DNA from: Nitrospirota bacterium
Lineage (GTDB): Bacteria; Nitrospirota; UBA9217
DNA: 64,000 nt
Direction of reading: 5' to 3'
Assembly: GCA_963737155.1 (NCBI GenBank)
Contig: CAVTRN010000001.1
Span: forward strand, 672,001 to 736,000
In this document: positions 1 to 64,000 of the stretch, one piece after another
Layout of the letters: each line of letters begins with the position of its first letter
Position numbering within the stretch: position 1 is the first letter of the stretch
Program-made: the position numbers and the translations under genes
Notes under the pieces: model-generated
What the model was told of the DNA's origin: nothing
Database searches by the model: none
Seen by the model: the letters and a program-made list of their open reading frames with translations, nothing else

Positions 1-1098
1 CTCGATGATCTTGTTCACATGCTCGACATTGGCCGGGCAGATATCCTGGCAGGCGCGGCATGTGGTGCAGGACCAGAGGGCTTCCTGGCCAATAGTTTCT
101 ATCAGTCCGGAGTCTGGAGAGCTCTCGGCGATCTCGCCCACCTGTTTGATCAGTTTCATGGGGGAGAGCGGTTTTCCGGTGGCTGTGGCGGGACAACGGT
201 CCTGGCAACGCTTACAACCCATGCAAGCGTCGGCATCGAAAATATCCTTCCAAGTCAGATCGGTGATCTTTGCGGCCCCGAACTGGTCAACTTCTTCTTG
301 AATTAGGTTTATGGTAGCGATTGATCCCTTCGGTTCTAACGGCGCAAAAAAAGCGTTGGCACTGGTAGTGACGATGTGTCGCAGTTTGGTGTAGGGGATG
401 GCGCAAATCAAACCAAGAACTAGGACGAAGTGGCCCCACCAGAGGATTTTGTGCGTGATCAGGATCGACGGGAGATCAAATCCGTTAAACAACCGTGCGA
501 CGACATAGCCGACAGGAGAAAAGAAAGCCAAGGCATGGTTCTGGTGGAGTTCGGTGGCAGCTATCCGCGCACCTTCGATCAGAAATCCGGTGCTCAGTAT
601 GGCAAGGAGAAGTTGATGGATGAGGTAATGCTGGCCAGTGGTTTCAAGCCCTTCGGGCTTCTTGATGAACCGTCTGTAGAAGAGCCCCCCCAGCATTAAC
701 AGCGCAACCAGCCCAGCCAGATCCAATACCAGCTTGTACCCCATATAGAACGCGCCGGAAAGAATATTGACCTTCATGATCGGCGTAAAGAAATCGACTT
801 GGAGCATCACTACCAGAGTGCCGACGAAGAGGGTGAGGAATCCCCAGAAGAATAGGGAGTGGAAAAGGCCACCATCTCTTACCCTGACAACCTTTTTCTG
901 GCCGAGCGCCTCGGCGATAAGCAACTTAAAGCGCTCCTTGAGATGGTCGAAACGATTGAGTGACTTACCCAACTGATAGAGTGACAGACGCTTCCAGAAT
1001 CCCCATACGCAGAAGGCAATTGCTAGGAACGATAAGAGGTACATGGGCCAAACGGCCCCGTGCCCGACATTCCAGAATATTTCTCTGGTCGCTTCCAT
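1..1098 (-). CDS. Membrane-bound Fe-S oxidoreductase (HdrF/FadF/DUF224-like), runs off the left edge
   Basis: Manual translation: MEATREIFWNVGHG..., multiple hydrophobic helices, then two ferredoxin motifs CMGCKRCQDRCP and CTTCRACQDICP; the frame is open to position 1. Confidence 0.85.
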   Translation of the reverse strand, partial: MEATREIFWNVGHGAVWPMYLLSFLAIAFCVWGFWKRLSLYQLGKSLNRFDHLKERFKLLIAEALGQKKVVRVRDGGLFHSLFFWGFLTLFVGTLVVMLQVDFFTPIMKVNILSGAFYMGYKLVLDLAGLVALLMLGGLFYRRFIKKPEGLETTGQHYLIHQLLLAILSTGFLIEGARIAATELHQNHALAFFSPVGYVVARLFNGFDLPSILITHKILWWGHFVLVLGLICAIPYTKLRHIVTTSANAFFAPLEPKGSIATINLIQEEVDQFGAAKITDLTWKDIFDADACMGCKRCQDRCPATATGKPLSPMKLIKQVGEIAESSPDSGLIETIGQEALWSCTTCRACQDICPANVEHVNKIIE

Positions 1099-1176
1099 AG
1101 TCTGACTTCTATTCATCAGCAATTTTCGGATAAGGTACGACCGTCACAGCAATTCTTCATAGTGCCTTCCGACTCT

Positions 1177-1839
1177 TTATCCTAGGGGCAATGCATCACT
1201 GGCGATAGGAAGCTTAGTTGCCGGTTCACCGATGAATACGCTTTTATCTTCTATAGTTTCGAGTATAATCGCTCCTGCACCAATCACGCATTCTTTTCCG
1301 ATTGATACTTTATTCCTTATCGTTGCGTTTGCACCTAAGTAGGAACCCGAGCCGATATCCACGCTTCCCGCAACAGATACCCCGGGCGAAAAGAAACAAT
1401 GATCGCCGATGGTAACATCGTGAGCTATCATACAACCATTTGCTATAATTACATTGCTCCCAATCTTTGCGTCAGGAGAAACTACAGTATAATGACCAAT
1501 AATACAGTTATCTCCAATTGCGGTTTCAGGCTGTATAATTGAATGAGGGCTTATAAAATTTATCAAATTATAACCCATTTCTTTTGATCGAAAGTACCTC
1601 TCTTTCCTTATTTTGTTATTATGCACGTAACCAACTGCTATCAACATTCTATGCCCATCCGGCGGGAATGCAGATTCAACAGTATCAAACGGTAAAATGG
1701 GCAGATTACAAAGACTGTCGGATTCCAAATATTCTCTGTCTACGGTAAAACCCACTACCTCGTAATGAGAATAATTTTTAAGGTAAAAAAAGGATTCTCG
1801 AGCCATAGATTTATTTCCATAAATTACAACTTTTTCCAT
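1177..1839 (-). CDS. NeuD/PglD-type left-handed beta-helix sugar acyltransferase (copy 2)
   Basis: N-terminal Rossmann-like VVIYG, IAVGY...R motif, hexapeptide repeats, candidate catalytic His in IAHD; start MEKVV after GAGAGGAG RBS. Confidence 0.9.
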   Translation of the reverse strand: MEKVVIYGNKSMARESFFYLKNYSHYEVVGFTVDREYLESDSLCNLPILPFDTVESAFPPDGHRMLIAVGYVHNNKIRKERYFRSKEMGYNLINFISPHSIIQPETAIGDNCIIGHYTVVSPDAKIGSNVIIANGCMIAHDVTIGDHCFFSPGVSVAGSVDIGSGSYLGANATIRNKVSIGKECVIGAGAIILETIEDKSVFIGEPATKLPIASDALPLG

Positions 1840-1904
1840 GTACAATTCTCCTCTCGAAGTCCGTGTCAAATACCGCCGTCCGGTTCTGCGTAATTAATCA
1901 GAAA

Positions 1905-4505
1905 TTAAGAAGAGGTATCTATTATCTTGTAAACATTTTCCAAATCAACCTTTTCTTTCTTTGCATTTATAAATTCGGCCTTATGAGCTTTAGCTTTTTC
2001 GATTAACAAAGCTAACTTTGACACCGTCCGTTCTTGAAAAATTACACTTAAAGGGATTTTTATTTTGAAAGTCTGATTGATTTTTGCTATTAAATTTGCA
2101 CTACTAAGTAAATTACCACCTAACTCAAAAAAATCATCGTTTACGCCAATTATTTCTAATTGAAGCACTGTCTGCCAGATGTTAGTGACTGTGCGCTCTA
2201 TCTCCATTCGTACCGCTAAATGAGCGGTTTCTAATTCCGGCCGGAGGTCATCAGGCAACGGTAGGGAAAGGCGGTCTATCTTACCACTTCGTGTCAAAGG
2301 AAACTTCTCCAATATCACGAAAGCATTCGGCACCATGTTCTCCGGTATCTTCATTCTCAAATAATCACGCAATGCGCTCAAGGAGGGAATCTCTCCATCA
2401 TTCAGAACTAGATAAACCACTAACTGCTTGTCTCCATTAGCATCTCCTGTGACTACCGCAACCCCCTTCCGAACGTTTGGATACTGGTCAAGCATCTCCT
2501 CGATCCGCCGAATATTCTCGCTTGTACCCGTAACTTCTGTCAAAAAATCGGCCAAATCGGAAATGGTAGAGCATTCAAACAGGGTCTGGATTGGTAGATC
2601 AAGATTGTAGACATCCCGGATATGCGACACAGCCTTAATCGCCAGTAATGAATGCCCACCCAAATCAAAAAAACTGTCGTTGATCCCGATATTCTCTACT
2701 TTTAGCAATTCGGTCCAAATGGCAGCGAGGGCCTTTTCGGTTTCCGTGTGTGGCCTGACGAAATCGTGGGAGGCTGCGAGATTATCGGAAGTGGGCGCCG
2801 GCAGAGATTTTCGATCAATCTTTCCGTTCGATGTGAGCGGCAGCCGGTCCAGCCTGATAAAATAGGGGGGGAGCATGTAAGCGGGCAATTCCTGGGCGAG
2901 GTGGGCGCGCAGCTCCGCCGCGTTCAACGACTTCTCGCTCACATAATATGCGACCAGCCTATTGATACTCATCTCACCAGTTTTCGACGGCTCAGCGCTG
3001 TCCGCCATTTGTTTGCTGTCCCAGCCAACTACATCGACTACACACTCGCGAACGTCGGCGTGTTTCAGGAGACGGGCCTCGATCTCCCCCAGCTCAATGC
3101 GTACGCCGCCAACTTTCACCTGATTATCAACGCGTCCCAGGAATTCCATGCTTCCCTTGGCGTTCCATCGAGCGAGATCTCCAGTCTTGTAGAGGCGCAA
3201 CAACGCTGACCCAATGACTGATGATTTTGCTGCCGGCAAATTTTGTCTCGGGTCCTTCGCCGTTACGAATTTCTCCTCGGTGAGCTCTGGCCGATTGACG
3301 TAGCCGCGGGCCAATCCATCCCCTGCTATGCACATCTCGCCTATGTCGCCAATGGGCACAGGGTTGAGGTTCTCGTCGAGAATAAAGATGCAGGTATTGG
3401 CAGCAGGATTTCCAATGGGGACCGAAGGGGCGAGATCGTTCTCTCTATCATAACGGTGAATCATGCAACCGACGGTGGCCTCCGTGGGGCCGTACTCGTT
3501 GTATATCTCCACCGGGTAGCCGGCGTTGCGAGTGATATCGCTTGCCAGCTCAGTCTTGAAATCCTCGCCGCCGACGATGAACTTGCGAATCTTGGTGGCA
3601 CTCGAGACCATCCCTTTTATCATGGCAAGGTGAGCTGGCGTCAGCTTCACGATGTCAGCCACGTTGTCCTCAATAACTTTGAAAATCACCGTGCCGTGCA
3701 CACCCGGGTCTTCATGATAGACGACAATGCGGCCACCGGAAATAAGGGGCGTGAATATCGATGTTACCGTGAGATCAAATGCAAGAGAGGAAAACAATGG
3801 CCAGGTCAGCCGTTCACCCCTGCAGTACTTCTCGTTCGCCCACCAGATGTAATTCACCAAGCTACGGTGCTCGATCATAACGCCCTTGGGCGTGCCTGTG
3901 GAGCCGGAAGTGTAGATAACGTAGGCGAGATTGTTTGGGGACACGGGAAACCGTGGATTTGTGACCGGATATTGCCCGATCGAAGCGAAGTCGGCATCCA
4001 ACGTTATCACTCGCGCTATGCCGTCCGGAAGGTCCCTCGCAAAACTCGATTGGGTCACCAACACGGGCATAGTTCCCGCAAGTCCTTTTGCAATATCCTG
4101 CAATATGAAGACAAGGCGCTCTTTCGGGGTGTTAATATCAATAGGCACATATGCAGCACCAGCCTTAAGCACTCCGAGCATTGAGCAAACAACCTCGATT
4201 GAGTTTCCCATGTACAGGGCGACGAGTTGATCCGCATCGGTGCCGAGTGTGCGGAGTTTCACTGCCATCTGATTCGCGCGGTCGTTCAGCTCACGATACG
4301 TCAACCCTTGATCGCCAGAATGGATGGCCTCATCCTCTGGCGTGCGCTCTACCTGGGCTTCAAAGAGTTCAACTATTGTTTTGTCTGCGGGATATGGCGC
4401 CGCAGACTTGTTGTATTCGATAACCAGCGACTGATACCCGCGCTCCAACTGAGGGGCTAACGAATCGATGGGCCGATCGATCACGTAGTCTTTTTCATTG
4501 CTCAT
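1905..4505 (-). CDS. NRPS-like protein: A(Asn code)-PCP-orphan A C-terminal subdomain-PCP lacking the attachment Ser
   Basis: YTSGSTGTPKG, YGPTE, YKTGD, NGKIDR motifs; first carrier LGGHSL; then IRRIEEML...GKIDRLSLP and a carrier with LGGNLL. Confidence 0.9.
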   Translation of the reverse strand: MSNEKDYVIDRPIDSLAPQLERGYQSLVIEYNKSAAPYPADKTIVELFEAQVERTPEDEAIHSGDQGLTYRELNDRANQMAVKLRTLGTDADQLVALYMGNSIEVVCSMLGVLKAGAAYVPIDINTPKERLVFILQDIAKGLAGTMPVLVTQSSFARDLPDGIARVITLDADFASIGQYPVTNPRFPVSPNNLAYVIYTSGSTGTPKGVMIEHRSLVNYIWWANEKYCRGERLTWPLFSSLAFDLTVTSIFTPLISGGRIVVYHEDPGVHGTVIFKVIEDNVADIVKLTPAHLAMIKGMVSSATKIRKFIVGGEDFKTELASDITRNAGYPVEIYNEYGPTEATVGCMIHRYDRENDLAPSVPIGNPAANTCIFILDENLNPVPIGDIGEMCIAGDGLARGYVNRPELTEEKFVTAKDPRQNLPAAKSSVIGSALLRLYKTGDLARWNAKGSMEFLGRVDNQVKVGGVRIELGEIEARLLKHADVRECVVDVVGWDSKQMADSAEPSKTGEMSINRLVAYYVSEKSLNAAELRAHLAQELPAYMLPPYFIRLDRLPLTSNGKIDRKSLPAPTSDNLAASHDFVRPHTETEKALAAIWTELLKVENIGINDSFFDLGGHSLLAIKAVSHIRDVYNLDLPIQTLFECSTISDLADFLTEVTGTSENIRRIEEMLDQYPNVRKGVAVVTGDANGDKQLVVYLVLNDGEIPSLSALRDYLRMKIPENMVPNAFVILEKFPLTRSGKIDRLSLPLPDDLRPELETAHLAVRMEIERTVTNIWQTVLQLEIIGVNDDFFELGGNLLSSANLIAKINQTFKIKIPLSVIFQERTVSKLALLIEKAKAHKAEFINAKKEKVDLENVYKIIDTSS

Positions 4506-4510
4506 ATGCT
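2632..4510. repeat. Near-identical 1.88-kb direct repeat, copy 1 (A domain plus start of PCP)
   Basis: Matches 13113..14991 at offset 10481 with about seven substitutions seen by eye. Confidence 0.97.
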
Positions 4511-4704
4511 ATTCTCATCTATTTCTTTATTTATCTGTGTAGCTGGATTGAGAGAAGAGTGCACAACTGACATATCACCTTGAGCCTTATTATATTATGA
4601 AGAAAAATACACCTAAACCCGTCTATCTGCCTACGATTCTTGAGCGTACTTTAGCGGGTTTTGGTTGATAAAGTTTCGCGTTCGATAAAAATCATTTCTT
4701 GAAT

Positions 4705-5505
4705 TCAAGTTATCCCCCATCGCCAGCACTTTAATTCTAATAAATTGCTATTTACAGCAAAAGCGCCTATATAATTAATGGCAGGCTTCAAACTTTGAAT
4801 CGACCATCGGGAAGCCTTTCTTGCGTCGCCTTCAGTTCCGATTAGCTCAGATGATTCCCCCGGGATCAATGATACATCAAATTTGTCTAGGGGCCGAGAC
4901 AAGCCTTCTCCGAGTGCTTTTACAATAGCCTCCTTGCAAGTCCAGCCTTTAAAGAAAGCTTCTCTCTTCTGGCTCTGAGGAAGCGCACGAAAAGCCTCTT
5001 TTTCTTTAATAGAAAAGAAACGTTCAACAATCTGTTCCATCTCAGACATGTCATGAACGTATTCAATGTCCACACCTATTTCATGGTTTCGAGCGAAGGC
5101 AAAAAGGGCAGCTCCATTTGAATGGGAAAGGTTAAAATGAATAGTGCGTCTCACGAATGGCCCTGCAATCTCAGGCTTTCCGTTTTCCCCCTGATTAAAC
5201 CGCAATTTGTCTGCTTGAACGCTCAGGTAACGTCCCAGAATCGTTCTCAGAATGCCATGTCTGGAGATGAACCACTTCCTGTCTTTCTGAAAATAAAACC
5301 GGTCAGCCCTCATTCTTTCATCAATGGAGAGTGTCTGCATAAACCTGTGCAATTCGGCGTCTGTTTGATCAAGGACAACAAACCAAATGTGGATTTCGTC
5401 ATCTGTCAATTTTAAGTCCAGAGGCGGAATTTCAAACGGAGGACAAAGATTTGTTAAATATTCGACTTCGGCGCTGGAATGTGTGTGTCCGATTTCAATG
5501 ACCAT
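4705..5505 (-). CDS. Sfp-type 4'-phosphopantetheinyl transferase
   Basis: GKP, FNLSHS, IGVDIE and WTCKEAIVKALGEG motifs; start uncertain (the ORF is open to 5661). Confidence 0.92.
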   Translation of the reverse strand: MVIEIGHTHSSAEVEYLTNLCPPFEIPPLDLKLTDDEIHIWFVVLDQTDAELHRFMQTLSIDERMRADRFYFQKDRKWFISRHGILRTILGRYLSVQADKLRFNQGENGKPEIAGPFVRRTIHFNLSHSNGAALFAFARNHEIGVDIEYVHDMSEMEQIVERFFSIKEKEAFRALPQSQKREAFFKGWTCKEAIVKALGEGLSRPLDKFDVSLIPGESSELIGTEGDARKASRWSIQSLKPAINYIGAFAVNSNLLELKCWRWGIT

Positions 5506-5879
5506 AATTTTCACGATTTCAGCAATGCAGAACTTACACTTTTTGTTTTGCCCCTGTGCGATCCGTGACTCCCGAAGTTCGGTAACTTCGAGTCTTTGAG
5601 CTCTCGTCCGCACTTTCCGGTCTAAACGCTTGGCGTTGGGGCTAGCCAAAACTTGGTTCACCAGATTCTTTATGATGAAAGCTCAGAATAATCTCGCAGA
5701 CGGTTTCAACATTGGATAAGATAGACTACCGTAAATCAATAGTGGCGATTTGCAATCCGCTTTTATGACACTGCAATAACATTTTCTTCATGGCCGAGCC
5801 TCCTATTACCTTAGAGGTCAATCCGTTGAAATCGTTCAGGAGACTTTTTTATGGAGAACAGCGGTGAAACGACCACTTC

Positions 5880-6542
5880 TCATCCAAGGGGTAATTCATC
5901 GCTGAAAATATCAAGCTTAGTTGCCGGTTCACCAAGATATACGCTTCTATCTTCTATATTTTCAAGTATAATCGCTCCTGCACCGATAACGCATTCTTTC
6001 CCCAGCGATACCCTATTCCTTATTGTTGCATTTGTACCTAAGAAGCAACCTGACCCGACATTCACGCTTCCCGAGACAGACACGCTATTTGAAAAAAAGC
6101 AATGGTCGCCAATAACGACGTCGTGCGCTATCGCACAATTATTTCCGATAATTACATTATTCCCAATTTTAGCATCCGGCCCAATTACAGAGTAATGGCT
6201 GATAGTACAGTTATCCCCAATTTCTGTTCCGGGATGTACAATTGAATGAGGGCTTATATAATTTACCAGCGAATAGCCCATTTCCTTTGCCCGCAGGTAC
6301 CTATCTTTTCTTATATTGTTGTTCTGCACATAACCGACTGCTATCAACATTTTATGCCTGTTCGGCGGGTATACAGTTTCGATAACATCAAAAGGGATGA
6401 CGGGCAGTTGAAAAAGACTGTCCGATTCCAAATACTCTCTGTCTACGGTAAAACCGACGATCTTATAATCGGAATGTTGCTTTAGACCAAGGTAGATTTC
6501 TCGAGCCATAGATTTATTTCCAAAAATTATCACGTTCTCCAC
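5880..6542 (-). CDS. NeuD/PglD-type left-handed beta-helix sugar acyltransferase (copy 1)
   Basis: Paralog of 1177..1839; IAVGY, IAHD, hexapeptide repeats. Confidence 0.9.
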   Translation of the reverse strand: MENVIIFGNKSMAREIYLGLKQHSDYKIVGFTVDREYLESDSLFQLPVIPFDVIETVYPPNRHKMLIAVGYVQNNNIRKDRYLRAKEMGYSLVNYISPHSIVHPGTEIGDNCTISHYSVIGPDAKIGNNVIIGNNCAIAHDVVIGDHCFFSNSVSVSGSVNVGSGCFLGTNATIRNRVSLGKECVIGAGAIILENIEDRSVYLGEPATKLDIFSDELPLG

Positions 6543-6618
6543 GATTCAGCCATCCTTTCGAACTCACTGTCAAACACAGATCTTCGATGCTGTGCAATAA
6601 ATCAGCGATTAAGATAAT

Positions 6619-9600
6619 CTATCCTATCAAGTTAATAGCTTTTTTCAGGTCAGTCCTTTTTTTCTGCAAATTTATCAATTCCGCGTTAGGAATTTTGGAT
6701 TTTTCGACCAAATGAGCTAACTTCGCCACTGTTCGTTCTTGAAAGATTACCTTCATCGGTATATTGACATTGAAAGAATGATTAATCTTTGCTATTAAAT
6801 TCACGCTGCTAAGTGAACTCCCGCCTAAATCAAAAAAATTATCGTTTATGCCTATTTTTTCTAAATGAAGAACCTCCTGCCAGATGGCAGTAATTGTGTT
6901 CTCTATCTCCGTCCGTGAAGCGACGCAGACGGATTCTAATTCGGGGATGATACTCGTCGATACAGGTCCTGCCGCCACCCCTGGAGCAACAAAGACGGGT
7001 CCTAATTCGGAACAAATGCTCGTAGAATCAGGTAGAGCTTGGCGATCTACCTTGCCATTATTGCCAACTGACTCAATAAAAAAGCGCTTCCGCTCAAAGG
7101 GGTAGGTCGGCAAAGGGAGCCGATGGCGTCCCTCATCCGCATAAAATCCCGACCAGTCTATCTGAACTCCGGCGAGCCAGATCCGGCCAAGGGCGTTCAA
7201 AATAAAAGCCGAGTCGGATGTTACGTCTTTTGGATGATGGGTCGAGGCGAGCACAATGTGATCTTTCGTTTTGTTTTGCTGCAGATTTGCCAGCACCATG
7301 AATGTTTGACCCGGCCCAACCTCCAGGAGCACTCGATTGGGTTCTTTCATTAATTCATGCAAACAGTCAGAAAATCGCACGGTAGAGCGCATGTGCCTGG
7401 CCCAATAACCTGGGTCCACAGCTTCACCGGGTGTAATCCAGGTGCCGGTAACATTCGATAAAAAGGGAATTCGGGGCGGCTTTGGGCTGGCCTGTTTTAC
7501 TTTTTCACTAAATACCGATAAAATCGGTTCCATCATTTCCGAATGAAAGGCATGGGAAGTTTTCAAATATTGACAAGCAAGATTCCTAGCCATTAGCTGT
7601 TTTTTTAGATCTTCCAAAGGCTCTTTTTCACCGGAGACAACGCAAAGTGAAGGCCCATTGATGACGGCCAAGGAGAGTTTGCTGCCCAAATATGGCTGTA
7701 TCTCTTTCTCCGAAAGAGGGACGACAAGCATGGAACCGCCGGGAAGATCCTGGATGAGCCGGCCTCTCGCAGCTACAAGCGTCAGGGCATCCTTCAGGGA
7801 AAAAACCCCGGCCAGACAGGCAGCAACATATTCTCCGATGCTGTGCCCTACTAATGCTGCCGGCGTCACTCCCCACGACATCCACAATTTTGCAAGAGCA
7901 TATTCAATGGCGAACAAGGCGGGTTGGGTAATATAGGTTTGCATAAGCAACTGCCCTGACTTTTCCAGGCTATTCTCATTTGGATATAAAACATCTCGTA
8001 AATCGAAGGAAAGATAGGGGTGAAGAATATCTGAGCATTGATCGATCTGTTCTCGAAATACTAATTCTGTTTTATAAAGTTCCAGCCCCATGTTTACGTA
8101 TTGCGATCCTTGGCCGGAAAACATGAAGACGACATCCCGCTTGACAGGTTCCTGAAAGGATGTCAATACCCTCTCCGTATTTAGAGTTTCGAGGACAACG
8201 ACGGCATCGTGGATGTCTCGGCAAACAGCCATTCGACGATGATTGAAAACCTTCCGTTCCTTCTGAAGGGTGTACACAACATCTGCGAAGTCCACTTCAG
8301 GATGCTGCTTCAGGTGCTGAACAAGATTCTTCGTCACATTTTCTAAAGCGTTATTTGTCTTGGCCGAAAGAAGCAGCAGTTTCCATGGCCTGGATTTGCC
8401 CGAAGCCTCGATAACAGGAGCTTCCTCCACAATGACGTGCGCATTGGTGCCGCCTATCCCGAACGAACTGACACCCGCCCGCCGGGGAAACGCATCCGTC
8501 TTCCATTCTGAAAGCTGAGTATTGACATAGAAGGGACTCTGCGCGAAATCAATTTGAGGGTTCGGCTTTTCAAAGTGCAGGCTTGGGGGGATGCACCTGT
8601 TTTTGAGCATGAGGACGGTCTTGATCAATCCCGCTATCCCCGCAGCATTATCAGTATGGCCGATATTCGTTTTTACCGAGCCGATGGCGCAAAACCCTTT
8701 CTTTTGGGTGCCCGCTCGAAATGCCTGAGTAAGAGCGGCAATCTCAATGGGATCGCCCATGGCGGTGGCAGTCCCATGAGTTTCGATATAGGTGATAGAC
8801 TCGGGTTTGACCTCGGCCATCATTTGGGCCGTTCTGATGACCTTTGCCTGACCTTCGACAGAAGGCGCCGTGAAGCCAACCTTGAAAGAACCATCGTTAT
8901 TCAGTGCCGCACCTTTGATGACTGCATGAATGCAGTCTCCGTCGGCAAGCGCTTCTTCCAGCCTCTTTAAAACGACTATCCCCACGGCATTGCTAAAAAC
9001 GGTCCCCTGCGCGCTGGCGTCAAAGGCTTTGCAGTGCCCATCGGGAGAAAAAATCGCTCCATCCTGGTAAAGATACCCTACTTTTTTCGGAAAACTTATT
9101 GAGCTGGCGCCGGCCAAAGCCATATCACATTCCCCGCTCAGCAGGCTTTGACAGGCTTGACAAACAGCCACAAGAGACGTGGAACAGGCGGTTTGAACCA
9201 CAACGCTTGGCCCTCTCAGGTTCATTTTATAGGAGACACGGGTGGTCACAAAATCTTTATCATTGCCGATCATCATTTGGACCGAACCCACTGATTCCAT
9301 AAGGGCACGGTTTGGATAAAGATTATTCAAATAATAATTGTTCATGCCCACCCCCCCCCAAACGCCGATGAGGCCCTCATACCGTTCGGGGTTGTACCCG
9401 GCACTTTCCAATGCTTCCCAGGCGCACTCCAGGAAATGCCGGTGCTGTGGGTCCATGGTCTCTGCTTCCAGGGGAGTAAAGCCAAAGAAGGAGGCGTCAA
9501 ACAACTCTGTATCTTCCAATATCCCCTTGGCTTTTACATAATTGGGATCATGCAATAAAACAGGATCTATTCCAGAAGATTCCAATTCCTCAGCCGTGAA

Positions 9601-9738
9601 AAAAGAAATGGATTCCACGCCGTCGCGCAAATTTCTCCAATATTCATCGACGTTTTTGGCGCCGGGAAAACGGCCAGACATCCCGATAATGGCTATTTCC
9701 GAGCCATTCCTAGAGCTAGATGAAGAAGCGTTACTCAT
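6619..9738 (-). CDS. Type I PKS module KS-AT-carrier
   Basis: KS TACSTSLVA, HGTAT, NIGH; AT GHSIG and HAFH (malonyl-type); carrier LGGSSL. No KR, DH, ER or TE domain. Confidence 0.95.
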   Translation of the reverse strand: MSNASSSSSRNGSEIAIIGMSGRFPGAKNVDEYWRNLRDGVESISFFTAEELESSGIDPVLLHDPNYVKAKGILEDTELFDASFFGFTPLEAETMDPQHRHFLECAWEALESAGYNPERYEGLIGVWGGVGMNNYYLNNLYPNRALMESVGSVQMMIGNDKDFVTTRVSYKMNLRGPSVVVQTACSTSLVAVCQACQSLLSGECDMALAGASSISFPKKVGYLYQDGAIFSPDGHCKAFDASAQGTVFSNAVGIVVLKRLEEALADGDCIHAVIKGAALNNDGSFKVGFTAPSVEGQAKVIRTAQMMAEVKPESITYIETHGTATAMGDPIEIAALTQAFRAGTQKKGFCAIGSVKTNIGHTDNAAGIAGLIKTVLMLKNRCIPPSLHFEKPNPQIDFAQSPFYVNTQLSEWKTDAFPRRAGVSSFGIGGTNAHVIVEEAPVIEASGKSRPWKLLLLSAKTNNALENVTKNLVQHLKQHPEVDFADVVYTLQKERKVFNHRRMAVCRDIHDAVVVLETLNTERVLTSFQEPVKRDVVFMFSGQGSQYVNMGLELYKTELVFREQIDQCSDILHPYLSFDLRDVLYPNENSLEKSGQLLMQTYITQPALFAIEYALAKLWMSWGVTPAALVGHSIGEYVAACLAGVFSLKDALTLVAARGRLIQDLPGGSMLVVPLSEKEIQPYLGSKLSLAVINGPSLCVVSGEKEPLEDLKKQLMARNLACQYLKTSHAFHSEMMEPILSVFSEKVKQASPKPPRIPFLSNVTGTWITPGEAVDPGYWARHMRSTVRFSDCLHELMKEPNRVLLEVGPGQTFMVLANLQQNKTKDHIVLASTHHPKDVTSDSAFILNALGRIWLAGVQIDWSGFYADEGRHRLPLPTYPFERKRFFIESVGNNGKVDRQALPDSTSICSELGPVFVAPGVAAGPVSTSIIPELESVCVASRTEIENTITAIWQEVLHLEKIGINDNFFDLGGSSLSSVNLIAKINHSFNVNIPMKVIFQERTVAKLAHLVEKSKIPNAELINLQKKRTDLKKAINLIG

Positions 9739-12700
9739 CTTGAAGGCTCCCTTCCATCAGGCCTGCTTGTTCTCTCTGTCTAATTCGTTGATGCAACCGG
9801 TTCTTCCCCTCTTTTAACTTCTCGGCCCTATCGTCATTTTTATTAGAAGGAATTTGCTCACTTCCTCCCACGCTTAAATAGTGAGACAGCGAGTTTATTG
9901 TCGGGTACTTGAACATGTCAAGCATGGACACATTCCGTTCCAGTTTGTTGCACAGTCTGCCGTGAACCTGGGCCATACGTAATGAATTGCCGCCCAAATC
10001 GAAAAAATTATCATTTACGCCTGTCTTTTCCAGATGAAGCACCTCTTGCCATATAGCAGCGATCGTGCGCTCTATTTCCGACCCAGGAGCCATATAGACA
10101 GATTCTAGCTCAGGACGGTGGCTTGCTGGAGCTGACAGGGATCGGCGATCTATCTTGCCATTCAGTGTCAAAGGAAACTTTTCCATCATCGTGAAGCTAC
10201 TTGGCACCATATACTCAGGCAGCTGTTCCCTCAGATATTGGCGCAATTCACTGATAGAAAGGTTTCGGTTCGCATTTGGGATGATATAAGCAGCCAGCTG
10301 TTTGTCCCCAGGGGTGTCCTCTCGGGCTATGACCACAACGTGGCGAACGGCTTCATGCCCTCCTAATACTGTTTCTATCTCGCCTATTTCTATACGAAAT
10401 CCTCGGATCTTGACCTGGTTATCCAAGCGGACAAGGTACTCCAGTTTTCCGTCTGGCAGATAACGGACCAAATCGCCAGTGCGGTATAAACGGGTCCCAG
10501 CTATTTTACTGAACAGATCAGGGATGAACTTTTGTACCGTCAGCTCTGGGCGATTTAAATAACCGCGTGCGAGCCCATCACCGCCGATCAACAACTCGCC
10601 GGGTACTCCTATCGGCAAAAGCTGGAGGTGCTTGTCGACGACGTAGAATTGCGTGTTTGCAATCGGCTGGCCTATCGACACAGACTCTCCCTCCTTGACC
10701 TGGCTGACAGCGGACCAGATAGTCGTTTCTGTCGGTCCGTACATGTTCCAGAGAGAAGCACACTTCGACAGCAGAGGCCTAGCCAGTTCCTGCGACCATG
10801 CCTCACCACCGCAAAGAATCTTCAATCGAGGATTTCCTTCCCAGCCCGATTCCAGCAATAGGCGCCACGTGGTTGGAGTGGCTTGCATCACCGTAGCTCT
10901 GCTTCGGGTCATGGCCATTGCTAATTGTTTCCCATCCATGACCACTTCTTGAGGCACGATTACAACCTTGGCCCCGGTTGTTAGCGGCAACCAAAGTTCC
11001 AGACCCAAAATATCGAAGGATATGGTCGTAACTGATAAGAGAGTATCGTGCTCATCCATTCCCGGCGATCTACGCATAGAGTTCAGAAAATTGACTACTG
11101 CACGATGGGATATTTCAACTCCTTTCGGATTACCCGTCGAGCCAGAAGTATAGAGGACATAAGCCAGATTGCTAGAACTCGGACGATCAGCAGCAGCTTG
11201 CGGCGCAACCGTCTCCGGTAAGGCATCAACACATATCACTTTTGCCTGGTGCGGCGGAGTCTCATCCAGTAACTTCTTCAAGGTAACCAGCACCGGAGGC
11301 TTTGCATCCGCAAGCATGAACGCCAATCGTTCCCGCGGGAACATTCTATCCAGCGGCAGGTAAGCGCCGCCAGCCTTGAGAATCCCCAGTAAGGCGATTA
11401 CCATCTCGAGGGAGCGGTCCATGAAGAGCCCTACGAGTATATCGGGACCAACCCCTAGCCCTCTCAGGTGCTGAGCGAGTTGATTGGCGCGATCATTAAG
11501 TTCACCGTAGGTCAGTGTCTGTTGCTCGAACACCAGGGCCACCTGATCGGGAATTCGCAAGCCCTGCTCTTCGATCAGTTGGTGCAAACAGAGATCTTTC
11601 CCGCGATAGGCCACTGTTGTATCATTCCAATTCACCAGCAGTTGCTGACGTTCAGCTTCGGTGAGCATCGGTAACATAGAAATACTCTGGTCTGGATCGG
11701 AGACTATTGCCTCTAGAAGTTTTTCGTAATGTTTACACAGACGTTGGATGGTATGGGCTTCAAATAAATCGGTACTGTACTCAATCAACCCTTCGAGATG
11801 GTTTCCGGTCTCAGAGAGGAGCAGCGTCAGATCAAACTTTGATGTTCCCGTCTCCAGTGTTCGGTTGCCGGACACCTTCGATACCTCCGAGACTCCGTCA
11901 GGGTTGTGGACAACGAACATCACCTGAAAGAGAGGAGTGCGGCTCGGATCCCGCTCCGGTGTCATTTCCGAAACGAGATGCCCGAAGGGAAGGTCTGCAT
12001 GAGCATAGGCACCTATGGCCCGCTCACGCACTTGTTGCAGCAGGGAGCGGAAGTCCAGGCCGTCATTGAACTTCGCGCGCAAGACGACTGTGTTGAGGAA
12101 GTAGCCGATCATGCGCTCAGTTTCTCTGTGAGTTCGGCCGGTAATGGGGGTCCCCACCAGGATGTCGCCCTGGCCCGTATAGCGGTGCAACAAGGCCATA
12201 AAACTTGCCTCAAGAATCATAAACAGGGTGGCGTTCTCCCGTCGACCCAGAGATTTTATTCGCTCCAATAACTCCTTGGACAACTCAAAGATCTCTGTCG
12301 ATCCACGAAAGCTCTGCACGGCAGGGCGTTGCTTGTCGGTGGGCAGTTCTAGAATGAATGGAGCACCCGCCAGTTCTTCCTTCCAGTAAGATACCTGCCT
12401 CTGTAGTACTTCTCCCTGTAACCAATTTCGCTGCCAACAGGCAAAATCTGCATATTGGATTGGCAACTCCGAAAGAGGAGACGGCTGATTTTGAGAAAAA
12501 GCCTCAAAAAGTTGATTTACTTCCTGGTGAATTATCTCCATGGACCATTCGTCAGCAATAATGTGGTGGATGGTCAGCAGCAACCTGTGTTCTTGATTGG
12601 TCAGATGGACCATGGTCCCTCGAAATAGAGGGGCTTGAGACAAGTCGAAGGGCTTTCGCCCCTCCTCATGCACAACACGGAGCCATTCGCGTTCTTGCTC

Positions 12701-14986
12701 CTGCTCAGGCAAAGAACGTAAATCCAATTCTGACAGCGTCAGGTCGATCATCGGCAGAACAACCTGCATCGGTTGTCCTTCATTGTGAGAAAAGGCGGTG
12801 CGCAATACTTCATGGCGGCGCACCAACTCCATCATGGCTCTTCTCATCGTTTCCGCGTCATACTCCCCACCGATACGGATCACGTCCACGAGATTGTAGA
12901 CAGGACTGCCGGGTGACAGTTGGTCCAAAAACCAGAGCGGTTCCTGAGTAAAGGATAGTGAACATGGTCCACTCTGTTTACGCTGCCCGATCTCTTGAAT
13001 ACTTCCACCCTTGGCTTTAGTCAGGGCCTTGGACACATCGGTAATGGTAGGGTTTTCAAACAAAGTTTCGATCTCTAGATCCACGCCGAATACATCACGA
13101 ATTCTCGATATGGCCTTAATCGCCAGCAATGAATGCCCACCCAAATCAAAAAAACTGTCGTTGATCCCGATATTCTCCACTTTTAGCAATTCGGTCCAAA
13201 TGGCAGCGAGGGCCTTCTCGGTTTCCGTGTGTGGCCTGACGAAATCGTGGGAGGCTGCGAGATTATCGGAAGTGGGCGCCGGCAGAGATTTTCGATCAAT
13301 CTTTCCGTTCGATGTGAGCGGCAGCCGGTCCAGCCTGATAAAATAGGGGGGGAGCATGTAAGCGGGCAATTCCTGGGCGAGGTGGGCGCGCAGCTCCGCC
13401 GCGTTCAACGACTTCTCGCTCACATAATATGCGACCAGCCTATTGATACTCATCTCACCAGTTTTCGACGGCTCAGCGCTGTCCGCCATTTGTTTGCTGT
13501 CCCAGCCAACTACATCGACTACACACTCGCGAACGTCGGCGTGTTTCAGGAGACGGGCCTCGATCTCCCCCAGCTCAATGCGTACGCCGCCAACTTTCAC
13601 CTGATTATCAACGCGTCCCAGGAATTCCATGCTTCCCTTGGCGTTCCATCGAGCGAGATCTCCAGTCTTGTAGAGGCGCAACAACGCTGACCCAATGACT
13701 GATGATTTTGCTGCCGGCAAATTTTGTCTCGGGTCCTTCGCCGTTACGAATTTCTCCTCGGTGAGCTCTGGCCGATTGACGTAGCCGCGGGCCAATCCAT
13801 CCCCTGCTATGCACATCTCGCCTATGTCGCCAATGGGCACAGGGTTGAGGTTCTCGTCGAGAATAAAGATGCAGGTATTGGCAGCAGGATTTCCAATGGG
13901 GACCGAAGGGGCGAGATCGTTCTCTCTATCATAACGGTGAATCATGCAACCGACGGTGGCCTCCGTGGGGCCGTACTCGTTGTATATCTCCACCGGGTAG
14001 CCGGCGTTGCGAGTAATATCGCTTGCCAGCTCAGTCTTGAAATCCTCGCCGCCGACGATGAACTTGCGAATCTTGGTGGCACTCGAGACCATCCCTTTTA
14101 TCATGGCAAGGTGAGCTGGCGTCAGCTTCACGATGTCAGCCACGTTGTCCTCAATAACTTTGAAAATCACCGTGCCGTGCACACCCGGGTCTTCATGATA
14201 GACGACAATGTGGCCACCGGAAATAAGGGGCGTGAATATCGATGTTACCGTGAGATCAAATGCAAGAGAGGAAAACAATGGCCAGGTCAGCCGTTCACCC
14301 CTGCAGTACTTCTCGTTCGCCCACCAGATGTAATTCACCAAGCTACGGTGCTCGATCATAACGCCCTTGGGCGTGCCTGTGGAGCCGGAAGTGTAGATAA
14401 CGTAGGCGAGATTGTTTGGGGACACGGGAAACCGTGGATTTGTGACCGGATATTGCCCGATCGAAGCGAAGTCGGCATCCAACGTTATCACTCGCGCTAT
14501 GCCGTCCGGAAGGTCCCTCGCAAAACTCGATTGGGTCACCAACACGGGCATAGTTCCCGCAAGTCCTTTTGCAATATCCTGCAATATGAAGACAAGGCGC
14601 TCTTTCGGGGTGTTAATATCAATAGGCACATATGCAGCACCAGCCTTAAGCACTCCGAGCATTGAGCAAACAACCTCGATTGAGTTTCCCATGTACAGGG
14701 CGACGAGTTGATCCGCATCGGTGCCGAGTGTGCGGAGTTTCACTGCCATCTGATTCGCGCGGTCGTTCAGCTCACGATACGTCAACCCTTGATCGCCAGA
14801 ATGGATGGCCTCATCCTCTGGCGTGCGCTCTACCTGGGCTTCAAAGAGTTCAACTATTGTTTTGTCTGCGGGATATGGCGCCGCAGACTTGTTGTATTCG
14901 ATAACCAGCGACTGATACCCGCGCTCCAACTGAGGGGCTAACGAATCGATGGGCCGATCGATCACGTAGTCCTTTTCGTTGCTCAT
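9731..14986 (-). CDS. Bimodular NRPS A(Asn)-PCP-C-A(Gly)-PCP
   Basis: Two complete A domains, carriers LGGHSL and LGGNSL, C-domain HHIIADEWS; stop overlaps the PKS start. Start placed at MSNEK after GAGAGGAG. Confidence 0.96.
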   Translation of the reverse strand: MSNEKDYVIDRPIDSLAPQLERGYQSLVIEYNKSAAPYPADKTIVELFEAQVERTPEDEAIHSGDQGLTYRELNDRANQMAVKLRTLGTDADQLVALYMGNSIEVVCSMLGVLKAGAAYVPIDINTPKERLVFILQDIAKGLAGTMPVLVTQSSFARDLPDGIARVITLDADFASIGQYPVTNPRFPVSPNNLAYVIYTSGSTGTPKGVMIEHRSLVNYIWWANEKYCRGERLTWPLFSSLAFDLTVTSIFTPLISGGHIVVYHEDPGVHGTVIFKVIEDNVADIVKLTPAHLAMIKGMVSSATKIRKFIVGGEDFKTELASDITRNAGYPVEIYNEYGPTEATVGCMIHRYDRENDLAPSVPIGNPAANTCIFILDENLNPVPIGDIGEMCIAGDGLARGYVNRPELTEEKFVTAKDPRQNLPAAKSSVIGSALLRLYKTGDLARWNAKGSMEFLGRVDNQVKVGGVRIELGEIEARLLKHADVRECVVDVVGWDSKQMADSAEPSKTGEMSINRLVAYYVSEKSLNAAELRAHLAQELPAYMLPPYFIRLDRLPLTSNGKIDRKSLPAPTSDNLAASHDFVRPHTETEKALAAIWTELLKVENIGINDSFFDLGGHSLLAIKAISRIRDVFGVDLEIETLFENPTITDVSKALTKAKGGSIQEIGQRKQSGPCSLSFTQEPLWFLDQLSPGSPVYNLVDVIRIGGEYDAETMRRAMMELVRRHEVLRTAFSHNEGQPMQVVLPMIDLTLSELDLRSLPEQEQEREWLRVVHEEGRKPFDLSQAPLFRGTMVHLTNQEHRLLLTIHHIIADEWSMEIIHQEVNQLFEAFSQNQPSPLSELPIQYADFACWQRNWLQGEVLQRQVSYWKEELAGAPFILELPTDKQRPAVQSFRGSTEIFELSKELLERIKSLGRRENATLFMILEASFMALLHRYTGQGDILVGTPITGRTHRETERMIGYFLNTVVLRAKFNDGLDFRSLLQQVRERAIGAYAHADLPFGHLVSEMTPERDPSRTPLFQVMFVVHNPDGVSEVSKVSGNRTLETGTSKFDLTLLLSETGNHLEGLIEYSTDLFEAHTIQRLCKHYEKLLEAIVSDPDQSISMLPMLTEAERQQLLVNWNDTTVAYRGKDLCLHQLIEEQGLRIPDQVALVFEQQTLTYGELNDRANQLAQHLRGLGVGPDILVGLFMDRSLEMVIALLGILKAGGAYLPLDRMFPRERLAFMLADAKPPVLVTLKKLLDETPPHQAKVICVDALPETVAPQAAADRPSSSNLAYVLYTSGSTGNPKGVEISHRAVVNFLNSMRRSPGMDEHDTLLSVTTISFDILGLELWLPLTTGAKVVIVPQEVVMDGKQLAMAMTRSRATVMQATPTTWRLLLESGWEGNPRLKILCGGEAWSQELARPLLSKCASLWNMYGPTETTIWSAVSQVKEGESVSIGQPIANTQFYVVDKHLQLLPIGVPGELLIGGDGLARGYLNRPELTVQKFIPDLFSKIAGTRLYRTGDLVRYLPDGKLEYLVRLDNQVKIRGFRIEIGEIETVLGGHEAVRHVVVIAREDTPGDKQLAAYIIPNANRNLSISELRQYLREQLPEYMVPSSFTMMEKFPLTLNGKIDRRSLSAPASHRPELESVYMAPGSEIERTIAAIWQEVLHLEKTGVNDNFFDLGGNSLRMAQVHGRLCNKLERNVSMLDMFKYPTINSLSHYLSVGGSEQIPSNKNDDRAEKLKEGKNRLHQRIRQREQAGLMEGSLQDE

Positions 14987-14991
14987 ATGCT
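13113..14991. repeat. Near-identical 1.88-kb direct repeat, copy 2
   Basis: Matches 2632..4510. Confidence 0.97.
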
Positions 14992-15031
14992 GTTCTCCTC
15001 TTTCAGCCAACTGAAGACCATTTTCATAATT

Positions 15032-15916
15032 TCATTCGCTCCGCTTTGGTTGTATAAGAACATCAGGTAAATCCAGTTCGTCCACGTGATCGTCAACGAT
15101 CGAAATATTACCGTTGCCGTGAATGCTGTTGATGAAACTCGATATTCTGTAGCTCAATGAATTAAACTCGTAAGTAATCTTGATTCGTCCTTGATTTCGC
15201 ACAAATGATTCTCTAAACATTAATGTAAGAAGATCTTCATCTGATATCAAGTCCATAAACTTACGTTTAAGCATGTCGTAACAGTCATAATAGTTCATTT
15301 GGATCGAAAATCGGTGATCTGTACCGTACGAAAAATCATCAAGTGTTCTTTCATGCCTTTTGAGAACGAGGGTCTCTCGGTCGAAGAGAATTTTCTGGAT
15401 GCGTCCGCCGTTGATCGATGCATCACTGTCAAGGATGAACGGGGAGCACGTTCCGAAACTCATTCCGTTGGGCAATGTTGAAGCTTTCTTGAGGTGGGTT
15501 TCTTGAGGTAATCGAAGCGCACTTATGATTTGAGATCGATCGATAAAGCATCCGGTTTCCGGGGTAACAATCGCGTACAGGGCCCCTGTATCCGGACACT
15601 CAAAATAAAGAGCTTTGATGACATTCAACGGACTCCATTCACCCAAAAGCTCCGCCTTTTCGTAGCATGTGTTCGTTTTTTTCGGATGCGTGACAATGCT
15701 ACACTCACCATGACTTTTCTCAAAATGATCAGCGATGTACTCAAGACCCCATTTCGACAGAAATAGCTTTCGAAATTCCTCACCATTAACTTGAAGTTCT
15801 TTCGCAAAACTTGGCAAGCACTTCCCATTCAATGATGGATCATTTTTTTCAATATCATAGTCTTCGGGTGTAAGTGGTGATGCCTGGGACTTCAATCGAT
15901 AAGAGCTCATAATCAA
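15032..15916 (-). CDS. YbaK/ProX (INS superfamily) aminoacyl-editing-like protein with N- and C-terminal extensions
   Basis: Pattern HP..T..E.A.LLG....VIKAL (conserved Lys), Y.IV.P....D, GMSFGTCSPF (GxxxP loop), ILFD..L, F..G....SI.M. Confidence 0.65.
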   Translation of the reverse strand: MIMSSYRLKSQASPLTPEDYDIEKNDPSLNGKCLPSFAKELQVNGEEFRKLFLSKWGLEYIADHFEKSHGECSIVTHPKKTNTCYEKAELLGEWSPLNVIKALYFECPDTGALYAIVTPETGCFIDRSQIISALRLPQETHLKKASTLPNGMSFGTCSPFILDSDASINGGRIQKILFDRETLVLKRHERTLDDFSYGTDHRFSIQMNYYDCYDMLKRKFMDLISDEDLLTLMFRESFVRNQGRIKITYEFNSLSYRISSFINSIHGNGNISIVDDHVDELDLPDVLIQPKRSE

Positions 15917-16215
15917 TCCCTAAGAGGAGCATAGTTTCGGTTCTGCTCCAGTACCAATGTCGATATATTCGATTCGAAAAGAAGATTTGGATGAATGTAA
16001 ACTTTCAGAACCTGCCCGCATTCCTGTTATGTTCGTGAGTAGAAATTCTTTTGGTTGGTGAAGCGTAATCGCATGATGCTACTTTTTACCGTGTCGCTGG
16101 CCAGGCTCTCGGCATGATACATCTTGCAAGTCTGCAGATCCTGTCCGGGTGATCCCCCCGGCCGGGTCTCCCCGCCAATGTAAAGCTTGTGTCTCGAGTG
16201 CTTCTTCTTGTATAT

Positions 16216-17364
16216 TCATAGCGACCATCCAATCACTTCCTTCATAATTTCATTTGTGCCAGCGTAAATTCGTTGTCCGCGTCCATCCGCCCACATGCGG
16301 GCGATCGGATATTCCAGCATATAGCCGTAGCCGCCATGCAACTGAACACATTCATCGACGATGCGCCACTCACAGTCAGTGAGCCAATACTTCGCCATGG
16401 CAGCGGTAATAGCGTCGAGCTGACCTGCGATGAAACGCTCTATGCAGTTGTCGATAAAAATCCGACCAATGTGGGCTTCGGTCTTGCATTCGGCCAGTTT
16501 GAAACGCGTATTCTGAAAATCAATCAGTGGCTTGCCGAACACAATGCGCTCTTTCACATACTTAGTCGTTATGGCCACAGCTCGTTCTGCTGTTGCGATT
16601 GCGGCAACGCCAATCGTGAGGCGCTCATAGGGTAATTGCGCCATCATTTGAGAAAATCCTTTGCCTTCAGCGGGACCTAGAAGGTTTGAGGCCGGAACAC
16701 GCACGTCATCGAAGAAAAGCTCGCAGGTATCCCGTTCATGCATACCGATTTTTTCGAAAGGGTGGCCAACTTTGTATCCGGGAAGATCCTTCGTTTCGAC
16801 GATGATGAGCGAGATGCCTTTCGGGCCGACAGCTTTAGCGTCGGTCTTCACGGCAAGGCAGACAATACCTGCTAGCCAACCGTTGGTGATGAACGTCTTT
16901 GAGCCATTGATTACATAGTGATCACCGTCGCGACGAGCGGTGGTTTTGATGCTCTGCACGTCCGAGCCGGCAGTAGGTTCGCTCATAGCAATTGCGCCCA
17001 CCAGCTCGCCACGCGCCATGGGAGGGAGCCACTTGCGTTTCTGCTCCTCACTACCGTAGGCGAGGATATAATGTGCCATAATGCTATGGACCGTACAGCC
17101 AAAGTGGACTCCCGCTTGAGCGAGCTCCTCTATAATGACAGCTTCGTAAGCGAAGGTACCTCCTCCGCCATATTCTTCTGGTGCGTCTGGGAGCAGGATG
17201 CCTATGCCACCCGCTGCTATCCAAGCTTCGGCATCGGGATAATGCTGTTGACGCCAACGGGCTTGGTGCGGCACGAATTCTTTTTGTATGAATTTGCGGA
17301 CCGTTTCGCGAAACATCCGAAGCTCGTCATTCATCCACGAAGATTGGTAGGCAATAGGAGACAT
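16216..17364 (-). CDS. Acyl-CoA dehydrogenase, LCAD-like
   Basis: [37 protein letters not shown]; candidate catalytic Glu in LPYERL. Confidence 0.95.
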
Positions 17365-17457
17365 TTTGAGACCTCTGCGCTGAAATTATAGCTATATATT
17401 TGACAATACAAGTACTGACGCACCTAGACTTTGCAGAATTTTCTTTACCGGCATGTT

Positions 17458-18306
17458 TCAGGAGTCAGCAAAAATCTCCATCCACCGTGATTTAAGCAGC
17501 CCCATTCTCACAATATTATGCCATGTGCTGTTGATCAGAGCGTCGTCGAGAAACAGCCCCTCCAGTTCAAATCCAAACTTGCTGTTCAAATTGATGTTAC
17601 GTATATTCGCATTTCCTGAATGAATAAAGACCTTGTTAAAATTAAGAATGCAAAAAACGTAATACAAAAAAACGAATGTGGCATGTTTCCCTATCCCTTT
17701 TCCCTGCGAATTTAACTCACCGACCAGTTTTTTCATTTCCAATTTTTTTGACTCATTATCAAGAGAGTCCGCGCCAATAATCCCAACTGGTTTTTCGCAA
17801 TAATATATCCCAAAATAGGTTCGACCATAATATTCAAAATACTTTATTAAATCACTTTCTGTGTCAGGCAGTGCGGGTATAAAATTATACTTGATCCCCG
17901 GCTGACTCAACCAGTTCGCGACTTGGTTGTACAGTTCCGGCCGGAGTGGCGATATTTCGACGTCCTCAATTCTTAATTTCTTCTCTGTGGACCAGTTATC
18001 TTTAATGTCGCTAACTCTAAACAGATCATTATAAAATTGATTGCCGCCCTTCTGAATTCTCTTGTCTTTGATCAGACAGTCCAGTAAATGAGTCGACACT
18101 GAGACAATATCTTTTTCCTCGACGCCGAAATTGATGAGTTCCTTATAAAATCCCTTAGAAATTATTTTTAACATTTGCTGCTGCTGCAGATCTTGAACTT
18201 CAGGGTCGGTTTCTGGGCCCATAGGTGCTTGCTGTACCTCGGTCAATTTCAGGTTTTCAGCCATGCCGTCGAACATCGGTAATCTGTTTTTTTGCATTGC
18301 AGTCAT
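17458..18306 (-). CDS. GNAT (RimJ/L-like) N-acyltransferase with an extra N-terminal domain
   Basis: Motif A QGKGIGK and NIRNINLNSKFGFELEG in the C-terminal half. Confidence 0.85.
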   Translation of the reverse strand: MTAMQKNRLPMFDGMAENLKLTEVQQAPMGPETDPEVQDLQQQQMLKIISKGFYKELINFGVEEKDIVSVSTHLLDCLIKDKRIQKGGNQFYNDLFRVSDIKDNWSTEKKLRIEDVEISPLRPELYNQVANWLSQPGIKYNFIPALPDTESDLIKYFEYYGRTYFGIYYCEKPVGIIGADSLDNESKKLEMKKLVGELNSQGKGIGKHATFVFLYYVFCILNFNKVFIHSGNANIRNINLNSKFGFELEGLFLDDALINSTWHNIVRMGLLKSRWMEIFADS

Positions 18307-18467
18307 TTTTCCTTCACCGTCGATTTTTCTGAGAAGATTCTCCGAATTATCGGGAAAAGACGACCTCTCTTGCTGCCAGCATGGATACGAACAACATAAT
18401 GTTCAAAATTGTAGCCCGCTTGACCGTATGCCTCCGGCCGGTAAAGAAGAAGGGAACACGGCTGGCA

Positions 18468-18947
18468 TTACTCATCTTTGATGTTCCTTATGAATTTTGC
18501 TGGATTTCCCGCGACAATTGCATTTGCCGGAACGTCCTTTGTCACAACGCTGCCGGAACCCACGATGGCCCGTTCGCCTATCGTAATGCTACAGAGTATC
18601 GTTGATCCCGAACCGATGGATGCACCCTTTTTTACAATTGTCGGCATCACCTTCCAGTCCGCCTCACTCTGCAGGCCTCCGCTTCCATTCGTGGCCCGCG
18701 GGTACTTGTCGTTGATGAATGTTACCCCATGCCCGATTAGGACATCGTCTTCAATGGTCACACCCTCGCATATGAACGTATGGCTCTGAATCTTGCAGTT
18801 CTTGCCGATGAAGGCGTTCTTCTGCACCTCGACAAAAGTGCCGATCTTCGTATTATCGTCGATGGCACACCCGTACAGGTTGACGAAGTTTGCAATCTTG
18901 ACGTTTTTGCCGAGCCGCACATCTTCGGCGATGCAATGGTATTTCAT
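18468..18947 (-). CDS. WbpD/WlbB-like hexapeptide NDP-amino-sugar N-acyltransferase
   Basis: [30 protein letters not shown]; ATGA-coupled to the upstream gene. Confidence 0.9.
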
Positions 18948-19945
18948 AGCGCCACTTCTCTCCCATTCTCTTTGATTGATTGGTTGCATGCCTGGAGCAG
19001 CTTTACGACGCGAAGCCCCGAATGCCCGTCATTGATCGGTCGTTCGCCGCTCATGGCGCAGCGGACGAAATATTCGGTTTCGAGCTTGAGCGCCTCTATC
19101 TGCTCCACGCGCGGGGCGTACATGTCCCCGGAACGGTAATTGACCAGCAGTTTGTACGATGACTCTTTGCTGTTGATGTCGATGCCCTTGTCATAGATTT
19201 TGATTTTCTCGTCGGCCTCAAGGTCGTTCCAGAGGAGCATCTTTTTCTCGCCGCCGATTAAGGTCGTGCGAACCTTGACCGGCGATAGCCAGTTGACGTT
19301 GAAGTGCGCAATAATGCTGTTGTTGAATTGGACTGTTACGTAAGCAGTGTCCTCATACGCGTTGACATGGGCCTTGCCGCACGCCGAGACCGCCGCTGGC
19401 TTCTCGTCAATGAGATAGTCCATAACGGAAAAATCGTGTGGTGCGAGGTCCCAGATAACGTTCACATCGGGCTGAAAGAGCCCCAAGTTCACGCGGATGG
19501 AATCGTAATAGTAGAGGTCGCCCAGGACCTTATCGTCGATAAGCTGTTTTATCTTTTTCACCGCGCCAGTGAAGAGAAAGGTGTGGTCTACCATGATGGT
19601 GCGCCGCTTCTGCTCTGCTAGTTCTATCAGCTGTTCTGCCTGAGCCACCGTTGCCGTGAACGGTTTCTCCACGAATACGTGCTTGCCATTTTGAATCGCT
19701 TTTTTTGCCAGTTCGAAATGCGTCGACACCGGCGTGATGACGGCGACGGCGTCGACTTCCGGCGAGTTGAGAATGTCGTTGGGCTCGGTCGTCAAATTGA
19801 CATGAGGATACGATTTACGTGCGCGGTTCATGGCGTCCTGATTGCGATCACAGATGGAGGAGACCTTGACCCCCTCAATGCTGTTGAAATTCCGCACGAT
19901 ATTCGGCCCCCAGTAACCGTATCCTATAATCCCAATGTTTATCAT
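18944..19945 (-). CDS. Gfo/Idh/MocA NAD-dependent oxidoreductase (WbpB/WlbA-like NDP-sugar dehydrogenase)
   Basis: IGYGYWG, HVFVEKP, DLAPHD motifs. Confidence 0.92.
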
Positions 19946-19988
19946 AATTCACTCCTCTTTCCGTTAATCTTCGTTCATTGGTGTGGTG

Positions 19989-21134
19989 CTAGTAAGCGCC
20001 CTTTCCCGTAAATACAGCCTTTGGTGTCATCAAGAGAATCTTGGTGTCCAGCCATAGGGACCAGTATATTGCATATTGAAGGTCGAGGCGAACCATCTCG
20101 TCGAAGGTGGTGGAACTCCGCCCGTAGACCTGCCATAGCCCGGTGATTCCCGGTTTTACCTCCAACACCCGGCGACGGTGCCAGCTGCTATATTTCTCGA
20201 TTTCATATGGAATCGGGGGCCTCGGCCCTACCAGCGACATATCGCCTTTCAGCACGTTAAAAAACTGAGGCAGCTCGTCAAGGCTCATTTTCCGGATGAT
20301 TTTCCCGACCGGCGTAATCCTCAGATCGTTTTTGATCTTGTAGAGGGGCTTGCCGTCTCCATTCCCGTCGGATGCACGTGATTGCTTGTTCGCAATGAGG
20401 TTGTAGACGAACTCTTTATGGACATCATCGCGGTTGTTTACGTACATGCTCCTGAATTTAAAAAAAATAAACTTGCGCTCATATTGGCCAACCCGCTCCT
20501 GCCGAAACAACACCGGTCCTCGCGATGTCAGCTTGATGATTATCGGTACCAGGAGGAAGAACGGTGAAAATATCAGGATTCCCGCGATACTCCCGATGAT
20601 GTCAATAATCCGTTTTAACTTGAGTTCTTTTTTTTTCTTAAGATCTTTCTGGGGGAAGTCCGTATAGAATGTAAAATGGCTCGGGCTGCCCGGTTTGTTC
20701 GGTTTTCCGTCGTCGGGAAAGCGGTAAAAGGAAATTTGTATCATTTCTATGAGTTCCTCCGACAGGCTGGTGCGGAGGTTCTCGGAGATCTTTTTCTGGA
20801 GCGTTTCCGTCTCGAGGCTGTTCATTTCCGTAAATATGACGCCCAGCACCGATGAAGTCTGGTACCAGCCTTTGATGTCTGTATCGCGGGTGAGCAACGA
20901 CAACCCTTTCATCGCTTCCTTGACAGATTCGCGCCTGATCCGCGGTTTGACAATGTCACTAAAGTCCAGCGTCATCACCAGAAACGGCCTTCCCGAACGT
21001 TCGCTTCGTTTGCGCTCGAAAGTAAGCATTTCGTGGAAGTACTCCTCCACGTAACAGCCGATATAGCTGTCACAAAATTCCTGGGATGGCTGTTGTGAGA
21101 TTTCATGATCGTTGGTGATCAGTGATTTTTTCAT
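19989..21134 (-). CDS. Priming polyprenyl-phosphate sugar transferase with an N-terminal degenerate GGDEF-like domain
   Basis: KRIIDI + TM helix, KFRSM, SLDELPQ, SLVGPRP, KPGITGLWQV; N-terminal ERKRSERSGRPFLVMTLD...RDTD. Confidence 0.93.
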   Translation of the reverse strand: MKKSLITNDHEISQQPSQEFCDSYIGCYVEEYFHEMLTFERKRSERSGRPFLVMTLDFSDIVKPRIRRESVKEAMKGLSLLTRDTDIKGWYQTSSVLGVIFTEMNSLETETLQKKISENLRTSLSEELIEMIQISFYRFPDDGKPNKPGSPSHFTFYTDFPQKDLKKKKELKLKRIIDIIGSIAGILIFSPFFLLVPIIIKLTSRGPVLFRQERVGQYERKFIFFKFRSMYVNNRDDVHKEFVYNLIANKQSRASDGNGDGKPLYKIKNDLRITPVGKIIRKMSLDELPQFFNVLKGDMSLVGPRPPIPYEIEKYSSWHRRRVLEVKPGITGLWQVYGRSSTTFDEMVRLDLQYAIYWSLWLDTKILLMTPKAVFTGKGAY

Positions 21135-21831
21135 GGCTTGTTTCCGTTCTTCCTTCAAATTTGAATTTGTGTGTAGTAGCTTTTAATTACGCAATATCTA
21201 CGCACTGAATTCATGGTGGAGTGTCCTAGGTGATCACAGGATGCTCGCCCATGACCGTATAGAATGTAAAATGGCTTGGGCTGCCCGGTTTGTTCGGCTT
21301 TCCGTCGTCGGGAAAGTGGTAAAAGGAAATTTGTATCATTTCAATGAGTTCCTCCGACAGGCTGGTGCGGAGGTTCTTGGAGATCTTTTTCTCGAGCGTT
21401 TCCGTCTCGAGGCTGTTCATTTCCGTAAATATGACGCCCAGCACCGATGAAGTCCGGTACCAGCCTTTGATATCGGTCTCGCGGGTATGCAGCGACAACC
21501 CTTTCATCGCTTCCTTGACAGATTCGCGCCTGATCCGCGGTTTGATAATGTCACTAAAGTCCAGCGTCATCACCAGAAACGGCCTTCCCGAACGTTCGCT
21601 TCGTTTACGCTCGAAGGTAAGCATTTCGTGGAAGTACTCCTCCACGTAACAGCCGATATAGCTGTCACAAAATTCCTGGGATGGCTGTTGTGATATTTCA
21701 TGATCATTGGTGAGCAGTGTTTTTTTCATGACTTCTTTCCATTCTTCCTTTAAAATTGAATTTGTGTATAGAAGCTCTTACCTATGCATATATTTGCGAT
21801 GAACCCGCGGTGGAATCTCCTTGGCGATCAC
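20660..21831. repeat. Diverged tandem duplication with a unit of about 595 bp
   Basis: 20660..21237 aligns with 21255..21831, including the intergenic/RBS region. Confidence 0.93.
21226..21729 (-). CDS. Stand-alone copy of the degenerate GGDEF-like N-terminal domain (possibly a truncated duplicate)
   Basis: Near-identical to the first ~158 aa of the sugar transferase, then a short unrelated tail and stop. Confidence 0.7.
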   Translation of the reverse strand: MKKTLLTNDHEISQQPSQEFCDSYIGCYVEEYFHEMLTFERKRSERSGRPFLVMTLDFSDIIKPRIRRESVKEAMKGLSLHTRETDIKGWYRTSSVLGVIFTEMNSLETETLEKKISKNLRTSLSEELIEMIQISFYHFPDDGKPNKPGSPSHFTFYTVMGEHPVIT

Positions 21832-24800
21832 TAAAAGTCCGCTATGACCGTGCAGTCCGTCGTGATCGGAAGGGTGGTATAGATAGTTCCTGTTATATCC
21901 AGCGAGCCGCCACAGGTACCAGTCATAGTGGGGGTGGATCCGGTAGTCGGAGTAACCGTGAACTGTATGGTGTTATCATAGGTCACCGGCTGTGGAGTGC
22001 TCGGGCTGATGGTCCCTGCTCCGTTAGTCGACGGCGTCACCGTATAGGTGTTGATCGTGAAGTTAGCCACAACCGAACAGTCTGCCGTAATCGCGCTCGT
22101 CGTGTATGTAGTGCCGTTAAGCGTTCCGCCGCAGGTACCACCCACCGAAGCGGTGTATCCGGTGTTTGGAGTAACCGTGAACTGCGTGGTGTTATCATAG
22201 GTCACTCCCTGAGGAGTATTCGGGCTGATAGTCCCGTTCCCGTCAGTCGATGGCGACACCGTATAGGTGTTTATCGAGAAGTTCGCCACAACCGTGCAGT
22301 TCGCCAGTATTTCATTCGTCGTGTAAGTATCTCCACTAAGCGTGCCGCCGCAGGTCCCGCTTACCGAAGCAATGCTATATCCAGCGTTCGGAGTGATCGT
22401 GAACTGCGTGGTATTACCATAGGTCACTGGCTGTGGAGTGCTCGGGCTGATAGTCCCGTTCCCGTCAGTCGACGGCGACACCGTATAGGTGTTGATTGAG
22501 AAGCTCGCGCTGATCGTGTGGTTCTCTGTTACATCCGTGAACGTATAGGAGGTCACCGCGCCGACCGAAACGCCGTCTGCCAGCACCCCGGCGATAGAGT
22601 ACCCCGAAGCCGGGGTGATCGTGAATGTCTGGCTTGCACCATAATTCACCGGCACGGAGCCCGATGGGCTGATGGTTCCGTTTCCGCTGGACACCGACGC
22701 CGTTATAGTATAGGTGTCAATCGAGAAGCTCGCCACGACGCTACAGTTCGCAACAATCGCGTTCGTCGTATATTTTTTCCCCGACAGCGTGCCGCCGCAG
22801 GTGCCGCTCACCGTGCCGGTGTATCCCGTAGCCGGCGTTATGGTGAATGCCGTCGTAGAATTGTAGTCAACCGTCTGGGCGGTCGACGGGCTGATGGTCC
22901 CATTACTGCCGACGACCGATGGCGTCACCGTAAACGTTTTAATCGAGAAGCTCGCGCTGATCGTGTGATTCTCTATAACATCCGTGAACGTGTAGGAGGT
23001 CACCGCGCCGGCCGAAACACCATCCACCAGCACGCTGGCAACAGAGTACCCCGTAGACGGGGTGATCGTGAATGTCTGGCTTGCACCATAATTCACCGCC
23101 ACGGATCCTGATGGGCTGATGGAACCGCTTCCGCTGGAAACCGTCGCAGTTATGGTGTTGGTGTTTATCGAGAAGCTCGCCACAACTGTGCAGTCCGCCG
23201 TGATCGCGTTCGTCGTGTAAGTGCTGCCATTAAGCGTGCCGCCGCAGGTACCACCCACCGAGGCGGTGTATCCCGTGGTCGGCGTTACGGTGAATGCCGT
23301 CGTCGTGTTGTAAGTAACCGTCTGGGCAGTCGACGGGCTGATGGTCCCATTACTGCCGCTAACCGACGGCGTCACCGTAAACGTTTTGATCGAGAAGCTC
23401 GCGCTGATCGTGTGATTCTCTATAACATCCGTGAACGTGTAGGAGGTCACCGCGCCGGCCGAAACACCATCCACCAGCACGCTGGCAACAGAGTACCCCG
23501 TAGCCGGGGTGATCGTGAATGTCTGGCTTCCGCCATAATTCACCGCCACGGAGCCTGATGGGCTGATGGTTCCGTTTCCGCCGGAAACCGTTGCCGTTAT
23601 AGTGTTGGTGTTGAGCGAGAAGCTCGCCACGACCGTGCAGTTCGCCGTGATCGCGTTCGTCGTGTATGTGGTGCCATTAAGCGTGCCGCCGCAGGTGCCG
23701 CCCATGACAGCGGTGTATCCTGTAGCCGGCGTTACAGTGAATGCCATCGTCGTGTTGTAGTTAACCGTCTGGGCGGTCGACGGGCTGATGGTACCATTAC
23801 TGCCGCTGACCGACGGCGTCACCGTAAACGTGTTGATTGAGAAGCTTGCGCTAATCGTGTGATTCGCTATAACATCCGTGAATGTGTAGGAGGTCACCGC
23901 TCCGGCTGATTGGCCATCCACCAGCACGCTGGCAACGGAGTACCCCGTAGCCGGGGTGATCGTGAATGTCTGGCTTGCGCCATAATTCACCGCCACGGAA
24001 CCCGATGGGCTGATGGAACCGCTTCCGCTGGAAACCGTTGCCGTTATGGTATTGGTGTTGATCGAGAAGCTCGCCACAACCGTGCAGTTCGCCGTGATCG
24101 CGTTCGTCGTGTATGTGGTGCCGTTAAGCATGCCGCCGCAGGTGCCGCCCACGGAGGCGGTGTATCCCGTGGCCGGCGTTACGGTGAATGCCACCGTCGA
24201 ATTGTAGCTAACCGTCTGGCCGGTCGACGGGCTGATGGTACCATTACTGCCGCTAACCGACGGCATCACTGTAAACGTGTTGATCGAGAAACTCGCGATA
24301 ATCGTGTGATTCGCTGTAACATTCGTGAACGTATAGGAGGTCACCGCACCGACCGAAACGCCGTCTACCAGGACTCCGGCAATACTGTAGCCCGTAGCCG
24401 GTGATATGGTGAATGTCTGACTTCCACCATATGTCACCAGCATCTGGCTGGATGGCGCAATCGTCCCTCCTGCCCCGGCAGTAGGGGTGATCGTATAGGT
24501 GAGAGACTGAAAACTTGCGGCGATAGTATGATTGGCCGACACATTGCTGAAGGTATACGATGTCGCCAATGTCGCCGGTGAGCCATCTACACTCAGATTG
24601 GAAAGGTAATAACCGGTATTGGGTTGGATCGTGAATGTTACAGACGAGCCATAGTTTACGATCTGCGCAGTCGACGGGCTGATGCTTCCGTTCGATCCGG
24701 CCGACGGCGTCACTGTGAACGTGTTAATTGCGAAATTCACGCTGATCGTGTGATTCGCTATGACATTCGTGAACGTGTAGGAGGACACCGCACCGACCGA

Positions 24801-27041
24801 TACGCCATCTACCAGCACGCCGGAAACGGAATATCCCGTAGCCGGGGTGAACGTGAATGTCTGGCTTGCACCATAATTTACCCCCACCGAACCCCCTGGG
24901 CTGATGGTTCCGTTTCCACTTGAAACCAATGCCGTTATGGTGTTGGCGTTGATCGAGAAGCTCGCCACAACCGTGCAGTTTGCCGTGATGACGTTCGTCG
25001 TGTAAGTGGTGCCGTTAAGCGTGCCGCCGCAGGTACCACCCATAACCGTGGTGTATCCCGTGGACGGAGTTACAGTGAAGGCCGTCGTCGCATTGTAGGT
25101 AACCGTCTGGGCGGTCGACGGGCTGATGGTCCCATTACTGCCGGTGACCGACGACGTCACCGTAAACGCGTCAATCGAGAAACTTACCGATATGGTGTGG
25201 CTCGTTGTTACATTGTTGAACGTGTAGGAGGTCACCGCACCGACCGAAACGCCGTCTGCCAGCACGCCGGCAACAGAGTACCCCGTAGCCGGGGTGAACG
25301 TGAATGTCTGGCTTGCACCATAATTCACCGTCATGGAGCCCGATGGGCTGATGGAACCGCTCCCGCTGGATACCGTCGCCGTTATGGTGTTGGTGATGAT
25401 CGAGAAGCTGGCGCTGATCGTGTGGTTCGCCGTTACGTTCGTGAACGCGTAGGAGGCCACCGCGCCGACCGAAACGCCGTCTACCAGCACGTCCGCAATT
25501 TGGTAGCCGGCATTCGGCGTGATACTGAACGTCTGGGTCGCACCCGAGACCAGCATCACTGCTCCGGACGGCGTGATACTGCCGTTCCCCCCCGCTGTCG
25601 ATGCCGTGATGATGAACGTAGCAATGGCCTCGGTAGTAAAGGACCAGGCATACCCCCCGGACGTATTGCTGACAAGCGGGTTTCCCGCAAGGTTGGTGGC
25701 ATGGGAGGTAATTTCGGCAACGTAGTTTGTACTGTATGCCAGGGGCTGCGTAGGCGTAAATACAAGCGTGGCGCCGCTGGAAGTGACCCACCCGGGGATG
25801 CTTGTTCCATTCCCGTCGACAAGCGTAAAGGTAGTGGTCGGCGTGATCGAGCTCGTAAGCACGGCTTCACTGCAGAGCGCGACCACGTCGTTGTAGATTG
25901 GCACATTGACCGCAGAGCCGGTCGGGAATGTGGAAAGGACGGCAGGCGGAACGCTGTCCGAGGCCTCTGGTTCTGTAGTAAAGCTCCAGGTATATTCGGA
26001 CGACAACGAATTCAGGGACAGATCGCTGACCGCTTCGGGGATGCTGACCGTATAGAGGGTCGACGGTGCGAGAGACGTGCTTGGCATGAAAATGACCGTA
26101 TTGTCGACATACATGATCGTGCCGGGAATCCCGGCCTTGCCGTTACTGACGATGATCGACGAAGGCGTGAGGCCCGTCAGGAGCATCGGTTCGCTGAAGG
26201 TAACACTGATCGGCGTGTTCACATCGGCCGCCGAGGCGGTGGTGGACGGGATGGTGAGCGCCGACATGACCATGGGAGCTGTAGTGTCAGGTCCTGCTCC
26301 GGTCACAAAACTCGCTACGAAGGAGTCTGTCATGGGAGTGCCCGACTCAGTTTGCACGCCGGTTGTGACGTTGACGATGTAGATAGAATTGGAAGAAAGC
26401 GGACTCAGGGGTTCGAACGTGGCCGAGGCCGTCGCCGCATTATAGTAAACATTGCCCGGAACGTTTCCAGTCGGCGTACTGAGTATTATCGTGTCCGAGG
26501 AAATCGTAGACGGGTCGACAGGCTGACTGAACATGATTGAAATAGCGGTCGTCGTGCCTACATTTTGTGACCGGTCTTCGGGCTGGACATCGATGACCCT
26601 GAGCGGCATGGTCAACCCGGTAATGAAAGAGCTGGTGAATGCCGCGGACATGGCGATCCCGGTCGTGTCCAGTACGGTATTGGCGACTGTTACCGTGTAG
26701 AGGGTACTCGGATTCAATACGACTGATGGCATAAGAACGGCGGTATACTTGCCGTTCGCGTCGCTGTAGGTAACCGATAAGGGAACCGTACCCTGCTCGC
26801 CGTTGTAACAAAGCGTAATCGTTTTGTTATTGATGGTCGAAGCATCCATTTCGTTGCTGAACGTTATCACGATACCGTTGTTTATGGTTACGGGGACATT
26901 CAGTGCCCCATCGGTAGGCGTGACGGAGGTCACGATGGGCGGCGTCGTAGGCGCCGGCGGAAGCGGCCCCTTCTGGCCGCACGTCGAAAGCAGCATGACT
27001 GCTGCCTGCAACACCATAAGTATAATAAATCGTTTCCTCAT
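21831..27041 (-). CDS. Giant Ser/Thr-rich surface lipoprotein: 4 Big_5/SbsA-like Ig domains + 17 InlB-B/Flg_new-like beta repeats
   Basis: Lipobox LSTC, P.V.sv.P.dga.nV...I.vtFSe.m motifs, then 17 repeats of about 74 aa. Confidence 0.88.
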   Translation of the reverse strand: MRKRFIILMVLQAAVMLLSTCGQKGPLPPAPTTPPIVTSVTPTDGALNVPVTINNGIVITFSNEMDASTINNKTITLCYNGEQGTVPLSVTYSDANGKYTAVLMPSVVLNPSTLYTVTVANTVLDTTGIAMSAAFTSSFITGLTMPLRVIDVQPEDRSQNVGTTTAISIMFSQPVDPSTISSDTIILSTPTGNVPGNVYYNAATASATFEPLSPLSSNSIYIVNVTTGVQTESGTPMTDSFVASFVTGAGPDTTAPMVMSALTIPSTTASAADVNTPISVTFSEPMLLTGLTPSSIIVSNGKAGIPGTIMYVDNTVIFMPSTSLAPSTLYTVSIPEAVSDLSLNSLSSEYTWSFTTEPEASDSVPPAVLSTFPTGSAVNVPIYNDVVALCSEAVLTSSITPTTTFTLVDGNGTSIPGWVTSSGATLVFTPTQPLAYSTNYVAEITSHATNLAGNPLVSNTSGGYAWSFTTEAIATFIITASTAGGNGSITPSGAVMLVSGATQTFSITPNAGYQIADVLVDGVSVGAVASYAFTNVTANHTISASFSIITNTITATVSSGSGSISPSGSMTVNYGASQTFTFTPATGYSVAGVLADGVSVGAVTSYTFNNVTTSHTISVSFSIDAFTVTSSVTGSNGTISPSTAQTVTYNATTAFTVTPSTGYTTVMGGTCGGTLNGTTYTTNVITANCTVVASFSINANTITALVSSGNGTISPGGSVGVNYGASQTFTFTPATGYSVSGVLVDGVSVGAVSSYTFTNVIANHTISVNFAINTFTVTPSAGSNGSISPSTAQIVNYGSSVTFTIQPNTGYYLSNLSVDGSPATLATSYTFSNVSANHTIAASFQSLTYTITPTAGAGGTIAPSSQMLVTYGGSQTFTISPATGYSIAGVLVDGVSVGAVTSYTFTNVTANHTIIASFSINTFTVMPSVSGSNGTISPSTGQTVSYNSTVAFTVTPATGYTASVGGTCGGMLNGTTYTTNAITANCTVVASFSINTNTITATVSSGSGSISPSGSVAVNYGASQTFTITPATGYSVASVLVDGQSAGAVTSYTFTDVIANHTISASFSINTFTVTPSVSGSNGTISPSTAQTVNYNTTMAFTVTPATGYTAVMGGTCGGTLNGTTYTTNAITANCTVVASFSLNTNTITATVSGGNGTISPSGSVAVNYGGSQTFTITPATGYSVASVLVDGVSAGAVTSYTFTDVIENHTISASFSIKTFTVTPSVSGSNGTISPSTAQTVTYNTTTAFTVTPTTGYTASVGGTCGGTLNGSTYTTNAITADCTVVASFSINTNTITATVSSGSGSISPSGSVAVNYGASQTFTITPSTGYSVASVLVDGVSAGAVTSYTFTDVIENHTISASFSIKTFTVTPSVVGSNGTISPSTAQTVDYNSTTAFTITPATGYTGTVSGTCGGTLSGKKYTTNAIVANCSVVASFSIDTYTITASVSSGNGTISPSGSVPVNYGASQTFTITPASGYSIAGVLADGVSVGAVTSYTFTDVTENHTISASFSINTYTVSPSTDGNGTISPSTPQPVTYGNTTQFTITPNAGYSIASVSGTCGGTLSGDTYTTNEILANCTVVANFSINTYTVSPSTDGNGTISPNTPQGVTYDNTTQFTVTPNTGYTASVGGTCGGTLNGTTYTTSAITADCSVVANFTINTYTVTPSTNGAGTISPSTPQPVTYDNTIQFTVTPTTGSTPTMTGTCGGSLDITGTIYTTLPITTDCTVIADF
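21834..25625. repeat. Intragenic coding repeats (about 222-bp units; 447-bp pairs)
   Basis: Recurrent GGGCTGATGG and ATCGAGAAGCTCGC blocks; 9 Cys-free and 8 Cys-pair units counted from the translation. Confidence 0.92.
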
Positions 27042-27123
27042 ACCCCTCGTTGATTTCCACTCATATCACATGCAGCGAGTGGCTTTCTTCATTTCGGCCC
27101 TGCAGCGGACGCTCCCGGAAAGA

Positions 27124-28503
27124 TCAAAACGCTATGTTCACTTGCCCCGTGACCCTGTTGTTCCAATAATTGTCGTCGTACGCGGTCGGGGCAGGGGCAT
27201 ATGCATTCGAATAATCGTATTCCAATGCTAGGGTCAGATTCTTCAATACCGTGTGTTCGAACCTCAGGTGGTTTAAATACACGGTTTGGTTGACGTCGTT
27301 CTGATATACGAGTTGGTTGATGTAGATCGGATATTCGCGAAGGTACAGGACTGAAACGCCAACGTCGATCTTTGACGTCGGCGAGAGCGCGTAGTTTATC
27401 GACCCGGAGAGTGAGTAGGCGCTATCCTCGAGGTAGGTTTTTTCCGCGTTTCGGTACTCAGTGAAGCCACCAGAAACCAGCATCGTCATCCTTGGCGTCG
27501 CCTTTTTTAAGGTTGCGATGTAACTTTCCGTCATTCTCACGACTTCGACCGGGTCGGGAATGTAGCTTAACGCTGTATCGAACGAAAGGGTAATCGTTGA
27601 GTATTGATGTGTGATTCCCGCATTCCAGAATGGACGGCTGGTTTGCTCTCTGGTTTGCCCTGTCATGTCGAAGTCGAAAAAACTATTTCCCAGGCTGATG
27701 TAAACGTATGAGTTTGGAGCGAAGGTATAACTAGGACCGGTGAATACATCGAGCTCATCGAACGTAACAAAGCTATTCATGTTCTGCGTATAACGTACGC
27801 CGGTGGTTAAGGTTGCCTCTGACGAGAGCTCCGTCCTCAACTCTACAGATCCCGTCTGCGTGATTGAATCAATGGCATTTTCCGGCAGCCCGAGCGTAGT
27901 GATGACAGTGGGCTGCTTGTACCATGTGTCGACATACAGATAGCCAAGTACAGCAGTGGTGCTATCAGTGATTTTTCTGATTATATAAGGATTGACGGTA
28001 AAAACATTCGTGTCTGTTTGGTTTACAACCTGGCTTTCCAGCGTATAGTCTCGTGCGGTATTGAGCGATACTCTGCTGTATGTATCCTTCAGCGTAACGT
28101 ATAACGTATTGTCAATCAACTCCATCTTGTTTGTGACGTTCGCCGTTTGCGTTGAGTCGTTCGTTATCTTGTCCTGGGAGTAGTACCGGTAAATATAGGC
28201 ATAATCTAGGTTCCAGTCCCAGAAGCCGGTCTCGTAGACAAGCTTTACGGAAGGGATGGCCTGTGACACGAAATCCTGCTGTCTGTCCGTAGGCGTCAGA
28301 AAGAGGTTGTCGGTGTATTCTTCGCTCATCGAAAGCCCAGTCTGTATGTTGAAGAGCGCACCGGAGGCACGATGAGGCGGCATCGCGAGTACGAGCAGAA
28401 ATCCCGCAATCGTCAGAACGATAATGCGGAACGGCAGTGTACAGATGGCCAAAGCGTTAGGTTTTTTTTGATGCACCGTCATTCTCTCCGCCATCGGCGG
28501 CAT
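27124..28503 (-). CDS. Outer-membrane beta-barrel of XrtA/PEP-CTERM-type EPS loci (TIGR03016-like)
   Basis: Signal peptide, SEEYTDNLFL...DF motif, alternating beta strands, C-terminal Phe; start uncertain. Confidence 0.8.
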   Translation of the reverse strand: MPPMAERMTVHQKKPNALAICTLPFRIIVLTIAGFLLVLAMPPHRASGALFNIQTGLSMSEEYTDNLFLTPTDRQQDFVSQAIPSVKLVYETGFWDWNLDYAYIYRYYSQDKITNDSTQTANVTNKMELIDNTLYVTLKDTYSRVSLNTARDYTLESQVVNQTDTNVFTVNPYIIRKITDSTTAVLGYLYVDTWYKQPTVITTLGLPENAIDSITQTGSVELRTELSSEATLTTGVRYTQNMNSFVTFDELDVFTGPSYTFAPNSYVYISLGNSFFDFDMTGQTREQTSRPFWNAGITHQYSTITLSFDTALSYIPDPVEVVRMTESYIATLKKATPRMTMLVSGGFTEYRNAEKTYLEDSAYSLSGSINYALSPTSKIDVGVSVLYLREYPIYINQLVYQNDVNQTVYLNHLRFEHTVLKNLTLALEYDYSNAYAPAPTAYDDNYWNNRVTGQVNIAF

Positions 28504-29359
28504 TCGCCGCGTCTGCTGTTACCGACGAGCCGTATCGGTAATAATACGAGTATCGGCCCTGCGAGGGATAAATCAACACATCGTTGAATACCGTGCCCAG
28601 AATGGTGTGGTCTTTTACGAGCGAGAGTGCCTGTGTCGCAGTCTTCGGATCGGTAACCCCGGCACGTGTGACAAAGATTACACCGTCGACGTAATTACAA
28701 AGCGATATGCTGTCAGCCGTCAGGAGGAGCGGTGAAGAGTCGATGATAATGTACCGGTCCCGGTACCGCTCCTTGAGCTCTAAGACCAAGTCCCGCATCC
28801 GTTCCGAGGCAATAAGCTCCGCCGGGTTCTCCACCGGATTCCCCGCCGGCATGACAACAAGCTTGCCGATTCCGGTCTTGACCAGGACATCGGGCAGCTT
28901 CGCCTGGGACGACAGATAATCACTGAGGCCCCGCTGTGGCTGCAAACCAAGATATGTGTGAATGGTCGGTTTTCTCAAATCGGCATCCACGAGAAGCACA
29001 GTATGGTCAAGTTCATGCGCAATGGCGACTGCCAGGTTTATGGCGGTTATGCTCTTTCCCTCGCCACCCTGAGCGCTCGTTATCATAATCGTATTCTGGA
29101 AATCCTTTTCCGTTGCCCGCAGCACTCTCGCGCGGAGTTTCCGGTATTCCTCTGCAGCGTGTGAATAGGGGTCCGTTATTGTGACGACGTGCGGATTCAC
29201 CGCGTCTCTGTTTACTCCTCCATCACGGACTTCGAAGACCGACGGGTCGTACAAAGTGGATGAAGCGGTCCGTGTGGACATAATATCGCTACGGTCATTC
29301 TCCGCATTGCCTCCCCGTGTCTTTGCAGCCCGTTCCAATGCTCGTGTTATCCTACTCAT
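28457..29359 (-). CDS. Polysaccharide-associated tyrosine autokinase (CpsD/CapB; Wzc C-terminal part)
   Basis: EEYRKLR, Walker A GGEGKS, LLVDADLRKP, IIIDSSP, Tyr cluster YPSQGRYSYYYRY. Confidence 0.93.
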   Translation of the reverse strand: MSRITRALERAAKTRGGNAENDRSDIMSTRTASSTLYDPSVFEVRDGGVNRDAVNPHVVTITDPYSHAAEEYRKLRARVLRATEKDFQNTIMITSAQGGEGKSITAINLAVAIAHELDHTVLLVDADLRKPTIHTYLGLQPQRGLSDYLSSQAKLPDVLVKTGIGKLVVMPAGNPVENPAELIASERMRDLVLELKERYRDRYIIIDSSPLLLTADSISLCNYVDGVIFVTRAGVTDPKTATQALSLVKDHTILGTVFNDVLIYPSQGRYSYYYRYGSSVTADAANAADGGENDGASKKT

Positions 29360-29371
29360 TGCGTTCCCCCA

Positions 29372-30928
29372 CTAAATATGCATGATGGTAATTCCCGCAT
29401 ACCGATAAAGCACCTCTCCTACGAACACAATTCCTATGAGGCTAAGATAGGCGATCGCGGCTGTATATATTTTCTTGTCGAGCTTCGCCTCGGCCTGGAC
29501 ATCCGCTTCAGTGACGATGCTTGGTATCGTTGCCAGGACGGGAAGCTTCAGCACATCTCGGACGGTTTCTTCTTCCTTGAACGAATGATCGAGTTTGTCA
29601 AGACCTACCGCCGACCCAACACCTGCGGCTATTCCGAGCACAATGCCGACAAGAATCAGGATGACCCTATTCGGACTGACAGGAACGACAGGCATGCTTG
29701 GCGGATCAAAAATGCGAAAATTCATGGTTTTGTCTGTGTTCTCCAGGTTCTTCGAAACCCTTGCGCCTTCTCGTTTCTGTAGGAGATCATCGTAGACCTT
29801 CTGATAGGTGCTCTGGTCCTGCTGCAGCTTCTTCCATTCCTCTTGCTCCTTCGGCATTTGCCCCAGCATCGAGCGCTCCTCGCTCTGCTGATTCGCTAAC
29901 TCACTCAGTCGAGCCTTAAGAGAGTCGATTTCGGTATCGGTTTTCAACAAGTCCTCTTTTATCTGTTGATAAGCGGGGTTGAGCGCCTTCATTTCACTCC
30001 CGGCGCCGTCGCCCGCCGAGTTCTCCGGGTCGGTTTTTGTTGATTGTGACCGCCGCTTCTGGATCTCCCTTATTTCGTTCCTCACCTTGATCACTTCGGG
30101 ATAATCTTCCGTATATTTGGTCAACAGGAGTGTGAGCTCGTTATTGAGTTGATCCAGCCGCCCTGCCGTCATTTCTTTTTCGCCGGAAAGCTGTTTTTGA
30201 AGGTTTTCTCGTCTTCTCTGAAGTTCCTTCAACTCGATCGTGGCGTTTATTTGAGCGGTCTGATAGTTTTCTATTCGCCCCACGATCGTGCCGTCATTCT
30301 GCGGGATCATATTCGGGTGCTTTGCTCGAAATTCCTGGATCGCCTTATCCGTATCGTCAATCTGTTTCTTGTAGAGGGACAGTTGATCATCTATGAAATT
30401 GTAGGCCCCGATTGCTTCCGACCGCTGAAGCCCGGCATTTTCACTGATCAATTCTTTCACAAGTACGTCAACGAAATTCATGACGCCCTTCGGGTCGCGT
30501 CCGCGGTATGCAACTGTGAAATAATCTTGACCCGGCGGCAATCCAACACTTCCGGCTCCTCCGATGGTTAATTTGAGATTTTTTTTGATTGTCGCTACCA
30601 ATCCGTTGTATTGAGCTTCATTTTTCGTGTATTTGTCGAGCCCAATTTTTTTGATAACCTGTTCGATGAAACTCCTGCTCATGATGGTATTTTGGATATA
30701 CAACAACCGATCTTCATCTTGTTTAGAAGTGTCACCCAATGGGTTGGAGATGCCGCTCTTGTCTATAATTATGTTGGAACTTGACTCATAGGTCTTTGGC
30801 CATATAAAACTCCCCCACGTAAGCAGAGATAGAATTCCAAGGGCGACAGAAATTACCAGATATCTCCTCTTTCGGATAATCCTGACATATTCATCGATAT
30901 CAAAAGTAGCCGAATTTTCTTCTTCCAA
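29372..30928 (-). CDS. Polysaccharide co-polymerase / chain-length determinant (GumC/Wzc N-terminal part)
   Basis: N-terminal TM + PKTYES, coiled coils, YTEDYPEV, FRIFDPPSMP..PVSPNR + TM helices. Confidence 0.9.
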   Translation of the reverse strand: MEEENSATFDIDEYVRIIRKRRYLVISVALGILSLLTWGSFIWPKTYESSSNIIIDKSGISNPLGDTSKQDEDRLLYIQNTIMSRSFIEQVIKKIGLDKYTKNEAQYNGLVATIKKNLKLTIGGAGSVGLPPGQDYFTVAYRGRDPKGVMNFVDVLVKELISENAGLQRSEAIGAYNFIDDQLSLYKKQIDDTDKAIQEFRAKHPNMIPQNDGTIVGRIENYQTAQINATIELKELQRRRENLQKQLSGEKEMTAGRLDQLNNELTLLLTKYTEDYPEVIKVRNEIREIQKRRSQSTKTDPENSAGDGAGSEMKALNPAYQQIKEDLLKTDTEIDSLKARLSELANQQSEERSMLGQMPKEQEEWKKLQQDQSTYQKVYDDLLQKREGARVSKNLENTDKTMNFRIFDPPSMPVVPVSPNRVILILVGIVLGIAAGVGSAVGLDKLDHSFKEEETVRDVLKLPVLATIPSIVTEADVQAEAKLDKKIYTAAIAYLSLIGIVFVGEVLYRYAGITIMHI

Positions 30929-30938
30929 TTCTACCTCC

Positions 30939-31802
30939 CTAGAAGATGCTGCTCTTCACTGTAATAATATCGCCGGGCTTCAGATTGACGTTTTTCTTGA
31001 GATTCCCGTTCATGACATCCTTTAATTCGACCTCGATGTTCTCCACCACATTCCCTTCCCTTCTAACGATCAGCACGTCATTCCTGCTGGCGAAGTCCGT
31101 AAATCCCCCTGCGCTTAACACGGCATCGAGTGCGGTCATTCCTTCGAAGTAGGGAATGAGGCTCGGCGTCTTGACAGCACCAATGACCCGGATACGGCTG
31201 CGTGGGCCGCCCGGCAGGTAAATGAGGTCGTTCGGTTCGAGCTCGACGTCACGCGAAACATCCCCCTTTGCGACCAATTGCTCAAAATCTATGTTCAGCT
31301 TTTTTCCCTTTCTCATCAGATAGGCATCAGCAAAATTTACCTCACCCAGGGAGCCGAACTGCGTAAGAAGTTGCAGCAAGGTTGTGTGCCTTCGTAACGT
31401 CATCTGGCCGCCCTGGCTGCCGCCTTGGCCACCGCCTTGGCCGCCGCCTTGGCCGCCTGCCTGCGTCCCAGAAACACCATCTCCAAAAACATAGACCTTG
31501 AAGCTGTTGATCGCCGTGACCATGACACTGACGACCGGCGCTTTAATAAACCGAGCTAGATTTTTTTCCAGGGTCCTTTTTAGCTCTTGGGGAGTAAGTC
31601 CGGACGCTTGCACGTCTCCCACGAGCGGCATGGAGATCATCCCATCGGGTCGCACCGGAACGGTCACACCTAGTTCAGGATTTCCCCAGACGGATATCTG
31701 GAGCATGTCCTCGTCTCCAATTACATATTCTTCGGCGTATACAGATCCGATGGCGGCGAACAGTAGTGCAGAAATAATCAATAAATATATGCTTTTTTTC
31801 AT
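30939..31802 (-). CDS. Short periplasmic OPX (Wza-like) polysaccharide export protein with SLBB domains
   Basis: YVIGDED.LQISVW, VRPDGMISMPLVG, SLBB motifs; no lipobox Cys and no C-terminal OM helix. Confidence 0.92.
   Translation of the reverse strand: MKKSIYLLIISALLFAAIGSVYAEEYVIGDEDMLQISVWGNPELGVTVPVRPDGMISMPLVGDVQASGLTPQELKRTLEKNLARFIKAPVVSVMVTAINSFKVYVFGDGVSGTQAGGQGGGQGGGQGGSQGGQMTLRRHTTLLQLLTQFGSLGEVNFADAYLMRKGKKLNIDFEQLVAKGDVSRDVELEPNDLIYLPGGPRSRIRVIGAVKTPSLIPYFEGMTALDAVLSAGGFTDFASRNDVLIVRREGNVVENIEVELKDVMNGNLKKNVNLKPGDIITVKSSIF
31404..31457. repeat. 12-bp tandem repeat encoding GGQG units
   Basis: Repeated CCGCCTTGG/CCGCCCTGG units; protein GGQGGGQGGGQGGSQGGQ. Confidence 0.85.
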
Positions 31803-32050
31803 ATCTTCGCCTCTCGCGCCCCTTTTCCTCTAAGCATGTTATCGAACACCGTAGTATTCCGTCTCGAAACATCAAAACGGCCGCCTTCATCGGGATGACG
31901 AATAGAGGAACGTTTACAATGCTTCGCCCTCTCAGTTACATACGCAATTAACTGGCAAGGGCTCTTCTTTATTCTCATGCGCAGCATCCTAATAGTACAA
32001 ACGCCGAATCCTGCACATTTGTGTGTCAGATCTTCGGCTATGGCTTCTGT

Positions 32051-32719
32051 TTACAAGGCATTGACATCATGCGGCGCAATTTTCACCGCAACACTTCTTC
32101 CGAGGATATTCACGTTAACGACAAATACAAACTCGTCTATCTTCCTAATCAAAACACCTTCTGCGTTTATCAGCGGACCCCTGGTAACGCGGACTTTCGC
32201 TCCTTCTTTCAGCCCTGGGTAGACGTCAATGTCTATGCCGCTCCCGATCAGAAGCCTCAGAGAATCAATCTCATTGGAATCAACCTTTGCAGGCGATCCC
32301 GGTTCAAGAGTGACGAAACCCGCAATACCCCGCGTTTTGAGGACTTCAACGAAGGCCCCGGGAAAGGCCGGCACATGGACAAAAACATATCCCGGAAACA
32401 GCGGAAACTCAACGAGTTTTTTTCTATCTTTCCATTGTCTTAGTTTCTGTATGGACGGCGCAAAAACCTCAATCTCTTTCCGCACGAGTTCGCCGGCGGC
32501 AACAAATTCGTGTCTCGATTTCACATGGACAGCGTACCAGTTCAGTACCCCGCCTGTCGCCAGCCCATGGTTATTGCCATCCGCATGGGCCGTGGGATTA
32601 ACTGCAGTCTCAATCACGTCACGCCCCTCCATCGTAGTAATACTGCTTTTGTTCCGTCTTCGCTGCTCGGTTCCGCTGCCAAGGGGTTGCCGCCGAACCT
32701 GTCGGTCCTCCTTGCTCAT
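32051..32719 (-). CDS. NusG-paralog transcription antiterminator (UpxY/LoaP-like)
   Basis: WYAVHVKSRHE, PLFPGYVFV, KOW motif VRVTRGPL..AEG; start uncertain. Confidence 0.92.
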   Translation of the reverse strand: MSKEDRQVRRQPLGSGTEQRRRNKSSITTMEGRDVIETAVNPTAHADGNNHGLATGGVLNWYAVHVKSRHEFVAAGELVRKEIEVFAPSIQKLRQWKDRKKLVEFPLFPGYVFVHVPAFPGAFVEVLKTRGIAGFVTLEPGSPAKVDSNEIDSLRLLIGSGIDIDVYPGLKEGAKVRVTRGPLINAEGVLIRKIDEFVFVVNVNILGRSVAVKIAPHDVNAL

Positions 32720-33615
32720 TGCTTGTGTTCCTCTATTCCCAGTGCGCTCAGGAGAGCAGTATGGTCGACGCTCGTCTTTGGCGCCGTACTCTTTCCGCCC
32801 CAGTAAAGCGTCTCAAAGTCGAGGTCATTCGCGACTTCGTTAACCATGGTGGAGTCCACTTTCGTCGTTTCTTCATTAAATGCCGCAAGCAGCAGGAAAT
32901 CGCACAGTGTATTAATCAGCCTCGGTATTCCCTTGCAGTATTTATGGATGGCCTCAATGCTGCCGTTTACAAAGGTAACCGCATTTTTGTTGCCGGCGAC
33001 CTCCAGTCGGTGCTGGATGTAATTGAGGGTGTCGTCTTTGTCGAGAGGCTCGATGCTGCAGCTGATGCCGATCCTCTGTCGAAGCTGTCTCATGTTCGGG
33101 GCAGAAAGGATATCTCGCAACTCAGGTTGCCCAACAAGTAGTATCTGAAGGAGCTTCGACGTATTGGTTTCCAGGTTCGACAGCATCCGAATCTCTTCCA
33201 GAAGGTTGGACTTGAGGTTCTGGGCTTCATCGATGATGAGTACCGTGTTGCGCCGCCTCGTATGCTCTTCGATTAGAAATGCGTTGAGGTCTTTCAACAA
33301 CATGATTTTGTCCTTACCCTTGACGTCGAGACCGAAATCATCGTTGATCATAGCGAAAAGCTGCTCCGAGCTTACGTTGGTATTAAATATCCTGGCGATC
33401 GTCACATTATGTGCGAGTTGCCTGGTCAGATCGCTTATGAGTGTGGTCTTGCCCGATCCAACTTCTCCAGTCAGCAATATGAACCCCATGCCCTCTTGTA
33501 TGCCGTATTGGAGATAATTAATCGCTTTTTTATGCGTTTTACTTAAGTAAAGAAAAGCCGGGTTTGGAACTAGCTCAAAAGGCTTTAATTTCAATTTATA
33601 AAATGCTTCGTACAT
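32716..33615 (-). CDS. ExeA-like AAA ATPase of XrtA/PEP-CTERM-type loci
   Basis: MYEAFY.L..KPF...P, Walker A GEVGSGKT, IIDEAQ, LVGQPEL, GIPRLIN. Confidence 0.93.
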   Translation of the reverse strand: MYEAFYKLKLKPFELVPNPAFLYLSKTHKKAINYLQYGIQEGMGFILLTGEVGSGKTTLISDLTRQLAHNVTIARIFNTNVSSEQLFAMINDDFGLDVKGKDKIMLLKDLNAFLIEEHTRRRNTVLIIDEAQNLKSNLLEEIRMLSNLETNTSKLLQILLVGQPELRDILSAPNMRQLRQRIGISCSIEPLDKDDTLNYIQHRLEVAGNKNAVTFVNGSIEAIHKYCKGIPRLINTLCDFLLLAAFNEETTKVDSTMVNEVANDLDFETLYWGGKSTAPKTSVDHTALLSALGIEEHKQ

Positions 33616-33724
33616 GTAACGTTCCTTGTATATTCTATTTGAATTTAGCTATGCCAGTTTGTAAGCTGGGGAAAGATATAATATCCATTTTATATTCTTT
33701 AATCTGTCGGAAATGTGATGCAAA

Positions 33725-34102
33725 TTACAATTGTGCGCGCTGTTCTGATTCATTCATCGTCTGACTTACCAATGATCTGAACTTTTGATAATCGAGAGGT
33801 TTAAGCATACAGTGCGAAAGTGACTTATCAAAATGATCAAGTGTCGCCATCAATTCTAGGCTTAGATGATCTGACAAAATAATTATAGGGATTTTCCATT
33901 TTTTCACCTTTTCGAGCATAGACGCACCGTAGGGATAACTTGTAATTACAAGCCCAATGTTACTAAAATCAACCCATGAATCAAATTGATGGGCATCTGG
34001 AATGATATTTGTGCCGAACCCTTCGTTTTCCAGTATTGCAGAACAGATTCTTGAGAAGCCCGCTTCATCGATTATAAGTATTTTTTTCTTAGATATTTGC
34101 AT
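33725..34102 (-). CDS. Atypical receiver-like domain protein
   Basis: KILIIDE, LVITS, PIIILS, KPL pattern; the phosphoacceptor Asp is replaced. Confidence 0.7.
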   Translation of the reverse strand: MQISKKKILIIDEAGFSRICSAILENEGFGTNIIPDAHQFDSWVDFSNIGLVITSYPYGASMLEKVKKWKIPIIILSDHLSLELMATLDHFDKSLSHCMLKPLDYQKFRSLVSQTMNESEQRAQL

Positions 34103-34115
34103 AACTACTTATATA

Positions 34116-34131
34116 TGCAATGATTATACCC
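34116..34131 (-). promoter_or_regulatory. Possible sigma-54 -24/-12 element
   Basis: GGGTATAATCATTGCA (GG-N10-GC) just upstream of the first gene of the block; imperfect consensus. Confidence 0.3.
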
Positions 34132-34953
34132 TTTTTACATTATCCGATAGGGGCATCTCCTAACTTAGGTGATCACAGTATTTGCCAGCTCTTCAAAGGC
34201 AAGTCTCCGATTAAAATAATTATAATACAATATTTTCAATTACTTATGATATTACAGAACGCCTGTTTCTAAAATTAGATTCAAACTTTCTAAAATATTT
34301 AGGCGAGGTGGACACCCCTATATTTTAATTTTTTTTAAAGGTAGGCGAAAAACCGCCATTATAAAGATATGTTTCTGAAGGAAACATATATCCAGGTAAT
34401 TAAAGATTTAGATTGTATCCATGGGAAACATATTAAGCTTTGTCATTGCTGTCCAAAATAATCCTGAGAATGTCATTAAAAATGTCATTTTGGACATTCA
34501 AAGTAGTTGATTTTAAACAAATACAATTGCAGGTGAAAACAGATTTCCAGCAACATAAATATGCAGCCCAAAGCGTTTTTTGATAATGTTCAGGGACATT
34601 ATTTATTGATTTTATGTTCATGATATCGTTAACTATCAAGTACTTAGTATCTTATACTGAATATTAAGTAGGTAGTATGGCCATATTAATACCGATTATA
34701 ATTGATCATTCTCTTATCAGGCCAATTGATTGCAAATATGTTAGCAAACGATGTTGAACGTTATTAGCTAGTAGAAACAATCTACTGCCGTGTGAGCTAT
34801 GACATCCATTAAATGCTCTAAAATAGAGCTTTGATGACGTTTCGCTCAATTCCGTGTTTCCTTATGCACTTTTAGGTGTCAAAATTCTGTCAAAAATAAA
34901 ACCTATTTTTGGACAAGAGTGAGGAATCCTATATTTTTGCTTTATTCATAATA

Positions 34954-35101
34954 TGCTTATCCGGTTTACACATCGTAATAGCTAATAATATTGGCAGATC
35001 CTTTTAAAAAATATATTTTGTTACAAAAAATTATAGTTAATATTTGCGATGATTAATCCATAAGGTAAATATCCCCAATAGGTGCATTAACCGGATAAGC
35101 A
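34954..35101. repeat. Perfect 13-bp inverted repeat enclosing 122 AT-rich bp
   Basis: TGCTTATCCGGTT at 34954..34966 and AACCGGATAAGCA at 35089..35101. Confidence 0.75.
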
Positions 35102-35334
35102 GGCACATTCGTAATTAAGTTAAAAGCCAAACTTTACCAGAATCGGTTTCCTACAAACAAAACACGATGGTTTCATTCAAAAAAATAAGGGGCTTCAGTT
35201 TTTCATCAACCCATTGGGTAAGAATTTGAACTTTTCCACAGTTGCCATAACTTTCAATAATATAGAGCTATTTATAGACAAATTCGATTTCCATTGCCAA
35301 CTTTGAGGTTAATCCGATATCTGAAGAAATGCGG

Positions 35335-35496
35335 CAGGAAAGCGGAGCGTCGTTTGGAGATGCCAACGACGACTCAAGCTGAAGTCCTCTCCGCCTTTGG
35401 ATACGCTAATGATGCAATGGTGTCTTACATTAAAAAATCAATAGCACTACGTTATTATTAACGATTATGCGAAAGTACAAAGATTATGGCTTAATC
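35335..35496 (+). mobile_element. Decayed transposase 3' end / IS end (IS1634-like)
   Basis: Encodes RKAERRLEMPTTTQAEVLSAFG; homologous in inverted orientation to 51097..51258. Confidence 0.55.
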
Positions 35497-35619
35497 TCCT
35501 TTTTTACACCGCTTACTGCCATTATGGCGGGCGCGGAGTGACATAACGCTTTTGCTAAGAGCAGATTCCGAGCAATATTTTATGGAGGTGTAAATGTGCT
35601 CGATCATTCTTAACCTGTC

Positions 35620-36810
35620 CTAAAGTCTCTTCGCCACTGCGTCGATAAATTCCTCTGTCAGCGCGTATTTTGAAGGTTTCGGCTCTGCTATAGACGCCAG
35701 GTCTTTGGTCATCACGCCGCTTTCAATGGTCGCAATGACAATCTCCTCGAGTTTACGCGCAAAGGCTGCGACATCCGGTGTGCCGTCCAGTTCGCCGCGC
35801 CGGGCAAGCGCGCCGGTCCAAGCAAAGATTGATGCCACGGAATTAGTCGATGTGGGATTTCCCTTGAGGTGTTCATAGTAGTGGCGCATAACCGTGCCAT
35901 GGGCTGCTTCATACACATACTTGCCCTCTGGCGAGACGAGCACCGATGTCATGAGCCCCAGGCTTCCGAAGCCGGACGCTACCATGTCGCTCATCACGTC
36001 GCCGTCATAATTCATGCAGGCCCATAGCATGCCACCTTCCGCTTTCATAATCTGAGCTACCGCATCATCGATCAACATGTAGCGATATTTGATTCCCTGT
36101 TTTTCGAAGTCCGACTGGCGGGCTTCAGCTTCCTGATCGAAGATATCTTTGAAAAATCCATGATAGGTTTTGGATATAGTGTCCTTAGCGCCGAACCATA
36201 CATCGGTCTTTTCGCTGAGTGCATAATTTAAACAGGACTTTGCGAAACTCCGAATCGACTTCTCCGTATTATGCATGCCCATGATTATTCCGGGCCCCTT
36301 GAATTCATGGATAACGAGTGCCACCCGCTCGCCCGATGCGGGGGTGAAAACAAGCTCCGCCCTACCCTCTCCATTCACCTTGAACTCCACGGATTTATAG
36401 ATATCGCCGTAGGCATGCCTGCCGATGCTGATCGGCTTCTTCCAGCTTCGCACTGCCGGCGGAATGTTCGTCACGATAATGGGCTTTCGGAAAACCGTAC
36501 CATCGAGGATTGACCTGATCGTGCCGTTCGGGCTTTTCCACGCCTGTTTGAGCCCGTATTCCTTGACTCGGACTGCATTGGGCGTGATGGTCGCGCACTT
36601 CACTCCCACCCCCCACTTCTTTACGGCATTCGCCGAATCAGTTGTCACTTGGTCATCGGTCTCGTCCCGGTGATTAACCCCGAGGTCATAATATTTCAGG
36701 TCCATGTGTATATGGGGGAAGAGCAGTTTTTCCTTGATCATCTTCCAGATGATCCGCGTCATTTCATCGCCATCCATCTCCACGATGGGGCCTTTTACGG
36801 TAATAGCCAC
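35620..36810 (-). CDS. icd: NADP-dependent isocitrate dehydrogenase (type II)
   Basis: [37 protein letters not shown]; GTG start after GGAGA. Confidence 0.96.
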
Positions 36811-37232
36811 GTTTATCTCCTTGGGAAAAGTGTTTATGTACTTGCAGAATGGAGGGAATTTTAATGCCAAGCCGCCAAATTGTCAACTAAACAAGAGCAT
36901 GGAACAGCAATTGAAACCTTGGATTAACACGGCTAAACACTAAGTGGGACAAAAACAACTATTCTTTTGTAGCTGACCATCCCATGTCCATGATGTTCGT
37001 GCCAAGGGAAAGGATATCTTTTGCTATCCTATTTTGTGCACGCTGTCTGGTCTCGGCAAGAGAAAGACGGCGTTTTTGCTTTACTGGAAAATTGTTTTTC
37101 ATATATCATAATGCACTTAGTCCAGTAATTGTTAAGTTCCCGCATTCCTCCCATGGCTAAAAACAGGGGCCATCCGCAGCTGTTTCGGATACTAGTTCCT
37201 TATTCGTGCTCGTCAGTGGTTAATAAAAAGTT

Positions 37233-39137
37233 CTATTTTAACGGCTTCCTGGCATATCCAACCTCTTTTAGCGCCGACTCAATCTCGTCGAGCGTTGCCG
37301 GATCGTCGATCGTTGAAGGCACGGCATACTGTTCGCCATCAGCGATTTTCCGCATCGCGCCGCGAAGGATCTTGCCCGAACGGGTCTTCGGAAGCCGCTT
37401 GACCACACACGTTTCCTTGTAGCAGGCAATGGGCCCAATGGTATTGCGCACCATCAGGAAGAGTTCTTTTTTCACATCTTCCGCTTCGCGGTCTGCGCCG
37501 GATTTCAACACAACGAGCCCCAGCGGTAGCTGACCCTTGAGGCTGTCGTGAACGCCGATAACCGCGCATTCAGCCACATCCTTGTGTGTGGACACGATCT
37601 CCTCCATCTCGCCTGTAGACAGCCGGTGACCGGCAACATTGATCACGTCGTCCACGCGGCCCATGATAAAGACGTATCCCTCTTCGTCAATATATCCGCC
37701 GTCACTCGTAAAGTAGTAGCCGGGGAACGGCTTGAGATAGGATTCGAGGAACCGCTGGTCTGCCTGCCACAGTGTTGGAAACGTTCCCGGAGGAAGAGGG
37801 AGCTTGATCGCGACCAAACCTTCCTGCTTGGGCCCAAGTTCCTTTCCGCAGGTATCGAGGATCTTTACGTTGTACCCCGGCACGGGTTTAGTTGAGGAGC
37901 CGGGCTTGACCGTGAATGATTCGATGCCGATAGGGTTGGCCGTGATAGGCCATCCGCTCTCGGTTTGCCACCAGTGATCGATGACGGGCTTCTTCAAAAG
38001 ATTGTGCGCCCAGTGATAGGTATCGGGATCCAGCCGTTCACCGGCCAGAAAAAGGGCAAGGAAGCCTGACAGGTCGTATTTTTTAATGAACTCGCCATTC
38101 GGATCCTCCTTTTTAATCGCCCGGAATGCCGTCGGCGCTGTGAACATTACCTTCACGTTATGCTGCGAAATCACGCGCCAGAAAGCCCCGGCATCAGGTG
38201 TTCCCACGGATTTTCCTTCATACAATATGGTTGTGCAACCTGCAAGCAGAGGCCCGTATACAATATAGGAGTGACCCACGACCCACCCCACATCCGACGC
38301 AGCCCAGAACACATCGCCGGGCTGGACCCCGTAGATGTACTCCATGCTCCATCGGAGCGCGACTGCATGGCCCCCGTTATCGCGCACTACCCCTTTGGGC
38401 TTGCCCGTTGTTCCTGACGTGTAGAGAATATAGAGCGGATCAGTGGCCGACACCGGCGTGCATCCCACGGGGTGGGCGCTCTCCATAAGCTCATTCCAGT
38501 CCAGATCGCGGCCGAGAATCATCGATGCTTTTACGAAGTGGCGCTGAAAGATGATGCATTTCGCCGGCTTGTGTGAGGCTTCATGGATGGCCTTGTCAAT
38601 CATGGGCTTGTACTCGATCAGCCGTTTGACTTCAACTGCGCCAGACGCAGTAATGATAAGTTTCGGTTTTGCATCGTCAATCCGTATAGCAAGTTCATGA
38701 GGCGCAAACCCGCCGAACACAACGGAATGGACCGCGCCTACCCGCGCGCAGGCAAGCATGGCGATCACAGTCTGGGGGATCATGGGCATGTAAATGATGA
38801 GGGTATCGTTCTTTTTGATACCAAGGGTGGTGAGCACACCTGCAAAGCGTGATACCTGTTCCAGTAGCTCGCGGTAGGTAAATTCTTCGATCGTGTTCGT
38901 GACCGGGCTGTCATAGATGAGCGCCACTTGGTCCCCGCGGCCGCTTTCGACGTGCCGGTCTATAGCATTGTAGCAGGTGTTCAGCTCCCCGCCCTTGTAC
39001 CAGCGGTAAAACGGCGGATTGGACTCGTCGAGTACGGCATCCCATTTTTTGTGCCATCCAATGGACTCGGCAGCCTGGCCCCAGAAGCCATTGGGATCTT
39101 TTATACTCTTCGAAAACAGCTCTTCATACTTACCCAT
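37233..39137 (-). CDS. prpE: Propionyl-CoA synthetase / short-chain acyl-CoA ligase
   Basis: YTSGTTGKPKG, DHWWQTE, INVAGHRL, PKTRSGKILR. Confidence 0.88.
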   Translation of the reverse strand: MGKYEELFSKSIKDPNGFWGQAAESIGWHKKWDAVLDESNPPFYRWYKGGELNTCYNAIDRHVESGRGDQVALIYDSPVTNTIEEFTYRELLEQVSRFAGVLTTLGIKKNDTLIIYMPMIPQTVIAMLACARVGAVHSVVFGGFAPHELAIRIDDAKPKLIITASGAVEVKRLIEYKPMIDKAIHEASHKPAKCIIFQRHFVKASMILGRDLDWNELMESAHPVGCTPVSATDPLYILYTSGTTGKPKGVVRDNGGHAVALRWSMEYIYGVQPGDVFWAASDVGWVVGHSYIVYGPLLAGCTTILYEGKSVGTPDAGAFWRVISQHNVKVMFTAPTAFRAIKKEDPNGEFIKKYDLSGFLALFLAGERLDPDTYHWAHNLLKKPVIDHWWQTESGWPITANPIGIESFTVKPGSSTKPVPGYNVKILDTCGKELGPKQEGLVAIKLPLPPGTFPTLWQADQRFLESYLKPFPGYYFTSDGGYIDEEGYVFIMGRVDDVINVAGHRLSTGEMEEIVSTHKDVAECAVIGVHDSLKGQLPLGLVVLKSGADREAEDVKKELFLMVRNTIGPIACYKETCVVKRLPKTRSGKILRGAMRKIADGEQYAVPSTIDDPATLDEIESALKEVGYARKPLK

Positions 39138-39210
39138 GTCTCTCCCCCTTTAGGATTATGACTGCATGGTTTCGCGCTCTTCGCATGATAAGGAGTACCA
39201 GTGATGTTTT

Positions 39211-40272
39211 TCAATATATTTTACTGGCTAGTGTTACATCGATGATTCCTCCGCCCATAACCGCATCGCCTTCATAAAACACCGCCGCCTGTCCGGGACA
39301 GATACCCTTCACCGGCTTTTCGAAGAGGACCCGCGCTGCGTCGGAGCGAAGAGGTTCAATACGGGCAGGAACGAATGGCGAGCGATAGCGAATTTTGACC
39401 AGAACGTCTTTTGCGAACTGAAGCTCATTGAAAAGGATGTAGTTCAGGTTCGTTACCTCCATTTCTCGCGTCAGAAGCTCTGAAGCATTCCCGAGAACGA
39501 CGCGGTTCTTCTCCGGTTCAATCCTAATGACATAGAGCCGCTCGCCAGCTGCTATGCCAAGATGTCTGCGCTGGCCCACGGTAAAAAACGCGATGCCCTC
39601 ATGTCTGCCGATGAGCGTGCCGTCGGCCAGGATAATCTCACCGGGGTTCAATGTATCAGGCGCATGCTCTTTCAGAAAATCGCGATAGTTATTTTCAGGT
39701 ACAAAGCAGATTTCCTGGCTCTCGGGCCTTTCCGCGGCGGGGAGCCCAAACTCGCGGGCATGGGCTCTCACCTCCGTCTTGTGCATTTTGCCGAGGGGAA
39801 AAAGGATGCTCTTCATTTGGTCCTGGGTCAGACGATAAAGGAAGTAGCTTTGGTCCTTTCCTTCATCAATGCCTTTCTTCAATAAATAGCGGGAAGAGAT
39901 CCGGGCAGGTTCAATACGGGCATAGTGACCAGTGGCGAAATAGTCAAAATTGTGATCCCGGGCATAGCGAAGCAAAAGAGGGAATTTGACGAGATCGTTG
40001 CATCGTATACATGGATTGGGTGTTCGGCCCCGTCGGTACTCGGAAATGAAATCAGCAATGATCCCCTGAGAGAAATCCGCCTGTGCATCGATCATGCGAT
40101 GAGGTATGTTGAGGTGTCGGCATACATCCTGCGCCGAGCCGATATCGCAACACAGACCGGCTGTCAGCTTCATCGTGACGCCTTCGACCTGCATCCCTTG
40201 CTGCTGCAGGAGCGCGGCGGTAACCGAACTGTCGACGCCGCCGCTCATTGCTACGAGTACGCGCTTTGTCAT
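39211..40272 (-). CDS. mnmA: tRNA 2-thiouridylase
   Basis: SGGVDS, TPNPCIRCN, KDQSYFL, ESQEICF, PGQAAVFY. Confidence 0.97.
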   Translation of the reverse strand: MTKRVLVAMSGGVDSSVTAALLQQQGMQVEGVTMKLTAGLCCDIGSAQDVCRHLNIPHRMIDAQADFSQGIIADFISEYRRGRTPNPCIRCNDLVKFPLLLRYARDHNFDYFATGHYARIEPARISSRYLLKKGIDEGKDQSYFLYRLTQDQMKSILFPLGKMHKTEVRAHAREFGLPAAERPESQEICFVPENNYRDFLKEHAPDTLNPGEIILADGTLIGRHEGIAFFTVGQRRHLGIAAGERLYVIRIEPEKNRVVLGNASELLTREMEVTNLNYILFNELQFAKDVLVKIRYRSPFVPARIEPLRSDAARVLFEKPVKGICPGQAAVFYEGDAVMGGGIIDVTLASKIY

Positions 40273-40439
40273 AATAATTGTTTGCTATAGCAGAAACGGT
40301 GAGACGAAAAGCAGCGGCGTTGTCGCTGCCCTCAACAGAATCAATTTGTCATTTACCCCGATCATGGAGGGAAGGCATCTTTGCCATTCCCAGCACTACC
40401 CAAAAGCCTCAGTGGCCCCCAGTTACCAACCACCTCCGC

Positions 40440-41382
40440 CGAAAGCTCTGGGTTTCAACCGTGAGGATGAATTCGGGAACTTTGCGGACACTTAACAAAT
40501 ATTCACCTATATTTTACGCTTGAGGTAACTATGTCCAGTAGAGCATCAACCGCATCTTTCGTTCACGGGTTCTACTCGTGACGACTCCCAAAGACAATCG
40601 AATCCTCGAAATCCGACTTGATGTCGGCCGCAACCTTTATAGCTCCTGTCTTGCCAGTTAGAGCTAATCCGCCGGATGATGGAGAGAAGCCTCAGAACCA
40701 GCCCGGACAACTACGGCAAAAAACAGCACGGTGAAATCCGTTGCAAAGCGACCATTCTCGACAATATATCTTGCATTGAAGGCGGAATTGGCAGACACCC
40801 AAAATGCTCTTGCCGAGACACGAAAACATGCCCACAACAACTTAGCTAACAAGATTCTTGTGCTCGTCGCCAGAATAAGCACCGAGTAGATATCGTACAA
40901 ATCACTTCAAAGAGCATAGGGCAAAAGCGTAGGGAAGCTTGCCCCAGGCATATATATCGGAATCCTGCGCCGCAAAGCTGAAAATGCTGGCAGCCAGATT
41001 TTTGGAACAACTACTCAGTTCGCGAAACTATCACAACATGACTTTACGGCAATCAAAAGAAAAGCAGCTCAAGGATCGCTGGCATGTATGCCAGAAGTAC
41101 GGGACCATGGCTCAATGCGATCTATTCTCCGCATTCCTGGTAAAATATGTAACTAAATATCCTAGGCCTTGGTCATACTGCTGAAGTCTGGCAGGTACAA
41201 AAAACTGCTCCTAAAATGGGCGATGTCGCAATTGCGGCACAGAACAGCAAGTAGCCTATTTTTCCGGCAAGCTTTGATCCTGTACGAATCAACAGCAATC
41301 AAGACGGCTGCCACGCTTCCATCGCAACCGTGGATTCCAGCATTGCCGTTAGAACCCTTGGCTTTAGCCATGAGGAGGGTCA
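40440..41382 (+). mobile_element. tnpB: Decayed IS200/IS605-family element with tnpB pseudogene
   Basis: Fragments LDVG, RKHAHNNLANKIL, GKSVGKLAPG.YIGILRRKAENAG, KLSQ, RWHVC, DLFSAFL across frameshifts; end motif GAACCCTTGGCTTTAGCCATGAGGAGGGTCA. Confidence 0.75.
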
Positions 41383-42096
41383 TGCATGTTTCCACTTGAG
41401 CGCAAGAAGTGAGAAAGACCCCATCATAAAAAATATTCCGCCGACCAACGCCCAGATTGCGCCAGGGTCTTTTGCAACGAGGAGAACCGCATAGGGCCGG
41501 GGCTCAAGTTCGAAACTTTTCATATAAACGGCCACGCCTTTGTAGAGAAGGGGCCGGTTGGGGCCAAGCATCCCGCTGGACACCGGCTGATTATTCTCGA
41601 TCAGCGTCACCTCTGCGGACCAGTCCCGGGGAAAGCCCTGTGCATCGATGTTGGCGTGAACTGCTCGGAGATATAGCGCTTTTCTTTCAGGCAACTGCGC
41701 AACTGCGCCTTCGGGCAATGCACCGCTAATCTTGTATCCCCACCCGGCACTGAGCAGGTGAGCAAGTAAAATAAACAGGAATCCAATATGAATGATCTGC
41801 GGCGATATGCGCAGGAAAACGTTCGAGCGAGACCATTTCTCCTTTACCGCCTGAAGGCTGCACACTAGGGTGTTGATTGTAAGCAGTGCGAGTGCCGCAG
41901 CAGCGGCAAAAAACCACCACGAGTACCAGAGATTATGGAGCGCCGTACTTGCAGCCCAGGCATACAAGAGATCATCATTCATGGATGAAAAAATCCCATG
42001 GTGCATCGGCATCATGTAGGAGCCGACGAAAAAAATGCAAATCAGGACAAGAAGCGTCCAGACAGTTGTCTTGACCGAAAGAAAAAAATTTTTCAT
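41380..42096 (-). CDS. ResB/CcsB-like cytochrome c biogenesis protein
   Basis: SVKTTVW.L TM, NTLVCS, IIHIGFLFILLAH, N.PL.Y.G, KDPG + TM; adjacent to ccsA. Confidence 0.8.
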   Translation of the reverse strand: MKNFFLSVKTTVWTLLVLICIFFVGSYMMPMHHGIFSSMNDDLLYAWAASTALHNLWYSWWFFAAAAALALLTINTLVCSLQAVKEKWSRSNVFLRISPQIIHIGFLFILLAHLLSAGWGYKISGALPEGAVAQLPERKALYLRAVHANIDAQGFPRDWSAEVTLIENNQPVSSGMLGPNRPLLYKGVAVYMKSFELEPRPYAVLLVAKDPGAIWALVGGIFFMMGSFSLLALKWKHA

Positions 42097-42212
42097 AATG
42101 CAAGTGTATTCGTGGCGCAAATTGTGGTGGAAGAATCGGATGAATCCGAAGAGACCCGGTAGTGGGGTCGCTTTTGTGAAACTCTTCTCTTTTCGTTCAT
42201 ATGAGCCCGGCT

Positions 42213-42917
42213 TCAGAATTCATGAGAGCTCTTCATTAGAAGCCCCACACCCGCGTAGGTGAACATCACGATCACAAATCCGATAATCCCCATCCATATC
42301 ACCTTGTTCCCTTTCCATCCCCGAACGAGCCGCGCATGCAAATAGAGGCTGTAGAAAAACCAGACGATGGTCGCCCAGAGTTCCTTCGGCGTCCAGAGCC
42401 AGTAGGTGCCCCACGCATAAAAAGCCCATATGCCTCCGAAGATCATGGCAGTGGAAAACAATACATATCCCATGAGCAGGCAGCGATACTGACTGGCCTC
42501 CGCTGATGGCTCATCGCGGGAAAGAGCAAGTACGCCGAAGACGCCGCCGACAGCGAAGAGTGCATAGGATACGAAAGAGAGACAAACATGGAGTTCGAAC
42601 CAGACCGTCCTGAGTACGGGAGGCAGCGGACCGGGCATGGACGGCTGTGAAACAAAGGCTCCTGCCAGGAGAAAAAGGATCAGCGGAATGGTCAGATAAG
42701 TAAGCAGATCTCGCCGTCGTTGCCATGCTGCAACAGCGAAGATTGTGCCGATGGCAAAGGCAAGGAAACCGAGCGTTTCTCGCAGTCCGATCAGTGGCAT
42801 TCTTTCATACTGCTGCGCCGTCCGCGCAATGAATAGGGCATGAAGCCCGAGCGCCGGCAGAATGAGTCGCGGTGAGAAAAAAGCAAGCGGATAAAAAAAG
42901 AAAAGTAAGCTTTCCAT
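42213..42917 (-). CDS. ccsA: Cytochrome c biogenesis protein CcsA/ResC
   Basis: WFELHV, tryptophan-rich GGIWAFYAWGTYWLWTPKE, YLH. Confidence 0.92.
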   Translation of the reverse strand: MESLLFFFYPLAFFSPRLILPALGLHALFIARTAQQYERMPLIGLRETLGFLAFAIGTIFAVAAWQRRRDLLTYLTIPLILFLLAGAFVSQPSMPGPLPPVLRTVWFELHVCLSFVSYALFAVGGVFGVLALSRDEPSAEASQYRCLLMGYVLFSTAMIFGGIWAFYAWGTYWLWTPKELWATIVWFFYSLYLHARLVRGWKGNKVIWMGIIGFVIVMFTYAGVGLLMKSSHEF

Positions 42918-43007
42918 TGTGCAAGGTGTCCGGTATTCGCACTTCTGCTTCTCAGCAGGAAACGGAAATGCGCGGGGGGAAAAATGACTCAGTTGTCATC
43001 AGAGACA

Positions 43008-43041
43008 CGAAAGGCATCCCGGAAATCCGGAATGCCTTTCG
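43008..43041. terminator. Stem-loop downstream of the HU gene
   Basis: CGAAAGGCATcCCGGA-AA-TCCGGaATGCCTTTCG. Confidence 0.6.
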
Positions 43042-43066
43042 GTTGTTTTAGTTATGCACCATAAAA

Positions 43067-43354
43067 CTATTTCTTGCCGAGGATTGCCTCTTTTGCAGCC
43101 TTGGCCACGCGGAACTTCACGACCTTCTTGGCCGGGATCTTGATCGCCTCGCCAGTCTGGGGGTTCCTGCCCATACGCGCCTTGCGCTGAACAAGCACGA
43201 GCTTTCCGAGACCCGGTAGCGTGAAGGCATTCTTCGCTTCCTTGTAAGCGAGCGCTGCGATGTCTTCCAAGATCTGAACTGCGAGCTTCTTCTTGATGTC
43301 CGCCTTCTTTGCGACATGGTCCGCAATCTGAGACTTTGTCATGGCTTTTGCCAT
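43067..43354 (-). CDS. hup: HU family DNA-binding protein
   Basis: MTKSQ, LPGLGKL, RKARMGRNPQTGEAIKIPAK. Confidence 0.96.
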   Translation of the reverse strand: MAKAMTKSQIADHVAKKADIKKKLAVQILEDIAALAYKEAKNAFTLPGLGKLVLVQRKARMGRNPQTGEAIKIPAKKVVKFRVAKAAKEAILGKK

Positions 43355-43753
43355 AAACTTACCTCCTTACGATAATTTAGTAAAATTTCTAACTGCGCGG
43401 GGGCAGGTAGTTGCGTAATTAGAAGAAAGTATATACACTCTCCTGCTAAATAGCAAGAAAAAATTTCCATTTATCTTGGAGTATTTTTAGGGCACGCTTT
43501 TTTCAAGCAGTCAGGACGCAGAGAATGTGCTTTGTTTTCGCCCTCCGTCAAAATTGCGCCAAGATGAAGTTTGAGGAAAAGCTCCCTGATGACCTTCAAC
43601 GTTTCGCCAGAAAACTCCGGACGGGGGAGCGCTTCCCCACCCGCGCCCCTTTTCGGTATTGACTTGACTATTGCCTTTGTGATAATTTATTTCAACTTCT
43701 ATATTTCCCGCTAAACGTCAATTCATGAATTCGAAAATGGAGGGTGTACGATT

Positions 43754-43882
43754 ATGGCCACGAAAACAAATTTCATCCTGAAGGTTCAGGACAGCAAACT
43801 TGCGGATATCCAGAAAGCGCTGAAGGATGCCAACATTAACGTGGTGAGCATTCTGGAAATTCATAAGGAAGAAACACAATAG
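43754..43882 (+). CDS. Small 42-aa hypothetical protein (not in the ORF track)
   Basis: GGAGGG RBS; MATKTNFILKVQDSKLADIQKALKDANINVVSILEIHKEETQ. Confidence 0.65.
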   Translation: MATKTNFILKVQDSKLADIQKALKDANINVVSILEIHKEETQ

Positions 43883-44028
43883 TCCGTTTTCACCGAACGA
43901 GATCGACGTCTAACCGCGCCCACGCGGAAATTCCATTACAAGGTCTCGACGAATCTCTCCTATTTTGCGCGGGGCGGCATGACCATCCCGCCGCGACAAT
44001 CTGCTATACTTACGGTTAGAAGATAATT

Positions 44029-44292
44029 ATGAAAATATCTCTCGTTGAACTTGAAGAAGTAGCGAAAGCCCTCTCTATCAAGGTATCCTATGACGACCTC
44101 AAGACATCGAGAGGCGGCTCATGCAGGGTCATGGAAACCCGACGGATCATCATTAATAAGCGTCTTCAAAACAGCGAGAAGCTTAACCTCCTGGCGCGGG
44201 AATTGGGCGGCTTTGATTTAAGCGGCCTTGATATTTCTGACAAGATAAGGAAAAAGATCGACGAAGAAGCAGAACAGCGGCCCGGGAAATAA
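44029..44292 (+). CDS. Conserved-looking small hypothetical protein
   Basis: LEEVAKALSIKVSY...GGSCRV...IIINK...LARE pattern. Confidence 0.7.
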   Translation: MKISLVELEEVAKALSIKVSYDDLKTSRGGSCRVMETRRIIINKRLQNSEKLNLLARELGGFDLSGLDISDKIRKKIDEEAEQRPGK

Positions 44293-44360
44293 TCGACGAA
44301 ACAGACGGTCGCTGTCCCTTGTTCTTCTGTCCGGGGCTGAACCGTGAGAGGCGGCAGCGT

Positions 44361-44879
44361 ATGAAAAAAATCGTGGTACTTTCACTTATCACGCTGCTAT
44401 TCCAGGGCTGTAGTTATGCTATTTCCCGATCAATGACCGCTCAAGCGGACAAGACCATCACCTTCGAAATGCTCCAGACAGATCCCGACATCTTCAAAGG
44501 CAAAATCATCATTATCGGCGGTACTATCGAGCAAATCAATAATACAAAACAGGGAACCCTGATTGAGGTCATCCAGAAGCCTCTTGATTACTGGGGCAAA
44601 CCGAGACGTACGAACAGGACCGGCGGTAACTTCCTTATTTTCTATCCCGGTTATCTTAATACCATGATTTTTACTCCGGACCGGCAAGTTACCGTGGCCG
44701 CCGAGATAGAAGGAACGCGATTTAAAGCCCTCGGTGAAAAGGATTTCACCTACCCCATCGTACTGGCCAAAGAGCTTAAACTCTGGGAGCAGGATAGCCA
44801 GGCCTGGTACAAACTGAAGTGGTTTGATCCGCTGATGAATAACCCTTTGGGACATCCGGCCAGCCCTGCCCAAGAGTGA
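44361..44879 (+). CDS. Slp-family outer membrane lipoprotein
   Basis: Lipobox FQGC; GGTI, IEV.QKPLD.WGKP, GGNFL, VTVAAE, YP motifs. Confidence 0.85.
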   Translation: MKKIVVLSLITLLFQGCSYAISRSMTAQADKTITFEMLQTDPDIFKGKIIIIGGTIEQINNTKQGTLIEVIQKPLDYWGKPRRTNRTGGNFLIFYPGYLNTMIFTPDRQVTVAAEIEGTRFKALGEKDFTYPIVLAKELKLWEQDSQAWYKLKWFDPLMNNPLGHPASPAQE

Positions 44880-45375
44880 TTGCCAAACGCGGCCGGTATG
44901 GAGAAAAACGGCCATAAAACTACGCCCGCTGCGAGCGCCATCGGCCCTCTTCCTTCCGACTGAGGTCATTGTTTTGCAATGCGTTCTTTTGCAATTGCAC
45001 CGTCTTTGCTAATGATAGCAGCGATGAGTATTTGTCTGTTTTTTGGCGAAAAACATTACTTTTTTAGTTACGTTGCGACCAGCATCTTATATCCCTGCCC
45101 TGAAGAAACGGCGTTTTATGACGCAGAAGGATAGAGTTCCGGTACCCGCCTCTGGACGAAAAGTTCGTTCATGCGTGGAGACCCTGCAGGTTCGCAGTTT
45201 TTCTCGGCATCGGTATGTGGACCAGCATGTAGCCGCTGATCTGCAGCAATACTACGGGTTAATCGGCATTCTAAGACGAAGGGAAACCATCATGAACCAT
45301 GCTCCGGAAATAGGGATGAATGGTTTGTGCGACTTCGTCCCGCGTGGTTAGTTACATCTGTCAGCGAGGCCAAAC

Positions 45376-47202
45376 ATGAAGAAAAGCTCTCAAATACTGT
45401 TTTATGTGCTTTTGGCGCTCATGTTCATCAGTCTTTTTCGGCTTTTTTCCGAGACGCCTACGGAAGAGATACCCTACAGCACTTTCAGGACGCTTCTGTC
45501 TGAAAAAAAAGTGGATGACCTGGTCATCACGCGGGACCTGATTAAGGGAACCCGCACGCCCGAGAAAAGCAAGGAGGAGAAGGGAAAACCGTTCACCGTC
45601 GTGCGCATCGACGATCCCGATCTCGTGAAATCCCTTGAAGCAAGCGGTATCTCCTATCGTGGTGAAGTTTCGGATAACTGGATCAAGGATTTTTTGCTTA
45701 CTTGGATACTGCCCCTCGCCGTCCTTATGCTGATTTGGAGTTTTGTTTTCCGAAGAATGAGTGCAGGGGGGCCCGGTGAATCTTTTATGAGCTTCGGCAA
45801 GTCGAGGGCCAAAATCTACGGGGAAAGCGACGTGAAGGTCACGTTTAGTGATGTTGCCGGCGTAGATGAGGCAAAAGAAGAGCTTATGGAAATCATCGAA
45901 TTTCTCCGCCATCCCGAGAAGTTCACCAAGCTCGGTGGCCGCATTCCCAAAGGTGTGCTGCTCGTCGGCCCGCCTGGCACTGGAAAAACGCTTCTCTCGA
46001 AAGCCGTGGCCGGGGAAGCTAAGGTGCCCTTTTTTTCCATGAGTGGATCGGAGTTTGTCGAAATGTTCGTGGGTGTCGGCGCGTCCCGTGTTCGCGATCT
46101 GTTCCAGCAGGCCATGCAGAAAGCGCCGTGCATCATCTTCATCGACGAGCTCGACGCCCTTGGTCGCGCACGCGGTACCGGTATGGCAGGTGCTCATGAA
46201 GAGCGCGAGCAGACTCTTAACCAGCTGCTGGCCGAGATGGACGGCTTCGACCCGCGAAAAGGCGTAATCATTATGGCGGCGACGAATCGTCCCGAAATTC
46301 TTGACCCGGCACTACTCCGGCCCGGACGTTTCGACCGGCACGTGCTCGTAGACCGGCCGAACATCAAGGACCGGGAAGACATCTTGAAGATCCACATCAG
46401 GGGCGTCAAGCTTTCGAAAGACGTGGACATCTCCGTGCTTGCCGCGCGCACGCCGGGGTTCGTGGGCGCCGATCTCGCGAACATCGTCAACGAGGCCGCG
46501 CTTCTTGCTGCACGAAAGAACAAGACCGAAGTTGATATGACCGATTTTGAAGCGGCAATCGACCGCATTGTGGCCGGACTGGAGAAAAAGCGGCGGGTGA
46601 TGAACGGGAAGGAAAAGGAAACCGTCGCCTACCACGAGTGCGGCCATACCATCATGGCTGAGCTTTTGCCGTCCACGGACCCGGTCCACCGCGTCTCGAT
46701 CGTTCAACGGGGCATCGCTGCACTGGGGTATACACTCCAGCTTCCGACTGAGGACCGTTATTTGATGACCAAGACCGAGCTTCAGGACAAGCTCTGTGTC
46801 ATGCTCGGCGGCCGCGTGGCCGAGGAGATTATTTTCCACGAAGTTTCGACAGGCGCGCAGAATGATCTTCAACGCGCGGCGAATATTGCACGCAGCATGG
46901 TCACGGAATACGGCATGACGGAAAAGTTCGGTCCACTCACCTTTGAAAAGGAGCACCGGCCAATGTTTCTCGATATCGGACTGCCGTCGGGATCCAAGGA
47001 ATACAGCGAGGACACGGCCCGCGAGATCGATCAAGAAGTCAAACGACTTGTCCATGACGCTTATAAAAGGGTCCAGGAAATGCTGACCGCCAATCAGGAC
47101 AAGCTGAAGAGACTTGCATCGGTGTTGCTGGAAAAGGAAACCATCGAAGGAGAGGAGATCAGGAAGATTCTAGATCTTCCCGAAAAGAAACAGCAGATGT
47201 AA
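45376..47202 (+). CDS. ftsH: ATP-dependent zinc metalloprotease FtsH
   Basis: Two TM helices, [36 protein letters not shown]. Confidence 0.97.
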
Positions 47203-47883
47203 TCATTTTTTCTTTTTTAAAAATGCCACAAACGCTCCCGAGCCACCTTTATCTCGCGGCGCGGAGGAAAATTCGGCAACCATTCCCCTACCCCGACCTC
47301 GCAGCCACTCTTCAACGGCACCCCGCAACACAGGCCCTTCCGGTGAATTGATGCCTTTCCCCGTAATGACGAGCACCGCTTCCATATCGCGGCTGAATGC
47401 GCTCGTGATAAAGTGCTCAAGCCGGCTTACCGCTTCATCACGAAGAAGTCCGTGCAGATCTAGTTCCTGATTGATGCGTATCGTCCCGCGCTTTAGCTGC
47501 CGCATGCGGCTGGTCGGTGAGCGGTGCTGCCTGCCTTCTGTTTCGTCCGCACTCTGATGAAAATCGACGAGGGTAGTTCCCACTTGCCGCATTGCTTGGA
47601 GAAAGAGCTGCTGGTCCTGCGTGGCCGGCGTAAAATCCTCATCCTTTGACAGCTGTTGCCTCGAAGGTTCTCGGGAAGGCGCACTTTCATTCCGTATTTT
47701 CCGGGCGCCCGCAACAGCCCGGAGGAAGAGTTCGCTGTCGTCTTCGACCTCCTTAAGTTCCTCGCTTTTTGGATGTTCCCTCGCTACTACAGATGCTTCA
47801 GCCGGTTTCAGGCTTTTGAGAACATGAAAGGGTTTGTTTTTATAAACCGGTGTTGATTGTGCAGTAGGTTTTTTCTTTTTCAT
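47203..47883 (-). CDS. Smr domain protein
   Basis: ELDLHGL, LVITGKG..S, GGSGA motifs. Confidence 0.88.
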   Translation of the reverse strand: MKKKKPTAQSTPVYKNKPFHVLKSLKPAEASVVAREHPKSEELKEVEDDSELFLRAVAGARKIRNESAPSREPSRQQLSKDEDFTPATQDQQLFLQAMRQVGTTLVDFHQSADETEGRQHRSPTSRMRQLKRGTIRINQELDLHGLLRDEAVSRLEHFITSAFSRDMEAVLVITGKGINSPEGPVLRGAVEEWLRGRGRGMVAEFSSAPRDKGGSGAFVAFLKKKK

Positions 47884-47914
47884 AGGAGATAATGCTGCGT
47901 CATGGGCAGGAAGG

Positions 47915-48680
47915 CCATAGAATCTGTTGGTATGGTTACTGACCCTTCTACTACTGCCGTTGTGTCCGATTCTGATGCACAATAGATCCCCTTTTTTCTT
48001 TGAGATTCAGGTCCTTGCTCTCAAAATAAGACGGATCTATCGTATGATGGCAAGAAGTCTCGGGCAACCCAATTCGTATTACTACGACAAAAACAGAAGA
48101 GTAAAGCCTGGGACAAAACAGTGGGTATTCTCCGCGAAATATCTTGCACTTTAAAAAGCATTAGCAAACACCCAAAGTGCTCTTGCCCAGACCAGAACGC
48201 TTGCTCACAACAGCTTAGCCGATGATATCCTTTCCCTCGGCACCAACATCAGCATCGAGAAATTACCATACGCAGCGTTTAAAAAAAACATTTGACAAAA
48301 GTGTATCGAGACCTCCTTCAGGTATGTTCGTCGAGATTCTTGGCCGCAACGCTGAGTATGATGGCGGCAAGGTGACCGAGTTCTCTGCCCGAAGCACGAA
48401 ACTATCGCAGACATGCACGTGCGATAACACTAAGGAAGAAAGCACTCAAAAACTGATGGCATGCATGCTAAAAATGTGGGGCCAGAACTCAATACGGTCT
48501 ATTTTTCGCGTATCTGGAACCGTTCGTAGATAACAGCTTTTTAGACATTCGTCAGATTGCTGTAGCCTAGCAGAGCGCAGCCTACTTCTGAAACGGGCGA
48601 TGTCGTAGTTGAATGAAGAAGCAGCGAATGGTAGAAACCACCCGACCAGTTTTGGTCCCGTGAAATATAACAATATATGC
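47915..48680 (+). pseudogene. tnpB: Second decayed tnpB, same subfamily as 40440..41382
   Basis: GMVTDPSTTAVVSD, RRIYRMMARS, AHNSLADDILSLG, GMFVEILGRNAE..GGKVTEF...TKLSQTCTC, with stops and frameshifts. Confidence 0.75.
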
Positions 48681-48799
48681 CAGGGACATGGCCACTTGCC
48701 CGTTAAAGACAGTTGAACAATCTTAACGTAAGATATTATCAATAATGGACCATGCTTGTCAATTGACGAATCCGGGATTCCCGAATCGACGTCGGGGCC

Positions 48800-50320
48800 C
48801 GTTGCCTCATAATAAAATGTTACCGGAAGATAATATGAACTTAGTCAGGTTTTTTAGTTGAAATTTATCTATGAGGCTCTCAAATATAACTGACTCCTCT
48901 GGCCAAGACACTTTTAGAGATTTAGGATGTAACACATCGCAGCTTAAAAAATAGGCTTCGTAGGATGGCTGTATTTGAATTCTCTGAGGCTGGGACATAC
49001 CTCACCATACTCCTCATTCGGCCTCTTATAGCAATCTGCCCGCTTCCGCCTCGATAGCGGCGATCGCATAGATGTAAGATTTGAATTTAAGGTTTTCCTC
49101 CAAGGATATTCTGAGTTCAAACGGGTTTAGTGTTTTGTATTGTTCTTTGAGGTTTTGCTTTATTTCTTCCGAGACCTGGGGAGACTCCAGAACTCTTTGA
49201 TAAGGGGTTTTGGGCTTATCATAGCGTTTCACTGTCTTTGAAGCAATACGTTTCTTCTCTATCAGCTTCATCGAAGGGCAGAAGAAGTTCAGAAACAGCC
49301 TCCACTCGGAGGTATAGAGTTCGTTCATGAGAGGAACGACTTCTGGAGAGTCTAGACGATCATAACCGAGCCATTGTCTAACGTGGGTCCAGTTCTTCTG
49401 CTCCACGTGGGCATTATCGTCTTTTTTATAGGCCCTGCTCCGAGTAAACTGGGTCGGCCGATTTCTATCCTCTGTCAGATACCTGAGAAGGTGGTAGTTC
49501 AGGAACTCACTGCCATTGTCCGAGTCAAATCCCAAAATTGGGAACGGCAGGGAGCGTTCAATATCCTTGATCTGGTCGATAACGCCCTGATAGTTTTTGC
49601 CCCAGACGGCGCGCTGTTCCGTCCAACCTGTGGCGATTTCCACGCAGTCAACAGTATTGGCATACATGCCTTCAGTGGAGCTTCCGCAATGGGCAACGGT
49701 GTCCGCTTCCAGGAATCCGGGTCGAAATTCGTTCCACTGGTTGGTCCTGATGGGGATATGATTTCTTAAGAGCGTCCCCGGTTTCGTTGTGGCCCTTCCG
49801 TGCTGCGCATATCTGGCACGGACCGGTTTTAATATCCGATCGATCGTTGGGGGTGATATACGGAGCAATGCCCCGGCCACCTCCTGGGAGATCGGCCCAT
49901 AGGTTTCGATATACCCCCGCAGCCAAAGAGGGATGATCGCCTTAAGCCGCTTGGAGCAAGGAAGGTTGGCCGCCTTCCAGATGCGCTGAAGCGGCATACG
50001 GAGGAGCTCGACGTCATATACTTGTTTTCTCCCGCGCTTGCCTGGTGTCTTTTGCGTAAAACGCCGGAATGTCCGTAAGAGTCGCAGCGCATGCTTGCGG
50101 TGATAATGACAGGCAGCGCAGAACTCGTTCAGCATTGCAGTCTTTATTTTGCGGGAGGAAACCCGGTATCGTTTGACAATCGCTTCAAGATACTCTCGTT
50201 TAGATCGTGGACTCATCAGAACTAGCCCTCCTTTTGGGGGTATAATTCCGGTAACATGAATTATGAGTCAACGATATAATTCAGGATTCACTTGGGTAAC
50301 ATTTATTGTGAGTCAATTCG
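48800..50320 (-). mobile_element. IS element (rve/integrase-core transposase, ISNCY/IS481-like) with inverted ends
   Basis: CGTTGCCTCATAATAAAATGTTACCGGAA at 48800..48828 is inverted relative to TTCCGGTAACATGAATTATGAGTCAACG at 50246..50273; a second copy lies at 50295..50320. Confidence 0.8.
49026..50216 (-). CDS. DDE transposase (integrase core domain)
   Basis: PGFLEADTVAHCG, DSDNGSEF, SRAYKKDDNAHVEQKN, TPYQR. Confidence 0.92.
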   Translation of the reverse strand: MSPRSKREYLEAIVKRYRVSSRKIKTAMLNEFCAACHYHRKHALRLLRTFRRFTQKTPGKRGRKQVYDVELLRMPLQRIWKAANLPCSKRLKAIIPLWLRGYIETYGPISQEVAGALLRISPPTIDRILKPVRARYAQHGRATTKPGTLLRNHIPIRTNQWNEFRPGFLEADTVAHCGSSTEGMYANTVDCVEIATGWTEQRAVWGKNYQGVIDQIKDIERSLPFPILGFDSDNGSEFLNYHLLRYLTEDRNRPTQFTRSRAYKKDDNAHVEQKNWTHVRQWLGYDRLDSPEVVPLMNELYTSEWRLFLNFFCPSMKLIEKKRIASKTVKRYDKPKTPYQRVLESPQVSEEIKQNLKEQYKTLNPFELRISLEENLKFKSYIYAIAAIEAEAGRLL

Positions 50321-50454
50321 GGGGGCAATTAGTAATTGACTCATCCCGCCTTTTTTGATATATTACTATACTGTATTGCAATACTTATATATTGAAAAGG
50401 TGATCTTTCATCGCACTGTTGCAGGAGCCAATAAAACAGCATTTCGAGGTTGTC

Positions 50455-50829
50455 ATGATGGTAATAACGGATTCAAAACTGCTTGCACTCAAGAAGAAGC
50501 TTATCAAACAACGTCAAGAGCTACTTTCCGAGGCCGAGCAAACGTTGAACAGTAAAATCAGCACGGAAAAAGAAAGTTTTCCCGACCCGACGGACCAGGC
50601 TGTGGCCGAACTGGATAATAATTTCCTGCTGAAACTGCGGGGTCGCGAACAGAGGCTTCTCAAGAAGATTGATGGGGCCATTTCCCGAATCGACAGCGGC
50701 AACTATGGTGTATGTGAATCCTGCGGCGGCCAGATCAATATCAAGCGCCTTGAAGCGCGGCCCGTGACAACTTTGTGCATTGAGTGCAAAACAGCGCAGG
50801 AAGAAGAGGAAAAGCGGCAGGCTGACTGA
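50455..50829 (+). CDS. dksA: RNA polymerase-binding protein DksA
   Basis: DPTDQA coiled-coil tip, CESC...RLEARP...CIEC zinc finger. Confidence 0.93.
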   Translation: MMVITDSKLLALKKKLIKQRQELLSEAEQTLNSKISTEKESFPDPTDQAVAELDNNFLLKLRGREQRLLKKIDGAISRIDSGNYGVCESCGGQINIKRLEARPVTTLCIECKTAQEEEEKRQAD

Positions 50830-50855
50830 CCCTATCCGTTTAAAACCAAATAACA

Positions 50856-51006
50856 AGTGAATTACCCCGCAGCAAGCTGCGGGGCATCGGAACTTGAAAC
50901 CTTAAAAAAGCACAACAAAGAAGCTGAAGACTTATCCTGGCTTCGCCAGGATGTCCTTTTCATCCCAGCAGCAAGCTGCTGGGTATTTCAGGACTGTTTT
51001 ATAAAT
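50856..51006 (-). mobile_element. 151-bp palindrome-ended non-autonomous IS200/IS605-type element, copy 1
   Basis: Hairpins CCCCGCAGCAAGCTGCGGGG and CCCAGCAGCAAGCTGCTGGG; identical to 57093..57243. Confidence 0.85.
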
Positions 51007-51007
51007 G

Positions 51008-51043
51008 AACAAGGGGCTAATCTAACAAGGTTAGCCCCTTGTT
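51008..51043. terminator. Bidirectional terminator-like hairpin
   Basis: AACAAGGGGCTAA...TTAGCCCCTTGTT followed by T residues. Confidence 0.7.
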
Positions 51044-51048
51044 TTCTA

Positions 51049-51092
51049 TGATGGCTGATGCTGGGATTGTACTAGAACCCTGCTGAGTGAAA
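51049..51092 (-). repeat. Degenerate copy of the tRNA-Val 3' half (att-site remnant)
   Basis: TGATGGCTGATGCTGGGATTGTACTAGAACCCTGCTGAGTGAA aligns with TGGTGGGCGATGCTGGGTTTGAACCAGCGACCCCTGCCGTGTGAA at 54708. Confidence 0.75.
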
Positions 51093-51096
51093 CAAA

Positions 51097-51420
51097 GTTT
51101 ATGCCATTACCTCTGTACATCCTCATAATCGTTAATAACAACTTTGTATTGTTTTTTTTTAGCGTAAGACCCCATTGGCATCACTAACGTGACCAAAGGC
51201 GGATAGGACTTCAGATTGAGTCCTCGTCGGCGTCTCCAAACGACACTCCGCTTTCCTGTCGCCTTCCTGCATCAGCACCACAGAGTCAAATCCATTCATG
51301 TCCTCTATCACATCTTTCGCTGTACTCTTTATGCGCGAGGAGTTGAGCCGAAGTTCCATCCGGCGTAAATGTCACTTCTTCTCAACGCGGGCAAAAATGG
51401 GCAGTGGGAGGCAGAGATTG
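51097..51420 (-). pseudogene. IS1634-like transposase C-terminal remnant and end
   Basis: LRRMELRL...TAKDVIEDM...RKAECRLETPTRTQSEVLSAFG...GVLR; homologous to 35335..35496. Family assignment is from recall only. Confidence 0.55.
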
Positions 51421-51511
51421 AATTCATAAGAATGGAAGACCTCTCCTGTTTTCTCTTTCCTAATCCCTTTCTTCTGATATAATATCCTCTATTCCAACAC
51501 CGGAGCTTCAA

Positions 51512-51727
51512 ATGGCAATTAATGCGAAAGTTGAAGGTAACAAACTAATCATAACCGCTGACCTTGAAACACTAACACCGGGTGCATTGAGAAAAAAGCT
51601 ACTGGTTGTAAGCGCAAGGGGAAACAAGGACACAGATGTGATGATTGATGGTAAGAGAGTGATTATCGGTATGAATGCTTATTTCAGGAAGACGGAAAAG
51701 GGACACCACCCGAGCTACAAAAAATAA
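51512..51727 (+). CDS. Small hypothetical protein of mobile-element type
   Basis: GGAG RBS; beta-rich MAINAKVEGNKLIITADL...GN...IGMNAY. Confidence 0.6.
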   Translation: MAINAKVEGNKLIITADLETLTPGALRKKLLVVSARGNKDTDVMIDGKRVIIGMNAYFRKTEKGHHPSYKK

Positions 51728-51737
51728 ATTGGAGGTA

Positions 51738-52199
51738 ATGATGAAGCATAAGTGGCTTGTGTCGGCGATTTATTGTCTGTTTATAATTTGTTTGTCGCTT
51801 ACATCGTTTGGAGAGGGTGCAAATGAATCCGGAAGAGATGGCAATTGGTGGCTGTCTCAATCCGCAGATTTCAAGCCCTCCTATGTTGCAGGATTCCTCG
51901 ATGGGATAGAACTTGGAAATGACTTTTCATATTGGAATTTATTAATTTCCGAAGATATAAATAAAAAGCAGTGTAGTTCTTATGCCATTGATAGTTACAC
52001 AACTTATTTTAACAAATATATGAGAAAAGTCACCGATGGTCAAATTGTAAAAGGGTTGAACGCATTCTATTCAGATTATAAAAATAAAAAAATATTATTG
52101 CACAATGCTGTATGGCTTGTTGTAAATGGTATCGAAGGAACACCACAGAAAGAACTTGATATGATGATTGAGAGTTGGAGAAAGAATACTCAAGATTAG
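51738..52199 (+). CDS. Secreted hypothetical protein
   Basis: GGAGG RBS, signal peptide, DGNWW...YVAGFLDG motif. Confidence 0.7.
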   Translation: MMKHKWLVSAIYCLFIICLSLTSFGEGANESGRDGNWWLSQSADFKPSYVAGFLDGIELGNDFSYWNLLISEDINKKQCSSYAIDSYTTYFNKYMRKVTDGQIVKGLNAFYSDYKNKKILLHNAVWLVVNGIEGTPQKELDMMIESWRKNTQD

Positions 52200-52282
52200 A
52201 TTTAAATGTTATTTGGTGGTGGTTTCGTCTTTCCGCAATAGCGGGGTTTTATTCTCGAAGCGTTAAAAGAACTTTATTTATT

Positions 52283-52560
52283 GTGTCATCCAAAATTCTT
52301 GTTGTTGACGATTCGACTGCGCTTCGTCAATTTTATATAATTACATTAGTCAGATGCATATAACCCGTTCTTGCGGCACTCAATGGACTGGAGGGACTGA
52401 ATCGACCTGCCAGTAACGCTGATGTAAATCTTCTTATTGTTGATATACATATGCCTCACGAGAACGGTCTTCAATTCATCAAGTGTATCAAGGAGCAGGA
52501 AGCCCTCCAACTTGCAACGGATCTTTTGATAAATCCATTCACATCAACAGAAATACATGC
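52283..52560 (+). pseudogene. CheY-like response regulator pseudogene
   Basis: SSKILVVDDS...*PVLAALNGLEGL...LLIVDIHMP.ENGLQFI; in-frame TAA at 52361 and an apparent internal deletion. Confidence 0.75.
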
Positions 52561-52640
52561 GGTGGGTGGAAAACATATTTCTCAAGAGGTTTTTGAATTA
52601 AAAACAGCTATAGACTCCGTATCAAGAGGAAGTCTAACCC

Positions 52641-52829
52641 ATGTTAGAAACTAAAGATTTCGCTACAGGATGCCTGACGATAATATTATGCATAATATTA
52701 ATTCCATTATTTTATCTCGTCTTCAGATTGGCTCTCTACTTTGCTATTTTTATCGCAATCGTGATTGGAATTACCGTAGGGATAACTTTTATAGGAAGAA
52801 TTGTTAGATACTTTGTCACCGGGAAATGA
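52641..52829 (+). CDS. Small membrane protein
   Basis: 62 aa, almost entirely hydrophobic; GAGGA RBS. Confidence 0.5.
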   Translation: MLETKDFATGCLTIILCIILIPLFYLVFRLALYFAIFIAIVIGITVGITFIGRIVRYFVTGK

Positions 52830-53115
52830 TTTTGTAATTAAAACTGGTTCTGCTTCTACTTATTCTCGCTCTGCCCTTCAACGTATCTGCAAAAGATCTC
52901 ACGCTTAACAATACTTCTATTCAAGTTTATTTCTCTCCCAACGTGGGTTGCACAGAAGCCATCGTAAATGTCTCGACAAGGTAAAGACTGAAATGTTGGT
53001 TCAAGCCTATTCTGTGACATCAAGACCATAGCCAAAGCTCTCGCAGAATCTCACCAACGAAGAGGCCAGGTAGAAATCATTCTCGACAAATCTAAGCGGT
53101 CTAAAATTATAGTGC
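52830..53115 (+). pseudogene. Phospholipase D/Nuc-family nuclease remnant
   Basis: Signal peptide, QVYFSP.VGCTEAIV, LVQAYS.TS, AKAL, VEIILDKS, with frameshifts; truncated before the HxK motif. Confidence 0.75.
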
Positions 53116-53434
53116 GTGAGGTTTCACTGCTCATATAATCCAAATTTGAGGCGGGTGCTATCTGATAATCAGAAAAAGTCAATCGCTGAACGGACAAGAA
53201 CCTATCGTTTTAAGAAAAAGAAACATTTTCCCGGCCTGAGAAGGGTAAAGCATAAGGCAGGGGCAGCAATCGGGATTTACCATGACGAAAAATATGCTGA
53301 ATACAACATCAAGAGCCGATTATGCAGGGCGAGAGCTGCCTAAACTAAGCAGTGGTGTGCCAAAAATCTCTTGATAATCACTACATAATAATTCAGTGTG
53401 CAGTGAATTGTGCAATGCATAACGGAGAGTAATA

Positions 53435-53710
53435 ATGAAAACGGTCATGGAAGAACAAGATATTCAAGCGATAGCCGAGCGCGTAGCGTCTATTCTTGCG
53501 CCGCTTCTTTTCCCGAAAAAGGAAACGGATTGAATCTTATCCGTTCGAGACCTCGCCGAATATCTCCGGGTGTCCGTGAAATGGGTATATGACCACTCGT
53601 TTGAACTGCCGAAGTTCAAGGTGAAGGGAAAGCTCCGTTTTCGAAAAAGTGAAATTGACGACTTGATTGTCAAATGGGCATTGGAAGAGCAAACAAAAAA
53701 AGGCGGATGA
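53435..53710 (+). pseudogene. Excisionase-like helix-turn-helix gene with one in-frame TGA
   Basis: MKTVMEEQDIQAIAERVA...ETD*ILSVRDLAEYLRVSVKWVY...LRFRKSEIDD. Confidence 0.75.
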
Positions 53711-53962
53711 TAACGTTGACAAATCCAATTGACCATTGGTATAATTATGCCTTGAAGCCAGATGAGCTTAAAAAATGGTGAGCGGACAACGGATACACGC
53801 AAGGCGAACTCGGGGAGTTTTAGGTGTAGCGCTTTGCAGCATTTCTCGATGGAAGGAAAATGGAAAACAAGCTTTTCCCTCTATTCTCCCTTTGGCTTTG
53901 AAGTCAATCCCAAGAAAGAGAGGCAAGAAGAAAGCAGACACAGCGAAGATGAAAGGAAGGAG

Positions 53963-54250
53963 GTGGAAAAGTTGAAGAGACATGTTGTGATAGTCGCGGC
54001 TGTTCTTTTAATGCTACTTGAGACCGGTTACACCTATGCTGACAATGAACACACCGCCTATTTGAAAAGTGCCGTAAGCGCATGTGAGCATAAAGTTCAA
54101 CAGACTGTTGAGCGTGATTTTAGTGCCTATGTCAGAAACGATAGTCAAATAAATTGGCTCGGGACAGCTAAAGCAGTCTTTGAATTTAAAAAATGTATGG
54201 CATCTATCGGAATTGATGTTGATGAAACGTCGAAGCCGCAAAACAGGTAG
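53963..54250 (+). CDS. Small secreted hypothetical protein
   Basis: AGGAGG RBS, signal peptide VVIVAAVLLMLL...YA, two Cys; start approximate. Confidence 0.55.
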   Translation: MEKLKRHVVIVAAVLLMLLETGYTYADNEHTAYLKSAVSACEHKVQQTVERDFSAYVRNDSQINWLGTAKAVFEFKKCMASIGIDVDETSKPQNR

Positions 54251-54277
54251 TTTAATCAAGAAAGGAGATTCAAAGTA

Positions 54278-54630
54278 TGATGAGAAAAAGGAATTTATAA
54301 GCGTGGTGAAACATGATGGATTCGCTACACAGCACTTGATGGCAAAATGAAACGCAAGTCTACGGGTAGCGACAAGTACAAAGACGCCGAATATATATTA
54401 AGTGCGGAAAAGAAGGCCGTCCAAGAAGGCCTGTAGCAAGCGAAAATAACCGGCTTTACGTTCCATGACCTTAGGCACACTTTCGCTTCTCAATTAATCA
54501 TGGCGGGAGTGGAACGTACGACGATCAAGGAGCTTTTAGGACACAAAGATATAAAGATGACTCTCCGCTATTCGCACCTTGCCCCAGTTACAAGATGAGA
54601 GCCATAAACGTACTCGACAACCTCTTGAAC
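54278..54630 (+). pseudogene. Tyrosine integrase remnant with central deletion
   Basis: N-terminal GIYKRG..*WIRY..DGK..RKSTG joined to FHDLRHTFAS.L...KELLGH...MTLRYSHL. Confidence 0.88.
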
Positions 54631-54707
54631 CCCTCCCTGAACAGCACAATTACTGTACAAGAAGCAGAAAAGGAGTCAACCTATGTCAGCTAACTCCCTG
54701 ATTTACA

Positions 54708-54782
54708 TGGTGGGCGATGCTGGGTTTGAACCAGCGACCCCTGCCGTGTGAAGGCAGTGCTCTCCCGCTGAGCTAATCGCCC
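54708..54782 (-). tRNA. tRNA-Val (anticodon CAC)
   Basis: GGGCGATTAGCTCAGCGGGAGAGCACTGCCTTCACACGGCAGGGGTCGCTGGTTCAAACCCAGCATCGCCCACCA; full cloverleaf with encoded CCA. Confidence 0.97.
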
Positions 54783-54847
54783 AAAACGTTTACTTTTTAG
54801 CATGAGAGATGCTTATTAGTCAAGCTAAATCTGCTGCTAAATGAGTC

Positions 54848-56011
54848 TCACTCGATTGCTAGTATTGCGCACTTCAGGTACAGCGTCTCCCGCGCCGCGA
54901 GCAGAATCGGGTGGTCCCTGGCTTGCGTGCGCATTTCCCGCAAGTAAACCGTTCTGCCCGCTGAGTATGCTGCATCGATCAGCATTTCTCTGAACAGATC
55001 CTGATCGATATGGTGGGAACAGGAACATGTGACAAGCGTCCCGCCCGGTTCGAGCAGCTTCATTGCGCGGAGATTGATTTCCTTGTAACCTTTCAGTGCC
55101 TCGCGCACCTTGGCCCTACTTTTGACGAATGCGGGCGGATCCAGGATTATGCAGCCGAACCGTTCATGCTTTTTTTCGAGAACCCGCAGTTCCTCGAACA
55201 CGTCGGCTTTCCTGAAGCACGCCGGTAATCCGTTTCGTGCGGCATTTTCGGACGCAAATTTTATCGCTATTTCCGATGAATCGAGACCGGTGATTTCCGA
55301 CGCGCCGAACCGCGCAGCGCTGAGCGACCATGCGCCCACATAGCAGAAACAGTCGAGCACCCGCTGCCCAACTACGTAGTCTTTGAGTGTCTGCCGGTTT
55401 TCGCGCTGGTCAAAAAAAAAGCCCGTCTTCTGGCCTTCCAGTACATCCACCTGATAAACGATTCCCGACTCCTCGATCGTGACCGGACCAAGGATGGAAC
55501 CCTCTATCACCCGTTTCTCAAGGGGCAGGCCTTCTAATGCCCGGGAGGCCGAATCGTTTCGCAGTACTATCGCCTCCGGCGTGAATATCTCCTTCAGTAC
55601 TCCGGTAATCTCGCCGAGCAGACGGTCGATCCCGGCTGTGAGTGATTGCACTACAAGGGTATTCGAGTACTTGTCCACGATTAGCCCGGGCAGGCCGTCG
55701 CCTTCGCTGTACACGGCACGATAAGATTCACCGAACCCCAGGCGCGTTCTCAGCTCTCGTGCTGCTAAAATTCTTTTTCGGATGAAATCTGTGTTGATCT
55801 CTTCTAGATTGCGGGTAAGAATGCGGACGGCAATAAGTGAGCGGGGGTTGATATAGCCTCGGCCGATGAATCTACCCGACACATCAAGCACGTCGACGAT
55901 GTCGCCCGGAACAAGTTCTCTCGGGAGCTCCCTGAGCTCGTTGCTGAACACCCAGGGATGACCTCGCGTAATACGGCGATCTTCTTTTTGTTTGAGATGA
56001 ACGATTTTCAT
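54848..56011 (-). CDS. RlmI-like PUA-domain SAM-dependent rRNA methyltransferase
   Basis: GHPWVFSNE, EGDGLPGLIVD, GQKTGFFFDQRENR, LDPPAF, TCSCS. Confidence 0.92.
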   Translation of the reverse strand: MKIVHLKQKEDRRITRGHPWVFSNELRELPRELVPGDIVDVLDVSGRFIGRGYINPRSLIAVRILTRNLEEINTDFIRKRILAARELRTRLGFGESYRAVYSEGDGLPGLIVDKYSNTLVVQSLTAGIDRLLGEITGVLKEIFTPEAIVLRNDSASRALEGLPLEKRVIEGSILGPVTIEESGIVYQVDVLEGQKTGFFFDQRENRQTLKDYVVGQRVLDCFCYVGAWSLSAARFGASEITGLDSSEIAIKFASENAARNGLPACFRKADVFEELRVLEKKHERFGCIILDPPAFVKSRAKVREALKGYKEINLRAMKLLEPGGTLVTCSCSHHIDQDLFREMLIDAAYSAGRTVYLREMRTQARDHPILLAARETLYLKCAILAIE

Positions 56012-56101
56012 GGGCGGAGTTAATAGGCAGTGCGCAGAGGGCAGGTAAACACGGCACAAAGCAGATTTTCGCGCATTACACTTTGCACCCCGCCCCGTTT
56101 A

Positions 56102-57037
56102 CTACAGCCGGTTCTCGATGTTTGCGTCACTCCTAAGCGACTGTAGCCATGTCCGGTAGGTATTTTCCATCTTCTGCTGATAGAGTGCATTCATGATTTC
56201 ATCTTTAACTTTTTCAAAAGGCTTAACCTGCGTCCTCACTTCTTCAAGCCGTATGATGTGAAACCCGCCGCCGCATAGGATTGGTCCGGCAATCTCCCCT
56301 GCTTTAAGGTCGCGGGCCGCTTTCTCGATCTCGGGCTGCAGGTTCTGTCGCTCCATGAATCCCAGGTCTCCGTCCGACGATACAGCCCCCTGCGAGTGCT
56401 CACGGACCAACTCCAGAAAATCATCACCCTTTTTTGCGCGATCACATGTTGCCAGCGCCTTCGATTTGATGTCGGCAATCTGATCCGGCGTAGCGTTTTC
56501 GGGCACGGGGAAGTAAATCTGGCGCAGCCGAACTTCCTCTGGCACCGCGTAAGATTTCCGGTTCCGATCGTAATACGCGCGGACCTCCGCCTCGTCAACA
56601 GCGATGCCGGAGCGAACATACTTGCCAATCATGCGCGACAGCGTCATCTGTTCCCGAAGTGCCGATTTATATTGATCAAGCGTAAGCCCTTCCTTGGCGA
56701 GGGCCTCCTCAAACCGTTTCGCATCCAGGGAATTCCTCTTCATGATGTCCGCAATGGCGTCTGCGAGTTCTTTGTCCGTTACATCCATTCCCGCACGTTT
56801 TGCTGCATCCATCTGAAGCTTCCGGTCGATCATGTCTTCAAGCAGTTGGCGCTCATCGGTATTCGCGTTGACCTTCTTGAGCGCTTCCTCACGTTGGAGA
56901 TCACTCAAAGTGATTATTTCGTTGTTCACCACGGCAACCACGCGGTCCACAATGACTGTCCCGCTCGCCGAGCTCTGAAGACTGAAGGAAAGCAACAATG
57001 CTAGCGATGCAGTTAATGACAAAATGATTTTTTTCAA
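56102..57037 (-). CDS. SurA-like chaperone / parvulin PPIase
   Basis: VDRVVAVVNNEIITLSD, GDLG, GFHIIRL; TTG start after GGGGAG. Confidence 0.9.
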   Translation of the reverse strand: MKKIILSLTASLALLLSFSLQSSASGTVIVDRVVAVVNNEIITLSDLQREEALKKVNANTDERQLLEDMIDRKLQMDAAKRAGMDVTDKELADAIADIMKRNSLDAKRFEEALAKEGLTLDQYKSALREQMTLSRMIGKYVRSGIAVDEAEVRAYYDRNRKSYAVPEEVRLRQIYFPVPENATPDQIADIKSKALATCDRAKKGDDFLELVREHSQGAVSSDGDLGFMERQNLQPEIEKAARDLKAGEIAGPILCGGGFHIIRLEEVRTQVKPFEKVKDEIMNALYQQKMENTYRTWLQSLRSDANIENRL

Positions 57038-57092
57038 TTGCAACTCCCCACCGTATCGCCGCCTTTTTGCTTTCTGTTGCCTTTTGGCGGTG

Positions 57093-57243
57093 AGTGAATT
57101 ACCCCGCAGCAAGCTGCGGGGCATCGGAACTTGAAACCTTAAAAAAGCACAACAAAGAAGCTGAAGACTTATCCTGGCTTCGCCAGGATGTCCTTTTCAT
57201 CCCAGCAGCAAGCTGCTGGGTATTTCAGGACTGTTTTATAAAT
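57093..57243 (-). mobile_element. 151-bp palindrome-ended element, copy 2
   Basis: Identical to 50856..51006 (offset 6237). Confidence 0.85.
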
Positions 57244-57398
57244 TAAGATTCGCCCTCATGCCCTAGGAAATTGAAATCTACAAAGGCCGACTCGCCGCCT
57301 GCATCCTGGAAATTCGTGTTTGGTTCGAAAAAGCAGCAACGGACTCTTTAAATTACTACTTTTGACCTTCTAGAACAAGCCCCTTTTCTCAGAGCATA

Positions 57399-58403
57399 TC
57401 AATCCTTTGGAATGTCTGCGGGACTCTTCTCCTCCTGAGATAGCTGTCCCAGAACCTGGTAATTCACTGCAAACTTGGTTCGCGAACGGAGTTCCTTGAG
57501 CCATTGCTTGTAACGGTCGTCCTCTTTCGTCCGCCGCAGTTTTTCGTTGATTTCCTTGTAGGCATTTTCTAGACTTATGCTGCCAGCCTTCCGCCGATCC
57601 TCGAGTTTGAAGACGTGGTACCCGTAGGGACTCTTTACAATCCCGCTGATTCCTCCCTTGGGCAACCCGAAGACCACATTAAACGCTGCCGGCATCTCCC
57701 CTTGGGCAAAATAGCCAAGATCCCCACCTTTCTCCGCCTCCGGTGCCATTGATTTTTTGCGCGCAATCTTCGCGAAGTCGGCGTTTGCGGCCTGCAAAAG
57801 TTCTAGCACTTTCCGGGCTTCCTCCTCGGTAGAGACAACAATCTGGCGTACGCGGACCTGTTCCGACTTTATAAATTCCTGCGGGTTAGCCTCGTAATAG
57901 CGCCTGATCTCAGACTGCGTTACAGTCACGCGCTGGTTCAGGTCGCGGGCAAGCAGCCGATCGATCATCATGTCTTCCCAGATATCGGATTTCCATTTTT
58001 CGTAATCAATGCCGAGCCCGGCGAGCACCTCCCTGATGTCCTTCCCTTGCTCGATGCGAAGCTTCTCGATCCGTGCATTGATGTCGGAAGGACCGATCCT
58101 GATTCGCCTGCGCTGGGCCTCCAGCAGCAGCATCTTTCGCTCGATGAGTCTGTTCAGAAATTCTTCCTTGATCTCGCGTTCTGCCCCGGGATCCGGCTTA
58201 AATCCCGCCCGACCAAACCGATCTTGAAATTCGGCAAGCGTAATAGGGTAGCCGTTTACGGTTGCCACAACCTGGGCATCGGCCGTTACCGCCGGCACCG
58301 CGGTTACGACCGATTTTTCGTCGACCTTTTTACTGCATCCAAAAAATAGTAGCCCCAGAAAAAATGCTGGGGCTACACAGTTTGTGAGTCGCTGGATTTT
58401 CAT
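57399..58403 (-). CDS. PrsA/PpiC-type peptidyl-prolyl isomerase lipoprotein
   Basis: Lipobox FFGC, VATVNG..IT, GGDLGYF, SPYGYHVF. Confidence 0.92.
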   Translation of the reverse strand: MKIQRLTNCVAPAFFLGLLFFGCSKKVDEKSVVTAVPAVTADAQVVATVNGYPITLAEFQDRFGRAGFKPDPGAEREIKEEFLNRLIERKMLLLEAQRRRIRIGPSDINARIEKLRIEQGKDIREVLAGLGIDYEKWKSDIWEDMMIDRLLARDLNQRVTVTQSEIRRYYEANPQEFIKSEQVRVRQIVVSTEEEARKVLELLQAANADFAKIARKKSMAPEAEKGGDLGYFAQGEMPAAFNVVFGLPKGGISGIVKSPYGYHVFKLEDRRKAGSISLENAYKEINEKLRRTKEDDRYKQWLKELRSRTKFAVNYQVLGQLSQEEKSPADIPKD

Positions 58404-58411
58404 GGGCTGCT

Positions 58412-59134
58412 TTATTTTTTCGTTTCTTCTTTTTTCGGGGCGACCTGCGCTTTCAGGTTCGAAAGATCCACGTCCTTGGGCTGTACTAACTCCGCAACCG
58501 CGGAGTCCAGAATCTTTTCATCCACCGTTATCTTTGCCTTTTCCCTGAGCCCTTTTGCATAAGCGAGATAGAGGTCTCTCCGCTTCTCCTGTAACATCCG
58601 CATTTTTAATTGAGGTTCTATTTCCTTTAAGCTGACCGGTTTGCCGACTGCTTTCGTTATTTTATCCTTGTTCGTAGTGTAATACTCGCGAACCTCCTGG
58701 TCCGTTGGTTGCGCAATCTTGGCCAATTTATCGCCGATCTCTTTTTGCAACACGGTGTTGAAAAGCTCGTTCTTGGCATCGTCCTGCATCCTGCGCTCAA
58801 GCTCTACCTTGAGCATCTCCTGCTTCTTTTTGAATTCACTGTCCTTGTCCAGCCCCTGCCGCTTAGCTTCTTGGATCACCAGCTCGATTCCTATCAAGTC
58901 GTCGAGAAACTCCCTTCTCGCTTTGGGGTCGGCTACCACGGCCTGTTGCATCTGCGGTGCCAGCTCCTCAACCTGTTTTTTGAAATCCGAGGTGGTGATT
59001 GAGCCTTCGTTCACGTGCGCCAAAACGGGGCCGCCCAATGCGACGCCGCCGTTGTTGGATCCTTTATTACATCCTGTAGCTGAAATAACGAGTACAAGCA
59101 GTGATGCTCCAATAACATATCTGTATCTCTTCAT
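58412..59134 (-). CDS. SurA/PrsA N-terminal-domain lipoprotein without a parvulin domain
   Basis: Lipobox ATGC, LAHVNE..IT, EAKRQGLD, LREKAKI; no GGDLG motif. Confidence 0.8.
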   Translation of the reverse strand: MKRYRYVIGASLLVLVISATGCNKGSNNGGVALGGPVLAHVNEGSITTSDFKKQVEELAPQMQQAVVADPKARREFLDDLIGIELVIQEAKRQGLDKDSEFKKKQEMLKVELERRMQDDAKNELFNTVLQKEIGDKLAKIAQPTDQEVREYYTTNKDKITKAVGKPVSLKEIEPQLKMRMLQEKRRDLYLAYAKGLREKAKITVDEKILDSAVAELVQPKDVDLSNLKAQVAPKKEETKK

Positions 59135-59231
59135 GAAGTTGTTTCCTCCGACCAGTTTATTTGTGTCTTTCGTTTTAGTTTTACATGGGGGTTAATTCTG
59201 TGATGAGTATTAGATCAAATAATATAGCACA

Positions 59232-62200
59232 CTAAAGCAGTTCCTGCAAGCACTTTTTCACCGTTTCCGAAGCAGTCTGGAGTGTTTCGTCGGAAAGCGC
59301 GATCCGAAGCGTGTATTCAGAAATAAGCGTGATCCGCCCCTTGTTCCTTTTGAGCAGCGTCATGATACGGTCCGGCGAAATATTCGCGTTCTCAGCAAAA
59401 GTTATCGTGAGGCTCTCCCTGCCCGCATCGATCCGGGATACCCTTGCCAGTCTGGCGATCAGCTTTATGATCATGATCTCAAGTAGATTGACCGCGGGCT
59501 CGGGCAATGCGCCGTACCGGTCGCGGAGTCCCTCGGCAAGGTCGCGGAGCTGGACCTCATCCGATGCGCTCGAGATCTCTTTGTACGCAGCAAGCCGCAG
59601 GCTCATGTCGCTGATGTAATCTTCAGGAATGAACGCCGACGCACGCATATTGATGACCGTTTCGAGCTCTGGAGAAATCTCTTCGCCGCGGAGTTCAGCG
59701 ATTGCCTCTTCCATCATTTGAGTGTAGAGGTCTATGCCAATTGCCGCAATGTGGCCAGACTGCTGCTTGCCAAGCAGATTTCCGGCGCCCCGTGTTTCAA
59801 GGTCCTGCGCCGCGATGCGAAAGCCCGCTCCAAGCTCCGAAAGCTCCTGAATCGCGCGAAGACGCTTGCGTGCCACCTCGTTAAGCGCTTCCTCGGCGGG
59901 CGCCAGCAAATAGGCAAAGGCTTTTTCCCTGCTTCTCCCGACGCGGCCCTTGATCTGATAAAGATCCGCGAGTCCAAACCGGTCTGCGCGATTGATAATG
60001 ATCGTATTTGCGGTTGGTATGTCAATGCCTGATTCGATGATTGTAGTCGTTACGAGCACGTTGAGTGTCCCGGAAATGAACTTCGTCATGACTTCCTCGA
60101 TCTCGTCTTCCTTGAGCTGGCCGTGCGCAATACCGACCTTCGCTTCGGGCACGAGAACTTGAATGAAGTCCGCCATACGCTCGATGCCCTGGATCCGATT
60201 GTGGACAAAGAAGACCTGCCCCCCGCGTTCGATCTCCCGGATGATCGCTTCGCGGATTACACGCTTGCCGAAACGGGCCAGCACCACCTGGATAGCCTGA
60301 CGATCGAGAGGCGGCGTCTGGATGATCGAGAGGTCACGGATCCCGGCAAGCGACATGTGAAGCGTGCGAGGAATCGGCGTGGCCGTGAGCGTGAGAACAT
60401 CAATAAGTTTTTTGAACTCCTTGATCCTCTCCTTGTGCCTCACGCCGAACTTGTGCTCCTCATCCACTACCAGGAGTCCAAGGTTCTTGAATGATACATC
60501 CTTCTGCAGCAGCCGGTGCGTCCCGATAACAATATCCACGACCCCGCTTTTCAGTCCCTTGATCGTTTCCTGCTGCTCGAACCTGGAACGAAAACGGGAT
60601 AGCATGTCTACGCGGATCGAAAACGGGGCGAGTCGCTGGGAAAAGGTCCGGTAGTGTTGATCGGCGAGCAGCGTTGTGGGTACGAGTACCGCTGCCTGCA
60701 TCCCATCCTCCACTGCTTTGAAGGCTGCGCGCAGAGCAACTTCCGTTTTCCCGTAGCCCACATCGCCGCACACGAGGCGGTCCATGGGCCTCGGCCGCTG
60801 CATATCGGACAGCACATCTTCGATGGCCTTCTGCTGGTCCGGCGTCTCTTCATAGGGGAAGACGGACTCGAATTCTCGGTAAAGATTGTCGGGTTGTGAA
60901 AAGGGCGTGCGGTGCATAGCTTCGCGGGCCGCGTAAATCGCGACGAGTTCCTGAGCCATGGCCAGAATGTCTTTCTTTATTTTTTCTTTTGTCTTCGACC
61001 AGGCAGGAGCGCCCAGCCGGTTGAGCTTCGGCTCAGTGCCCTCGATGCCAATGTATTTCTGCACCTTGTCGAGGCTGTAGAGCGGAATATACAATTTTGC
61101 ATCAGGTTCGTAGCGGAGTGTGAGAAAATCGGTCTCGAATCCATCGACATTAATGTGTGTCAGACCCTGGTACTCACCTACACCGTAGTCCGTGTGCACC
61201 ACGAAATCACCCGGTTTGAGCTCCTTGAACGTTGATAGAAAAGGCGCGATCTTCGCTTTCGAAGGCGGCGGCCTGTGGATCTTTCTTCCGAAAATCTCCT
61301 CTTCCGTGATAAAGCAGAAGCCCAGATCCGCCCACACAAAACCCTCGCTAAGCCTGCCGACAATAGCAGTGACCGGCCACGGTCCGGATTCCTGATTAGT
61401 GACCGAAGAGCTAAGCGCGATACCCATGCCTGACTCGGTAAAAAGATTCTTGATCCTCACGGCGGCTTCGTCTGTGCCGCAGACAATGACAACGCGGTTA
61501 AACTCTCTCAGCCTTTTTAGCTTTTCCACGACGCCAGCCAGCGTTCCCTCAGCCGGACCATCGTGGGCCGGATTCCCTTCGACCGGTTTTGTCAGCCTTA
61601 CTCCTAGCCAAGCAGCGGATTTTGTGTCTTGTCGGTAGCCAGCATTTGTACCGAGCAACATAAGGTTGATTACTGAAACTTTGGCAAGTTCGAAAGAGAG
61701 CGCTTTCTGGTCAAGAAAAAACTCTGCTGCTCCTGGCAGCAACCGGCCTTCCGCGGTCTCTTCCTCTCGCCCCACATTGATCCTTTTTTGCTGTACTTCT
61801 ATCTCCTTTTTTATGTCCTCTGCTTCAATGAGAGCAAAACAGCTGTTTGTAGGGAGATATTTGAAAAGACTTTCCATCTCATAAAAAAAAGGCGCTAGGA
61901 ATTCCCCTCCTGGCGGGAGAGTACTCTCTCTGAGCTGCTCGATAAGACCGTCGTCGTCAACGTGATGGCTGAATTGCTCAATCCCCTTTTCGGTAATGAT
62001 TATTTCTCTTACCGGAAGCACCACGGTTTCTCGGATTTCGGAGAGCGAGCGCTGGGTTTCAGGATCGAACTCGCGGAGGGACTCAATCGTATCACCGAAA
62101 AATTCCAGCCGAACCGGAGTGTCATAAAGAGGCGAAAAAAAATCGATGATGCCCCCCCTTCTACTAAACTCACCTATACGGGTGACCAGGGAGGAGGACT

Positions 62201-62696
62201 CATAGCCTGTAGCTACGAGCGCGGCAACCAGACTTTCGGGGTTGATTTGGGAGGTTTCGGTGATTGTCTTAACCGAGTCGGCAAACATCTCCCAGGGGGG
62301 GAGCTTCTGCATCAGCGACTGGGCGGGCACAATGTAGATTCCCGTTTTTCCCGCGATCAGGCTGTAGAGAAACCGCATACGTTCGCCGACCGTACGGCTG
62401 TCCGGGGAATCGGCTTCGAAAGGCAGAACGCCCCACGTTGGAAGGAGATGAACTGACATCGCTTCCTCTGTCTCACCATGAGGCATTTTGTGCCGCAAAA
62501 AATTAACGTCTTCTGCAAGCGCCGCGGCGGCGTCTTCGGTGGCGGTGACGACAACAACGGGGCCGCTAGTTTCGCGGCTCAGCCCGAATAAAAAAAGAGC
62601 CTTCGCGGCCCCCCATAGTTCGCTCACTTCTATTGTTTTTTTTCCTGCCTGGATATCGTTGAGGACAGGTAGGATGATGTCGTACAGTTTCGTCAT
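59232..62696 (-). CDS. mfd: Transcription-repair coupling factor
   Basis: UvrB-homology RRGGIID, RID domain, GDVGYGKT, DEEH, TATPIPRT, TRG motif. Confidence 0.97.
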   Translation of the reverse strand: MTKLYDIILPVLNDIQAGKKTIEVSELWGAAKALFLFGLSRETSGPVVVVTATEDAAAALAEDVNFLRHKMPHGETEEAMSVHLLPTWGVLPFEADSPDSRTVGERMRFLYSLIAGKTGIYIVPAQSLMQKLPPWEMFADSVKTITETSQINPESLVAALVATGYESSSLVTRIGEFSRRGGIIDFFSPLYDTPVRLEFFGDTIESLREFDPETQRSLSEIRETVVLPVREIIITEKGIEQFSHHVDDDGLIEQLRESTLPPGGEFLAPFFYEMESLFKYLPTNSCFALIEAEDIKKEIEVQQKRINVGREEETAEGRLLPGAAEFFLDQKALSFELAKVSVINLMLLGTNAGYRQDTKSAAWLGVRLTKPVEGNPAHDGPAEGTLAGVVEKLKRLREFNRVVIVCGTDEAAVRIKNLFTESGMGIALSSSVTNQESGPWPVTAIVGRLSEGFVWADLGFCFITEEEIFGRKIHRPPPSKAKIAPFLSTFKELKPGDFVVHTDYGVGEYQGLTHINVDGFETDFLTLRYEPDAKLYIPLYSLDKVQKYIGIEGTEPKLNRLGAPAWSKTKEKIKKDILAMAQELVAIYAAREAMHRTPFSQPDNLYREFESVFPYEETPDQQKAIEDVLSDMQRPRPMDRLVCGDVGYGKTEVALRAAFKAVEDGMQAAVLVPTTLLADQHYRTFSQRLAPFSIRVDMLSRFRSRFEQQETIKGLKSGVVDIVIGTHRLLQKDVSFKNLGLLVVDEEHKFGVRHKERIKEFKKLIDVLTLTATPIPRTLHMSLAGIRDLSIIQTPPLDRQAIQVVLARFGKRVIREAIIREIERGGQVFFVHNRIQGIERMADFIQVLVPEAKVGIAHGQLKEDEIEEVMTKFISGTLNVLVTTTIIESGIDIPTANTIIINRADRFGLADLYQIKGRVGRSREKAFAYLLAPAEEALNEVARKRLRAIQELSELGAGFRIAAQDLETRGAGNLLGKQQSGHIAAIGIDLYTQMMEEAIAELRGEEISPELETVINMRASAFIPEDYISDMSLRLAAYKEISSASDEVQLRDLAEGLRDRYGALPEPAVNLLEIMIIKLIARLARVSRIDAGRESLTITFAENANISPDRIMTLLKRNKGRITLISEYTLRIALSDETLQTASETVKKCLQELL

Positions 62697-62788
62697 GTAT
62701 CAAGCATAATAGCACAGCAAGTTGGTTAATTCAATATTGTGAAAATGCGGAGTAGGTCCCATGAAAGATCAATCGACTTGTATTGCGC

Positions 62789-63520
62789 CTACCCGCTCTC
62801 CCAGGCTATTGCCCGCTCGTAATCCTTGAAATGCTTCTCTCTTCTCCTGAACTCACGGGAGTGTACGATTCTCCTGTTCCCTTCCTGGGCGATGCCGATG
62901 GCAGCATGAAGCATTTCATGATATACGATGAAAGTGATGTAATAGCGGGGTACCCTTTTCTTATCGAGCACGGGATTTATTCTTATGATGTTCGACCTTT
63001 CGCTGAAGCTGCCGAGCGTTCGTTTTCTTACAGAGTTGCGCAGACTACGTAAGCCCCATGTAATTCTGGCATTGATCAAGCCTCCAAAATATTCTTCGTT
63101 CACGCTGTTAAATAATTCCCGAAGATCATGGAACCGGCCACATGTCCTGACAAAAACCTTATTCGGAGGACCTGCCTGGATATGTGCCCTGTTGTCGCGA
63201 ACGAACTTCCGAAAGCGGGTCATCTCGCGTCTGTTACCTTGCAGATAATAGGCAATCTCCTCGATCACCTCGTTATCCGCATGGAGAAAGAGCCGGTGCA
63301 GGCGGATTCGCAGAACGTCGTCCCGTTTGCGCACCGACAGCATGGTCGTCGAGTTTTCCGTGAATACGAGAGAGATCGACCGGCCGACACGTTCTTCGAG
63401 ATAATGCTTGAAGGAGCGTTCCGAACGGGCAAAAGATAGGTTCAGGGAATAATTTAACGCTACCCCATCCATGATAATCGTATTTGCAACCTGCTTTCGA
63501 GCATCAGACAAAGTTGTCAC
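62789..63520 (-). CDS. SprT-like zinc metalloprotease-domain protein
   Basis: YHEMLH zinc motif, HSREF, IRINPVLD; start uncertain. Confidence 0.8.
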   Translation of the reverse strand: MTTLSDARKQVANTIIMDGVALNYSLNLSFARSERSFKHYLEERVGRSISLVFTENSTTMLSVRKRDDVLRIRLHRLFLHADNEVIEEIAYYLQGNRREMTRFRKFVRDNRAHIQAGPPNKVFVRTCGRFHDLRELFNSVNEEYFGGLINARITWGLRSLRNSVRKRTLGSFSERSNIIRINPVLDKKRVPRYYITFIVYHEMLHAAIGIAQEGNRRIVHSREFRRREKHFKDYERAIAWESG

Positions 63521-63709
63521 TTCTTTTTAATTCCAGAGGACCGACCAACACTTCCGTTAGCACGAAGCATTGTACGATGTTCACGAAGGGGGAACAAGAA
63601 AAAATATAATCGCTAAAGAAGAAAACTGGGGGAAGGCTAATAATTCGAAGTTGGTACGAGTGATAAACTTCACTTGCTTCATGCTTCTCCGTAGGTTACA
63701 ATTACCGAG

Positions 63710-64000
63710 ATGAGTCTTACGAAGGTTAAGAGGAAGGATTGCACTCGTTGGTATCTTTACATCCTTAGATGCTTCGACGGCTCGCTCTACACTGGCATCG
63801 CTAAGGATCTTCAGCAGCGTGTACGGGCGCACAACAGCGGTACGGCTTCTCGCTATACGCGGTCCCGCCTTCCCGTTACGATTATTTATCAGGAACTCTG
63901 CCGTGGCCACTCTAGCGCACTTAGGAAGGAATATGCAATCAAGCAGTTGTCGAAGAAGGAAAAGGAAAAATACATTATCCGTAAGTCAAAGACACTGGAT
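63710..64000 (+). CDS. GIY-YIG nuclease family protein (UPF0213/YhbQ-like), runs off the right edge
   Basis: Manual translation WYLYILRC.DGSLYTGI..D...R...HNSG...YTR.R.P...AL.KE..IK. Confidence 0.9.
   Translation, partial: MSLTKVKRKDCTRWYLYILRCFDGSLYTGIAKDLQQRVRAHNSGTASRYTRSRLPVTIIYQELCRGHSSALRKEYAIKQLSKKEKEKYIIRKSKTLD

Follow-up and report, generated by a model that had tools for sequence, protein, structure and literature searches.

The characterised sugar N-acyltransferases of the PglD/VioB/PerB/NeuD family (TIGR03570) use acyl-CoA (acetyl-CoA) as the acyl donor. LpxA and LpxD take a fatty acyl group of primary metabolism from a carrier protein (ACP) and transfer it to a UDP-amino sugar or its hydroxyl. 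In the butirosin side-chain pathway (carrier BtrI; acyltransferase BtrH, not known to be an LbH protein) and for the tetronate of V. cholerae O1 (carrier, ligase and hexapeptide transferase), an acyl or aminoacyl chain is first built on a carrier and then moved onto an amino-sugar nitrogen, in both cases by stand-alone enzymes. The Dlt system for teichoic acid D-alanylation uses an A-domain-type enzyme (DltA) and a carrier (DltC) to place an amino acid on a cell-surface glycopolymer, with an MBOAT protein that makes the ester bonds on the outer side of the membrane. The product of the polyketide synthases WcbR/RkpA is probably a lipid part. These type I PKS genes lie among capsule synthesis and export genes in Burkholderia and rhizobia (PMC3908369). 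Natural glycans can carry aminoacyl and ketide-like N-acyl groups on their amino sugars, and PMC3210612 gives N-acetylglycyl, N-(3-hydroxybutyryl)-alanyl and 3,5-dihydroxyhexanoyl as examples.

The locus that we compared with these systems was found in a 64,000-nucleotide stretch of DNA (the window). It is best explained as a surface-polysaccharide locus of the XrtA/PEP-CTERM type from a Nitrospirota-like soil bacterium, with a length of about 60 kb across the window and about 27 kb to its left. Minus-strand open reading frames run unbroken from position 34102 to 1; Pfam or NCBIfam families match 22 of them. On the plus strand of this interval, 30 ORFs reach 100 aa or more, and none of them has a Pfam match at E ≤ 1e-3. 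These data confirm the claim of the initial annotation that the genes share one strand, and family and domain matches bear out the order that it gave from the UpxY-family NusG paralog through to NeuD2. We assume that this paralog drives one long operon. The right part of the run contains the export and priming genes:

33725..34102, minus strand: 125-aa ORF that opens the run; no Pfam or NCBIfam match
32716..33615, minus strand: XrtA/PEP-CTERM system-associated ATPase (TIGR03015; 385.7 bits, cut-off 324.5)
32051..32719, minus strand: UpxY-family NusG paralog, putative antiterminator (NF033644; 110.6 bits, cut-off 100; NusG N-terminal domain)
30939..31802, minus strand: outer-membrane polysaccharide export protein, OPX/Wza type (TIGR03027; 216 bits, cut-off 180; Poly_export and SLBB domains)
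29372..30928, minus strand: chain-length determinant (TIGR03007; 365.5 bits, cut-off 278.85)
28457..29359, minus strand: XrtA-associated tyrosine autokinase (TIGR03018; 243.9 bits, cut-off 230.65)
27124..28503, minus strand: PEP-CTERM system-associated outer-membrane protein (TIGR03016; 130.8 bits, cut-off 90.85)
21831..27041, minus strand: 1736-aa repeat protein (Big_5 and Flg_new_2 domains)
21226..21729, minus strand: 167-aa ORF resembling the N-terminal part of the relatives' priming transferase (tblastn; no family)
19989..21158, minus strand: polyprenyl-phosphate glycosylphosphotransferase, the priming transferase (PGT; Bac_transf, 2.5e-66)
18944..19945, minus strand: GFO/IDH/MocA oxidoreductase, UDP-GlcNAc 3-dehydrogenase-like (NF040723, 1.2e-52, below cut-off)
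18468..18989, minus strand: short LbH (hexapeptide) acetyltransferase (Hexapep, 2.3e-20)

The TIGR03015 ATPase (32716-33615), the 125-aa ORF (33725-34102) and the 167-aa ORF (21226-21729) were missing from the earlier gene list. The 1736-aa Big_5 protein begins with a signal peptide and a lipobox-like motif, whereas no PEP-CTERM end was seen (both read by eye); its homologs occupy the equivalent place in the relatives L119, L121 and L123. The priming transferase scores slightly below the cut-off of TIGR03025 (291.3 vs 295.55 bits), and tblastn matches of the 167-aa ORF fall in the same place as the N-terminal portion of the PGT matches in L119, L120, L121, L129 and L131. The oxidoreductase is 65–75% identical to the relatives' gene in the equivalent place, and the short LbH acetyltransferase is 71–82% identical to that of relatives.

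Leftward, the run continues with a membrane FeS oxidoreductase, whose gene extends past the left edge of the window, the β and α subunits of ETF in this order, a PMT_2-like (ArnT-like) GT-C, a second GFO protein (GFO2), a PssD/E-type glycosyltransferase, two DegT genes, a FemAB-like GNAT, Wzx, several GT2 genes and a weak Wzy_C-like protein. The priming transferase and the XrtA-type export genes lie upstream, so glycan genes border the NRPS/PKS genes both there and downstream. The assembly line, its acyltransferases and the repeats within it are arranged as follows:

9731..15010, minus strand: NRPS1, A1(Asn-like)-T1-C-A2(Gly-like)-T2 (Pfam/NCBIfam domains; carrier serines present)
6619..9738, minus strand: PKS module KS-AT-T3 (domains; carrier serine present)
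5880..6542, minus strand: NeuD1, NeuD/PglB/VioB-family LbH sugar N-acyltransferase (TIGR03570; 187.8 bits, cut-off 160.8)
4705..5661, minus strand: 4'-phosphopantetheinyl transferase, Sfp/HetI-type (ACPS, AASDHPPT_N; HetI model 1.1e-70, below cut-off)
1905..4505, minus strand: NRPS2, A1'(Asn-like)-T1'-remnant of an A C-terminal subdomain-T2'-tail (domains; duplication)
1177..1869, minus strand: NeuD2, second NeuD-family acyltransferase (TIGR03570; 195.5 bits, cut-off 160.8)
13031..15001, no strand: 1971-nt direct repeat, copy 1 (A1-T1), 98.1% identical to 2550-4520
2550..4520, no strand: copy 2 of the same repeat (A1'-T1' of NRPS2), including 15 nt before the start codon
5882..6916, no strand: older repeat unit (T3, tail and NeuD1), 75.7% identical to 1179-2211 (T2', tail and NeuD2)

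Translation of NRPS1 likely starts at the ATG at 14986. The ten specificity residues read out of the A domains look Asn-like and Gly-like, in keeping with the initial assignment of these amino acids, and agree at 9 of 10 positions each with what we take to be the published Asn and Gly codes. The PKS contains the Cys/His/His motifs of the KS and the HAFH motif of the AT (read by eye), no KR, DH, ER or TE, and a C-terminal tail of about 25 aa after T3. In NRPS2 the second module is devoid of a C domain and of the A core; its final carrier-like domain T2' lacks the pantetheine serine in all four NRPS2-family proteins, which otherwise conserve this domain at 56–62% identity. The reading frames of all megasynthases are open, with intact catalytic motifs. 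The domain search assigned none of the three megasynthases to a thioesterase or reductase family. The earlier claim that the window contains no TE, R domain or exporter also holds across 40 kb past its left edge, and no resistance gene was found at the locus.

At both ends of the assembly line (PKS and NRPS2), the next gene encodes a sugar-acylating NeuD-family protein. NeuD1 and NeuD2 share 71% identity, and both retain a His at the aligned position of the active-site His in C. jejuni PglD (NeuD1 vs PglD: E 1e-22). Among their solved relatives are the acyl-ACP-dependent LpxA and LpxD (E 7e-20 to 8e-18), with which NeuD1 shares the fold and the predicted kind of reaction, from a carrier protein to an amino sugar; LpxA and LpxD differ by another N-terminal domain and by working without an NRPS/PKS partner. 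We infer that the NeuD clade of the window uses a carrier-bound donor, and propose NeuD1 as the off-loading enzyme for T3. The 1971-nt repeat copies differ by 37 mismatches and no gaps. From the older repeat, we read T, tail and NeuD as duplicated in a single unit of 1035 nt. A C-terminal tail after T is common to the megasynthases that precede NeuD.

Comparison with relatives places this assembly line in context. The relative L119 from the same family keeps the flanks on one side (PGT 50%, GFO 71%, hexapeptide acetyltransferase 73% identity) and on the other (FeS oxidoreductase 73%, ETF 77–81%, Wzx 73%), the FeS-ETF trio there adjoining NeuD-ACAD. Between these flanks it encodes DegT, DegT, NeuD, ACAD, an adenylating ligase and an amidohydrolase. 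Judged by this synteny, the NRPS/PKS fills the slot that is held in L119 by a simpler cassette of NeuD, ACAD and adenylating ligase. In the phylum comparison set of 18 loci around NeuD homologs, seven contain an ACAD, three of these seven also an 83–84-aa carrier protein; two loci encode adenylation enzymes that stand alone and exceed the cut-off for A domains, and one encodes FkbH-ACP-ACAD.

A metagenome scan afforded 80 loci, seven of which contain a NeuD with 57–73% identity to NeuD1. In all six that could be assessed (NeuD at least 57% identical), an NRPS or PKS gene ends directly upstream of NeuD, with a PP-binding domain in five cases and a condensation domain in one; since L138 and L139 are near-copies, these loci represent five distinct cases. 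Where the sequence continues, Wzx, GT2 or DegT come next, as in L137 (NRPS-PKS-NeuD-Wzx), L143 (PKS-NeuD-PPTase-Wzx-GT2) and L138 (NRPS2-like-NeuD-GT2-EamA-YfhO-PIG-L). Homologous megasynthase–NeuD pairs do occur beside glycan genes, a co-occurrence on which the reading of the initial annotation depended. In a tree from a quick ML search, with labels set by the very feature counted (megasynthase linkage), the linked NeuDs and both window copies form a nine-row clade (SH-aLRT 98), eight of them behind a megasynthase and the ninth beginning at a contig end. In the tier with 37–49% identity, only 2 of 70 upstream genes scanned contain a carrier domain, one of them clipped at a contig end. Coupling to a megasynthase is a trait of one subclade and not of the whole family.

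The remaining genes encode accessory enzymes:

17458..18306, minus strand: GNAT with an N-terminal extension of about 110 aa (Acetyltransf_3)
16216..17364, minus strand: acyl-CoA-dehydrogenase-family flavoprotein, ACAD (three ACAD domains)
15032..15916, minus strand: 294-aa protein with a YbaK/ProX-like deacylase fold and an extra domain (Foldseek; pLDDT 82.3)
1..1122, minus strand: N-terminal part of the membrane FeS oxidoreductase (heme-b-type membrane part, 4Fe-4S, CCG)

The nearest solved relatives of the GNAT are amine N-acetyltransferases (SpeG and AAC(6') chains, E 9e-11 to 2e-9). The ACAD best matches an AcrC-like NCBIfam model (1.6e-87), followed by prolyl-PCP dehydrogenase models (7e-62), all below cut-offs; its putative substrate is an acyl group bound to a carrier. 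The earlier name "YbaK-like" for the 294-aa protein is supported by fold (best Foldseek matches 1wdv, 2cx5 and 1dbx; E 7e-6 to 1e-5, TM 0.69–0.75 on target) but not by Pfam, which gives no match; none of its 153 homologs is named.

The initial annotation had also proposed that the assembly line makes no secreted metabolite but an acyl group for a glycan sugar. The glycan flanks, the slot in L119 and the NeuD clade behind megasynthases support this claim in part, and the comparative evidence favours it; the chemistry is our prediction. On the basis of synteny, phylogeny and motifs, we assign a probability of about 0.6 to the reading that NeuD-type acyltransferases stand in for a thioesterase and move an Asn-Gly-ketide and Asn onto an amino sugar. 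A small NRPS-PKS line would occupy the slot that builds the acyl donor in a polysaccharide locus. The Sfp-type PPTase would prime the carriers, NRPS1 would load and join Asn and Gly, and KS-AT-T would add one malonyl unit to give an Asn-Gly-β-ketoacyl thioester on T3. NeuD1, as a PglD/VioB-like left-handed β-helix N-acyltransferase, would dock on T3 and the C-terminal tail and use the chain to acylate the amino group of a nucleotide-linked amino sugar, which the dehydrogenase and DegT enzymes encoded nearby would supply; NeuD1 would thereby replace the missing thioesterase. NRPS2 would load Asn on T1', and the serine-less T2' with its tail may be an adaptor that recruits NeuD2 to attach Asn either to another amino group or to another sugar. 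The putative role of the ACAD is oxidation of a carrier-bound intermediate, with electrons passing via ETF to the membrane FeS oxidoreductase. The GNAT may cap a free amine, and the YbaK-fold protein may edit or hydrolyse an aminoacyl intermediate. The acylated sugar would then enter the glycan via glycosyltransferases, Wzx, the ArnT-like GT-C and the Wza/Wzc export set. Several points count against this reading: characterised family members take acyl-CoA; the coupling belongs to one NeuD subclade; the PKS's own nearest relatives have no NeuD-like gene nearby, as detailed below; the predicted T3 product is an unreduced β-ketoacyl chain; the ACAD is only 33–36% identical to the ACADs of simpler cassettes; and DegT2, the aminotransferase that adjoins NeuD in relatives, is split in this genome by a frameshift near codon 78, which may be a sequencing error or a damaged acceptor pathway.

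Compared with the known systems, the NeuDs of the window resemble the PglD/VioB/PerB/NeuD family also in that homologs in relatives adjoin DegT aminotransferases, but members of their subclade immediately follow NRPS/PKS genes that end in a carrier, and the closest relatives of the subclade adjoin ACP, ACAD and adenylating enzymes. The locus shares with WcbR/RkpA, compared by described gene context, a type I PKS inside a capsule cluster; for those systems a single PKS is described, and the available part of the source mentions neither NRPS modules nor a NeuD-type gene after the carrier (PMC3908369). DltA models are among the NCBIfam matches of the A domains in the window. Unlike Dlt, the LbH enzyme would form amides in the cytoplasm, and the line contains a C domain and a KS; unlike the butirosin and tetronate enzymes, it is a modular NRPS-PKS. 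The exosortase A-associated accessory set (TIGR03098 ligase, carrier protein and TIGR03100/03101 hydrolases) belongs to an equivalent locus type, although TIGR03098 and TIGR03100 scores are below cut-offs. The sister species G010 encodes PPTase-ACAD-YbaK-fold-A(Asn)-T fused to a hydrolase-like end, then a hydr1_PEP-like gene; its ACAD is 84% identical to that of the window, and hydrolases stand where the window has NeuD enzymes.

If the NeuDs were ordinary acetyl-CoA-dependent sugar N-acetyltransferases, the NRPS-PKS would make a free or lipid-bound small molecule, released by hydrolysis through the YbaK-fold protein, by spontaneous cyclisation or by an enzyme encoded elsewhere, and the adjacency would then reflect an island inserted in a permissive locus. 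The acyl-CoA donors of family members with known function and the deacylase fold of the YbaK-like protein fit this explanation, as does the absence of a NeuD-like gene within 10 kb in 79 of 79 loci of the PKS's own nearest relatives (45–64% identity), a PKS therefore recruited from ordinary assembly lines. We consider it quite unlikely, since a megasynthase ending in a carrier precedes each of the two separate NeuD copies, T, tail and NeuD were duplicated together, close NeuD relatives show the same arrangement (6/6), release, export and resistance genes were not found as described above, and the YbaK-fold family closes glycan operons without any NRPS in G034 and G350.

It is unlikely, too, that the NeuDs off-load chains onto an acceptor other than a nucleotide sugar of the exported polysaccharide, be it an Arn-like acylated 4-amino sugar on undecaprenyl phosphate, which the ArnT-like GT-C would pass to lipid A/LPS or protein, or a non-sugar amine. 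This explanation gains from the PMT_2-like GT-C, which is 63% identical to, and equally placed as, one adjoining NeuD-GNAT-ACP-ACAD in L123 and L124, from the GT2-EamA-YfhO genes after NeuD in L138, and from the best NCBIfam match of Wzx, an O-glycosylation flippase model (below cut-off). A UDP-4-keto-pentose synthase is encoded at a distance of about 38 kb to the left of window position 1, but on the opposite strand and beyond regulatory genes, whereas the entire set shares one minus-strand run with the Wza/Wzc export genes; the evidence here fits the possible acceptors alike. A decaying or inactive subcluster, with a recent rearrangement, an internally deleted NRPS2, a dead carrier and a broken aminotransferase, seems very unlikely. 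The DegT2 frameshift, the losses in NRPS2 and the 98% identical repeat as a sign of recent recombination would be consistent with decay. However, the megasynthase frames and motifs are intact, the NRPS2 architecture with its serine-less T2' is open in three other protein clusters (56–62% identity), and in a run that belongs to a different study, a relative with about 95% identity is represented in 29 of the 30 bins across window positions 1-19000.

All open reading frames with a family match between positions 34102 and 1 lie on the minus strand, and none of the 30 plus-strand frames of at least 100 amino acids in 1–34102 matched a Pfam family at E ≤ 1e-3. This agrees with the single-strand run described in the initial annotation. 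The gene order reported there could also be confirmed, with the addition of three genes:

33725–34102, minus strand: 125-aa open reading frame upstream of the NusG paralog
32716–33615, minus strand: TIGR03015 PEP-CTERM-locus ATPase
21226–21729, minus strand: 167-aa open reading frame between the large repeat protein and the priming transferase

The run carries five of five hallmarks of XrtA/PEP-CTERM exopolysaccharide loci at scores above the curated cut-offs: the ATPase (TIGR03015), the exporter (TIGR03027), the chain-length determinant (TIGR03007), the kinase (TIGR03018) and the outer-membrane protein (TIGR03016). Three exosortase matches (PF09721) pass the cut-off in this genome, the best at C2:2680360–2681121 and none within this locus. 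The NusG paralog scores above the cut-off of the UpxY model (NF033644, 110.6 bits vs 100) and below those of the RfaH and LoaP models. Upstream of the run, positions 34102–35620 form a 1.5-kb stretch with no open reading frame of at least 90 amino acids and a GC content of 0.38 vs approximately 0.50. This stretch is likely the promoter and leader region on which the NusG paralog is predicted to act. An Rfam search of the whole window returned a tRNA-Val only, with no match in this leader (34.1–35.6 kb). Promoter and terminator scans gave counts of 28 and 17, close to the 20.2 ± 4.9 and 18.9 ± 3.8 of shuffled sequence, and found no strong minus-strand terminator in the intergenic gaps; they say little about operon structure. 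Short DNA contigs from soil runs, with a longest piece of 1.7 kb, include one (X2 record 9) that bridges the junction between the FeS oxidoreductase at the left edge and NeuD2, one of two NeuD-family acyltransferases; among the listed pieces, none crosses any other gene junction. In a run from another study, short DNA pieces of a relative with approximately 95% identity cover 29 of 30 bins of window positions 1–19000.

We added 40 kb to the left of the window to the gene survey. The gene cut by the left edge codes for a membrane FeS oxidoreductase, in which a membrane part resembling nitrate reductase gamma is combined with 4Fe-4S and CCG domains. The following genes were found beyond it:

Left of the window, after the FeS oxidoreductase, minus strand: ETF beta and ETF alpha
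Left of the window, after the ETF genes, minus strand: 532-aa PMT_2-like GT-C glycosyltransferase
Left of the window, minus strand: second GFO/IDH/MocA oxidoreductase (GFO)
Left of the window, minus strand: PssD/PssE-type glycosyltransferase
Left of the window, minus strand: two DegT aminotransferases
Left of the window, minus strand: FemAB-like GNAT
Left of the window, minus strand: Wzx flippase
Left of the window, after Wzx, minus strand: four GT2 genes, a weak Wzy_C-like membrane protein and a Glyco_tranf_2_5-like gene

RmlA and a nucleotide-sugar dehydrogenase are encoded farther left, as are a sensor kinase and its accompanying sigma-54 activator. The initial annotation had proposed that the NRPS/PKS product is an acyl substituent of a glycan sugar and not a secreted metabolite, a reading that a thioesterase or exporter just past the left edge would contradict. 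These 40 kb contain no thioesterase, small-molecule exporter or resistance gene, which leaves the reading intact.

One of the two aminotransferase genes, DegT2 (11011–12145 of the fetched left flank, approximately 663.0–664.1 kb on the contig), changes reading frame near codon 78, where it adjoins a short G/C run. Either the assembly is in error here or the gene carries a genuine frameshift. DegT2 is 72–82% identical across relatives, where it mostly adjoins NeuD, and its best model is a 4-aminotransferase (DesI-like) at a score below the cut-off. Approximately 38 kb left of the first base of the window, on the strand opposite to the gene run, a plus-strand gene (positions 632947–634050; L002:947–2050) matches UDP-4-keto-pentose/UDP-xylose synthase with 590 bits vs a cut-off of 294. 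Seen alongside the DegT genes and the ArnT-like GT-C, this synthase is a hint of an Arn-like route to a 4-aminopentose.

The domain search of all three megasynthases detected no thioesterase, no reductase (NAD_binding_4) and no second condensation domain, which bears out the earlier remark that terminal release domains are absent. NRPS1 (9731–15010) is organized as A-T-C-A-T with the GGxS serine in both carriers (T1, T2) and, by eye, a HHxxxD motif in the condensation domain. The PKS (6619–9738) reads KS-AT-T; the serine of its carrier (T3) is present, and inspection by eye located the KS cysteine with both histidine motifs, the AT GHSxG serine and an HAFH motif, which we take to mark malonyl use. 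NRPS2 (1905–4505) consists of A-T, a lone C-terminal A subdomain and a second carrier-like domain (T2'). The ten specificity residues of A1 and of the NRPS2 A domain give an identical read-out. We assume this code to be Asn-like and that of A2 to be Gly-like, as each agrees with published codes at 9 of 10 positions. Megasynthases that precede a NeuD have in common a short C-terminal tail behind the carrier domain, and the C-terminal end of NRPS1, which lies upstream of the PKS, is unlike this tail.

Both window NeuDs pass the cut-off of TIGR03570 (NeuD/PglB/VioB; 160.8 bits), NeuD1 (5880–6542) with 187.8 and NeuD2 (1177–1869) with 195.5 bits over profile positions 1–201 of 202. The match takes in the full length, with the N-terminal Rossmann-like part and the left-handed beta-helix (LbH). 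His140 of NeuD1, invariant in 10 of 10 aligned sequences, aligns with the histidine of the PglD IEH motif, presumably the catalytic His125. The solved relatives of NeuD1 include LpxA and LpxD, which use acyl-ACP. The donor and acceptor expected for this family are acyl-CoA and an NDP-4-amino sugar. Here, genomic context argues for a carrier-bound acyl donor; NeuD1 and NeuD2 would free the chains by aminolysis, with amino sugars as putative acceptors.

A metagenome scan with a NeuD alignment kept 80 loci, with seven NeuDs 57–73% identical to NeuD1 and the rest at most 49%. For each locus we examined the gene whose end lies immediately upstream of NeuD; this was possible in 76 loci, and four had no upstream sequence. 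In the high tier (57–73%), a megasynthase lies directly upstream of NeuD in six of six assessable loci, which amount to five distinct cases since L138 and L139 are near-copies. Five of these six upstream genes end in a PP-binding domain, either after an AT (L137, L143), after a KR (L142) or in an NRPS2-like arrangement (L138, L139); the megasynthase of L141 has a condensation-domain end. The amino acid code varies among these loci, with what we read as a Ser-like code in L137 and a partly Asp-like code in L139. NeuD is followed by a Wzx 72% identical to that of the window in L137, by PPTase-Wzx-GT2 in L143, by GT2-EamA-YfhO-PIG-L in L138 and by DegT in L142, and L140 has a chain-length determinant after a transposase. 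The pairing of megasynthase and NeuD seen in the window hence recurs among close relatives, with glycan genes next where the contigs continue. In the low tier, the scanned upstream gene contains a carrier domain in 2 of 70 loci (L157, and L153 with a frame cut by the contig end); three upstream genes code for adenylating enzymes and the others for DegT, WbqC, FemAB, GT2, methyltransferase, ABC and similar proteins.

In a quick maximum-likelihood tree, which is not a careful search, includes near-copies and carries labels defined by the counted feature, both window NeuDs and those of L137–L143 form one 9-row clade (SH-aLRT 98). This clade is nested in a 41-row clade (96) that holds every locus with an observed acyl-CoA-dehydrogenase-family protein (ACAD). 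The NeuD arrangement of another metagenome contig (L145:1–8817) belongs to the group sister to the 9-row clade; on this contig, genes for a glycosyltransferase, a first NeuD, DegT and a second NeuD come after a KR-ACP-sulfotransferase-C-A-T megasynthase.

The PKS served as a counter-test. Among 79 loci of PKS relatives with 45–64% identity, none contains a NeuD-like gene (E ≤ 1e-10) within 10 kb, and the PKS was dropped in favor of NeuD as the anchor for recurrence. The loci of its nearest relatives are mostly cyanobacterial and acidobacterial assembly lines. By these comparisons the megasynthase modules were drawn from ordinary assembly lines, and what sets the system apart is its NeuD clade together with the tail of the carrier.

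Among 401 genomes of the phylum, 48 contain a NeuD1 match at E ≤ 1e-20, and the nearest relatives are 37–44% identical. We fetched 18 loci around such homologs. L119, from the same family, has the flanks of the window: on one side the repeat protein, the priming transferase (50%), GFO (71%) and an LbH acetyltransferase (73%), on the other the FeS oxidoreductase (73%), ETF (77–81%) and Wzx (73% identical to that of the window). Between them lie DegT, DegT, NeuD, ACAD, an adenylating ligase and an amidohydrolase. The order is NeuD-GNAT-ACP-ACAD-GT-C in L124, NeuD-GNAT-ACP-ACAD with a stand-alone A-type enzyme farther along in L125, and NeuD-FkbH-ACP-ACAD-A-type enzyme in L127. An ACAD occurs near NeuD in 7 of the 18 loci, and several of the other contigs end at NeuD. 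Relatives hold simpler content there; the NRPS-PKS of the window thus occupies a slot for acyl-donor genes that varies within an otherwise conserved glycan locus. In L127 (5133–10666, genome G397), the FkbH-like protein, ACP and ACAD adjoin the NeuD homolog within a glycan locus; in polyketide pathways, this enzyme set makes hydroxymalonyl- or glyceryl-ACP extender units.

The sister species G010 has a 7.4-kb contig with PPTase, ACAD (84%), a YbaK-fold protein (82%) and an Asn-like A-T that ends in a hydrolase-like region; a hydr1_PEP-like gene comes next. Judged from gene content, this arrangement would represent a second way of ending the same starter module. On a piece of this genome, from the same genus as the window (L086:1–3362), the protein with the Asn-like A-T extends into a weak alpha/beta-hydrolase region, and the hydr1_PEP-like hydrolase takes the place of NeuD.

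Two duplications connect the parts of the assembly line. A direct repeat of 1971 nt (2550–4520 vs 13031–15001), 98.1% identical without gaps, comprises A1-T1 from 15 nt before the start codon into the carrier domain, and its 37 mismatches cluster toward the carrier-domain end. The start of NRPS2 is therefore a near-copy of NRPS1. This similarity points to a recent duplication or to gene conversion that keeps one Asn-like A domain in both NRPS genes. In an older repeat (1179–2211 vs 5882–6916, 75.7% over 1035 nt), the terminal carrier domain, the tail and the next NeuD gene were copied as a single unit. T2' has a leucine at the position of the pantetheine serine, and T3 keeps the serine. All four members with the NRPS2 architecture (the window and three protein clusters at 56–62% identity) share this serine-less motif, so the design is conserved and not debris. 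A more distant protein (38%) has kept the serine.

From these observations we propose that a clade of NeuD/PglD-type beta-helix enzymes became NRPS/PKS release enzymes which dock on a terminal carrier with its tail, or on a serine-less pseudo-carrier, and attach short peptide-ketide chains to amino sugars. On this reading, soil bacteria would possess a hidden class of non-ribosomally decorated surface glycans, and the variable acyl-donor slot, ranging from a ligase, ACP and ACAD set up to a full NRPS-PKS, would be the genetic origin of the unexplained aminoacyl and ketide N-acyl groups of O-antigens. We estimate the probability of this reading at roughly 0.45, slightly short of even odds. If it is true, an LbH transferase onto a sugar instead of a thioesterase would constitute a new assembly-line ending, and it would join "NRPS/PKS" and "saccharide" clusters, which genome-mining tools keep separate. 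It would also explain genetically how bacterial amino sugars come by their peptide- and ketide-like N-acyl groups, for which the biosynthetic genes are, to our knowledge, mostly unassigned. The T-domain tail, the pseudo-carrier adaptor and the NeuD clade could then serve as parts for engineering glycan decoration, and such clusters, scored as orphan metabolite clusters, may yield no free metabolite.

Sugar acylation by carrier-dependent LbH enzymes is already known in kind, as is the presence of PKS genes in capsule loci. Amino sugars with aminoacyl or ketide-like N-acyl groups are well documented in glycans (PMC3210612). Type I PKS genes (WcbR/RkpA) are known from capsule clusters (PMC3908369). 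Our search, with most subscription journals outside its range, found no literature joining NRPS/PKS with NeuD/PglD-type release or with PEP-CTERM loci.

Between the megasynthases and the glycan genes lie ACAD (16216–17364) and a 294-aa protein (15032–15916). The latter had been called YbaK-like, a name that holds for the fold but not for the sequence family. The protein has no Pfam or NCBIfam match (tRNA_edit not even at E 0.01), and a profile search of its family against PDB sequences gave no match. An AlphaFold model from 32 sequences (pLDDT 82.3) gave 17 PDB matches in Foldseek at E ≤ 0.001. Since YbaK/ProX aminoacyl-tRNA deacylases are at the top (E 7e-6 to 1e-5; TM 0.68–0.76 on target, approximately 175 of 292 residues), we use the term for a fold and not for family membership. 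A large protein collection contains 153 homologs, none named beyond "hypothetical protein", with Nitrospirota, Vicinamibacterales and Firmicutes as the named sources. Only 4 of 401 genomes of the phylum, this one included, encode a member, each time within a glycan locus and directly behind an enzyme of the adenylate-forming type. This enzyme is an NRPS A domain in the window and in G010. G034 and G350 have a PaaK-like ligase in its place, preceded by an AsnB-like gene, and these are the last genes of a Wzx/Wzy operon. The GNAT has amine N-acetyltransferases as its nearest solved relatives. Roles in the pathway are plausible for the ACAD-ETF-FeS chain, the GNAT and the YbaK-fold protein.

The glycan operons of G034 (L087:416–4576) and G350 (L220:6892–10916) close with an AsnB-like amidotransferase, a PaaK/F390-synthetase-like ligase and the YbaK-fold protein, a trio for which we know of no described function. 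The 167-aa frame at 21226–21729 is similar to the non-catalytic N-terminus that the priming transferase has in relatives, and looks like a split-off or duplicated domain; the priming transferase of this locus lies at 19989–21158. The 1736-aa surface protein (21831–27041) consists of long near-identical repeats and has homologs at the equivalent place in relatives. We rejected this protein as a PEP-CTERM substrate, as its C-terminus, read by eye, has no such motif. Inside its gene, terminator-like strings recur with a period of 447 nt, at 22505, 22952 and 23399 on the plus strand and at 23041 and 23488 on the minus strand.

Follow-up and report, generated by a model that had tools for sequence, protein, structure and literature searches.

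How does an acyl chain leave a thiotemplate line that stops at a carrier domain? The question is raised by a type I polyketide synthase (PKS) encoded in a 64,000-nucleotide stretch of DNA from a Nitrospirota bacterium (the window), whose C-terminal domain is a PP-binding domain (Pfam, residues 948–1011; stop codon at 6619–6621). A sequence-only reading had placed a NeuD/PglD-type left-handed β-helix (LbH) acyltransferase with an intact IAHD histidine behind this carrier. This is borne out: LbH1 follows after a gap of 76 nt and scores 187.8 bits against the family profile TIGR03570. Coordinates are collected in Table 1; related loci carry L numbers, and L161 is the 20 kb to the left of the window.

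Table 1. Features of the window, ordered by position
Feature	Position	Strand	Basis
Membrane Fe-S oxidoreductase, 4Fe-4S	1..1122	-	CCG domain further left (L161 17403-20000)
LbH2, 220 aa from ATG at 1839 (ORF from TTG at 1869)	1177..1839	-	Paralogue of LbH1
Older duplicate of 5882-6910	1179..2205	-	76% nucleotide identity; window self-blastn, repeat families D2, D3
A-T-Asub-T' protein, 866 aa	1905..4505	-	Pfam AMP-binding, PP-binding x2, AMP-binding_C x2
Recent duplicate of 13113-15001	2632..4520	-	Window self-blastn, 99.5% identity
PPTase, Sfp/HetI-type	4705..5661	-	Pfam ACPS and AASDHPPT_N
LbH1, 220 aa, GTG start, NeuD/PglB/VioB-family two-domain acyltransferase	5880..6542	-	TIGR03570, clade position
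Spacer from PKS stop to LbH1 start, 76 nt	6543..6618	-	ORF coordinates
PKS C-terminal tail TDLKKAINLIG, candidate docking peptide for LbH	6622..6654	-	Shared partner tail
Type I PKS, 1039 aa, KS-AT-ACP	6619..9738	-	Pfam ketoacyl-synt, Ketoacyl-synt_C, Acyl_transf_1, PP-binding
NRPS, 1759 aa, A-T-C-A-T	9731..15010	-	Pfam AMP-binding x2, PP-binding x2, Condensation 683-1125
Conserved protein, no Pfam family, YbaK/ProX-like deacylase fold	15032..15916	-	Predicted model and Foldseek
Acyl-CoA/acyl-carrier dehydrogenase family protein	16216..17364	-	Pfam Acyl-CoA_dh_N, _M, _1
GNAT-family acetyltransferase	17458..18306	-	Pfam Acetyltransf_3, Acetyltransf_1
Small hexapeptide acetyltransferase, 173 aa	18468..18989	-	Pfam Hexapep; TIGR03570 80.8 bits, under cut-off
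GFO/IDH/MocA oxidoreductase	18944..19945	-	Pfam; NCBIfam UDP-GlcNAc 3-dehydrogenase 179 bits, cut-off 450
Polyprenyl-phosphate sugar-phosphate transferase, initiating enzyme	19989..21158	-	Pfam Bac_transf 223 bits
XrtA/PEP-CTERM EPS export and regulation genes	27124..33615	-	NCBIfam profiles; NusG by Pfam

Architecture of the two synthetase lines

All window genes of the cassette region lie on the minus strand (ORF list). The first line consists of a non-ribosomal peptide synthetase (NRPS) and the PKS, with an 8-nt overlap between the NRPS stop and the PKS start. The NRPS carries the carrier motifs GGHSL (at 624) and GGNSL (at 1673), the condensation motif HHIIADE and the specificity codes DLTKIGEVGK and DILQLGMIWK. 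In the PKS, the KS Cys/His/His residues are intact, GHSIGE and HAFH occur in the AT domain, and GGSSL in the ACP. Pfam places no KR, DH, ER or TE in this protein, and no KR or SDR in the window operon or the ORFs of L161. The donor predicted for LbH1 is an Asn-Gly-malonyl β-keto chain. The PPTase scores 237.6 bits against the NCBIfam HetI profile (under its cut-off of 370); PPTase genes also occur in L001, L005, L090, L092 and L095.

A search of the window synthetases, their operon and the 20 kb leftward turned up neither a TE nor an R or terminal C domain. Thioesterase, Abhydrolase and NAD_binding_4 (Pfam) gave 0 matches in the 13 ORFs of positions 1–21158 and 0 in the 16 ORFs of L161. The NRPS and PKS ORFs of L001, L002, L004 and L005 are 1023–1104 aa long, which leaves no room for a release domain.

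The second line is a single 866-residue protein followed by LbH2. The ORF of LbH2 opens at a TTG, but its relatives begin at the ATG, giving a spacer of 65 nt. The arrangement had been described as recurring here; an LbH with an intact IAHD motif does follow closely, but the line is not a simple repeat of the first. T1 of the 866-residue protein is canonical (GGHSL), whereas the terminal T' reads GGNLL, with Leu at the position of the phosphopantetheine Ser, and the C-terminal tail is divergent (YKIIDTSS). The same A-T-Asub-T architecture is found in L083/L084, L085 and L092, where the terminal carrier reads GGSLL; the canonical Ser is missing from this domain in L083, L085 and L092 as well. 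With Leu in place of Ser, LbH2 cannot draw its substrate from the domain that precedes it, and any carrier-dependent model needs delivery from T1 in cis. The predicted donor of LbH2 is Asn or a derivative.

Both lines bear marks of duplication. In an older, 1.03-kb duplication, terminal carrier domain, spacer and LbH gene were copied together as a single cassette. A recent one (9 mismatches in 1889 nt) extends over the A domain to halfway through T1; 643 of 662 residues are identical between the 866-residue protein and the first A-T of the NRPS.

Family assignment of LbH1 and LbH2

The match of LbH1 to TIGR03570 (cut-off 160.8) runs over residues 4–207 of the protein and 2–201 of the 202 profile positions. 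LbH2, which is 71% identical to LbH1, scores 195.5 bits over positions 1–201 of 202. His140 of LbH1, within the motif AIAHD, aligns with the VIEHE histidine of the Campylobacter jejuni PglD chains 2npo, 3bss and 2vhe, which we take to be the catalytic His125. This position is at least 90% conserved in a 28-row clade alignment, an exception being L093, which has Glu. At the level of sequence, the full-length profile and the catalytic His place both enzymes in the NeuD/PglB/VioB family.

The N-terminal α/β domain is present, as judged from a match to Pfam PglD_N (E 0.001, under its cut-off) and a β-α-β arrangement in the predicted model. The LbH1 monomer model is of no more than moderate confidence (pLDDT 68.8) and gives Foldseek TM-scores of 0.31–0.44 to the PglD family. 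The N-terminal loop reads GNKSMA in the core clade, in contrast to the GAGGHG-type loop of PglD types encoded next to PglC; no GxGGHG-type Gly-rich loop occurs in the core clade in our alignment. Nucleotide-sugar binding is therefore not assured. The PglC-adjacent types also lack the 15-residue C-terminal extension ending in LPLG.

The surrounding locus

Five locus profiles, rather than the XrtA or PEP-CTERM proteins themselves, assign the locus to the XrtA/PEP-CTERM exopolysaccharide (EPS) type: TIGR03015 (385.7 bits, cut-off 324.5), TIGR03027 (216, 180), TIGR03007 (365.5, 278.85), TIGR03018 (243.9, 230.65) and TIGR03016 (130.8, 90.85). The export and regulation genes encode an ATPase, a NusG-like protein, an exporter, a chain-length determinant, a Tyr kinase and an outer-membrane protein. 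The Bac_transf protein scores 291.3 bits against TIGR03025, under the cut-off of 295.55. A flippase, glycosyltransferases and FemAB-like proteins are encoded in the locus too, and Wzx, GT2, Wza, Wzz and Wzy genes are present around the clade cassettes or in the window's own genome.

Several genes point to sugar modification. Two DegT genes belong to the same strand run, 8.7–11 kb beyond the left edge of the window, and the GFO/IDH/MocA oxidoreductase is a candidate sugar 3-dehydrogenase by its profile match. DegT genes occur in 8 of 13 annotated loci or genomes (the window's own genome, L001, L004, L006, L086, L090, L095 and L107); none is seen in the visible parts of L002, L003, L005, L083 and L092. 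The 173-residue hexapeptide enzyme could supply ordinary N-acetylation.

Other genes may act on the carrier-bound units. The acyl-CoA dehydrogenase family protein matches prolyl-PCP dehydrogenases in NCBIfam, under cut-off, and is conserved beside an Asn-type A-T cassette in L090 and L092; it probably tailors a carrier-bound unit. Its electron outlet is probably the Fe-S oxidoreductase, after which genes for ETF beta and alpha follow outside the window. The protein at 15032..15916 has no match in Pfam or NCBIfam; among 120 listed of its 153 homologues none has a Pfam domain, and those named at source are called hypothetical. Its model (pLDDT 82.8) resembles 1wdv, 2cx5, 1dbu and 2dxa in Foldseek (E 6e-6 to 3e-5, TMt 0.69–0.74), and a role as proofreader of the loaded carrier is possible.

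Distribution and gene neighbourhoods of relatives

In a tree of 117 distinct LbH sequences, from which the Pseudomonas syringae VioB was left out, all carrier-adjacent LbHs fall in one clade of 22 rows (SH-aLRT 97) that includes LbH1 and LbH2. A carrier-ending NRPS or PKS gene directly adjoins the LbH gene in 17 of the 22. In 14 rows a carrier domain ends 43–285 nt upstream, with spacers of 43–153 nt for 12 related loci and a longer one, 285 nt, in L091; in another three (L002–L004) the LbH gene stands directly in front of C-A-T and KS-AT-ACP genes. An NRPS is close by in two rows: the L087 gene comes after one for a protein with a Condensation domain, and 3.3 kb separate the L107 gene from a C-A-T gene upstream. 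Two more rows (L081 and L088) have at most 96 nt of upstream DNA. The remaining member, L006 (44% identical), has no synthetase within 0.9 kb upstream or 3.8 kb downstream and lies in an ordinary DegT/PglF-like setting. Members of the clade are kin, and these counts are not independent.

Outside the clade an adenylation gene is nearby in 4 of 95 rows, and in the broader 220-residue family (33–47% identity) no PP-binding domain is found among the 146 ORFs around 26 loci. Residence of the closest homologues in ordinary O-antigen or Neu clusters, which would have refuted the earlier reading, is not what is seen: all five genome loci at 54% identity or more have a C-A-T NRPS and a KS-AT-ACP PKS beside the LbH. 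LbH2 groups with the LbHs of L083, L085 and L092, all of which follow A-T-Asub-T proteins (SH-aLRT 95), and the tree rows nearest to LbH1 are L081, which has no flank, and L001, after a PKS. The association extends to fusion in the metagenomic protein P0243, which is an A(26–505)-T(536–597)-LbH(665–883) polypeptide 47% identical to LbH1 over 217 residues. In L095 a Hexapep-PP-binding fusion is encoded directly upstream of the clade LbH.

The partner lines are varied. We take the specificity codes of the window and its relatives to be of Asn, Gly and Ser types; in L094 and L009 a residue other than Asp opens the code, and the partner in L091 has KR-ACP. Such a range of donors fits a general carrier-to-sugar transferase. 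At 55% identity or more there are at least 120 protein clusters, with members in metagenome-assembled genomes labelled Nitrospirae, Spirochaetes/Leptospirales and Pirellulales.

A C-terminal tail of the pattern hydrophobic-x-hydrophobic-hydrophobic-Gly is found within the last eight residues of 13 of 17 distinct partner proteins. Among the 13 are PKSs whose gene is not directly upstream of the LbH (L002–L004) and the L087 protein, which ends in a C domain. The NRPS modules of L001 and L005 that hand over to a PKS end differently. The shared tail is a candidate docking peptide for the LbH enzyme.

Proposed release step and alternatives

An LbH enzyme behind lines without a release domain, an EPS locus around them and the same pairing in relatives make transfer of the chain to an amino sugar the most likely outcome. 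Carrier adjacency speaks for a carrier-bound donor, and the DegT genes for an amino sugar acceptor. From gene context and architecture we assign a probability of roughly 0.6 to LbH1 and LbH2 being carrier-dependent sugar acyltransferases that form the release step of two small thiotemplate lines. The earlier proposal of off-loading onto a sugar gains support from the clade pairing, the A-T-LbH fusion, the cassette duplication, the lack of another release domain in the DNA searched and the sugar genes.

In line 1, A1 would load Asn on T1, the C domain would couple it to Gly on T2, and KS-AT-ACP would add malonate without reduction, so that the ACP would carry a β-keto acyl thioester. LbH1 would recognise the ACP together with the C-terminal tail of its protein. 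The phosphopantetheine arm would enter the groove used for CoA by PglD-type enzymes and, with His140 as base, the chain would pass to the free amine on a nucleotide-activated amino sugar made by the GFO/IDH/MocA and DegT enzymes of the locus. In line 2, the 866-residue protein would load Asn on its canonical T1, and tailoring or proofreading of this unit may fall to the dehydrogenase, ETF and YbaK-like protein. The Ser-less terminal carrier-like domain would recruit LbH2 for transfer of this unit to a second amine. The acylated sugars would then be incorporated into the XrtA/PEP-CTERM exopolysaccharide.

Alternatively, the LbHs may be ordinary acyl-CoA (acetyl-CoA) sugar N-acetyltransferases, next to the synthetases for no other reason than a shared role in making one polysaccharide. 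The chain would then leave by another route: the γ-amino-β-keto thioester might, for example, cyclise spontaneously to a lactam, or the GNAT or FemAB-like enzymes encoded in the locus might act on it. Among the matches listed, the solved ones with a named donor are all CoA-dependent or crystallised with CoA (PglD, PerB, PglB-ATD, Pcryo_0637), and both the setting of L006 and the carrier-free surroundings of the broader family are consistent with such a role. It would leave unexplained, however, the clade-specific adjacency, the fusion, the joint duplication of carrier and LbH and the common partner tail. The same loci also possess other acetyltransferases: plain N-acetylation could be handled by separate small or PglD-like enzymes in the window, L001 and L004. 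We consider this explanation unlikely.

Slightly less probable still is a carrier-dependent release catalyst with an acceptor other than a nucleotide sugar, such as an amine or hydroxyl of a lipid-linked or polymer-level sugar, a small amine, another amino acid (as in Pls/PosA) or water. The GNKSMA loop is compatible with this, as are the weak matches to the Pls/PosA terminal domain profile TIGR02353 (E 4e-7 and 8e-7, far under cut-off) and the inclusion of O-acyltransferases in the NeuD family annotation. Retention of the full two-domain NeuD architecture argues against it, as do the frequency of DegT genes and the polysaccharide loci throughout. It is very improbable that the LbHs tailor a carrier-bound intermediate, for example by N-acylating an aminoacyl thioester from acyl-CoA for C domains without an upstream module: the NRPSs of L001–L005 do start with a C domain and show no upstream A-T, but the LbH follows the last, not the first, Ser-bearing carrier of the line as far as visible in nine loci (the window, L001, L005, L086, L089, L090, L091, L093 and L094), the amine is distant in the chain on the last carrier of the window line, release would lack an explanation and the sugar-type N-terminal domain a function.

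Taking sugar release as the preferred reading, we tentatively suggest, at somewhat less than even odds, a wider picture: a widespread, horizontally moving LbH release family that reads carrier tails, sometimes through a Ser-less pseudo-carrier, and places variable peptide-polyketide acyl groups (Asn, Gly, Ser or non-amino acids, β-keto or reduced) on amino sugars, a chemically undescribed product class. This would amount to a new thiotemplate release logic, in which an LbH sugar acyltransferase replaces a TE, R or C domain, and modular NRPS/PKS lines would diversify cell-surface polysaccharides besides making secreted small molecules. It would account for many 'orphan' mini NRPS-PKS clusters of environmental bacteria in which a release domain is missing, predict new glycan structures accessible to NMR and MS, and offer a portable carrier-tail/LbH pair for placing designed acyl groups on amino sugars. 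Docking can be tested directly through the pseudo-carrier and the tail.

Comparison with known systems

PglD, PerB, WeeI, PglB-ATD and Acinetobacter baumannii VioB match best in sequence (E 1e-23 to 1e-10) and also match in fold. Like LbH1, the solved NeuD-family enzymes have two domains and the catalytic His in the aligned position; their depositors name N-acetyltransferases or show (acetyl-)CoA. PglD types below 32% identity in this sample are usually encoded beside a Bac_transf gene, not a synthetase.

LpxA and LpxD resemble the proposed enzymes in being LbH proteins that transfer a carrier-borne acyl group to a UDP-sugar, and both give partial LbH matches. Membership was rejected (LpxD 79.4 against 207 bits, LpxA 63.6 against 226 bits), and the N-terminal domain differs. 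A C-terminal helical domain binds ACP in LpxA and LpxD; LbH1 ends 15 residues past the LbH core, and its 220-residue length leaves no room for such a domain. In Pls/PosA, an LbH-like domain takes the place of a TE and makes an amide from a carrier-bound amino acid. These domains are fused and membrane-embedded, with an amino acid rather than a sugar as acceptor, and assignment to TIGR02353 was rejected (28.8 and 27.8 bits, cut-off 423.1). BtrH of butirosin biosynthesis and the streptothricin PCP-C protein transfer a carrier-bound aminoacyl group to an amino sugar amine, but their folds are unrelated to LbH and their products are small-molecule antibiotics, not polysaccharides.

The closest published analogue is the viosamine island of P. 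syringae pv. tabaci (vioA, vioS, acp, vioB, vioR, vioM and vioT; PMC3927599). The passages drawn on here give genetic and mass-spectrometric evidence and no assay of ACP dependence; in the pathway they propose, an N-acetoacetyl (β-keto) amino sugar is an intermediate, and a glycan finally bears the acyl group (PMC3927599). The termination mode had been called unusual; an LbH is indeed encoded where a release domain would be expected, but the mode is less unprecedented than that implied, since genes for a carrier protein, a ketosynthase, a DegT-type aminotransferase and a NeuD/VioB-type transferase already occur together in the island (PMC3927599). The same set is found here, with KS-AT-ACP directly upstream of LbH1 and the two DegT genes leftward. 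The island has a free type II ACP, a KAS III, a ketoreductase and a C4 acyl group (PMC3927599), whereas the window has carriers within modular NRPS/PKS proteins, amino acids in the chain, no ketoreductase and a C-terminal tail on the partner protein.

Organization of the synthetase–acyltransferase locus

LbH1 and LbH2, the two left-handed β-helix (LbH) acyltransferases of the NeuD/PglD type, lie directly behind synthetases that end in carrier or carrier-like domains, as the sequence-only reading had described. Open reading frames, Pfam and NCBIfam assignments and the spacers of 76 nt (PKS to LbH1) and 65 nt (866-residue protein to LbH2) all bear out this placement.

Features of the synthetase–acyltransferase region; the rows from Bac_transf to LbH2 were assigned with Pfam and NCBIfam
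Feature	Coordinates	Strand
XrtA/PEP-CTERM genes	33615-27124	
1736-residue protein	21831-27041	-
Bac_transf initiating transferase	21158-19989	-
GFO/IDH/MocA oxidoreductase	19945-18944	-
Small hexapeptide acetyltransferase	18989-18468	-
GNAT	18306-17458	-
Acyl-CoA-dehydrogenase-family protein	17364-16216	-
294-residue protein, no family	15916-15032	-
NRPS, A-T-C-A-T	15010-9731	-
PKS, KS-AT-ACP; 8-nt overlap with NRPS	9738-6619	-
LbH1	6542-5880	-
Sfp/HetI-type PPTase	5661-4705	-
866-residue A-T-Asub-T protein	4505-1905	-
T' region of the 866-residue protein	1908-2252	-
LbH2	1839-1177	-
Membrane Fe-S oxidoreductase	1-1122	-

The source genome is 4.84 Mb in two contigs, the window being C1:672001-736000. 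Five of the upstream genes score above XrtA/PEP-CTERM-specific NCBIfam cut-offs (ATPase, exporter, chain-length determinant, tyrosine kinase and outer-membrane protein), and a NusG-like gene lies among them. In the 20 kb left of the window (locus L161) the same strand run goes on beyond LbH2 with genes for an Fe-S/CCG oxidoreductase, both ETF subunits (beta and alpha), another GFO/IDH/MocA protein, two DegT aminotransferases, a FemAB-like GNAT, a Wzx-type flippase and several GT2 glycosyltransferases. With exopolysaccharide genes on both sides, the two LbH genes therefore sit mid-way in a large exopolysaccharide locus able to make amino sugars. No thioesterase, reductase or terminal condensation domain was found in the 13 ORFs of 1-21158 or the 16 ORFs of L161. 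The 1736-residue protein, encoded after the XrtA/PEP-CTERM genes, contains four Big_5 domains together with InlB-B-repeat-like domains.

The LbH enzymes

LbH1 and LbH2 are 71% identical and score 187.8 and 195.5 bits against TIGR03570 (NeuD/PglB/VioB; curated cut-off 160.8). In the alignment with C. jejuni PglD, the histidine of their AIAHD/MIAHD motif falls on that of VIEHE, which we take to be the catalytic His125. The N-terminal loop reads GNKSMA in place of the GAGGHG type. For the LbH1 monomer model (pLDDT 68.8), the top Foldseek matches are the PglD, PerB, WeeI and VioB family, at TM-scores of just 0.31–0.44, a fit too weak to judge the pocket by.

Of the 8000 candidates that a protein search scored, 1706 are homologues at E ≤ 1e-10; the top 120 share 55–99% identity with LbH1 and are 192–256 residues long. 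Loci were collected for the best 80 of 199 genome relatives, found with a 28-row alignment as query, and the best 80 of 436 metagenome relatives, and were compared with the window's proteins by tblastn. This neighborhood analysis, which had been named as a check on the off-loading idea, came out in its favor: a C-A-T NRPS and a KS-AT-ACP PKS adjoin the LbH gene in all five genome loci with at least 54% identity among the best 80 of 199. These loci come from MAGs labelled Nitrospirae (one), Leptospirales (two), Spirochaetes (one) and Pirellulales (one), and by Pfam they are polysaccharide loci (DegT, Wzx, GT2, Wza, Wzz, Wzy, PPTase). The gene order is NRPS, PKS, LbH in L001 and L005, and LbH, NRPS, PKS in L002–L004.

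In a midpoint-rooted tree of 117 distinct LbH sequences (quick IQ-TREE, thorough search unfinished; rows with fewer than 185 aligned residues, rows with stops and 10 duplicates left out), all carrier-adjacent LbHs fall in one 22-row clade with an SH-aLRT of 97. A carrier domain ends 43–285 nt upstream of the LbH in 14 rows, and the LbH stands immediately ahead of the NRPS-PKS pair in three (L002–L004). The L087 LbH follows a protein with a terminal Condensation domain, and in L107 a GT, another LbH and DegT occupy the 3.3 kb that separate the LbH from the sulfotransferase-C-A-T protein ahead of it. Two rows (L081, L088) have at most 96 nt of upstream DNA. The remaining locus, L006, reads unknown ORF, LbH, DegT, PglF-like dehydratase, with no synthetase in the 0.9 kb upstream or 3.8 kb downstream.

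Outside the clade, tblastn places an adenylation gene nearby in only 4 of 95 rows: an A-T-deaminase in L009 and a ligase in each of L011, L013 and L014. Pfam found no PP-binding domain in 146 ORFs of at least 60 residues, a set that a very short ACP could escape, flanking 26 loci of the 33–47% identity group; DegT, WbqC, GT2, methyltransferases, FdtA, FemAB-like GNAT, BKACE and PhyH occur there instead. LbH types below 32% identity are mostly next to a Bac_transf gene, the classical PglC-PglD arrangement. Clade and non-clade neighborhoods thus indicate that carrier pairing belongs to one subfamily and not to NeuD-type enzymes generally. Because the clade rows are kin, the counts reflect one conserved trait, not independent events.

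LbH1 and LbH2 are the only clade copies in the source genome. No match to LbH1 above 42% identity was found in 60 relatives (14 sharing its genus, 22 its family and 24 its phylum); with G000 the search covered 61 genomes, and completeness is 90% or more in 43 of them. For LbH1 and LbH2 the best matches (72–83% identity) lie in L001, from the Nitrospirae-labelled MAG, and in metagenome contigs. This patchy occurrence suggests that the cassette moves horizontally.

Predicted chains and donor variety

The PKS has the Cys, His and His motifs of its KS, the AT motifs GHSIGE and HAFH, the latter of which we take to signify malonyl specificity, and the ACP motif GGSSL. There is no KR, DH or ER domain in the PKS, so its ACP-bound product should retain a β-keto group. 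The NRPS carries HHIIADE in its C domain, GGHSL in T1 and GGNSL in T2. Adenylation codes were taken by alignment to motif positions, in GrsA numbering. The first NRPS A domain and that of the 866-residue protein share the code DLTKIGEVGK, and the second NRPS A domain has DILQLGMIWK; by the published code table, these are presumably of asparagine and glycine type, respectively. BKACE (β-keto acid cleavage enzyme) genes beside a flippase and LbH in L001 (12259-13098) and L097 (8709-9569) are of note given the predicted β-keto acyl product.

Codes differ among the related loci. L001, L004 and L005 have DVWHISLVDK and L002 has DVWHFSLVDK, both of which we assume to be serine type; the code is glycine-type in L095 and asparagine-type in L085, L090 and L092, the first code position lacks Asp in L094 and L009, and L091 carries a KR-ACP. 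Such donor variety would fit a transferase that reads the carrier, not the acyl group. In L090 a glutamine-hydrolysing asparagine synthase gene (1963-3621) lies beside the dehydrogenase and the Asn-type A domain, consistent with a dedicated Asn supply.

Association of carrier and acyltransferase genes

A search among longer proteins yielded P0243, an 883-residue metagenomic A(26-505)-T(536-597)-LbH(665-883) fusion with a canonical carrier Ser and 47% identity to LbH1 over 217 residues. In L095 a 356-residue Hexapep-PP-binding fusion is encoded directly upstream of the clade LbH. Within the window, a 1.03-kb repeat (1179-2205 and 5882-6910, 76% identity) runs from the last carrier domain across the spacer and through the LbH gene, indicating that the pair was copied as one unit. 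LbH2 groups with LbHs behind A-T-Asub-T proteins (L083, L085, L092; SH-aLRT 95); the rows nearest to LbH1 by tree path are L081, which has no flank, and L001, where the LbH follows a PKS.

The synthetases paired with clade LbHs have a short C-terminal tail about 20 residues past the carrier fold (INLIG, TKLIG, IELIG, IKLVG, IRMIG, IKLIG, IKLLGLD, VKLLGLD, LRLLGYL, RRVLGV, LKKLGLSN, IKMLGLTD). It is present in 13 of 17 distinct partner proteins, including the L002–L004 PKSs, whose genes are downstream of the LbH, and the C-domain-ended L087 protein; the window's 866-residue protein, L005, L085 and L091 have a divergent version or lack it. NRPS modules of L001 and L005 that hand over to a KS have a different, basic tail. 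The shared tail is a candidate docking peptide. A complex prediction of three LbH1 chains with the PKS ACP and tail, run without controls, scored 0.01 against a mark of 0.32, a value that we count on neither side of the binding question.

L095 (2-6775) has further features: a luciferase-like monooxygenase interrupts the adenylation domain of an NRPS, and behind this NRPS come a radical SAM/SPASM gene and the Hexapep-PP-binding fusion, then the clade LbH, PPTase, DegT, DUF218 and a PglF-like dehydratase. In L107 (3-4685) the C-A-T NRPS carries the sulfotransferase domain as an N-terminal fusion, and the locus holds two clade-related LbHs.

The 866-residue protein and tailoring genes

That the second pair repeats the first holds for the adjacency of LbH2 but not for the carrier. 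T1 of the 866-residue protein is canonical (GGHSL), and in its terminal T' domain (GGNLL) a Leu replaces the Ser that would bear phosphopantetheine. Apart from this residue the domain is well conserved in the window, L083 (2030-2374) and L092 (7578-7922). Proteins with the same A-T-Asub-T build in L083/L084, L085 and L092 read GGSLL here, and L090 is an A-T-tail protein with a canonical Ser. This substitution makes T' a probable pseudo-carrier; a carrier-dependent LbH2 would then need T1 to supply its substrate, with Asub-T' acting as an adaptor.

The first 1889 nt of the 866-residue protein's gene (2632-4520) form a direct repeat with 13113-15001, 10.5 kb apart, with 99.5% identity and 9 mismatches, so that this protein and the NRPS share the same A-T1. 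The repeat comprises the adenylation domain and half a carrier domain, with its junction just past the T1 Ser motif, and is suggestive of a recent duplication or of gene conversion. That this 1.9-kb stretch was misassembled was considered and rejected: the copies differ at those 9 positions and the genome is in two contigs.

Elsewhere the A-T cassette is accompanied by the dehydrogenase and the 294-residue protein (L092), the dehydrogenase alone (L090) or the 294-residue protein alone (L085). In the window the 294-residue protein is encoded between the dehydrogenase-like gene and the NRPS adenylation domain. It belongs to a family of 153, with a Pfam domain in none of the 120 members listed and the source-named ones called 'hypothetical'. 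The fold of its model (pLDDT 82.8) matches that of the YbaK/ProX deacylases, which trans-edit aminoacyl-tRNA (E 6e-6 to 3e-5, TMt 0.69–0.74), and the protein may be a proofreader of aminoacyl-carrier thioesters. Electrons from the dehydrogenase presumably leave through the ETF alpha/beta and membrane Fe-S/CCG oxidoreductase encoded directly after LbH2 (window 1-1122 and L161 17403-20000), and together these enzymes may oxidise a carrier-bound unit.

Model for chain release

Among known systems the nearest is the P. syringae pv. tabaci viosamine island. Its vioB is encoded alongside acp, the KAS III gene vioS, the ketoreductase gene vioR and vioA, and a route via dTDP-N-acetoacetylviosamine is proposed (PMC3927599). 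Here, by comparison, the carriers lie within modular NRPS/PKS proteins, the chain has amino acids and a ketoreductase is missing; a tail is common to the partners, one variant has a pseudo-carrier and the LbHs make up a clade of their own. With LpxA/LpxD and the Pls/PosA terminal domains the analogy is one of function only, their profiles scoring far under cut-off. We read the system as an assembly-line form of carrier-fed VioB-type sugar N-acylation. A full-text literature search, with subscription journals outside its scope, gave no description of NRPS/PKS release by a NeuD-type enzyme, nor any paper on the V. cholerae tetronate/RfbO case; the viosamine-island study was the one relevant item.

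In the two-line mechanism that we favor, to which we assign a probability of about 60%, the first line would make Asn-Gly and extend it with malonate, leaving a β-keto acyl thioester on the ACP. LbH1 would dock on the ACP and tail and attach the chain to an NDP-amino sugar through its amine, the sugar being provided by the GFO/IDH/MocA and DegT enzymes. The second line would load and possibly tailor Asn, which LbH2 would move to a second amine, and the acylated sugars would enter an XrtA-type exopolysaccharide. The original proposal that the LbHs off-load the chain onto a sugar is thereby supported by several concordant but indirect lines; against it stand the pseudo-carrier, the synthetase-free L006, the altered N-terminal loop and the absence of DegT from the visible parts of five loci.

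The nearest solved proteins by sequence and fold are PglD, PerB, WeeI, PglB-ATD, Pcryo_0637 and A. baumannii VioB, most of them named N-acetyltransferases by their depositors or shown with (acetyl-)CoA. That the LbHs are ordinary acetyl-CoA enzymes, the chain leaving by another route, we consider unlikely. Carrier-dependent release to an acceptor other than a nucleotide sugar we judge distinctly improbable. On-line tailoring of a carrier-bound unit by the LbHs merits very little credence.

Two gene sets beside related LbHs are recorded here. Behind the A-T-LbH cassettes of L083 (3280-8304) and L090 (8918-10240) lie GT2, small EamA-type, YfhO-like membrane protein and PIG-L deacetylase genes, recalling the ArnC/ArnE-F/ArnT or CsbB/GtcA/YfhO route, in which a modified sugar is carried on polyprenyl phosphate. 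In the 33–47% identity relatives, the LbH is followed immediately downstream by an ORF of about 300 residues that matches no Pfam family (L007 10666-11571; L022 10660-11574; L099 8682-9614; L108 8666-9574; L124 6671-7588; L130 5648-6571), often with a WbqC-family gene near.
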